A DNA stretch of 64,000 nucleotides from positions 194,021-258,020 of the forward strand of contig WELB01000002.1 in NCBI GenBank assembly GCA_009602725.1, in the 5' to 3' direction. The notes beneath the pieces are model-generated. The model ran no database searches. It was not told the origin of the DNA and was given only the letters and a program-made list of their open reading frames with translations. Source of the stretch: Spirogloea muscicola (taxonomy: Eukaryota). Numbering within the stretch: the stretch's first letter is position 1; each line of letters begins with the position of its first letter. Made by a program: the position numbers and the translations under genes. This document shows positions 1 through 64,000 of the stretch, piece after piece.

Positions 1-114
1 AACCTCAGAGCATGAAACGACCAAGACACAAGAAACAAGGGGAAAAACAGCTGCAAGCAAGGCGGGCATGATGGTACAGGTTGAGAAGCAGGTATGCTAC
101 CCTCACGTACGTAC

Positions 115-3100
115 CCATAGACTTTGCCGAAACCCCCTGTACCAATTATGTGATTGTCATTGAAGTTATCAGTTGCAGCCATGAGCTCCTCAAATGTGAA
201 GGGACCGTGGAGTCTATCCTTAGTGCTGGACATCTCAGAGCAGAAGCTCTCAATGCTCCGCTCCTTGTCAGTCATAGTCTTGTCCTTCCTAAGAGCTAAG
301 CAACAGAGCAGGAGAAAGCCCAACAACAGGAGGAGAAGGAGGGCAACAGCCCCAATGACAATGCCGGCAATCGCTCCCCCTGATAAGCTCGACGACTTGT
401 GCTTTGCAGGTGGTGGGGAGGGAGGAAGAGAGCGAGGTGGGGGAGCTGTCTTGCAGGCCAGATAAGGGCCGCCACATAAGGCTGCATTTCCAGAAAAGGA
501 GCTGCTGTTGTATTGACCGATAGAACCGCCAGGAATGGACCCACTGAGGTTGTTGTTGGAGACATTGAAGAAAAGAGTGAGATTCAAGTTGGCAAAGGAC
601 GCCGGGATGCTGCCATTGAGTCTATTGCTCGAAAGGTCGAGATAGGTCAGCGCCGTTAGATTGCCAATGCCATCTGGAATAGGCCCGCTGAACGAGTTGT
701 TTGCAGCCGAAAAGGCAACGAGCTTGCTCAAATCTCCAATCTCAGAGGGGAGGCTGCCCGTTAGGTGGTTGCTGGAGATGTCAAAATACTGAACATTCTG
801 CAGATTCCGGATGCTTGCAGGTACTCCTCCAGTAAAGTTGTTATGATTAAGGAAGATAGTCAATGCGCTGCTCAGGTTGCCAAGCCACTCTGGAAATGGA
901 CCAGAAAATTCGTTGCTTTCAATTATTAGCACTTGCAGATTCTCAAAGTTGGAGAAGGTTGACGGAATTGGGCCAGAAAGGTTGTTGCCAGCAAACCAGA
1001 GCTGGGTCAGCAGCACAAGTCTCCCCAACTCGGACGGCAGCTGGCCACTTAACCTGCCAAAATCAGCCGTGTGAGCTGCAAACTGTCAGTGGGCTGCAGC
1101 TTGTCCGCAAACCATGTGTCTCCAGGCAAGGGATGGGGGATGGCTACACCACAGGGATGGCTGCAATCACATTTCAGCACCTGTTGAGGCTCAGGTCCAG
1201 GTTGATCATTCCCCTGCAATCAGCAAGCTCTGGTGGCACTCCACCCTCCAAGCTGACACCAAGTGAGCATTTCAGCGGGGTCAACAAGGACCTATCAAGT
1301 CGAACTAACATGGAGTGCAGACAGAAAAGCAGGGATACTATCAATGGCCTGCCACTCCAGGTTTGACGGCAATTCACAGAAAAGAAAACATGGACATCTG
1401 CAGTCACACATTGTAAATCCTTGGGCCCGGGACCTTTCGTCTCTATTACCTGTTGTTTCTTGCAACAAAATTGAACAGATTAGGCAGCTCCCCAAGCTCT
1501 CGCGGTATTTCGCCAACCAAGCTGCAGATGCAAATGCAGAGTGCCACCTCATTGGGCATAAGTCCTTGAGAAATATCTTGGCTACGATGCAGACCAGGAA
1601 AGAGTCCTAGACGGCCTAAGTAAGAGCTTCTATGAAGCTACTTGAAGATGCTTTGATTTTGGAAGATGGAATCATGCTGACCAGTAAAATAACAGACATG
1701 GGCAGCAGGGAAGATCCTCACAAGTTGGAACTCAGGCTCAGGAACTGGAGCTTTTTGCACTTGCTTAAGTGCTTTGGAATTGGGCCAGATAGACTGTGAG
1801 CGAAGGGGCAAAGTTTGTAAGAAATAAAGCACCAACATTGTAGTGGCTGCTAGAATGCTGATGTATTCTCAAATTACTCAGGGAACCATGATCAGTCAAA
1901 TCCAAGGTCCAGTACTTCTACAAGCGAGTCAGGGGGAGAGCCCACTTGTTGACTTGCAAGAAGAGACGTGTCAAGTTGGCCAAGTCGCCATACGAGGGAG
2001 GGATGGGCCCACTGAGACTGTGAAAGAGCTTCGAGCCAGAGTGAGCAGCATTCCCACTAGATTTTATTGCCACAAGCACGGTTCTGACGGGTGTACTTAC
2101 AATACTTTGGTATAGCCCATTCGTGGCTATACCAACAGTAACAGACAATGTCTGTCTATTACTGTAGTCTTAGGAACAACATCTCTGTTGCATCGGACAC
2201 ATTCGCTACATGACTGCTAGAGGCAGATAAGTTGCACACAAGAGGAGATGACATGCCAAATAAGTGGACATTGATGTGGCATCACCAAGAATGACAACCT
2301 GACAATCAATGAAAGGTCATGTGCTTATGCCAGAAACGTAGTACCTGTTGCTCTGAAGGTCAAGCGTGCCAAGTGCCTTACATTGACTGAGCTCTGGTGG
2401 GAGGCTGCCTGATAAGCTGCAGGGTGGACCATGCAAATCAATGGCCGCTTGAGAAACAAGACTCTTATTTCGTGCCTTCATGTCCACATGCTAGTCAACT
2501 ACAGATCAAGCTTGGATCCTAGGTTCTTGACTGTAGGCTATTGATGATGTAGAGTCCAATAGAGCTGGACATACCTGTTATTAGCAGCCAAGAACGAGTA
2601 CAAGCTGGTAAGGTTGCCATATTCAGGTGGAATAGCACCAGAAACACTGTTGACCAAGTGCTGTCACAGAGATCAGCTTTCCAAGATGGCCGCCAAAGCA
2701 TATGATCCAAGCTTTAGCATATCATGCAGCATATGTGACCAGAACCAGATTATGCTGCAAAGGCAGCATGATTGCGTACTGGTTGTTGTCGAGCTCTAGA
2801 TTGGTCAAATTTCGGCAATTGCCAAGTGCTGGTGGTAAGGGGCCTGTCAGCCTGTACAAGCACGCGTCACATGTATCCTCTCAAATGACATGCATCAAGC
2901 TGACTGTATGATGCAGGGGAGCACTCTCAATGACAAACAAATGCATGATGCCACAGGCCAGCCACATCTTCACAAGAGCTTCAAGAGGCCTTCAGCACGC
3001 TGGAGTACTTGTTATTGGAGAGGAGAAGATATTTGAGAGTGCCACTCTTGCCAAGCTCGGCGGGCAGGCTTCCAGATATACTGCAAGGCACCAGCAAGGG

Positions 3101-6100
3101 GAGGTCATTATCAGGGGGGTTTCTTGAGATTGGCCGGCTGTAAGTATTGACTTACTGGTATGGCTGTGGATAAGAAGCAGTACAGAGCTCAGCATAAGCA
3201 TATTATTGGATCACTTACTGATTATCAGATATCCACAGAGATTGTAAGCGGGACAAATTTGCCAGCGAAGCAGGAAACTCTCCAGTCAGCCTGCAGTGTG
3301 GAGTAATGCTTGACCTTTAAGTTGCACAAACATGCAGCACCATTCCAGGCGCACTGGGATCCCAAATGCAATCTTCTGGGACCAACAACTCGAATGTGGC
3401 CAGCACCCGTGTGCAAATCAGATGTGACTCTTACGCACATAAACAGCAATTAGCTTTCTCCCAGACTGGGCAGCTACTGTTTCGTGACATGACATTCACA
3501 AGAGGACAAGCAAGGAGGCCTACATGGCTAACGCTTGGGCAAAGGGCGATTTAGCCTACTGATTGTCGTTAGCAATGAGAAAGCTGAGATCGGCACAGTT
3601 CCCCAGCTCCGACGGCAAGGAACCAGAAAGGCTGCATCTCAAAGTGAAGCAAGCATTTGCGTCACGTGATAAGCACCCTCTGCAAAATTCCAACTGATGA
3701 CTAGTTTGCTCAAAGATTTGACACTACAACAAGTTGGTGATGTCAAGCTTACTGTATGCTGGCGACACGCCTGCATTGATGCCTAATGCGCTATGCATAG
3801 CAACACGGTGCTAGCATTATCTTGGTCTGACTTACTTGTTGTAACCAATGGCCAAGTTAGTCAACAACTGAAGATTGCCAATGCTTGTAGGAATCACTCC
3901 CGTCAATCTGTAAATGCAAGACAATTACAGGCCATTGGCAGTTGTGCCAACAGGTCCATCGAGGACCTGCCTTGAGATATGACATTTTCTTCCTGCTAAC
4001 TTGTGCACAACTGACGCATGGTCTCATATGCTGCTCAGAGCGAGGTGAGAGCTGACCTGTTATTGGATGCATCCATGGCTGACAATGTGGTGCAATTTCC
4101 AATCGTGTCAGGAATGCTGCCTGTAAGACTGTCATTTTGCCATCAAGAGAAGGAGATCAGTATGCTGATTTCCTAGTATATAGTGTAGTTTGCCATCTGC
4201 TTGTGTATGAAAATTATGTTATGCCTCACAAGAACAGCCGTGAGGAGTGAAGCCCTTACTTGTTTTGGTTGAGCTCCAGCAACTGCAGCTTGTCATTGTT
4301 GAAAAGCTCTGGGGGAATCATGCCTGTGAGCCTGCAACAGCGACGCACAAGATGGTTAGTTGATGTGATGATCAATGTAACACCTGTGACGACATAACAT
4401 CAGAGGATGAACTTTTAAGAGAAAGTCACGGACCGAAAACATATATCATTGTGTCCTGCCTGCTCTGCCACACACTGAAAATTTGATAACAGGTGCATAA
4501 CAGAAGAAGAAGGAAAACAAATGCAGCTCCAGTAGGAGCTTCACGTGGTGATTGAACCTGTTCCAACCTACGCCCAGGTTCACGATGTTGTTTCCCCCAA
4601 GCTTTGGCGGAATCGTTCCCGTAAGCCTGCACATGGCAAATTTGGTATATGCATTCAGCAGGCCAATGCACTAGCTGCTGATTTATGACAAACAAATATC
4701 GTGCTTGTAACAATTGGAAGCAATTTCCACGACAATGTCACAGTGGCAACCTCTTCTGATTGAGCTCAAAGATACTTGCAAATACATGGCCAAACATGTT
4801 GATGGGGATGATGGCACCTATTCATGTCAAGGTCAAGAGTTACAAGTCTGGTGAAGTTCCCAAACTCAGGTGGCACCTCTCCTGTAAACCTGCCCAAAGC
4901 ACACAGGATGCTCAGAGACGGATCTGCCTCTATCCTTACTCGCGTGTCTCCAAGTTCAGTGTTTTCCTCGTTGAAGAGAAGCTAGATTGTCAAGGATCGC
5001 ATTCAGGAATGCGACAAGAGTAGAATTCGAGCTCAAAATTAGTCACTCACTCATTGGCTCCCAGGAACAGCACTTGCAAGTCTGCAAGCCTGCTCAGTGA
5101 TGCTGGCAGCGAGCCATTCAAGCTGCCAATCAACCAGCATCAGCGGTCACAAATAGGTCCAATCCTTGAGGCGATCCTTGTCTAGGACAGGCCCCCCGAG
5201 CTATAATTTGATCAGCACTTGCTTATTACAAGTAGCAGCGATCCATACCTGTTGCCTCGTAGGCTGAGAGATTGCAGCTGGGCACACTCTCCAAATCCGG
5301 GTGGCAGAGGACCTGATAAACTGCAGTAGCATGCCAAGGCCACCATCAGCAGATGGCTGGAGCGTGAGTTTCGAAGACGACAACACAGCAGCAAGGCATA
5401 GTGGTAAATGAGATGCAGCATGAGATGCATGTCGAAGACTTTTATGGGGGGCTCCTCCAATGAACTGGCTATTGTGAACAGTCTGAAGGCAGGAAGCAGT
5501 GATGACTGACCTACAATAAGCAGCAAAGAAGTTCTGCAACTCCAGCAAGTTGCCGACTGTGCTTGGAATCTGGCCAGAAAAGCTGTGACAGCAGAGAATG
5601 AAGCCTTTGACAAATTTTAAGTAACTTGCAGTCCAGTCTTTAGTTTGAGCAAATTGCATTGATAGCACAAAAGCACCAGAGAAGGACATGATTCAGCGAG
5701 CCGCATACAGAACATCAACGACGACGAACACCTCTCTTTAGATAAACACTAAAAGACATAGGAAAGGTAGAGCTCGTTGCCTCACCTGTTATTACTTAAG
5801 TACACATCTGTGAGATATATGCAGTCCCCTAATGTTGCTGGAAGCGGGCCCGATAACCTGTAGCCAAAGATGAGTCACAATGACCAGTGTTTGAGATGGA
5901 AATTACACGAAGCATGTCACCTATACATTGCACGAAGCATGTCCTCTACCTTGTCAGTCAACAAACACTCGTTGGTAGCATGGGAAGTGGAGAAACAACA
6001 ACAGTCAGCCCACACGACCTCACCTATTGACATCAAGAGACAACTGAGACAGCCTGCTATCAGGGCCACAGAGTTCAGGAGGAAACACGCCCTCCAACCT

Positions 6101-9100
6101 GAGAGACACATTATCAGCAAGTGGCTATTGCCTTCAGAGGTTGGATCCAGCTGCTTCGATACAGGCTGCGTATGCCTTTCCTCACTACATGTGACATGAC
6201 TTTGATCAAGCCTCAGCTGACAACATTTCTCATCAAGCAAACGCATTTGCTGAGGTCTGTCAGAAATGTACATGTTATTGCTGAGGCTCAGATCAACCAG
6301 GGAGGTCCTTCCCAGCTCAGCAGGTATAGCGCCTGTCAAGCTGGCAACATACAGGGACTTCCATGGATCAGGCATCAGCTGCTCTTACATGGCACAGCCA
6401 CAGTTGCATGGCCCAACCTTGCCACCTGCAGCACAAGGGGCTTCGGGGTCTTGGCGCTGCCTTGTATAGCCTACTTTGATACTGATCAGATTGTGCGAGC
6501 GAGAGATGACTGCATACTTGTTGTTCTGGGCAAAGAAGACTGTAAAATTAGCCGATTGTCCAAACTCCTTCGGAATGGGTCCTGTCAGACTGGACATTCC
6601 AGGAAGTCACACAAACAAAGACATCATCATGCAGCCTCAGAAGGAAGGAGTGCAACAAGCTGGAATGGTGGTGCTTTGGACTGGTGCTTTGTGAAATGCA
6701 GTGGGATTCTTACAAAGTGTCTCACCTGTTGTTCTGCACATAAAGGAGCTCAATCTGAGGCGTCGCAAGCTCCACAGGGATGGCCCCAGTCAACCTAGAG
6801 TCAAGTGCTATGCATCAGAGCATCTGTAACGGAGGACCCCAAACGTGCAGAGATAGCACCAGCCATGAATAGTAAACCCAATACTGTAAATGCCATCCTC
6901 TCCAGGACAGATGCTGTGAAGGTATGTCTAAGCAGTGCATTCAAAGATCTTATACAGCTCCACAACACACCTGTTAAAAGAGATCTCGAGACCAAGGAGC
7001 TGCGAGCAATTTCCAAGCGCAGACGGTATGCTTCCTGACAGCCTGGACGTCAAGAATAGAGACAAACATATGTAAGATGTGCAGCTGCTGGCAAAAGATA
7101 CATATTGCTAACATAATCTTTAAGTGCCTTCGAGAAAATGCAGACAACAGAAGAGTGCATTGGTAGTAAGTGGTAGTAAGCATGGCAGCAGCGTGCATTA
7201 TTCGAAAGTGACAGCACCCAACAGTTACAGGTCAACATGATACTGCCTCTTCATAAGCCCCACCTTATAAGCCCCAAGCTACTAATGACCAAGCAAATGT
7301 GCATTTTGTGATTACTGTACTTACTGATTGCCTGCAAGGGACAGATACTGGAGGGCCTGATTGTGGCCAAGCTGAGAAGGGATGGGTCCTCTGAGCCTGA
7401 ATGCAAGCGAAGACTGCTCTTGAGCAACCACCCAGCTGATTGCCTTCAGTGCTTCGTGTTATCAGTCATCAACGATGCCCTTAACGTGCTAAGAGGAATT
7501 GGACGAGAGAAGCAAACACAGCATCACTCAGATGATCAACTCCACGATTTACACACCCACTAAGACAATCTGATCCTGCACACGTACCTGTTGTAGTTCA
7601 AATACAGATTCCTGAGGCTCAGAGATTCTCCGAATTCGCCTGGCACTTTCCCAGCGAGGCTGCACACTTGGGGAACATTGCAATTCTAAGTCACTAGCTG
7701 GAAGCAGTGGGGGCAGAGGGCAGGCACATCACAGCATCCATATCCTCATCTCTGATTTGAGGATGGAGTACTACAAGGACCTGTTGTTTGTCAAGTACAG
7801 CTCCTCCAGGAGCGGAAGCCCAGCAAGACTGACAGGGATGGGGCCTGTCAATCTGCACAAGGACAACAGCATTATAGTCATTCCTGAAATTTCGGCACAA
7901 GCATGAAGGCAACTGAGATTGAGGAGCCCTATGACAAAAGTGATACAACATGCAAAGCTGTTTGAAGCTAATGAATGAAGGAGCTCGTTCACAGCGGTCC
8001 CGGAACAAAAGGCAGGCATCAATTTCAACATTCAGTGAAAGCTCCAAGATGATGGGTTGGCTATAGTGCAGGATGCCAAAGTCATAGTGAGGTGAAGTCT
8101 TTGAGACTGTATAGAGAATCTCAGATATGCTCTTCGTGACTGTCTTATGCTGACCCAGCTGGCAGGCATGCTATTAGAAGAGCGCTTATCCTAGCCTGAG
8201 CAAAGAGTGTGTCTTTGTGTGCATTCACCTGTTGTATCCAAGTGAGAGAACCTGCAGGTTGAGCATCTGTCGAAGCTCAGAAGGTATTGCGCCGGAGAGC
8301 CTGTAGCTCCAAGAATATTTGTACATCAAGGCGCCTGATTCCAGGACTGATCACTAATCTCACATGTTACAGTGCACAAATTTGGCGCATTTATGGATGA
8401 TGTGGCCCCAACTCACCCGTTGTATGCCAGATACACACTCGTCAGGCCTTGCGACATCCCAAACTCACGAGGGATGGAGCCACTCAGGCTGTCCCACACA
8501 ACCTGCTCAATGTTGTTAAGATACCCTCCACAAGCATGGGCAGGCAGAGGATGTTCTTCACACGGAGAAGCAGATGTTGTTTACATGGAGAAGCAAATTG
8601 CTCATAATAAGGCACTAACTGTAGTCCTTGCAGCAGCCTTGATTTGACCTTGCAGGCGGCCTTGAGATGCAAACTGAGCAAGCGACTGACCTGTTGTTGG
8701 TCAGGTACAACTGCACAAGATTGGGAAGCGAAGCCACGCTGGCAGGGATGGAGCCCGTCAGCCTGTGCCAAGAAGCCAAGCCCAGAGTTGGGCCTTCTTG
8801 CGTGCAAGCGCCGCCGCTCACCGGCGGCGCCAAGCTAGCAACTCAAACCACATCAACGTCTTGCAGACTGCAAGGTAGTCGCAGTTGACAAAGCTTCCTA
8901 GCAGCTCAATCTCTCGGCATGGCCTGGCTCAACCGCAGATTCAGAAGCCTTTCAAGCCTACTCAAGTTGGTATGCATGCAGGGCAAGCTGGCTCGGTGAT
9001 GTCACGGGCGGAGAATGCACAGCGTCTCAAGCATGCACGGGTGGTGAGAGGTGAGTACGTGTTGTTGAAAAGGTAGAGGCCCAGGAGGGAGGACAGGTTT

Positions 9101-10203
9101 CCGAGCTCCTCTGGGATCGGACCTGACAGCCTGCCGACGTGAAAGAACTTAAGAGCACCTCACGCTTAATTGCACTCGAAGAAGCAGCTTCATAACCAAG
9201 GGTGCAGCTGCGAGCGCTGCCGCCTCATCAGCTAGCCCACGAATTCAGCAATGTGGGGTTTGCCTCAAGGTGGCTTGAAATCCGGCTACGCAAAAACCTT
9301 GTGCACGCACACCCCCCAGGAGAGCCTTTTTGTCAACTAGCAAAGGGACGAAGTATCGCTCTTCTGTAACGATTGCCTGGAATGAGATTTGGGCAATGCA
9401 GACCTGTTATCACTGAGGGAGAGTATGCGAAGGTTGGAGAGCCTGCCCAGCGCTGCGGGGATGGGGCCCGAGAGCAGGTTGTCGTTCAGAAGTATGTAGC
9501 GCAGATTTCCAACGTCGCCGAGCTCCGGCGCCAGCGCGCCTTCCAGCAGCGTCCCGGAGACGTTGAGCCCAATCACCTGCCTGCAAGCAGACGCCGCGGC
9601 CAGCGGTTGAAGGCGCTGAGCTCGAGCTGGCCTCGTCAACCCAAGCTCCAGAGGAGCCCGCGACGGCGCTGCTGGTCCAGAGGCCCTCCGCCAAGCCGCC
9701 GCTGGCAGCCGCTGCCGTCGGCACTGGCGGGAGGCCGCCGAAAAGGCCCGCCTTGCAGGACCGCGACGCCGCCAACACCTGTGCTTATCGCTCGATACGT
9801 GGCAGCGGAGCTCGCGGCAGGCCGGGCTCGAGACGAGGCTCTTGCCTGGGACGGCCGGGCGCCGTGGCATTGCAGACGACGCCGAACCAGCCGCAGGGCG
9901 TGCCGTCGGCGGGGCGCCAGTCGGCGAGCGCGCCGAAGGGGTCGACGGTGATCCCAGCCTTGAAGGCCAGCAGCGCGGCCTTGTCGGAGCTGTGGACGGC
10001 GGAGGAGACGACGGCAGTCATTCAGGCGAGGCGCCGAGCGCGCCGCCAGCCACGCAGCGGCGGCGCCGGATGGTCATGCCGCCGCTGCAGGAGCCCGGCG
10101 ATCAAATGGCTGTGGCAGAAGGCCGGGAATTGCCAACGGGGCGGGGCGCTCACGCGAGGCTCCCGGCGACGGCGCCGAGGCACGCCAGCAGCGCGGCGGC
10201 GGN
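115..10203 (-). CDS. LRR receptor-like kinase paralog A (multi-exon; kinase continues beyond the window start; ATG probably lost in the N gap at 10203)
   Basis: Signal-peptide exon end (..AALLACLGAVAGSLA|GTGAGC, ~10154). LRRNT exon ~9846-9989 (SDKAALLAFKAGIT..W..CGWFGVVC). Two-LRR exon ~9404-9580. About 31 single-LRR exons with AG/GT ends (e.g. 1181-1252, 1450-1521, 1722-1793, 1946-2017, 2345-2416, 2575-2646, 2780-2851, 3009-3080 ... 9059-9130). Open exon 115-1053 encodes ~7 LRRs, GNAALCG cap, Pro-rich stalk, TM helix (GAIAGIVIGAVALLLLLLLGFLLLCCL) and GTGGFGKVY. Confidence 0.92.
10203..10203. other. Assembly gap (single N) inside a (GGC)n tract in exon 1 of gene A
   Basis: Literal N; the start codon seen at this position in paralogs B, C and E is absent. 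Confidence 0.85.
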
Positions 10204-10664
10204 CGGCGGCGGCGGCGGCGGCGGGGGGGGGGCGGCGCGCTGGGAGGTGTGGGGCCGCCCAGGCGCTGGTCAGAGGGCGCCCGTTCCCATTCCCACGGGG
10301 AGGGAAATCCGCCACCGAGGCAGGGTCGCGGCCACGTCACCGCCGCTTTCCGGAAAAGCGGCCGCGCCGCCGCGCAGTCGGACGGGGCAGCCCCCGCAGG
10401 AGGTGCTGACGTGGCGGGCGGCACCCCCGCGCCGGGCCCCGCGTGTGAACGCGACAAGCCCGGTCCCTCGTCAGCACCCCCCGGGCTGGGGCGCGGCCCG
10501 GCCTCGACAGGCGGGGCCTGAAGTTTCAGTGCCGCTCCTCGGAATTGGCCGCGGAATTGGATTCAGATAACCGGCGGTAAGAACGACGGTGCCCATCCCC
10601 GGCGCAAGAATCTAGTGGATGGCAGTACTCCTCCCAGGTGACTGTCAGCGCGCCGGGGTTCTGA

Positions 10665-11330
10665 AGAAAGGGGGCTCGCCCATTGAGGATAGGGGCTGGA
10701 CAAGCCAGCCCAAAAAAGAATGAACAAAGAACGAGAAGGGGGCCAGAGGAAGCCAGAGGAAGCGCTAAGAAACCAAAGCACACAAAGAAAGAAAGCAGCC
10801 GCAAATCAGAGAGGCGAGGGCTCTCCCGGCACGAAGGTGCAGCGCACGGGCCACTTGTGACAGCCCTTGCGTCCTCTGAACCCCCCGCGCCGTGGCAAGC
10901 TGGCAGGCCAGGCGCCACGTGACCCGCGTTGACGGGGTGCTGACGTGCGCCGCGAGGCGCGGCGCAGGCCTCGCCGCGAAGCCCGGCGGCGTTGACCGCG
11001 CGAGAAAAGGGGTGGGGGTGGGAGCCCAGTGGGGGGTCCGATGGCTGCGATTGGCCAGCCCAGAGCACGACGGAATGACCACAAGGAAGTGGCTCTCCCA
11101 AGAAGACAGCGCCTCTCCAAAAGGGGGCAAGGGCTGTGAACAAGCGCGGCCAGATTGACCGGTGGCTGGGAAAGAAAGCGCGGCCAGATGGACTGGTACT
11201 GGTGGCTGGGAAAGCTGTGCTTTGTTTTCTTAGCGCTTCCCCTGGCCTCCTTCTCGTGCTTTGTTCATTCTTTCTTGGGCTGGCTTTTCCAGCCCCTCTC
11301 CTCAATGGGCGAGCACTTCCTTCTGCAGCC
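10665..11330. mobile_element. Nest of short 3'-end fragments of CRE-like non-LTR retrotransposons, both orientations
   Basis: Minus-strand ARALHLRAGRALA/LSDLRLLS remnants at ~10790-10950. GGGCTGG..CCAGCCC..ATGGGCGAGC 3' motif at ~10675-10725 (-) and ~11275-11320 (+). Confidence 0.8.
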
Positions 11331-12329
11331 ACCACTCAAAGCTCGTCCAGCCTTCTCTTGCAAAGCACGAGCCTGAGCTCACAAGAATTGACACCCTCCT
11401 CACCGTGAGAGCCGCTGAAGGCTCGCAGTCATAGTAGGTAAGAAGAAGGCCAAACAAGGCACCAGGTGATGAGACGGGCTCTGTGGGATAGCCTGCTGTG
11501 CACACGTTGACAGACCTGCTGCCGCGGCTCGGAGGATCGTCCTGAGCATTGGCAGCCTTGCCTCGCCCACACGACCGTCATGGTGATTACCAATTCCCTG
11601 TTTCACATGCAGACATGCACTTGGCGTGCAGTATGCGCACCCCAGCGTCTTTCTGAGATCAAGTCACTTCTCTCCCCTTCAATTGGGTCTCCATTGATTT
11701 GCTTTTTTGCTACTTCCTCTTTCTACACCGCTGATCAATGTCAAGCAGTGCGTAAGGTATCTACAGATCGCTTTCACAAAGTTAACGACTATGATGGTAT
11801 GATTGGTGGTTCTTTGCCGAGTAGCCATTGCTGCAGACTGGGTAAGACACGTGTGCGATGCACTGGCCATTTTGCTACTGGGACGCCCATGGGCTTACTG
11901 CCAAGCCTAGAGGGCTGGCTCTCCTCTTGAGACATAGTTCGGTCTCACTCCCACTTACTCTCCTGCTCCGTCTCCAACTTTCTTCAGTTTCTGCCACCTC
12001 GTTTATTCTGCTCGCTATTAACAATGTCTCTCCCTCTGCCTCCCCTCGGTCCTTCCCCCACTCGCTCGACTTCTCTGTGCCTCACAGTCTCTGCTTCTCC
12101 CTATCGTGCTACACACGGTCAGCAAGGCAAACAAAGCCAGGGAGCCATGCACATGGACCCCTGGTGATTAATTGCACTAATGTTGCAACATCAAACCTCT
12201 ACTATCAGGCGTCTCATATGAGTCATCGTTGTTTGCAAGGTTCTCAGGTATAAAATTATTACGAGATAAGCAGGACTTAATGGGTGGCCATCTGTCTCTC
12301 TGAAAAGGTCAACACAGCACCTTAGGAGG

Positions 12330-25400: not shown

Positions 25401-28400
25401 ATACAAGAAGAGGGTTGACAGATTAGCCAAGTTGCCATATGATTGAGGGATGGGCCCGCTGAGTCTGTGGAAAAGGTATGAAAGACTGTGAGCAGCATGT
25501 TTACAGGTCTCACAAGCGCGAAGAATGTGATGTACAGTATAATACTTCAGCAAAGCCCCACTGTTTGTGACAGACTTCTACTACTGCAGAACAGAGAATG
25601 AGATGCACCGTGTCTGTCTCATGGTTTCTAACACTGCAGGCTTCGACTGTGAATGACTATGTCTATCTCATTGATCACATTGCACACAAGGGATATTTAC
25701 ATGCCAAATAAGTTTGGACACTGACAGCTGGTCGTGAGATGATTGAAGGAGAGACCTCTGCAAGAGAAATTTCTCTGGCTACATGAGCAATACCTATTTC
25801 CCTGAAGGTTGAGCTCGCCAAGTGCCTTACAGTGACTAAGCTCTGGTGGGAGGCTACCACTTAAGCTGCGCAAGAGACCATGCAATAGCACGGCCGCTTG
25901 AAACATCTGCTTGGCGGTCCTGTGCCCCCTTGGTAGGTTGCTTCAGGTCCACATGCTAGTGTTACATCCAGGCTTAGATTGCAAGGTCTCAATTGCGGTA
26001 CTTCTTGTACTCTGTCAATCAGTAGAGCTAGTCATACCTGTTACCTTGTGCCAAGAGGGAGTACATGCTGGTAAGATTGCCAAATCCAGGCGGAATTGTA
26101 CCAGTAAAGCTGTTGATCAAGCACACTCACCCAAATTAGCTTCTCGAGATGGTACAAGCTGCATGATGATTTAGGGCTGTGCTTGATGTGCAGCATTGTG
26201 ACATAAAATTGAAGAGAAAAGGCGCAGGACTGCGCACCTGTTGTTATTAAGCTCAAGGTTTGTCAGATTCTGGCAATTGCCAATTGCTGGTGGTAGGGAG
26301 CCTGTCAGCCTGTGCACGTACGTGTCGGATCAAATTTCTCCCAGACAACATGCATCAAGCAGACCTCAATATGCCCGGGAGCAGACTTCATGGAAAAGTT
26401 AGACATACTGCTGTGTGCCAGCCACACCGTCACACTACTTTGAGGAGGAGTGCAGTATTGAGAGTACTTGTTGTTGTAGAGGATAAGCTTAGTGAAAGTT
26501 CCACTTATTCCAAGGTCGGCCGGCAGGCTTCCAGATATACTGCATGGCGGCAGCAAGTAGAGATAATATCAGGAGTTGTCATGATCGGTTGGCTTAGACT
26601 TTGACTTCTCTGTGTTGTCGCAGACGACCATCAGTAAATAGCTTGCCACGTTTGTATGTGGTCACTTACCGATTATTCGACATGAAAAGGACCTGTGAAA
26701 GGGACAGGTTTGCCAGTGAAGCGGGGAACTCCCCGCTTAATCTGCAACATGTTGTGAGGCTTGCCACTGAGATGCACAGCAGATTCGCATCGACTCCAAG
26801 AGTGCAATGCAAATGCAACTCTCTGAGAACAGCGAATCCAATGTGGCCAGCCTACTACTGATTGTCATTGACATAGAGATTGGTGAGACTGGCGCAGTTT
26901 CCCAACTCCGATGGTGAAGGACCAGTAAGGCTGCGTCGCAACGAAGAGCTTCAACAACCGTCCACCTTCCCTATAGCTTCGTGCCCGATGACCACTTCAG
27001 CAATCAGACAAACTCATAATTATATTGATGTTGTCAAGCTCACTGTGTCTCAAAGACACTCAGTGCAATGATGCCTTGACGCACTACGCACGGCACAATT
27101 CTGCTAGGACTGTCTTACTCATACTTACTTATTGTTCCCCAAATTTAGAATACTCAACATTCGAAGGTTGCCAATGCTTGAAGGTATGACTCCCGTCAAT
27201 CTGAACGCAAGCCAATTGCAGGGCATCGGCATACGTGCCACCTGGTCCTCGAATGCCTTGCTTTGAACCTTGATACATGCTATATTGAGCATGCCACATA
27301 GTCGCATACACTGCTCAGAGCAATGTGAGCGCTGACTTGTTGTTGGATGCATCAAAGCTTGATAGCGATGTGCAGTTCCCGATCATCGCAGGGATGCTTC
27401 CTGTAAGTCTGTTGATGTCATTGAGAAAAGGACAATCAGTCTGCCAATAAACTCAGGTGGCAGGGGACCTGACAAACTGCAGCGGCAATTCAAGGCCGCC
27501 CTCAGCTTGACGTGACCTGAGTATGAGTGTACTTATCAGCACCCCAGCAACAGGAGCAAAGCACTGCGGCATAACAGATGCTGCATGAGAGGTGGAAGTC
27601 TATGTGGCTCCTTCCCTGTTGCAGTGTCTGTTAATAATCAGTCCAAGAGGAAGGTGGCAATATGACTGACCTACAATACGAGGCGTAGAAGTACTGCAAT
27701 TTTTGCAGCTTGCCAATTGAGCTTGGAATCCGACCAGAAAAGCTGCAACAGTTCATCCGGTTCTCATTAGAAGCCTTTCACAACATCCATTCAGAGTCTT
27801 CAGTCTTTGCAGTGAGTAACTATAGAGGGTAGAACCTGGATGACAAAGGGAAGGAAGAGCACGTGGCTTCACCTGTTGAAACTCACATATAACGAAGTGA
27901 GGAGTGTGCAGTCCCCTAGTGTTGCTGGAAGTGGGCCCGAAAACCTTGGCCAAGAAGGAGTCTTATTGACGGGTTAACAAATCGATTAGCAAGGGCACAG
28001 GACTCTGCGCACCGGTTTTTAATAAGCTCAAGGTTCGTCAGATTCTGGCAATTGACAACTGCTGATGGCAGGGAGCCTGTCAGCCTGTTCAGGTATGTGT
28101 CAGGTCAACTTTCTCCCAGACAACATGCAATAAGAAGACCTCAATATGTACGGGAGCGGTCTTAATGGAGAAGTTAGACATACTGCTGTGTGCCAGCCAC
28201 ACCGTCAGACTAGTTTGGAGAGGAGTACAGTGTTGAGAGTACCTGTTGTTGTGGAGGCTAAGCTCAGTGAGAGTTCCACTCATTCCAAACTCGGCGGGCA
28301 GGCTTCCAGATATGCTGCATGGCGGCAGCAAGGAGAAGTGACGTCAGGGTTTGTTCATAATTGGTTGGCTTGGACTTTGACTTCTCTGTGTTGTTGCAGA

Positions 28401-31400
28401 CGACCATCAGTGAATAGCTTGCCACGTTTGTATGCGGCACTTACCGATTATTCGATATGTCAAGGACCTGTAGAAGGGACAGGTTTGCCAGTGAAGCGGG
28501 GAACTCCCCGCTCAATCTGCAACATGTTGTAAGGCTTGCCATTGAGATGCACAGCAGAGTCGTATCAACCTCGACGAAACAATGCAACGCAACTCTGTGA
28601 GAGCAGCGACTCCAATGTGGCCAGCACTCTGGCTCTTATGTGCACAAATAGCAGTCAGCTCCCTCATGAACTGGGAGCTTGTTGCACGAGCTGCCCTGCA
28701 CGTAGGGACAGCAGAGCAGGCCTACATGCCTGACACTTGGGCAAAAGGAATATTGGAGCTTACTGGTTGTCATTGACATAGAGACTGGTGAGACTGGCGC
28801 AGTTTCCCAACTCCGATGGTAAAGGACCAGTAAGGCTGCGTGGCAACAAAGAGCTTCAACAACTGTCCACCTTCTCCATAGCTTCGTGACCGACGACCAC
28901 TTCATCAATCAGACACACTCGCATTTGAGTTGATGTCGTCAAGCTCACTGTGTCTTAAAGACACTCCTTGCAATGATGCCTTGATGCGCTACGCACGGCA
29001 CAACTCTGCTAGGAGTGTCTTGCTCATACTCACTTATTGTTACACACTCCTAACGTACTCAACAATTGAAGGTTGCCAATGATCGAAGGTATGACTCCCG
29101 TCAATCTGGATGCAAGACAACCACGGGGCATTGGCATACGTGCCACTTGGTCCATGAATGAGTTGCCTTGAACTTGATGATGATGCCTTGATGCGCCACG
29201 CACTGCTAGGAGTGTCTTGCTCATACTTACGTATTGTTCCCCAATTCTAACGAACTCAACACTCGAAGGTTGCCAATGCTTGAAGGAATGACTCCCGTCA
29301 ATCTGAATGCAAGACAACTGGAGGGCATTGGCATACGTGCCACCTGGTCCATGAAAGCCTTGCCTTTGAATTTGGACACGTGCAATATTGAGCACGCCAC
29401 AAAGTCTCATATACTGCTCAGAGGAATGTGAGAGCTGACTTGTTATTGGATGCATCCAAGCTTAACAGCGATATGCAGTTCCCGATCGTGGCAGGAATGT
29501 TTCCTGTAAGTCTGTTGATGTCATTGAGAAAGGGACAATCAGTCTGCCAATAAACTCAGGTGGCAGGGGACCTGACAAACTGCAGCAGCAATTCAAGGCC
29601 GCCCTCAGCTTGACCTGACCTGAGTATGAGTGTACTTATAAACACTCCAGCAACAGGAGCAAAGCACTGCGGCAATACAGGTGCAGCATGAGAAGCGGAA
29701 GTCAATGTGGCTCCTTCCCTCTAGCAGTGCCTGTCAGTGATCAATCCAAGAGGCAGGTGGCGATATGACTGACCTACAATCCGAGGCGAAGAAGTTCTGC
29801 AAATTTTGCAGGTTGCCGATTGAGCTTGGAATCTGTCCAAAAAACCTGCACCACATTTATCCGATTCTCATTGAAGCCTTTCACAACATCCATTCACAAT
29901 TTTCAATCTTCGAAGTATTGAAATTTAGAGGGTGAAACCTAGAAGTCGAAGGGTACGTGGCCTCACTTGTTGTAACTCAAATATAACGTGGTGAGGAGTG
30001 TGCAGTCCCCTATTGTTGCTGGAAGTGGGCCCGAAAACCTTGGCAAAGAAGGAGTCACATTGACGGAGTCACAAATTGCCATGGCGATACATGAGAGCAA
30101 TGCAACCTCTTCAAATTAGCAGTAAGTAGCAGCATGAGAAGGGTGGGAACAATGACAACCAGCCCATGTGACCTCACCCATTGTACCCGAGGAAGAGACC
30201 AATCAATCGGTTACCGGGGCCACATAGTTCAGGAGGAAGTATGCCTTCCAACCTGAAGGGAGCATGTCATTAGCAGATGGCATTTGCTACCGAACGTTGG
30301 ATCCAGCTGCTTTCTTTTAGGCTGCAGGATGCATACTCTCACTGTATATGACATCTGCTACTACAGGGAACTTCAGCTGACGACATCCTTAATCTTGGGA
30401 AAATGCATCTACAGAGGTCTATCAGAAACATACGCATTATTGCTGAGGCTCAAATAGATCAGGGAGATCCTTCCCAGTTCAGCAGGTATGGTGCCTGTCA
30501 GGCTGCAATATACAGAAGAAATCATCACTTAAGATGGCACAGCAACACTCATATGGCACCGCGCTTGCGGCATCTGCACCATAAGGGGCTTCAGGGTCTT
30601 GGCAATGCCAATGATAGCGTGGTCTGCCTGTGCTAGATCAGATAGTGCAACCAAGAGTTCAGCTTGTTCTGCAAGAAAGGTTGCGTACTTGTTATTGTGT
30701 GCAAAGAAGCCCGTGAGATTGACTAACTGACCAAACTCCTTTGGAATAGGTCCTGTCAGACTAGGAATCCACAGTGCCACACAAGCAAATACGTCACACC
30801 TGCAGCCCCAGGAAGCAAAGAGTGCAGCAAGCTGGCAACAAGACTGGCAACTTGATTTACAATGGCTAACAATCTGCAAGCAATAACCTGTTGTTGTAGA
30901 CATTGAGGAACTCAATTCCGGGTCATCGCAAGCTCCACAGGCATGGCCCCAACAAACCTAGACCAGCGTCAAGCAATGCCAAAGAGCAACTCTTACAAAG
31001 GAAGCCAAGGAGATAACACCAGAAAAGTAGTGTAGCTAAAATGTTGTGATCATCCTTTTCTACCAAGATGAATGCTGCAAAGCCACCAGTCCATGCGGAG
31101 TAAGCAGAGTGACCAACAGTCTTTTATGCTCTGCAGCACACCTGTTGAAGGAGACGTCGAGAGCAAGGAGCTGCGAGCAATTTCCGAGCGCAGATGGTAT
31201 GCTTCCTGACAGCCTGGACAGGAAGGATAGTCACCAATATATGTAAGCCACCGTGAGCATGCAGTGTATCCAAAGTGACCACTGGTCTTCCATGCTCTAC
31301 ATCGCACCTATTTGAGGAGATGTTTAAAACAAGGAGCTGCGAGCAATTTCCGAGCGCGAATGGTATGCTTCCTGATAGCCTGGACAGAAAGGATAGTCAC

Positions 31401-33449
31401 CAATATTTGCAAGAAGTGTTACAGGTGATGGCAGTAAGATGCAAGTTGCATGTCCTTAATCCCTGCATGCCTTCCACGTCATTGCTGACGACAACAAAGT
31501 GCAATGGAGTAGGTGCAGCAGAAAAACTTAAATTGCTGGAGAGATGACAACACCAACGCAACATATCACATTTGTCGGCTCTTCACAAGGCAGATGTCTG
31601 ACGGCATAAAGAGGCCCCAACCTTGAGGGCAACCTCAGGATGTGCCTTCCATTGACAAGTATACTTACTGATTGTCTGCGAGTGACAAATACTGGAGGAC
31701 CTGGTTTTGGCCAAGCTGAGAAGGAATATGTCCTGTGAGCCTGATATCAAGAGCAGAGACTTCTCTTGAGCAACCAGCCAGCTGGTTGCTCTACTGGGCA
31801 CTTGTCCCGTGAGGCTGCACATTTGGCCTTGTCAGAACCCAATCCAGGAAGTGGACGCGGCATGAGCATAGGGCAGTATGTCCACCACAACTTCCAAAAT
31901 CTCATCTTCAAATTACGAACAAGGTTCTACAGGGACCTGTTGCTTGTCAAGTACAACGCCTCCAGGAGCGGAAGCCCAGCAAGACCGAGAGGTATGGCTC
32001 CTGTCAACCTGCACAACGACAGGTGGCGATGCGGTCGCTCCCTAAATCGTTAATGCAAGCATTAAGGCCATTGGACCCGGCTGCAAGAACCTTGACAGTT
32101 GATGAAGCTTCATAGCAGCTTGACTTCATAGCACTGCCAGGCTCAACTGAGGCTTCAGAAGCTTGTCGAGCTTTAGCGCTAAAGGTTGGCAATTGATAAT
32201 CATGCAGAGCAAACTGGCTGTTGTTGTCAGATTGCGAACAAGGTGTCTCCAGCATGCGTAGTTGGTGTGCGCCCAGTAAATGTTACTGTAAAGGTAGAGG
32301 CCCCGGATGGCAGAGAGGTTCCCGAGCTCCTCTGGTAGGGAACATCACTTTGAACGCAGGCCCCCCAGGAGATGTGAGATGGAGAAAGGATGGAGACTCA
32401 CTTTTGTAAAAAATAAACTTAGATGCAAATCGAGCAACTTACGCATACTAACCTGTTATTTCCGAGGAAGAGGACTCGAAGATAAGGGAGGCTGCCCAGC
32501 GCCGCTGGGATGGGGCCCGTGAGCAGATTGTCATTTAAGAATATGTAGTGCAGGCTGTCAATGTTGCCGAGCTCCGCTGCAAGCGTGCCGTCCAGTTGCA
32601 CATGAGATACATTGAGCCCAATCACTTGCCTGCACGTAGACACAAGTGGCCAGCTGTGCAGGAAGCTGAGCTCACTGAAGTCTTCACCCCAAGCAGAGCA
32701 TCCCAATGAGCTTGCTACGACGCTGCTGTCATCACAAACCCTTCGCCGAGCAACCGCAGGCAGCCGCTGCGGTCGGTCCTGGCCGGAGGCTGCAAAGGCT
32801 GCGCCCCTTGCATGGCCACGACCACAACAGCAGCTGCCGCCAGGGCTACCAAGCTTGTGCCGGTCGCTTGACATGTAGCAATGCCAGCTCGCTCATGTAC
32901 TGGGCAGTGGTCAAAGGTCTTGCCTGCGGCCGCCTGCCGTGGCATGGCACTTGACACCGTACCAGCCGCATGGCGTGTGGTGGGTTGGCCGCCAATTGGC
33001 AAGCGCGCCAAATGGGTCTCTGGTTATGCCGGCCTTGAAGGCCAGCAGCCAGGCCTTGTCGGACCTGCGCGCAAGGAACGATGGCAGTCAGCGGGCAGGG
33101 ATGTATGTTGGCCACACACCTCAGCCATGGCGCTGTGGTGCACTTCGCCACAGAAGCCCAGCGGCGAATGCGCAGATGCAGGGAGGACTCGCAAGAGCAA
33201 TCTGGTAGCGGTTCAGGACTAGCAATGCCGTAATGGAGCGGGGGGTAACAAGAATGCGGCTGCTGATAGTAGAAGACCGGCAGTAGAAGCCAGCCAGGTG
33301 CATACAGGGGGTAAGAGGGTAGGAGCGTAAGAAGAAAGACAGAGCGTAAGAGGGATGACTGCTCACGTGAGGTCCCCAGCCGAAATGCTGACACATTTCA
33401 GCAGAGCGACGGCGATAAGGAGTGCAGCGGCGGCTGCAGTGGCCGCCAT
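22429..33449 (-). CDS. LRR-RLK paralog C, full architecture; two apparent frameshifts (possible pseudogene or sequence errors)
   Basis: Exon 1 33367-33449 (MAATAAAAALLIAVALLKCVSISAGDLT). LRRNT 32924-33064. Exon ~32452-32628. About 31 single-LRR exons (24626-32007). Large exon 23587-24497. Kinase exons 22996-23459 (AVKKL, HRDVKPRN, DFGLAR) and 22429-22826 (GTVGYIGPDY..KRPVDPFF..ERPTM). Frameshifts: -1 at ~24450, +1 at ~30917. Confidence 0.88.
26220..30075 (-). repeat. Intragenic tandem duplication of an 8-LRR-exon block in gene C
   Basis: ~26220-27975 and ~27990-30075 carry the same exon series and homologous introns; copy 2 has an extra single-exon duplication (29034 and 29231). Confidence 0.9.
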
Positions 33450-33749
33450 GCTCGACGACTGCGGCTACGCAGGCTGTGCTGCCAGCAGCCGGCAGCTGGG
33501 CAGAGGTGCTGCCGGGCCTCGCCACGGCGGGGCCGCTAGTGCTTCGCCCAGGCGGCGGCGAGGGATCCGGTGTCGGCGAGCGTGGTGCGCGTCAAGCGGG
33601 GGGAGAGAAGCTTTCCGAGAAAAGACAAAGCCAAAGGCGAAGAAAAGTCGGAGAAGAAGAGGAAAAAGGGAGAGGAAGCTCTTTCAAGTGGACGAGGGCC
33701 GTGAGAAGAAAGAGAGAAAAGCGCGGCCGAATTGAAAGAAAGGCACAGC

Positions 33750-35090
33750 CATTCCGAAGGTCGCTTCCATTCTTTCTATCGGGCTGACCAATCACAGCCA
33801 TCGCCCACTATTGGAATAGTTCTTCATCAATGGAAGGCAATGGTTGTAAAACGTAGATCTTCCAAGGGGGGCAAGGGCTGTTAAAATAGGAAAAATAGTG
33901 GCTGTCCCATAAGAAGGCAAAGTGGCTCTTCAGGGGGCAGGGGCTGTGAACAGCCAGCCCGGCAAGTATAGGTCCGAAGGGGCCAAAACTCGCTTCCCCA
34001 AGAAAGTGGCTATCCCAAGGCTGTTCCGGTAGGAAAATCAGGTTGTGGAAAAAGTGGCTCTCCAGAGGGGGCAAGGGCTGCGAACAATTCCCTTTGACGA
34101 AAGCCAGAGTCTGCAGCTAGAGCGAAGCCAGAGATTCCTGTAGAGGGGCTGTGATTGGCCAGCCCAGATTTAGAAATTTCGAAGAGGCCAGAAAAGATAA
34201 GGGCGACTCAAGTGGCCACTGGGTGCTCAGTATCCCCTGTTGCTTTTCTCTGGCCCCTTCGAATTTTCTTGAGTATAGTTTCTGGGCTGGCCTACCACCG
34301 CCCTCTCCTGGAAGCGTCTTTCTTCCCAAAGCCACCGCCCTTTCCTGGATGTCATTCTCCTGTCATTCTCCTACACGGGCCGTCCGGCGCTCGGTGGGTC
34401 GAGCTTCTTCACCAGCTCTCGCGCAGCGCGGTCTCCCGCCGGTACCATGGGAGCAGGCTGAACGTCAACGCAACAGGCTCTCTCGCGCAGGTGTGTCGCA
34501 TGCGCCTGTCAGTCTCGCTGCGGTGGTCCATGGCACGCGCGCTGCATCTGCGTGCCGGTCGCGCATTAGCTGCAGCCTCTGGCTTTGTCCAGGGGACCCG
34601 CTACCCAGAGACCAGTTTCTCCGACCTGCGGCTACTTGAGTAGCACTCAAGTAAACACTCAGTAACAGAGGTTACTGAGTGTTTCGTGCTACTTGATTCC
34701 TTGTGTGCTTTAGCTGCTTCTCTGGCCCCTTCGAACTTAATTCGTTCTCTTTCTGGGCTGGCCTGCCGTCTCCTGGAAGCGTCTTCTCTCTCCTGTTGAG
34801 CAGCCGCAAGTTAGGACAACTAGTCTCCGGATTCCAGGAAGCGGAAAGAGCTGGGAGGTGCAAAACGACGAAGCTACTCTTCGTGATATCTACGAATGGA
34901 CTCACAAGGAGAAGGAAGAAGGAAAGGACGTTTCCAGGAGAGGGTGGTGGCTGTGGGAGGCCAGCCCAGTGAAAGAATGAACGAAGCTCGAAGGAAACAG
35001 AGAACACGCTAGAGCACATAGTGAATCAAGTAGTCACGAAACACTCAGTAACCCCTGTTGAGCAGCCACAGGTCGGAAAAAGAAGAAGTG
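33750..35090. mobile_element. Nest of retrotransposon 3' fragments upstream of gene C
   Basis: Repeated AAGTGGCTNTC..GGGGCAAGGGCTG ends (33850-34090), family-B-like ORF end 34370-34643 (+), several GGGCTGG..CCAGCCC motifs. Confidence 0.78.
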
Positions 35091-36835
35091 CTCGCCCATA
35101 AAGGATATGGGCTGAGAACGGCCAGCCCAAAATGAATGAAGAAGGGTCGAAGGGGCAGGGGAAGCGCTAAAAATCCCCATTGCGGCTGCTGATATGAAAG
35201 AATCGGCTGTGAAATGGCAGCCAGATGCATACAGGTGTTCATGACGGAGCCAAAGGCTAGGCTGAAAAAACAGCACAAAAGGAACTAAGCAGCTACGAAA
35301 CACTCAGTTACCCCCTACTAAGCGAGACGGCCAAGCGCATGCGATACACCTGCGCAAGACACCCTGCTGCATGGAAGTCCACCGGCTCCCCATGGAATCG
35401 GCGGGAGATGGCATGGCGCGAGAGCTGGTGGAGCAGCTCGAGCCACCGAGCGCCCAACGCAACGTGGGTGTCGATGGCGAGCTGGACGAATTCGTCTTCC
35501 CGCGGGTAGTCCGCGTACTTCGACTCCTTGGCCTGGGCGGCGCAGGCCACCGCATACCCAGCCTTGGAGGCACATTGCGGGGTGTGCGAGCGGTAGTAGG
35601 AGTCCGTTGTCACCACGTCCAGGAGAAGACGCGGCCCGCCAGCCAGGGGGGTGGCCAAGAGGTCGACGCGACGGGCGTGGAGACCGTCCGCTCGCTGCTG
35701 TAGCGGCATGACCGCGGAATTCTCGACGGCCACCGAGAAGCCGGCCTCCACGAGGATGCCATGCATGGCATCACGGAGGAAATCGTGCGCCGCTGTCGGC
35801 TCCCCACCGAGGGCACAGCGAAGAATATGGGCGGCCAGCTCCCCAGGCTCGGCACCCCGCCCGCCGCATTCGCACTGAAGCACACCCTGGAGGCATGGCG
35901 GCGGCAGACCGAGGAGCCGGTGGACGGCAACTACGGAATACCTCGTCCGGGAGGGTGAGGGCGTCGGTGAGGGAAGGGCCTGGAGCCACGCCGCTGCCTC
36001 CGGGCAAGAGGCCGAGTGGAGTCGTGCGCGCCCCGCGCAGGTCGGCCTCCGGGAGCTGCAAGGCGGTGGCGAAGGCTGCCCTGTCCATCGCGGCCGCGAG
36101 GCGCGCCTGGACGCGCAGGTCGGCGGTGTGCGCGAAGTGCTCGAAGGAGACCGCCTGACCCGCCACATCCGGGTGTGCCGCGTAGCTCCTGGTGGGCTGA
36201 GCGTAGCGACACCTGGAAGGGCAGCACACCCGTGTTCAACTCCACTACCGCCTGCTCCAAGGCACGCTGGCCTGGACCAGGAAGCGCTGGGATGCGGAGG
36301 CGGCTGTCTGCGCCCAGCTGCCCAGGTACGCCGTCCTGCAGGAACGGACGAGCGGGCGAAGGCCAAGACCGCCGTAGCCTAGGGGCAGCGTTGCCTGGTG
36401 AAGAGCGGCAGGCGACTGGGGGAATTTCAGGTGGCGGACCAGGGCCGCCAGGCTCGCCACTATGCCTGCGTCGAATCCAGCGTACGCCGCCAGCGCCTCT
36501 GGGGACGGCGGGGTGAGCCGCGCCAGGTACTGGAGCCTCTGCGCAATGGCCTTCGTCAGCATGGCCAAAGCCAGCTGCATATCCTGCAGCTCGGGGAGTC
36601 GGGCCGCAGGCTGGAGGTGCTCCTCGAGTCGGGCACGTAGCTGCCATTCCAGGAAATTTGGTGCGCCTAGGAGGACCCCCAGGAGGGTGAAGCCGTCTGC
36701 AGGAGTCAAGCACCCGGGGGGCAGCGCCAGGGTGGATGGGAGGCCGCAGGGGGACCAAGCCGCGCACTTCTCCGCCTGGGTGGACAGGCCGAGGGTGGCC
36801 AGCTGCTGCTCGAAGGTGACGAAGGCCGCCGCCAG
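35085..36835 (-). mobile_element. 5'-truncated, frameshifted CRE-like element (family B)
   Basis: Overlapping ORFs 36245-36709 and 35308-36366 give TPADGFTLLGV, GGLGLRP, CECG..HILRC, HDFLRD, RRVDL..LLDVV, close to the 46784-48973 element; 3' stem-loop at ~35085-35135. Confidence 0.88.
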
Positions 36836-37186
36836 AGGAAGAAGCTCTTCCCCAGAGGGTAATGGCAGTGAGAGCCGCTTCTCTCATGTTATGAGCAGAA
36901 GTGGCTCTCCCTGAGAAGGTGACCTCTTTCTGGGCAAACAGAACGCGGCTGCTGCTCTTCCGTAGAAGGGGGCGAGGGCTGTGAAAGGCCAGCCCAGAGG
37001 CTGTGAGCAAAATTTTCAAGAATGGGGCGATGGCTGTAAGAGGCCAGCCCTGCTGATATTTGGGAGCGGCTGGGGGTTTTAAGGGCCACGCGCGGGCATC
37101 GGCACTCGTTCATATTTGCGCGGAAGAGCGTGGGGTCCACAGGCGTGGCCAAGCTTGGACCACGGCGCTACGCGCGCACCAGAGGA

Positions 37187-37850
37187 AGAAAGTGCTCGCC
37201 CATTGAGGATAGGGGCTGGGAAAGCCAGCCCAAATAAGAATGAACAAAGTACGTGGAGGGGGCCAGGGGAAGCGCTAAGAAAAACAAGCACAAGAAGAAA
37301 CAAAGCAGCTACGAATCACTCAGTAACCCCTGCTAAGCAGCCGCAGATTGGAGATGCTAGGCTCCTGGAAGTGGGTCCCCTGGCCAGAGCCAGAGGCAGC
37401 AGCCAGGGCTCTACTGGCACGAAGGTGCAGCGCGCGGGTCATAGACCTCTGCAGCGAGACGGCCAGGCGCATGCGGTATACTTGCGCCAGTGACTCAGCT
37501 GCAGGGAAGTCCACCGGCTACCCATGGAAGCGACGGGCGATGGCGTGGCGGGCAAGCTGGTTGAGCAACTCGAGCCACTGAGCGCCCAGCGCCCCATGAG
37601 TGTCAATTGCCAACGGGAAGAAGTCGTCTTTCGGCGGATGGTCGGCGTACTTGAGCTCTTTTGCCCGAGCAGCGGAGGCGACCGCATACCCAGCCTTGGT
37701 AGCACATTGGGCTGGGTGTGCGCGGTCGTATGCGTCGGTGGTCACCACGTCCAGGAGAAGACGTGGCCCGCGGGCCGCCGGCCGCCGGCCCGCCGACCAG
37801 AAGAAAGAGCTCGCCCATTGAGGATAGGGGCTGGAACAGCCAGCCCAAAA
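37187..37850 (-). mobile_element. Composite family-B insertion (two 3' ends) flanked by a 7-bp TSD
   Basis: CAGAGGA at 37180-37186 and 37851-37857. Interior is a ~50-nt 3' terminus, a GC-rich linker and a ~580-nt 3' fragment whose ORF ends SNLRLLSRGY* followed by its UTR. Confidence 0.82.
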
Positions 37851-37989
37851 CAGAGGAGGACAACTGATGTCGCTCATCCGCCCCAAGCCGGGCCGTCGTG
37901 CACTGTTAGCTTTGCGCTTAAGGCAATGACGCACTTCATGAGGTTTATCCGAGACGCGTCAATTGCTGGTTGAAAACTTATTCCAAAGC

Positions 37990-39030
37990 CCCTCATCGGC
38001 CCTCCCTGCATCGGCCCTCCCTGCAAGCGACGTGCGTGGCCGTGCTCGGTTGCTGTCGGCCGCCTCCCCCGGCGCGGCAGCCTGGCTCTCCGCGCTCCCA
38101 CTGTATGATGCCCTCCGGATGCTGGACGAGCTGTTCCGTACGGCCACCCATCGTCTGCTGGGCCTCCCTCCGCCCTGCCTGCTGGGCGTGCTGCAGTGCG
38201 AGTGTGGGGAGCGGTCGACGGACCCGGCGGAGCTGGCGGCGCACATCCTCCGCTGCGCCACTGGAGGTGAACGTACAGCGGCTTACGATCTTCTGCGTGA
38301 TGCCATGTTCGGCATCTTCCAGGGAGGCCGGCTACACGGTCGCAATGGAGAACACCTCTATTATGTCCATCATCCAGAGGGCCGACGGACCCCATACGCC
38401 CCGTGTCGACCTGGTGGCGTCCACGCCGGGCGGCGGCGCGCGCATCATCGCCGACGTGGTCACCACCGATATGGTCGACCGCTCGAACCCGGGGCTCTCT
38501 GCCTCGCGGGCCGGCCACGCTGCCACGAAGGCCGCTTGCAGCAAGGCGGCCAAGCACTCCGACCACCCACCTGCTGATGAATTCGTCCCCTTGGCTGTGG
38601 ACGTACACGGGGCTCTCGGGTCCCAGTGGCTTGACCTGCTGGCCAGGCTTGCGCGGCGGGCTGTGTCCCGTCGGCGCGGCGAGCCGGCTGACTTCAACGC
38701 CGCTGGCTGCTGGGCCCAGGTCTACCGGATGAGACTGTCTATATCCCTTCAGCGGTCCATGGCCCACGCTCTGCATCTGCGCGCTGGCCGTGCTCTCGCT
38801 GCGGCCTCCGGCTTTCGTCAGGGGGATTGTTCTCCGGCAGCTAGTCTGTCGGATCTGCGGCTCCTCACTCGTCACTACTGAGTGATCCATCCTCCCCCTG
38901 CTCTACCATAGCCTCTTCAGTCCCCTTTGTAGCTGCTCCACGCTTTTTCGGCCCCTTCGAACCTTTGTCAATTCTTTCTGGGTTGGCTTTTCGCAGCCCT
39001 TGCCCCCATTGGGAGTGCCACTTCTCTTCT
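37990..39030 (+). mobile_element. 5'-truncated CRE-like element (family D)
   Basis: ORFs 37963-38577 and 37970-38881: WLSALP, CECG..HILRC, YDLLRD, RVDL..IADVV, ends SDLRLLTRHY*; UTR ends ..CAGCCCTTGCCCCCATTGGGAGTGCCACTTCTCTT. Confidence 0.88.
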
Positions 39031-39779
39031 CTCCCCCTCAGCCAAAGGCAAAGGCATGGACTGTAGTGTAGTTCTCTTTCGGCACCTCTTTCTTTGGCTT
39101 GGGATATTGTCCATTCTTTTCGGGCTGGCTTTGCCAGCCACTCTTCTTTATGGGCGAGCACTTTGTTGTCCTTAGCCAGCGCGTTACCCAGTCAACAGGA
39201 CATTTGTATTGCAAGAGTTGGCCTCCCATTCAATTTCATGCGCACCGCGCGCCTTCCATTGTCCTTGGGCTGGCTTTGCCAGCCCCTCTTCCCTGTGGGC
39301 GAGCACTTTCTTCTCTCGTGTAGAGTCTGCCCAAGTTCCTCCAATTTTGCCCAATTCCTCCTCGCTCGGGCGAGCACTTCCTCGCTTGAACGCGAGCTCC
39401 TGCATCAACTAGCGTGCAGCGCGACGTCACCAAGGGGCGCAGGCCGACGTCCACGCGGCCGGCTCTCTTGCTCAGGTGTACCGCATGTGCCTGTCAGTAT
39501 TGCTGCTGGATGGAAAACAAACGCGTTGCATCTGTGGCTGCTCATCAGAAGATATCGAGCACCACCAGTGGCCAATTGAGTCGCTGTGCTTTAGCGCTTT
39601 TTCTGGCACCTCCATACTTTCTTCATTTACTTTCTGGCTGGCAAATTACAGCCATCGCTCTTTACTGGAGGTCTTTCTTAAGTTCTAAGAGACTACATTA
39701 TTTTGGTTCGACCTCGGTCGTCCTGGTTTGGAGAACACGAAGCCAAACTTATTACTCGCTTCTCCAGATTGAATAGAAG

Positions 39780-40070
39780 AGATCTTAGCTATGCCGCCAG
39801 TGACTTGCTGCCATGTACATACTTGCAAAGACCCTGGCATGCTTCACCAAGTCCAGCAACTCGTCAAGGTTTGGGCGGAATCAATGTCTTTCTTGGTGGC
39901 CTGGGGCCTCTTAGGCGCCGGAAGTGGCACGCAAGAGTGCCAGTGAGCCGTCCGGTATTGGAGCCTAGAGCTCCACAGAGGTCAGCCGGAGAGTGCATGT
40001 GGTAGCGCCGGTGTCGACGAGGACATGAAAGAAGGGCTTTTGCTGCCTACTGAACATGCACATCACCGAT
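39780..40070 (-). mobile_element. Decayed Ty3/Gypsy-like pol remnant, copy 2
   Basis: KPFFHVLVDTGATTC in ORF 39965-40366, followed by LDELLDLVKHARVFASMYMAASHWRH. Confidence 0.65.
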
Positions 40071-41812
40071 CTGGACACCTTGAAGGCAATCAGGAAAGGC
40101 AACTTCACCGTCGGCCCATTCCCTGCCGTGATGCATCGGAGGCGATGGTGTCGATAGCAAGTCGCGCGGTGCTGTGCATGCCGCCTGCAGGTGGCCCGGC
40201 CAGCAGCAGTCGGAGCATCTCTAACCAGCCGCGACTTCGCGCCAGCGGCTGCATCTGCAGGCGGGGCGAGGAGGCCCTCACAGGGCATGATGCTCTTGCC
40301 AAGCCAGGCGAGCCTCCATGGCGGAAAGCGGAGGGGCAGGCGCCCATCACATTCGCGCCTGTGCATGCCGCAGCAACTATTCTCCCCGCTGGGAGAGGGA
40401 ACTGGTAGAGGGCATGCGTGCTATCCACTTTCCGCCTCTTCTAGACCTTGTCATGCTCTGCGGGGCTGGCCCTTCTTAGGACGTGCCTTTTCAGTGTAGT
40501 CTCTTGCATAGCTGTGTGGCTTTTTGGCGCCTTTCTGCCCTTCGGACCTTCTTCACTCTTTGGGCTGACCTCTCACATGCATGGCCTTACTCTGGATACG
40601 GAAAGACCTGCTCTCTTTTCCAACGCTGCTTCTTCTCCATCACAGGCTCGTCCCCAACAGAAGGGGAAGCGCGGCACGGGGAGGATGCATTGGGCTCCGC
40701 GCGAGCGCCTGCGAGGGCCGCCTCGACAGGCCCCACTGCCGCGGCTCTAACGATCGTCCTGGCCTGTGACAGCCTTGCCCAGCCTTGCCTCGCCCACACC
40801 TTCGCCGCGATAGCCGACAGCCTCCTCAACCCCCACAGCAGACATTCAGTCAGCGAGGCAGCATGCGCGCCTCAGCGTCTCAGCGTCTCTCTTGACTCGC
40901 TAGCGCAGTCACATCGCATGCGCCTGATCATATTCCTCCAGCGGTCCATGGTCCACGCCTTGCAGCTGCGTGCTGGCCATGCTCCAGCTGCAGCCTCTCG
41001 CTTTTGTCAAGGGACTGCTTCCGTCGGCTACTTCTTCTGACTTGCGGCTGCTGAGGAGTAATTCGATAAGTGATTATGCATGGTACGTGCTTGTGTCTGG
41101 TGTTTCAGCAATCTTTGGCCCCTATTCTTTTCGGGCTGGCTTTTCACATGCTGACTTAATTATGTGCTTCAGCAGATTGTCAGCCACGTCGGACCTTGTC
41201 AATCCATTCCGTGCTGGCCCCCTTTGGAAGAGCTGACTTCTATCTTGAGATTGAACCATATCTCCTCTCCTCGTATCTCCTCTTTGTTAGTCTGCTCTTG
41301 CCTTATTCACTTTCTGTACCAAAAAGCATTCACAAGCGGTCAGTACTATATGCCATACTTTCACTCTAAACGACCTGTGACGACCTGAAGTTAAGTTTTT
41401 TCATCATAGCTGTTTTGCCACCACTGCAGGACGGATAAAGCTCAATTGCACTTCGCTGACAACAATGTTACTGGGACGCTGATGGGACGCTGCCCAGCCT
41501 AAGAGGCTGGCCACCTCTCAACTCCCATTCTTCCATCACACCCTTACTTTCTCTCCTGCTCTACCTCAAGCTTTTCTTTATTCTCTGTCCCCTTTCTCCC
41601 TGATCAAGCTCGCCAATCACTCTCTCCTCTGGCCCTTCCTCTCCTCGCACTATCACCCTTTCAGTCGTGCTACATACCCAACACCAAGGTCAGACGGGCA
41701 GATGAAGTGACGGCGCAGTGCACCAAGTCTCGACCTCCAGGAGTCCCATGTGAGGCATTGGTATGGACCAGCAGCCGAGAGAGGGATGTGCAAGAAGTGA
41801 AATAGATCTGAA

Positions 41813-44800
41813 TCACTCGGTGGCAACGACTGATTTGGAAACGTCAACCCAGCACCAAATGCTCCGAGACTCTGGATCATCTCAACCACGTCTTCCATTG
41901 TTGGCCTCCTGTTTGGTATCTCGGAGCAGCAAATTAGCCCCAATCTCAAAGCGCCCCGGAATTCGTCCACTTTCTGGGGGACGAATGGAACTAGCGCCTA
42001 TCAACGCACTCCAAAGGCTTCTCATGACGAAGGCAGGATCGCACCCATGAAATCACATTGCCACCGATTGCAACTTCGGTTTGAAAGAAAGGGTCAACAG
42101 GCCGTTTGCCAGTGACAGTCTCGAGAAGCATCACTCCAAAACTGTAGACATCGCTGTATGTAGTCAGTTGGCCTAGGGCGCAGTCTGGACCGATGTACCC
42201 GACTGTACCTGCCCATGTGCACCATCGTGAGGCGTCATGAGTTGCAGGAAAGATGACCCATAATCATTGCCAGGCAGTCTGAGGTGCCTCTACCAGCATG
42301 TAACCACACATCCTTCTTGCACGATGCAAGAGAGGCCTACGATACAGCTCAATGGACAGTGGAGGGCATTGGAATTACCCGCAGTCATAGTTGACACGTG
42401 CGTATCATGTGCCTGAAAGTTCCGCGCAAGCCCAAAATCCGCCACGTACCCTTGACCTTGTTCATCCAACAAGGTGTTGCTCGTCTTGACGTCCCTATGC
42501 AGCACCGGAGGTACGCACTCGTGATGCAGGTACTTAAGCCCAACTGCTGTACCCAACATGACCTTCTTACGTGCAGCCCAGTGATCAAACACTTCTGGCT
42601 TCGGAGGCACGCCATCTCCCCCGTGCACTAGTTGGTCAAGATTACCGCCAGGCAAGAATGGATAGATGAGCAGCATGTCCACGTTGCTGTCCTTGAGGAT
42701 GTACCAGCCCCGTAGAGGAACCAAATTGCGGTGATGGATGCGACTCAATACCTCCACCTCAGCTTTCACCGATCTAAGTCCTTGCTCGTTCTCTGGCGCT
42801 AGCTTCTTCACTGCATACTTTTGCCCGTCCTTCATCTGCGCACTGCTCAGCATATTGCATCGTCGTGAAACTTTGCCATAGGATTTGAAGAGCCATAGGT
42901 TTGAAAAATCTACCGGGACAACAAGCACCAAAATTAGATATTGCAGCAGGGCAATGTTTCTTCTAATGTACGTACCCATAGACTTCCCCGAAGCCGCCTC
43001 TGCCCACAATGTATTTTTTGTTGAAATTATCAATTGCAACCAAAAGCTCCTCGTAGGTGAAGGGAGCTTGGAGTCTATCCTGAGTGATGGACAACTCGGA
43101 ACAGAAGCTCTCAATGCTCCGCTCCTTCTCTGTCATAGTTTTGTCCTTCTTCCGAGCTAAGCAACACAGCCGGAGCAGTCCTAGCAACAGGAGGAGAAGG
43201 ACACCAAGAGCCCCAACAACAATACCGGCAATGGCCCCCCTGATAAGCTCGACGACTTGTGCTCCGGAGGTGATGGGGAAGGAGGAAGAGAACGAGGGGG
43301 AGGAGCGGTCTTGCAGGCCACATAAGGGCCGCCACACAAGGCGGCATTGCCAGAGAAGGAGCTGCTGCCATACTGACCAATAGAACCGCCAGGAATGGGC
43401 CCACTGAGGTTGTTATTTGAGATGTTGAAGAAGTCAGTAAGACTCAAATTAGCAAAGGATGCCGGGATGCTGCCATTGAGATTGTTGTTTGAAAGATCAA
43501 GATAGGTGAGACTCGGCAAGTTGCCAATACGCTCTGGTATAGGCCCGCTGAATGAGTTGCTTGCAGCCGAAAATTCAATGAGCTTGCTTAATTCTCCAAT
43601 TTCCGTGGGGGAGACTGCCAGTTAGGCGGTTGTTGGAGATGTCAAGATATTGAACGTTTTGCAGACTTCGAATGCTCGCAGGTACTCCTCCGGTCAAGCT
43701 GTTATGACCAAGGTAAATAGTTAATGCACTGCTGAGGTTGCCAAGCCACTCTGGGAGTGGGCCAGAGAAGAAGTTACTTTCCATCACCAGCACTTGCAAG
43801 TTCTCCAGGTTGGAGAAGGTTGTTGGGATTGTTCCAGAGAAGTTGCTCAACCAGCAAGCCATAGCTGGTTGAGCAGCACAAGTCTCCCCAACTGAGGCGG
43901 CGGGTGGCCACTTAACCTGCCAATGCGTACAAGTGAGCCGCTAGTAACGCCGGCTGTGGCCCTTCTGCAATTTATGTACCTGCTGACATGGTAACTCAGG
44001 CAAGCTACGGCCCCGATGAAGACGCAGTCCTAGCTCAGCACCTGTTGTAGCTCAGGTCCAGGTTGACCATTGCCCTGCAGTTAGCAAGCTCTGGTGGCAC
44101 TCCACCCTCCAAGCTGAAACCAAACGAGCATTTGATAGTGGGTGATCTGATACCTGCAAGGTCGACCTCATACAAAGCACAGACTGAAAGAGCACACCAA
44201 ATCTAGTTGGCTTGACACTGCAGGTGTGATGAGAATCAATATGCAATCTCAAAAATCTACAGTCACATGCTGTAGTATGCTGCAGAACTGTTAGACCTTT
44301 TGCTTCTATCACCTGTTGTTGCTTGCCTGGAAGGTGAGGAGATTAGACAGCTCCCCAAGCTCTGGCAGTACTCCTCCAAGAAGCCTGCCATATTGATATA
44401 CAGAGTGCCACCTCATGAGCTATTAGGGTTGTTGTCGGACTTAGTGTGGACAATTATGATCTTGGAATGCTACACCCAGAGTGAAATATTCTAGAGCCAC
44501 ATACACATGCCTTGACCTGAGAAACTGGAGTCTTGCAAGTCACTCAAGCAATTGACATAGGCGGCAAAGGAACCCCTTACAGGTTGGAGCCCAGGCTGAG
44601 GTACAGGAGCTTTTTGCACTTGCTTAGCTGCTTCGGTATGCGGCCCAATAATCTGTGATCAGAACAGGAGAAAGGGCTCTCAAACGTTGCCATGGCAGCT
44701 TACTATGACGACATTGTGACCTCACTTCATGGGAGGTAGCATGCGAACAGTCATCAATGCCGTCATTTTATCTGACAACAAGGAGTGATGCCCACTTGTT

Positions 44801-45529
44801 GGAATTCAAGAAGAGATGTGACAGATTAGCCAAGTTGCCATATGATGGAGGGATGGGCCCACTGAGACTGCGGAAAAGGTATTAGAGACTGTGAGCAGCA
44901 TCCTCACAGGTCCCACAAGCACGGACGAAGGGGTATAAAGTACAGTAACTCAGCAGAGTCAGCAGAGCCCAAGTGATTGTGATAGACTTCTACTACTGCA
45001 GAACCAGAGAGTGATTCACAACGTGTCTGTCTTATTAGTCTCCTTGCCAAAAGCACGAATACATGGGGTATCAATAAAACACTTCGGCAGAGCCCGACTG
45101 TTTGTGACAGACTTCTACTACTGCAGGCTTAAACTAGTGAAAGACAACGTGTCTATTTAGATAGATTACACTGCACACACGAGGCAGTCACATGCCAAAT
45201 AAGTTGGACACTGACATGAGGAGTACCTGTTGCTCTGGAGGTCAAGCGAGCCAAGTGACCTACAGTAACTGAGCTCGGGGGGGAGGCTACCTGTTAAGCT
45301 GCGCAAGAAGGCTACCTGTTAAGCTGCGCAAGAGACCGTGCAAAGGCATGGCCGCTTACAAGTCCGTCGGAGGTCCTGTGACTCCTTGGTTAGATGCCTC
45401 AGGTGCACATGCTAGTGTTACGTCCAACCTTAAATTGCAAGTCTGACTTGAATAGTTTCTGTAGTCTGTCAATCAGCAGAGCTTAACATACCTGTTATTG
45501 CTTGCCAAGAAGGAGTACATGCTGGTAAG
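41813..45529 (-). pseudogene. LRR-RLK paralog D, 5' part replaced by retroelements
   Basis: Kinase exons (~41813-42207, ~42379-42842; HRDVKTSN, DFGLAR), large exon ~42975-43915, five single-LRR exons and a sixth cut at 45529. In-frame TGA at ~43848; 1-bp indels at ~43605, ~43238, ~41998 and ~41835. Confidence 0.9.
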
Positions 45530-48500
45530 CGCAAAGGGAAGAAGGGAGGCAACCTGGTGCCAGCAATCGAGAAAGGCTGCCTGCGCCGTCTGTTCAAGTG
45601 ACCGGCAGCCCAGGCCGCCCATTCGTGTGGGAAGGGATGCCTGCAGGGAGGATGAAGGTGAGGGGAAGGATGGGTGTTGAATCAGGGAAGCCAGGGTTTG
45701 CCGGAGGGAGGTGTCGAACTCCTTGTACAGCTCGCCCACCATGTCCGTTGGGGCAACCGTTCGCTGCAGGTAGCCAGCTCGTTGGCCGATGCAGCGAGTA
45801 AGGATGGCCAGCGCCAGCTGCGGATCTCCGAGGAGGGGAAGGGAGGGAAGGGGGGCAAGGTGTTGCTGAAGACGTTCAAGTAAGTCCTCCGCAACGTGGG
45901 ATGGAGTGCCAAGGGGAACTTTGAGAACAGCCAGCCCATCGGCAGGGGTCTGGCAGCCTGGTGGGAGCTGGAGGTTGGTGGGGAGGCAGTGTGGTGACCA
46001 TGCCACGTTCTTGGTGGGGCAAACCCGCAGGCCCAATGTGCTCAGTTCGTGTACGAGCAAGGGATAAGCCGCCATGACTTCTGACGGTGGGCCGACGATA
46101 TGTGTGTCGTCTGCGTAGGAGGGGAAGAGGAGGTTGGGGTGCAGGCTTCGGGTGCGCCGTAGTGCTCGGGAATGTGCCAAGGCGAAAAGTATGGGGCTGA
46201 GGGAATCTCCCTGGCGTGTGCCAGTTGTGGACCATAAGGTCGTCCAAGACTCCTCCGAACGCCACAGCAGCCGCCCTGGCCGGCCATAGGCCATGAGGAA
46301 ACAGGGAATTAAGGAGGGGAAGTGATCACGCAACTCCTCCATGATGGCGTTGCGCTCCACAGTGTTGAATGCATTGGCTATGTCCAATCCAAGGACCATG
46401 TGTGATGGGTTGACATCCAGCGCTGCGCGGATCCCGTGGACGAGGGCCTCTGCCCCGCAGGACATGCCAGCACCAAATTGGTGGGGTGCAAAATGGGTGG
46501 ACAGCTGGGACTTTAGCTCGCCGCACAAAGCCTTGGTCACCAGCCGCATTATTACGTCCGTCATGGCGATGGGCCTGACACCACCTGACAGCTTGGCCAG
46601 GGCCAGCAGGTGGCTGAAGTTGAGAGCGTCGGCGATGCGGGGGGGGATGGTGGCTCTGGTGATGTGCCGGCAGGTGGAGAGGAGCAGAGAGAAGCTTCTT
46701 TCGTCTCCATTTTGGAAGATGTCCCGTAGGTGCTCGAAGAGCCATCCAGAAGGGCCTCCAGACACCATTCGGGGGCTTTGGTGTGGGGGCGAGGCCGTCG
46801 TCCACGGGGTCCGTGCAACCTTGGACCAGCACCCGGGCTGGCTGGTGCTTGCCGTCGACGTGGCAAACGCCTTCAACACCGTGGAGCGCGCCTGCATTGC
46901 GGAGGAGCTCCGGGCCTCCTTCCCCTCCCTGGTCCCCTTTTTCCGCTTGGGGTACGGTCAGCCCAGCGACCTCCTCTGGCGGACAGGGGGTGATCAGGTG
47001 GAGGTCCTGCAGTCCCGCTCGGGCACGCGGCAAGGGGACCCCCTCGCCGGCTTCTTCTTTGCGCTCGCGCACAACCGGGCTCTGCAGGCTACCGCAGCGG
47101 CCCACCCAGGCGTCCTACTCCCCACGTTCGCGGACGACACCACCATAGTCGGCCCTCCGGAAGACGTGGCGGCGGCCTTCGTCACTTTCAAGCTGCAGCT
47201 GGCCACCCTCGGCCTGTCCACCCGGGCGTCGAAGTGCACGGCTTGGTCTCCCTGCCCTTTCCCACCGACCCTGACGCTGCCCAGCGGATGCCAGACTCCA
47301 GCAGATGGCTTCACCCTGCTGGGGGTCCCCATCGGCACGCCGTCCTTCGTGGAGGGGCAGCTGCGAGCCCGCCTTGCGGAGCACCTTCTGCCTGCGGCCC
47401 GGCTTCCCGAGCTGGACGATATGCAGCTGTCATTGGCCATGTTGACCAAGGCTATCGGGCAGCGGCCCCAGTACTTGACGCGGGCCACCCCGCCGTCCCC
47501 AGAGGCGTTGGCGGTGTACAAGGACTTCGACGCAGGCATGGTGGCGAGCTTGGCGGCCCTGGTCCGCCACCCGGGCTTCCTACAGTCGCCAGCCGCTATC
47601 CACCAGGCGGCGCTACCCCTCAGCCACGGGGGTCTCGGCCTGCGCCCGCTCGTCCGTTCGTGCCGGGCTGCGTACCTCGGCAGCTGGGCGCAGGCTGCCG
47701 CCTCCGTGGCCCAGCGCTTCATGGTCCACGGCCGGCGTGCACTGGAGCAGGCGGTGGTGGAGGTCGACACGGGCGCGCTGCCGTTCCAGGAGTCGCTTCG
47801 CTCCGCCCACCAGGAGCTGCTCGCGGCGCACCCGGACCTGGCGGGCCAGGCGGTCTCCTTTGCGCACCTCGCGCACACCGCTGACCTGCGCGTCCAAGCG
47901 CGCTTCGCGGCCGTGGTGGACAAGGCCGCCTACACCACCGCCGTGCTGCAGCTCCCCGAGGCCGACCTGCGCGGGCGCGCGAGACTCCACTCGGCCTCTT
48001 CCCCGGGAGCAGCGGCGTGGCTCCAGGCCCTCCCACTCAACGACGCCCTCGCCCTCCCGGACGAGGTCTTCCGGAGCGCCGTCCACAGGCTCCTCGGCCT
48101 GCTGCCGCCATGCCTCCAGGGCGTCCGTCAATGTGAGTGCGGTGAGCGCGGGGCCGAGCAGGGGAGCTGGCTGCGCACGTTCTGCGCTGCTCGCACGGCG
48201 GCGAGCGGACAGCGGCCCATGACCGCCTCCGGGACGCCATGCATGGCATCCTGGTGGAGGCGGGCTTCTCCGTGGCTGCGGAGCACTCCGGCGTCATGCC
48301 GCTCCAGGACAGGGCCGACGGTCTCCACGCCCGTCGTGTTGACCTGGTGGCCACCCCTCAAGCTGGTGGGCCACATCTCCTCCTGGACGTGGTGACTACC
48401 GACGCATTCGACCGCTCCCACCCAGCCCAGTGTGCCACCAAGGCTGGGTACGCGGTCGCCTGCGCCGCTCGGGCAAAAGAACTGAAGTACGCTGACCATC

Positions 48501-49700
48501 CGCCGGCCGACGAGTTCTTCCCGCTGGCAATCCACACACACGGGGCGTTGGGTGCTCGGTGGCTCGAACTGCTCCACCAGCTTGCCCGTCACGCCGTCGC
48601 TCGCCGCTTCCATGGGGAGCCGGTGGACTTTCCTGCAGCCGGGTCGCTCGCCCAGGTGTATCGCATGCGCCTGGCCGTCTCGCTGCAGAGGTCAATGGCC
48701 CGTGTGCTGCACCTGCGTGCCGGCCGAGCCCTCGCTGCTGCCTCTGGCTCTGGCCAGGGGACGTCCTTCCAGGAACATAGCCTCTCTGACCTGCGACTGC
48801 TTAGCAGGGGTTACTGAGTAGTTAGTCGCTGCTTTGTTTCTTCTTGTGTGCTTCTTTCTTAGTGCTTCGCCTTAGTGCTTCGCCTGGCCCCCTTCTTCTT
48901 GGGCTTCTTGTACTCTGCTCATTCTTTTTTGGGCTGGCTGTTCCAGCCCCTATCCTCAATGGGCGAGCTCTTTCTTTGGTGAGGGCCGTGCGGAGCGCAT
49001 CTGCTGAAAGTCCAAGAGGAGTGGGGAGCTCGCCAACCCAGGGCTCAAGAGGGTGCTGAGAAGGAGGATGCAGCTGGCGCAGGGTGGCCTCAGTGGCATC
49101 ATTGTTTTCTGCCAAGGGGTCGGGGCAGAGGGCCTGAGCAGCGCGAGAGAGCTCTCCTGCTCTGCCAAAACGTCTTGCACGCGCTAGGTTGCCAATCATG
49201 GACTGTTGAGAGGGCTGGTTGCGGGTGCCACGTGCACGTCATTCTGAGAGCGCGACCCGAGCGGCTGCTGCACGCTGCCGGGCCAGCTCCTCCCACTTGC
49301 CGCTGGCGAAGCGAGCCAATCTGTCCTGAAGGCATTTGCGGCCACCAACGCCAAAGGAGGGAAGAGGGCCAAGCACGAGCTTGGGAAAGAGCAGATACAG
49401 CGCCCAGGCCGCCTCGTCCAGAGGGTCAGCTTCCACGCGTGAGAGGATGGGCGTCAGCTCCTTGCAGCACCCAGGTCGTGCCCATTTCGGAGTGTGGCGT
49501 AGGTTGTGGAGCCCGTCGGGGATGAGGAGGGGAAGGAGGTCCACTGTTGCTGCCCAATGCCAGCTCTCGGGAGAGGGAGGTGGTGGAGGACGGGCTGAGC
49601 CCGGCAGGTGGGACGTTGCTGCCTGCTGTTCTCGATTCTGGTGATCACGGCAGTGTCGAGCATGAGATGGCAACCCTGTCGAGCATGAGATGGCAACCCT
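45530..49700 (-). mobile_element. Family-A CRE-like element (N-terminal region and RT), 3'-deleted and interrupted by a family-B element
   Basis: 49700-48982 encodes ..GELSRAAQAL..LRQLHPP..LRTALTK. 46775-45530 continues MVSGGPSGW..VRPIA..HQFG..DIANAFN..GTRQGDSL..YADD..GGLG; its last part is near-identical to 16448-16860. Confidence 0.9.
46784..48973 (+). mobile_element. 5'-truncated family-B CRE-like element with 8-bp TSD
   Basis: DVANAFN, GTRQGDPL, FADD, LGVPIG, GGLG, CECG, one frameshift at ~48160, endonuclease region ending SDLRLLSRGY* (48817), 3' stem-loop 48931-48949. CTTTGGTG at 46776-46783 and 48974-48981. Confidence 0.93.
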
Positions 49701-50764
49701 CTTCTGTTAGAGAAAGCGGCTGCTGATATGAAAGAATCGGCTGTGAAATGCCAGCCAGATGTTTTTGAAACCGCGCTGGCAGCCCTGACAGGGGACCCGC
49801 GTGCCTGGGGCCTCGCCGAGGCCAGCGTGGGCTGGCCGCTGTTGAGAAGAGCGGCCCTGCCGACGACGACCGAGTCCAGGGCGGCTTCCAGTTTGATGAC
49901 AGCTTTCCACAACCCGCGCAGGCGGCGGCGGAGGTAGAGGTAACAGAGGAGGTAGAGGAAGCAACGGTGGCGGCTCCGGAGCCGGCACTGGGGGATGAAC
50001 TGGAGAGTGCAAGGGTGGAGCTGGGGGGGGAGAGGGACGGAGCAGAGCCAACAAACTCAAAGGCCGCCAGGTGGGGGAATCACTTGATCGTGGTGGGCTG
50101 ACGACAATGCCAACTCGCGGGTCCATGTTCGGAGTCTCGGAGTCTGCATCCGAGGTGGCCGAGCTTGTATGTGCTGGGCTTGCTCGACAGGCGCAGACAC
50201 TCCGACGCCAAGGAACTCGGGCTCCGGTGTCGACGTTGATGTCGTGGTCGCCACAGGCGTGAGCACAATCTGAGGGCTGCGACCCTCGCTCGCGGCGGCC
50301 TCCGCACTCGCTGGAGCAGGGGGAGGGAGAGGAGCTGAGGGGCCGCTGGGAGGATGGGCAGGGTGGCCCCTGACGCAGTGGCGGCCCTCGACGCAGCAGT
50401 CGTGCTGCGGGTGCCGTAAGAGCGAGCGGCGCGCCGAAGCGAAGAGCTGCGCGAGCCGCCACGGCTCTTAGCAGCCCCCAGCATGGCGTCGGGGCCGGCG
50501 GGGGCGCTGGCGCACGCGGGTCAGCGGGCAGCGGACGGCGCTTGCGGCGGCAGCCGCGGACGGCGGCGGGGAGGGGAGCCGTTGGGCGGGAGGCGCCTCG
50601 ACAGGCCCCACTGCCGCGGCTGTAACTATCGCCCTGGCCTGCGACAGCCCTTGCCTCGCCCACAACTCCGCCGCAATAATCGACAGCCTCCTCAACCCCC
50701 ACAGCTGTCATCCAGTCTGTGAGGCAGCATGCGCGCCCTAGCCTCTCTCTTGAGTCGCTAGCGC

Positions 50765-51430
50765 AGAGAGAGAAGGCGCGCGGTGCGCATAAAATTACAA
50801 AGGCAGGCCAATTCTAGCCTTACAAATGTCCTGTTAACTGGGTAATGAGCTGGCTAAGGGGGACACTAATATCCCCGAGTGAGCACATGCATATCTGACA
50901 AGCTATACTGAGGCGCCAAACCACCACCACGGAAGCCACTAGCCTGGGCTACCGACCAGCACGCTGGTGAATCGCGAGTGCCTGGGAGCGCTGCAGACTT
51001 AATGATAGCCGCATCCTATAGCATGCTACGATGGCTTGCGGGACGCTAGAATGCCCTAAGCTACCCGCCCGACTACGTCGGCGGGCATCAACATGCAGTG
51101 CCAGGCGATGGAGGAGGGAAGACCACTTCGTTCCGTGGCCGCAGAATATGTCTATGGCGCACGGGAAGAAGTGGTCGCCCCAGGGGTGATCATAATAGTG
51201 CCTCTCCTTCTTCCTTTCCGCATGATGTGTCGCCCACCCTGGCACAGTCGGTGTGGGTACACCTGCTAGCGCAGGTATTCCGTATGCGCCTGTTAATAAC
51301 CCTCCAGCGGTCCATGACCCACGCCTTGCACTTACGTGCTAGCCGTGCTCTAGCTGCAGCCTCTCGATTTCGCCAAGGGACTGCTATCCAGCGGCTTTCC
51401 TTTCTGACTTGCAACTGCTGTGGAGAAATT
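50765..51430. mobile_element. Family-C 3' fragment (-, ~50770-51245) joined back-to-back to another 3' fragment (+, ~51260-51430)
   Basis: HAERKKERHY.DHP..D.FFPCAID..YRMRLSLSLQRSQALAIHQRAGR on the minus strand; AQVFRMRLLITLQRSMTHALHLRA on the plus strand. Confidence 0.82.
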
Positions 51431-52298
51431 CTTAGAGTAAATACCCGGCATGGTTCGTGCTTAGTCATGTGTTTCGGCACTTCTCGACCCCTTTAAGCCT
51501 CGTCGTTTCTTTCCGGCCTGGCTTTTCACATCCTGACTTGGTTATGTGCTTCAGCGAATTGTCAGCCCCTTCGGACCTTGTCAAATTGTCCGAAAGTTGT
51601 CTGTGCTGACCTCCTTTATCAGAGCTCACTTCTTCCTTGAGATTAAACCAAATCTCCCTTCCTCATATCTCCTCTGTCAGTCTGATCTTGCCTCATTCAG
51701 TCTCAACACCAATGAGCATTCAGAAGCGGTCACTTTGTTTGCCATCATCTCACTTTCACCACTGTGACGAGCATACTTGTAAGTTCCTACATTACCCCTG
51801 TTTTTGCAACCACTGCAGGACAGGCAAAGCTCATTTGCATTTCACTGACCACAGTGCTACTGGGACGCTAATGGGACGCTGCCCAGCCTAAGAGGTTGGC
51901 CAACTCTCAACTTCCTCTCTTCCGTCACAACCTCACTTTTTCCTGCTCCAGCTCCCTCTCGCCCTTTCCTTCGTTCTCTGTCGCCTCTTTTCCCGATCAA
52001 GCTGGCCAATCACTCTGACTTTCCTCGCCTCTTCCTTTCCTCGCATTATCACGTGCTACATACCCGAAAGTATGGTCAGACGCGCAAATGGAGTGACGGG
52101 CATTGCACCATAAAAGTCCTGTTGTAACATAGAAATTGTCTTTACAGCTTCAAGGCTCGACCTCGAGGAGTCTCATGTAGGGCATCATTGGCATGGTTCC
52201 AGCCAAGAGACGGATGTGCAGGAAAAGCTATCGTCCATATCAAAGGTTGAGCTGCATGTTTCTGCGAAATCCCGCGCTCTATCCACAATAGATCCGAA

Positions 52299-55200
52299 TC
52301 ACTCGGTGGCAACGAGTGATTTAGGAAATGTCAACCCAGCACCAAATGCTCCGAGATTCTGGAGCATCTCAACCACGTCAATCATTGTTGGCCTTTCTTT
52401 TGGAATATCGGAGCAGCAAAGTAGCCCCAATCTCAAGGCGCCCCGGATTTCGTCCACTTTGTGGGGAACGAATGGAGCTAGCACAATATCAACGCACTCC
52501 AAAGGCTTCTCGTGGCGAAGGCAGGATCGCACCCACGAGATCAAGTTGCCACCAGTTGCAACTTCAGTCTGAAAGAAAGGGTCAACAGGCCGTTTGCCAA
52601 TGACAGTCTCGAGAAGCATCACTCCAAAACTGAAAACATCGCTGTATGTAGTCAGTTGGCCTAGGGCGTAGTCTGGACCGATATACCCGACTGTGCCTGT
52701 CAATGTGCATCATCGTGACACGTCATAAGTTGGAGGAGAGATGACTCATGATCATTGCCAGGCAGTCTGAGGTGCCTCTACCAGCATCAATGCACACATC
52801 CTTCTTGCACGACGCCATAAAGGCCTACGATACAGCTCAACGAACATAGGAGGGCATCGGGAGTTACCTGCAGCCATGGTTGACACGTGCGTGTCATGTG
52901 CCTGAAAGGTCCGTGCAAGCCCAAAATCCGCCATGTACCCTTGACCATGTTCATCCAACAAGGTGTTGCTTGGCTTGACGTCCCTATGTAGCACCCGAGG
53001 TTTGCACTCGTGATGCAGGTACTTAAGCCCAACTGCTGCACCCAACATGACCTTCTTACGTGCAGCCCAGTGATCAAACCCTTCTGGCTTTGGAGGCACG
53101 CCATTTCCCCCGTGCACCAATTGGTCAAGATTTCCGCCTGGCAAGAATGGATAGATGAGCAGCATGTCCACGTCGCTGTCCTTAGGAATGTACCAGCCCC
53201 GTAGCGGGACCAGATTGCGGTGATGGATGCGACTCAATACCTCCACCTCAGCTTTCACCGATCTCAGTCCTTGCTTGTTATCTGGCGCTAGCTTCTTCAC
53301 TGCATACTTTTGCCCGTCCTTCATCTGCGCACTGCTCAGCATTTTGCATCGTAATGAGGTTTTTCATAGGATAAGAAGAGCCATGTTATAATTAGATGAC
53401 CGGGACAACAAGCTACAAGAAGACCACCGCTTGCAAGCAGGGCAATGTACGTACATATAGACTTTTCCAAAGCCGCCCTCTCCAATAATGTGGTTGTTGT
53501 TGAAATCCTCAGTTGCGTCCATGAGCTCCTCGTAGGTGAAGGGACCTTGGAGTCTGTCCTTAGTGATGGACATCTCGGAGCAGAAGCTCTCAATGCTACG
53601 CTCCTTCTCTGTCATACTTTTGTCCTTCTTCCGACCTAAGCAACACAGCAGGAGAAGTCCCAGCAACAGGAGGAGAAGGAGGACAACAGCCACAACAACA
53701 ATGCCGGCAATTGCCCCCCCTGATAAGCTCGACGACTTGTGCTCCGGTGGTGGGGGAGGAGGAAGAGAAGGAGGTGGGGGAGCTGGCTTGCAGGCCACGT
53801 AAGGGCCGCCACACAAGGCGGCATTGCCAGAGAAGGAGCTGCNAATGAGTTGCTTGCGGCCGAAAATGCAATGAGCTTGCTTAACTCTCCAATTTCCACA
53901 GGGAGACTTCCACTTAGGCGGTTGTTGGAGATGTCAAGTTCTTGAACGTTTTGCAGACTCCGAATGCTCACAGGTACTCCTCCGGTCATGTTGTTGTGAC
54001 CTAGAAAAATACTCAATGCACTGCTTAGGTTGCCAAGCCACTGTGGGAATGGGCCAGAGAAAGTGTTACTGTCCACGTTCAGGAATTCCAAGTTCGCCAG
54101 GTTGGAGAAGGTTGCCGGGATCGGTCCAGAGAAATTGTTGCCACGAAGCCAGAGCTCGTCGAGCTGGGCAAGTCTCCCCAACTGAGGCGGCACGTGGCCA
54201 CTTAACCTGCCAGTATTTGCGAGTGAGCCGCTAAGTGACAATGCCTGCTGTGACTCGTCTGCAATTTATGTATCTGCTGACATGGTTACTCAGGCAAGCA
54301 TTGGCTCCAATGAAGACGCAGTCCTAGCTCAGCACCTGTTGTAGCTCAGGTCCAGGGTGACCATTGCCGTGCAACTCGCAAGCTCTGGTGGCACTCCACC
54401 CTCCAAGCTGACACCAATCGAGCATTTGATAGTGGGTGATCTGACACCTGCAAGGTCGACCTCATATGTAGCACAGACTGCAACAGCACGCTAAATCCAG
54501 TTGGCCTTACACTGCAGGCGTAATGAAAATCATTAGCGATTGCAACTATCTACAGTCTCATGCTATAATCCGCTGCCGAGTCTCAGACTTTTTCTTCTAT
54601 CACCTGTTATTGCTTGCCGCAAAGTCGAGGAGATTAATCAGCTCCCCAAACTCTTGCGGAATGCCTCCAACAAGCCTGCCATGTTCAATATGCAGAGTGC
54701 CACCTCATCAGCTATTAGGGTTGGTGTTGAACTGATTGTGGACAATTGAAAAGTTCTTGGAATGCTGCACCGAGAGTGAAATCTAGAGCCACATACATAT
54801 GCCTGCTTGAGAAACTGAATTCTTGCAAGTCACCCAAGCAGTTGACATGGGCGGCAAGAAACCCCTTACAGATTGAAGCTCAGGTCCAGGTGCCGGAGCT
54901 TTTTGCACTTGCTTAGCTGCTTCGGTATGCGGCCCGATAATCTGTGATTGGTACAGGAGGAAGGGCTTATAAAACAATGCCGTGGCAGCCGACTATGATG
55001 ATTTGTATCCTGACTTCATGGAAGGTAGCATGGAAACTGTCAGGTTCAAGATTCTTCAATGCCAAAGATTAGTCAACAACAAAGAAGTAATACCCACTTG
55101 TTGGAATACAAGAAGAGGGCTGACAAGTTAGCCAAGTTGCCATATGAAGGAGGGATGGGCCCGCTGAGTCTGTGGAAACGGTATGAAAGACTGTGAGCAG

Positions 55201-58200
55201 CCTTCTCACAGGTTGCACAAGCACGAAGAATGTGATATGCAGTATAATACGTCAGCAGAGCCCCACTGTTGTGACAGACTTCTATTACTGCAGAATCAGT
55301 AATAGATGTGCAACGTGTTTATATCATGGTTTTCTTAGTCAAAAGACTGAACACATGGGGTATCAATACAACACTGTAGCAGAGCCCCACTGTCTCTGAC
55401 ACACTTGCAAGACTGCAGGCTTAGACAGTGAATGACTATGTCCATCTAATCAGATCACACTGCACAAAAGAGGGATAGTTACAAGCCAAACAAGTTGTAC
55501 ACTGACAGCTGGTCGTGAGATGATTGAAGGGACGACCTCTGCAAGAGCAATTTCTCTGGCTACATGAGCAATACCTATTTCTCTGAAGGTTGAGCGCGCC
55601 AAGTGCCTTACAGTGACTCAGTTCTGGTGGGAGGCTACCACTTAAGCTGCGCAAGAGACCATGCAATAGCACGGCCGCTTGAAACATCTGCTTGGCGGTC
55701 CTGTGCCTCCTTGGTAGGTTGCTTCAGGTCCACATGCTAGTGTTACATCCAGGCTGAGATTGCAAGGTCTCAATTGCGGTACTTCTTGTACTCTGTCAAT
55801 CAGTAGAGCTAGTCATACCTGTTACCATGTGCCAAGAGGGAGTACATGCTGGTAAGATTGCCAAATCCAGGCGGAATTGTACCAGTAAAGCTGTTGATCA
55901 AGCACACTCACCCAAATTAGCTTCTCGAGATGGTACAAGCTGCATGATGATTTAGGGCTGTGCTTGATGTGCAGCATTGTGACATAAAATTGAAGAGAAA
56001 AGGCGCAGGACTGCGCACCTGTTGTCATTAAGCTCAAGGTTTGTCAGATTCTGGCAATTGCCAATTGCTGGTGGCAGGGAGCCTGTCAGCCTGCTCAGGT
56101 ATGTGTCAGATCAGATTTCTCCCAGACAACATGCATCAAGCAGACCTCAATATGCACGGGAGCAGACTTCGTGGAAAACTTAGACATACAGCTGTGTGCC
56201 AGCCACACCGTCACACTACTTTGAGGAGGAGTGCAGTATTGAGAGTACTTGTTGTTGTAGAGGATAAGCTGAGTGAGAGTTCCACTTATCCCAAGCTCGG
56301 CGGGCAGGCTTCCAGATATACTGCAGGGCGGCAGCACGCAGGGGTTGTTCATGATTGGTGGGCTTAGACTTTGCATTCTCCGTGTTGTTGCAGACTACCA
56401 GCAGTAAATAGTTTGCCACGTATGTATGTGGCACTTACCAATTATTCGAAATGACAAGGACCTGTAGAAGGGACAGGTTCGCCAGTGAAGCGGGGAACTC
56501 CCCGCTTAATCTGCAACAGGTTGTAAGGCCATTGAGATGCCATTGAGATGCACAGCAGTGTCGCATTAGCTTCAAAAGCGCAATGCAACTCTCTGAGAGC
56601 AGCGAATCCAATGTGGCCAGCACTCTGTGCACAAGTAAGAGTCAGCTCCCTTATGAATTGGGAGCTTGTTGCGCAAGATGACCTGCACGTAGGAACAGCA
56701 GAGCAGGCCTGATGCTTGAAATTTGGGCAAAAGGCATATTGGAGCTCACTGGTTGTCGTTTACATAGAGATTGCTGAGATTGGCGCAGTTTCCCAGCTCT
56801 GACGGTAAGGGACCAGTAAGGCTGCGTCGCAACGAAGAGCTTCAACAACCGTCCACCTCCTCTATAGCTTCGTAACTGACGACCACTTCATCAATCAGAC
56901 ACTCACGATTTGAGTTGATGTTGTCAAGCTCACTGTGTCTTAAGGACTCTCCTTGCAATGATCCCTCGATGCGCTACGCACGGCAACATTCTGCTAAGCC
57001 TGTCTTGCTCTTACTTACTTATTGCTCCCCAAACGTAACAAAGTCAACATTTGAAGATTGCCAATGCTTGAAGGTATGAGTCCCGTCAATCTGAATGCAA
57101 GACAAGTGTGCCATTCAAGCTGCCAATCGAAGCAGTCTCAAATGGCCTCAAAACAGGACTACGCCGTGAGGAGAATGTTGTTAATGACATGGCCTCAACA
57201 GTCAAAATCAGCGATGTGTTACTTACAAGTAGCAGCACTACATACCTGTTACCCGCGAGGTTGAGATATCTCAGCTTGGCACAATCTCCAAAGTCAGATG
57301 GCAGGGGACCTGACAGACTGCAGCAGGAAGCCAAGGCCGCCCTCAGCCTTTTGTGACCTGAGTATGAGTGTGCTGAAGAGCACCCAGCAACAGGAGCAGA
57401 GCTCTGTGACAACAAAGATGTGGCATGAGAATTTTGAGAACATATATCTGGCTCTTCTAAGGTAGCAGTGGCCGTTAACGAACAGTCCTAGAGAAGGAGA
57501 CCGGATGACTGACCTACAATACGCGGCGGAGAAGTACTGCAGCTCTTGCAAGTTGCCAACTGTGCTTGGTATCGGACCAGAGAATCTGCAACAGATCATA
57601 CCGTTCTCACTGAGGCCTCTGACAATATCCAGTCAGATTCTTCAGTCTTTTGAAGTAAGCAAAGCTAGAGGTGAATGTGGAAGACAAAGGGTAGGGAGAG
57701 CACGTGGCCTCACCTGTTGTTACTCAAGAATACCGAGGTGAGATTTGTGCAGTCCCCTAATGCTGCTGGAAGTGGGCCCGAAAACCTTGGCCAAAAAGGA
57801 GTCACATTGACAGATTACCAATTTGGCATGGCAATACAAGAGAGCAATGCAACCTCTTCATGGCAACCGCCAAAAGAAGCATGAGAAGGGTGGGAACAAT
57901 GACAGCCAGCCCATGTGACCTCACCCATTGTACTCGAGGAAGAGACCAATCAATCTGTTACCCAGGCCACATAGTTCAGGAGGAAGCATGCCTTCCAACC
58001 TGGAGGGACCATGTCATCAGCAGATGGCATTTGCTACCGAGGGATGATCCAGCTGCTTTGATCAAGGCTGCATGATGCAAACTTTCACTGTGTGTGATGT
58101 TTACTACAGGGAAATTGAGCTGATGACACCTATTAAACAAAAACATGCATCTACAGAGGTCTATCAGGAACATACAAATTATTGCCGAGGCTCAAACCGA

Positions 58201-61200
58201 TCAGGGAGGTCCTTCCCAGCTCAGCAGGGATAGTGCCTGTCAGGCTGAACAAATACAGAGGACATCACTATCACATCATCACTGTAATAGCACAGCGCTA
58301 CTCATACGGCACAGCGCTTGCAACATCTGCACCATGAGGGGCTTCAGGGTCTTGGCAATGCCAATAATAGCATGATTTGCCTGTGCTAGATCAAACAGTG
58401 CAACCGAGAAGTCAGCATGTTCTGCAAGAAGGTTGCATACTTGTTATTGTATGCGTAGAAGATTGTGAGATTGACTAGTTGACCAAATTCCTTCGGGATA
58501 GGTCCTGTCAGACTGAGAACCCACAATGCCACACAAGCAAACACGTCACAATTGCAGCCTCAGGAAGCAAATAGTGCAGCAAGCTGGCAACAAGACTGGC
58601 AACTTAATGTCACAGTGGCTAACAATCTGCAAGCATTTACCTGTTGTTGTAGACATTGAGGAACTCAATCCGGGTCATCGCAAGCTCCACAGGCATGACC
58701 CCAACCAACCTAGACCAGCGTCAAGCAATGTCAAAGAGCAACTCTACTGAAGAAAGCCAAGGAGATAACACAGGAAAGAAGGTCTAGCTACAGTGTTGTG
58801 TCATCCTCCTCTACCAAGATGGATGCTGCAAAGCCACCAGACCACGCAGACTAAGCAGAGTGACCAATAGTCTTCTATGCTCTGCAGCACACCTGTTGAA
58901 AGAGACGTCGAGAGTAAGAAGCTGCGAGCAATTCCCGAGCGCAGATGGTATGTTTCCTGACAGCCTGCACAGGAAGGTTAATCACCAATGTATGCAAGCC
59001 ACCGTGACCTTGCAGTGTATCCAAAGTGACCATTAGTCTTTCATGCTCTACAGCGCACCTGTTTAAGGAGACGTTGAGACCAAGGAGCTGCGAGCAATTT
59101 CCGAGCTCAGATGGTATGCTTCCTGATAGCCTGGACAGGAAGGATAGTCACCAATGTTTGCAAGAAGTGTTACAGCTGGCAGTAAGTGGCAAGTTGCATG
59201 TCCTAGCCCCTGCATGCCTTCACTTCATTGCTGACGACAGCAAAGTGCAATGGTAGTAGGTGCAGCCGCACAATGAATATCTGGAGAGATGACAGCACCA
59301 AAGTGACATATCCCATTTTACATGGCTCTTCACAAAAGAGATGTCTGACGACATAAAGAGGCCCCAATCCTGAGGCTACCTCAGGATGTGCCTTCCTTCA
59401 ACAATTATACTTACTGATTGTCTGCGAGTGACAAATACTGGAGGACCTGGTTCTGGCCAAGCTGAGAAGGAATATGTCCTGTGAGCCTGACATCAGTAGC
59501 AGAGACTTTCCTTGAGCAACCAGCCAGCTGGTTGCTCTAGCTGCCTTGTGTTATCAGCTATTGACACTGCACTGTACGCGTCGGCAGTATCATTGGAATT
59601 GGAGACGAGATGGAGAAGCAGAATTCGCAGCAGTCAGCCTACAAATTCACCAACTCCTCAGACAACCAATGATCCTGGCAACCCACCTATTGGAGTCCAA
59701 GTATAGTTTTTGGAGGCTCCGAGATTCTCCAAATTCACCCGGCACTTGTCCCGTGAGCCTGCACATGTGGCCTTGTCAGAACCCAACTCATGGAGTGGAA
59801 GCGGCATGAGCAGAGGGCAGTGTGCCCATCACGACTTCCACAACCACATCTCCATCCTGAGAACAGAGTTCTACAGGGACCTGTTGCTCGTCAAAAACAG
59901 CAACTCCAGGAGCGGAAGCCCAGCCAGACCGAGAGGTATGGCTCCTGTAAATCTGCACAACGAAAGGTGACATTGTGGGCGCTCCCTAGAATGTCAACAC
60001 AATCAAGGCCATTGCACCAGGCTGCAAGAACCTCGACAGTTGACGGAGCTTCATAGAAGCTTGACTTCATAGCACTGCCAGGCTCAATCGAGGCTTCAGA
60101 AGCTTGTCTAGCTTGCTTAAAAGCTTGGCGATTGATAGTCATGCAGAGCAGACTGGCTGTTATTGTTGCGAACAGTGTACAGTGTCTCCAGCATGCAAAG
60201 TTGGTGTGCGTTCAGTACGTGTTATTGGAGAGGTCGAGGCCCTGGATGGCGGAGAGGTTCCCGAGCTCCTCTGGTAGAGGACCTGACAGCCTGCCGAAGT
60301 ACAAGAAGACTGAGAGCTCGACCCAGTAGATGGCTCTTGAAGTCGCAATTCTGTGACGAAGTGCTGCCGCCTCGTCGGCTAAACGTTGTACCACAGTCAT
60401 AACGGCCTTGCCTCAGGGAGGCTACACTACCAATCAGCCAAGCAACTTCACTGTGGACTCAGGCCCCCCAGGAGATGTGATATCGAGAAAAGGTGGAGGC
60501 TCACGTTTTCTTTGTAAACAGGTTGTGAGATGCGAATCGAGCAACTTAGGTATGCTAACCTGTTGTTTCCGAGGAGGAGGAATCGAAGAATAAAGAGACT
60601 GCCCAGCGCCGCTGGGATGGGCCCCGTGAGCAGATTGTCATTTAAGAGTATGAACTGGAGGCTGTCAATGTTGCCGAGCTCCGGTGCCAGCGTGCCTTTC
60701 AGCAGCATAGAAGATACATTGAGCTCAATCACTTGCCTGCACATGGACATCAGTGGCCAGCTGTGCAGGAAGCTGAGCTTACTGAAGGCTTGACCCCAAG
60801 CAGAGCTTCCCAGTGAGCTTGCAACGACGCTGCTCTTACACAAGCCCTCCGCCGAGCAAGCCCAGGCAGCCATTGCCGTTGGTCCTGGCGAGAGGCCGCA
60901 AAGGCTGCGGCCCTTGCATGGCCACAACCTCAACAGCAGCTGCCGCCAGGGCTACCAAGCTTGTGCCGGTCGCTTGACACGTTGCAAGGCCAGCTCCCGC
61001 TTTAACTGGGCAATGGTCAAAGCTCTTGCCTGTGGCCGCCAGGTGCTATGGCATTGCACACAACGCCGTACCAGCCGCACGGTGTGAGGTCGGCTGGGCG
61101 CCAATTGGCAAGCGCGCCAAATGGGTCACTGGTTATGCCGGCCTTGAAGGCCAGCAGCCAGGCCTTGTCGGAGCTGCGGAATGGAACGATGGTAGTCAGC

Positions 61201-61466
61201 GGGCGGGGCTGTTGGAGGCCACACACCACGGGCATGGCGATGGAATGCATGCTACCGCAGAAGCCCAGCGGCAAATGTGGCAGATAAGAATGCGGCTGCG
61301 GATATCAAAAGAGCGGCTGTAAAAGCCAGCCAGATGCATTCAGAGGGTAAGAGGGTGACAGGTTACGAGCGAGGACTGCTCACGCGAGGCCGCCGGCGGT
61401 GAAGCCGACACAAGTCAGCATAGCGACCGCAACAAGCAGGGGGGCGGCGGCTGCCATGGCTGCCAT
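52299..61466 (-). CDS. LRR-RLK paralog E, apparently intact apart from an assembly gap
   Basis: Exon 1 61384-61466 (MAAMAAAAPLLVAVAMLTCVGFTAGGLA). LRRNT ~61030-61173. Exon ~60560-60736. 24 single-LRR exons (54336-60290). Large exon 53455-54206. Open kinase exons 52868-53331 (HRDVKPSN, DFGLAR) and 52299-52696. Confidence 0.9.
53843..53843. other. Assembly gap (single N) replacing about 185 nt of the large exon of gene E
   Basis: The flanks match gene C at 23950 and 24136; the intervening sequence is absent. Confidence 0.85.
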
Positions 61467-61659
61467 GCTCGACGGTCGCGGCTACGCAGGCTGTGCTGCT
61501 ATAAGGGCCCCCCCAGCCGGCAGCTGGGCAGAGGCGCTGCCGGAGGCTCGCCACGGCGGGGCCGCGGTTGTCCTCCCAGGCGGCGAGCGTGGTCTACGTT
61601 AAAAAGGGAGAGAAGTTTTCCGAGAGAAGTCAAGACAAGGCGAAGAAAAGTCGGAGAAG

Positions 61660-64000
61660 AGGAAGCTCTTCCAAGGAAGAAAGTGGCTCGCCCTAAGAAA
61701 AAAGGGGGCCAGCAAAGCCAGCGCAGAAAGAATGGACAATATTCGAAAGTCAAAGAAAGAAAAAACACACAGCTAGGCAAGAAGACACAACGAAACCACA
61801 GGAAGCTCAATACCCACGGGTGAGCAACATCAGGTCAGAGTAGCTCGACGCCGGAAAAGAAGAAGTGGCACTCTCAATGGGGGCAAGGGCTGCGAAAAGC
61901 CAGCCCAAAAAGAATTCAAAAAGGTTCAGAGGGGCCTAAGAGCGGTGAGCAGCTACAAAGGGGCCTGAGGATGCAATGGTAAAACAGGGGGAGGATGGAT
62001 CACTCAATAAGTACGAGTGAGGAGCCTCAGATCCGACAGACTAGCTGCCGGGAAGCTATCACCCTGACGAAAGCCAGAGCCCGCAGCTAGAGCACGGCCA
62101 GCTCGCAGATGCAGAGCGTGGGCCATGGACCGCTGCAGGGATACAGAGAGGCGCATCCGATATACCTGAGCCCACGAGCCCGCGGCGTTGAAGTCGGCTG
62201 GCTCGCCGCGTCTGCGGGACACAGCCCGCCGCGCAAGCCTAGCCAATAGGTCAAGCCACTGGGACCCAAGAGCCCCGTGCACGTCCACCGCCAAGGGGAC
62301 GAACTCGTCGGCAGGTGGGTGATGCCGGAAAAGATGCATTCAGACGCGACCCAGAAGCGGCCAAGGGGACGAAGGTTGTGAAAAGAAAGAGCTCGCCCAT
62401 AAGAAAGAGGGGCTGGCAAAGCCAGCCCAAAAAGAATGGACAATGTCCAAAGCCAAAGAAAGAGGTGCCGAAAAAGAAGAAAGAGCTCGCCCATTGAGGA
62501 TAAGAAAAGAAAGTGCTCGCCCATAGAAAAAGGGGGCAAGCAAAGCCAGCCCGGAAAGAATGGACAATGTCCGAAAGCCAAAGAAAGAAAAATCACACAG
62601 CTAGGCAGCTAGACAAGAAGACCGACGAAACCACAGGAAGCTCAATACCCACGGGTGAGCAACATCAGGTCAGATTAGCTCGACGCAGGAAAAGATGCAT
62701 TCAGACGCGACCCAGAAGCAGCCGCGATAGCGCGACCTGCACGCGAGTGGACGGCATGAGCAAGAGAACGCTGGAAGAAAGAAGTGGCACTCCCAATGGG
62801 GGCAAAGGCTGCGAAAAGCCAGCCCAAAAAGAATTCACAAAGGTTCAGAGGGGCCTAAGAGCGGTGAGCAGCTACAAAGGGGCCTGAGGATGCAATGGTA
62901 AAACAGGGGGAGGATGGATCACTCAATAAGTACGAGTGAGGAGCCTCAGATCCGACAGACTAGCGGCCGGGAAGCTATCACCCTGACGAAAGCCAGAGCC
63001 CGCAGCGAGAGCACGGCCAGCTCGCAGATGCAGAGCGTGGGCCATGGACCGCTGCAGGGATACAGAGAGGCGCATCCGATATACCTGAGCCCACGAGCCC
63101 GCGGCGTTGAAGTCGGCTGGCTCGCCGCGTCTGGAGGGACACGGAGAGCCGCATCCGAAAGACCTGGGCCAGGGAGCCGGCCGCATTGGAGCCGGCCGCA
63201 TTGAAGAGGATAGGGGCTGGAACAGCCAGCCCAACAAAGAATGGACAAAGTACGAGAAGGGAGCCAGGGGAAGAAGTGGCACTCACACAAGAAAGAAAGA
63301 AAGTGCTCGCCCATAGAAAAAGGGGGCCAGCAAAGCCAGCCCGGAATGAATGGACAATGTCCAAAAGCCAAAGAAAGAAAAATCACACAGCTAGGCAGCT
63401 AGACAAGAAGACACGACGAAACCACAGGAAGCTCAATACCCACGGGTGAGCAACATCAGGTCGGAGTAGCTCGACGCCGGAAAAGATGCATTCAGACGCG
63501 ACCCAGAAGCAGCCGCGATAGCGCGACCTGCACGCGAGTGGACGGCATGAGCAAGAAAACGCTGGAGGGACACGGAGAGCCGCATCCGGGGAAGGGCTAA
63601 GAAAAGAGAAAGTAAAACAAGCACAAGAAGAAACAAAGCAATTACGAATCACTCAGTAACCCCTGCTGATGCGCCTGGCAGTATTGTTCCAACGTTCCCT
63701 TGCCCTCGCAGTCCACACGCGCGCCGGACGCGCTCTGGCCGCCGCCTCCGGGTCTCGGCGGAGCGCCTCCTTCCCCGCATTGAGCTATTCTGACCTGCTG
63801 TTGCTCACTCGTGGGTATTGAGCTTCCCTAGTGTGATGTTGTGTTTGGTAGCGTAGTCCATCTTCGGCATCTTTTACTTTGGCTTTGGACATTGTCCATT
63901 CTTTTCGGGCTGGCTTTGCCAGCCCCTCTTCTCTGTGGGTGAGCCCTTTCTCTCGCTGAGCAGCCGCAGCAGAGATGCTAGGGTCCTGGAAGTGGGTCCC
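61660..64000. mobile_element. Nest of CRE-like 3' fragments (families E, D, B) upstream of gene E
   Basis: Three family-E ends (..SYSDLMLLTRGY*), two family-D inserts (61861-62323 and ~62776-63130) and about eight 3' stem-loop motifs. Confidence 0.88.

What the first reader, a model, noticed from the sequence alone, without database searches (positions are those of the whole stretch)
115..61466. Modular 'accordion' LRR-RLK repertoire built from one-LRR symmetric exons
Seen: nearly every LRR is a 72-nt (69/75) exon with phase-2 introns on both sides, so any exon can be added, removed or skipped in frame. The five paralogs share signal, LRRNT and LRR-cap/TM/kinase exons but carry different LRR strings: A ~31, B 3, C ~31 in a different combination, D >=5, E 24. 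E lacks the equivalents of A exons ~4057-5122 and ~8229-8762. C lacks several of them but duplicates an 8-exon block. Known: ERECTA-family genes have one-LRR exons with a stable number, and exon-shuffled LRR/TPR repertoires were proposed for brown-algal ROCO/NB-ARC genes. Inference: this is a rapidly recombining, immune-like receptor repertoire in a plant-lineage RLK family.
Basis: partly seen in the sequence, partly recalled or inferred. Interest (0 to 1): 0.88.

Follow-up and report, generated by a model that had tools for sequence, protein, structure and literature searches.

The report
Algal receptor genes with stretchable repeats
In a green alga from the sister group of land plants, five neighbouring receptor-kinase genes carry most of their sensor repeats one per small exon and differ by blocks of lost or doubled exons, but three of the five are broken and the one shown to be expressed splices its 31 repeat exons in order, so this is likely a birth-and-death receptor family rather than a mix-and-match immune repertoire.

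Summary
Five tandem LRR receptor-kinase genes of Spirogloea muscicola (named record) hold 92 one-LRR exons of 69/72/75 nt, all phase 2-2, none on the + strand. Using A's exons 1-31 as labels, every copy keeps the same order and differs only by losses and tandem duplications. Junctions lie in introns or leave exon stubs. A (about 40 LRRs) is transcribed, and contig lengths fit inclusion of all 31 exons. E is open but untested. The concave face drifts at dN/dS about 1, against 0.3 on the convex face; positive selection is not shown. New: the introns sit six codons from the land-plant position, in a kinase lineage near intron-poor LRR-X/XV, so modularity likely arose again. One-LRR exons with shuffling are already in print for rice, brown algae and Tetrahymena. 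This scan noted the same layout before in fungal and protist DNA, not this family. An immune role is not shown; the kinase is RD type.

The parts
115..10203 (-). Gene A: signal exon (ends 10154; start lost at the N, 10203), LRRNT exon 9989-9846 (GC donor), 2-3-LRR exon 9580-9404, 31 one-LRR exons 9130-1181, cap exon 1053-115 (7 LRRs, C-cap, Pro-rich linker, TM, kinase start). The rest of the kinase lies beyond the window start. About 40 LRRs; intact and expressed.
1181..9130 (-). A's 31 one-LRR exons (labels 1-31). Introns are 116-376 nt, median 177. Mean pairwise exon identity is 51% and the highest is 72%, so the array is old and not homogenised.
12320..18186 (-). Gene B, pseudogene: signal exon at 18186, retroelement remnant in intron 1, LRR exons 1, 27 and 31 only (intronic junctions), frameshifts and stops in cap, TM and kinase.
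22429..33449 (-). Gene C, recent pseudogene by sequence: string (1*),5,7,8,8,(9*),10-14,20,21,21,22-25,13,14,20-25,26-31. It has 30 intact one-LRR exons, a lost exon-1 acceptor, a 1-nt insertion in exon 9 and a 1-nt deletion in the cap exon near 24452. The kinase is still open.
26238..30038 (-). Tandem duplication in C of the 8-exon block 13,14,20-25 (copies 30038-28013 and 27944-26238; extra exon 21 in the first copy). The junction is in an intron at about 27980; dS between copies is 0.13.
25842..26244 (-). Likely gene-conversion tract shared by C and E around exon 26. Introns are 128/128 and 170/172 identical, against 77-94% in the other 10 introns compared; there is a 198-nt perfect run (longest in 2000 shuffles: 115).
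41813..45529 (-). Gene D, pseudogene: cut in exon 26 by a retroelement, exons 27-31 remain, frameshifts in the cap exon and the last kinase exon.
46326..48392 (+). Reverse-transcriptase ORF (Pfam RVT_1) of a retroelement family lying between the genes; related pieces cut D and sit in B's first intron.
52299..61466 (-). Gene E: string 1,5,6,7,8,8,9-15,21-31 (24 one-LRR exons). The frame is open apart from an assembly gap at 53843. Its kinase part is the annotated 340-aa protein SM000002S05509. Expression untested.
57090..57125 (-). E's deletion junction: the acceptor and first bases of exon 16 are fused to the end of the intron before exon 21. The old acceptor lies 29 nt upstream, out of frame. 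The junction is also seen in contigs of two DNA runs.
   Evidence: (table 5c)

Best explanation
This is a tandem cluster of a Spirogloea LRR receptor-kinase family whose middle sensor repeats each sit on one symmetric phase-2 exon, and whose copies likely lose or double blocks of repeats by illegitimate recombination in introns while the reading frame survives. Shown: the exon layout, the unchanged order, the 10 loss or duplication events, the exon stubs at three junctions, three broken copies, and expression of A. Inferred: the ancestor had an A-like 31-exon string; duplicates are born in tandem, change LRR number and concave-face residues, exchange short tracts by gene conversion, and mostly die. 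Inferred from plant LRR-RLK biology: the receptor binds an extracellular ligand on the concave face and signals through an RD kinase, with the fixed last 7 LRRs as the likely co-receptor side. The most likely role is sensing variable outside molecules (microbial or neighbour-derived; about 45%), with diversity fixed in the germline rather than made by splicing.
For: All 64 non-A exons scored map to one A exon, in colinear order. Stubs of exons 16 (E), 15 and 6 (C) prove loss; the other junctions are intronic. dN/dS by position: A-E core 0.07, convex 0.27, concave 0.83; E-C core 0.15-0.20, convex 0.31, concave 1.06; kinase 0.28. Concave exceeds convex (p 9e-12 for A-E; 3e-4 on the E and C branches). 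C's branch was still constrained (core 0.15, convex 0.27, kinase exon 0.38), and its block copies carry 6 and 5 private synonymous changes, so the duplication likely arose while C still worked. RNA-like run X5 has spliced contigs with 0 differences to A; the 1652-nt and 557-nt contigs fit exons 8-31 and 1-8 with none skipped. Ten X5 contigs are 90-95% alike to A, so other paralogs are likely transcribed; one joins an exon-13 type to exon 21. Annotated paralog kinases lie on two other scaffolds.
Against: Only 3 of 10 events separate genes that are open today (A against E), and E's expression and splicing are untested. The concave dN/dS intervals include 1 (E-C 0.68-1.62; C copies 0.99-2.83), so relaxed constraint explains them as well as positive selection. 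The kinase is RD type and its nearest land-plant relatives (RPK2, PSKR, BRI1) are mainly developmental. The direction of the exon 2-4 difference is not settled. X5 is only guessed to be RNA, though it holds GT-AG joints that the DNA runs lack. Only one assembly and one strain-identical sample set were seen.
Confidence: 0.68

Rival explanations
1. One conserved developmental or physiological receptor (A) throws off tandem duplicates that simply decay; the symmetric exons only make the decay look orderly.
For: 3 of 5 copies are frameshifted. Losses outnumber gains 7 to 3. A's array is old. The kinase is RD type and close to BRI1, PSKR and RPK2. Concave dN/dS is not above 1.
Against: The E and C branches show purifying selection on core, convex face and kinase. 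Non-A paralog contigs are spliced in X5, one with a shortened string. E keeps an open frame.
Confidence: 0.18
2. A combinatorial receptor system: each gene would make many receptors by skipping LRR exons, as reported for brown-algal ROCO genes, perhaps with an immune role.
For: Any skip keeps the frame; only 1 of 48 observed end/start combinations makes a stop. An RNA contig joins an exon-13 type to exon 21, a junction absent from the five genes.
Against: The two long A contigs fit full inclusion. The 13-to-21 contig differs from E's exon 13 at 2 of 23 letters and from A's at 10, so it is likely another paralog with its own deletion. No spare or inverted LRR exons lie in the introns. Contigs drop rare variants, so this is not excluded.
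Confidence: 0.1
3. The differences in exon number are errors of a short-read assembly.
For: There are two N gaps inside genes, and one near-identical tract between C and E.
Against: Contigs of run X1 cover A from 1 to 10200, apart from 841-869, with 0 differences in 7 of 8 listed pieces. E's deletion junction appears in contigs of X1 and X4 at single-copy depth (the same sample as the likely source, so not independent material). C's block copies differ by dS 0.13. C and E share the 1-to-5 junction and the exon-8 duplication. C itself was not checked against reads.
Confidence: 0.04

Closest known systems
Land-plant LRR-RLKs with one-LRR exons: ERECTA/XIII-2, SERK, SYMRK, rice group 5, VIII-2 (PMC3050792, PMC5296948)
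   Same: 72-nt (also 69/75-nt) phase-2 exons, each one LRR, in an LRR-TM-kinase gene. Exon duplication and shuffling were already proposed for rice; VIII-2 has variable introns.
   Different: Their introns split the first Leu of xxLxLxx; here the intron splits the residue after the Asn, six codons later. ERECTA's 26 introns are fixed from moss to rice; here copy number changes among young paralogs. About 40 LRRs in A against 31 in GSO1 and 29 in FLS2 (PMC10868138).
LRR-X (PSKR, BRI1, EMS1) and LRR-XV (RPK1/RPK2) receptor kinases
   Same: Best kinase matches (42-48% over kinase exon 2; BRI1 best in PDB). In the tree the kinase joins RPK2 and two long rows at 95/90, with PSKR as sister.
   Different: These subfamilies are mostly intronless (76% and 83% of genes, PMC5296948) and have island domains; none was seen in A's regular string. 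No orthology is shown.
Brown-algal LRR-ROCO genes (PMC3341825, PMC11378527)
   Same: 72-nt phase-2 one-LRR exons, different LRR number in young duplicates, pseudogenes, fast concave sites.
   Different: ROCO proteins are intracellular GTPases, with spare and inverted LRR exons, intergenic import and reported splice variants; none of these was seen here. Their type I boundary is two codons later. Ectocarpus LRR-kinases showed no shuffling, whereas here a kinase family changes exon number.
[quoted passage not shown]
   Same: Phase-2 one-repeat exons, variable exon number among inparalogs, retroelements nearby.
   Different: Thousands of genes with scrambled exon order and retroelements inside the repeat units; here the order is kept and no retroelement lies between one-LRR exons.

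Membership tests
Plant LRR-RLK (RLK/Pelle) | Signal peptide, LRRNT Cys pair, plant-type LRRs, C-cap Cys pair, one TM helix, kinase in one gene | tested here: met
   RNA joins signal to LRRNT, LRRNT to LRR exon, and cap to kinase exon in A
Plant LRR-RLK (RLK/Pelle) | Catalytic residues (Gly loop, Lys, HRD, DFG) | tested here: met
   P0042 has GEGGFG, AVKK, HRDVKPSN and DFG; the APE motif reads GPD. Activity itself is untested.
ERECTA / land-plant one-LRR-exon RLKs | Intron at the first Leu of xxLxLxx, phase 2 | tested here: not met
   All 92 exons start at LxGxIP and end after N; land-plant position from PMC3050792
ERECTA / LRR-XIII | Kinase falls in clade XIII | tested here: inconclusive
   No ERECTA-named protein among the best 120 of 688 hits, but no XIII row was in the tree
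LRR-X / LRR-XV | Kinase inside the clade | tested here: inconclusive
   Unresolved fork with RPK2 and two long rows, 95/90; long branch; no XI, XII, XIII or BRI1-named rows
LRR-X / LRR-XV | Intronless or nearly intronless gene | tested here: not met
   A has over 35 introns; subfamily norm from PMC5296948
Pattern-recognition RLKs (FLS2/EFR/XA21 type, XII) | Non-RD kinase (rule recalled; its paper seen only as a reference title) | tested here: not met
   HRD present in E, C and D
Pattern-recognition RLKs (FLS2/EFR/XA21 type, XII) | Positive selection on concave LRR residues | tested here: inconclusive
   Concave dN/dS 0.83-1.8 with bootstrap intervals that include 1; one post-hoc branch test p 0.02
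Pattern-recognition RLKs (FLS2/EFR/XA21 type, XII) | Binds a microbial ligand and triggers defence | not testable with these tools
   needs bench work
ROCO-type exon-shuffled repertoire | Spare or inverted LRR exons in introns; reordered or imported exons | tested here: not met
   0 + strand exons; only 2 short, weak + strand hits among 3786 tblastn lines; all strings colinear
ROCO-type exon-shuffled repertoire | Alternative splicing of LRR exons | tested here: inconclusive
   A's long contigs fit full inclusion; one 13-to-21 join from a non-A copy; 32 joints not shown; contigs drop rare forms

The most novel reading that the evidence does not exclude
The algal sister group of land plants has independently re-modularised an LRR-X/XV-like receptor kinase at a new intron position, and uses it as a genome-wide, fast-turning non-self receptor repertoire of perhaps 10-30 copies with up to about 40 LRRs. 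Length and ligand face would vary between copies and strains, possibly also by exon skipping, and most of it is missing from the public annotation.
Probability: 0.25. Interest if true: 0.75.

Novelty: new variant of a known kind. Interest (0 to 1): 0.46.

Why it matters
Receptor inventories of Zygnematophyceae are used to infer what the first land plants could sense, and they rest on automated gene models. Here E is annotated as a bare 340-aa kinase, and my searches returned no annotated model for the expressed 40-LRR gene A, so such counts may miss large LRR receptors. The new intron position is a further case of phase-2 one-LRR exons arising separately, and the young paralogs with exon stubs show how LRR number changes step by step. 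If ligands turn out to be microbial, this would be an algal route to receptor diversity that runs parallel to land-plant LRR-XII.

Tried and rejected
No whole genome is held, so the family could not be counted. Summed contig depth over A's cap/TM region is up to about 20 times single-copy depth; this is a hint only, not a copy number. The 50%-representative search with the kinase was swamped by multi-kinase proteins: the best 150 of 580,078 hits held no single-kinase relative above about 45%, and the 52% hit is a repeated kinase fragment from Tagetes. This is weak evidence that the family is lineage-specific. The cap-exon search listed no Spirogloea family member among the best 120 of 6773; long LRR proteins crowd it. 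The metagenome scan for exons in this register gave 20 loci, and 20 of 20 lie inside long intronless ORFs. The pattern catches only 20 of the window's 92 exons and I had no positive control, so this is weak evidence that the register is rare. Unequal crossing-over between LRR coding units was rejected as the main route: no exon showed a clean switch of 5' and 3' halves, and junctions are intronic or leave stubs. Retroelement-driven exon transport was rejected: none lies between one-LRR exons. No fold or complex was run, since no single exon would answer the question. Paper searches listed no description of this family; subscription papers (Gong and Han 2021, Dievart 2020, Cheng 2019) and all supplements were not seen. 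Scan look-ups by place and by sequence found nothing. PMC9292849 passages gave nothing usable.

Full report
Observation. A scan for AG-exon-GT units that read as one plant-type LRR found 92 on the - strand and none on the + strand: 83 of 72 nt, 6 of 69 nt, 3 of 75 nt. Each begins with one base, encodes LxGxIPxxLxxLxxLxxLxLxxN, and ends with two bases, so both flanking introns are phase 2. A strict pattern matches 20 times against 0.00 by chance in 100 shuffles.

Source. E's kinase exon is 100% identical to SM000002S05509, which EukProt lists as Spirogloea muscicola, a zygnematophyte alga. That model covers only the 340-aa intracellular part. Related kinases lie on scaffolds s404 (91% over the exon) and s22.

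Exon strings. With A's exons as labels 1-31: E = 1,5,6,7,8,8,9-15,21-31; C = (1*),5,7,8,8,(9*),10-14,20,21,21,22-25,13,14,20-25,26-31; B = 1,27,31; D = part of 26, then 27-31 (64 exons scored, best matches 61-92%). I count 10 copy-number events. Seven are losses: 2-4 in C and E (direction open), 16-20 in E, 15-19, 6 and the exon-1 acceptor in C, and 2-26 and 28-30 in B. Three are tandem duplications: 8 in C and E, 21 in C, and the 8-exon block in C. Order is never changed. A's own exons are only 51% alike on average, so its array is old.

Junctions. E keeps the acceptor and first bases of exon 16 fused to the intron end before exon 21. C keeps 26 nt of exon 15 and 18 nt of exon 6. The other junctions lie in introns. 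These are non-homologous breaks that splicing can tolerate because all exons are symmetric (inference). E's old acceptor lies 29 nt upstream of exon 21 and would shift the frame if used.

Which copies are alive. B has stops and frameshifts. D is cut by a retroelement (Pfam RVT_1) and frameshifted. C has a 1-nt deletion in its cap exon and a 1-nt insertion in exon 9. So 3 of 5 are pseudogenes by sequence. C died late: its branch shows dN/dS 0.15 (core), 0.27 (convex) and 0.38 (kinase exon), and its duplicated blocks are nearly as old as the C-E split. E is open apart from an assembly gap.

Expression and assembly. Of 5 runs listed, I laid X5, X1 and X4 on A. X5 gives contigs with GT-AG joints and 0 differences from A in the pieces listed. 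A 1652-nt contig places exon 12 at 1314-1388, which fits all of exons 13-30 (1293 nt plus 22 nt); the remainder fits exons 9-11 and part of 8. A 557-nt contig fits exons 1-7 and part of 8. The all-exon reading rests on lengths, since 32 joints were not shown. Of 24 X5 contigs laid, 12 are 99% or more alike and 10 are 90-95% alike. One loose end matches the end of an exon-13 type (21 of 23 letters to E's, 13 to A's) joined to exon 21, so an expressed copy outside these five likely has yet another string. X1 contigs cover A except 841-869, and E's deletion junction occurs in X1 and X4 contigs at single-copy depth. These runs may be the source sample. E and C were not tested for expression.

Selection. 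Nei-Gojobori counts on orthologous exons: A-E (23 pairs, dS 0.57) core 0.07-0.08, convex 0.27, concave 0.83 (95% 0.59-1.16); E-C (19 pairs, dS 0.18) core 0.15-0.20, convex 0.31, concave 1.06 (0.68-1.62); C block copies (8 pairs) core 0.38-0.75, convex 0.71, concave 1.8 (0.99-2.83); kinase 0.28. The concave face changes much faster than the convex, but dN/dS above 1 is not established. The one branch test at p 0.02 was chosen after seeing the data and lies in a now-dead gene. A tract around exon 26 is almost identical in C and E, introns included, which suggests gene conversion; local collapse in assembly is not excluded.

Kinase. It is an RD kinase. The best named hits are RPK2, PSKR1 and PERK at 42-48%, and BRI1 is best in the PDB. 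A 34-row tree places it on a long branch in an unresolved fork with RPK2 and two long rows (95/90), sister to PSKR. Rows were picked by hand from the hits; XI, XII and XIII were absent.

Comparison with print. In rice, ERECTA, SERK and SYMRK the LRR introns split the first Leu of xxLxLxx in phase 2, and exon duplication and shuffling were already proposed (PMC3050792, abstract and passages). Subfamilies X and XV are mostly intronless, XIII-2 keeps 26 introns, and VIII-2 varies (PMC5296948, passages and section 11). Ectocarpus type I exons end at NxLx and type II use the land-plant register; its kinases showed no shuffling (PMC3341825, passages and section 15). ROCO splice variants are reported (PMC11378527, passages). 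Tetrahymena has scrambled 90-bp exon arrays (PMC6564038, passages). The register here is six codons after the land-plant one and two before Ectocarpus type I. Half of the exons (46 of 92) end in AG, and intronless plant LRRs can carry AG|GT at this site, so a proto-splice origin is plausible (inference). Spirogloea LRR-RLKs with over 20 LRRs were used as an outgroup in PMC8462819 (passages), 142 RLKs are counted for the species (PMC10868138, passages), and SERKs are reported in Zygnematophyceae (10.1101/2023.07.04.547604, passages). Searches listed no account of this family; key subscription papers and supplements were not seen.

Verdict. It is a real and well-resolved accordion in a plant-lineage receptor kinase, with an apparently new intron register and a very long expressed member. 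It is germline loss and duplication in a birth-and-death family, not demonstrated shuffling, splicing diversity or immunity. New variant of a known kind; interest 0.46.

Noticed in passing
window 9846-9580; also about 61029, 32923, 16227: The intron after the LRRNT exon has a GC donor in A, E, C and B; RNA contigs confirm the join in A.
   Followed up: yes
window 52700-52660 and paralogs: Kinase subdomain VIII reads GYIGPDY instead of the usual GYxAPEY in E and C (GPDC in D); the effect on activity is unknown.
   Followed up: no
window 45284-45333: A 25-nt tandem duplication copies the acceptor of D's exon 27.
   Followed up: partly
window 16447-17940, 34370-38880, 45524-49000, 61670-63950: Several pieces of a GC-rich non-LTR-type retroelement family with a C-terminal endonuclease-like region (type recalled, CRE/SLACS-like); one ORF hits RVT_1.
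   Followed up: partly
window 20272-25622 and 39703-45035: The 5.4-kb 3' ends of C and D, with downstream flank, are 82% identical, which marks the tandem duplication unit.
   Followed up: no
P0043 (SM000404S15665): The annotated model fuses a NAC domain, another kinase and a kinase of this family, without LRRs; likely a merged gene model hiding another family member.
   Followed up: no
P0060 (SM000416S15663): A second Spirogloea LRR-RLK with many LRRs, 1264 aa over 8.3 kb and only 38% alike in the kinase; its intron register could not be read.
   Followed up: no
window 9104-9432: A low-depth unspliced X5 contig spans an intron of A: pre-mRNA, intron retention or DNA carry-over.
   Followed up: no
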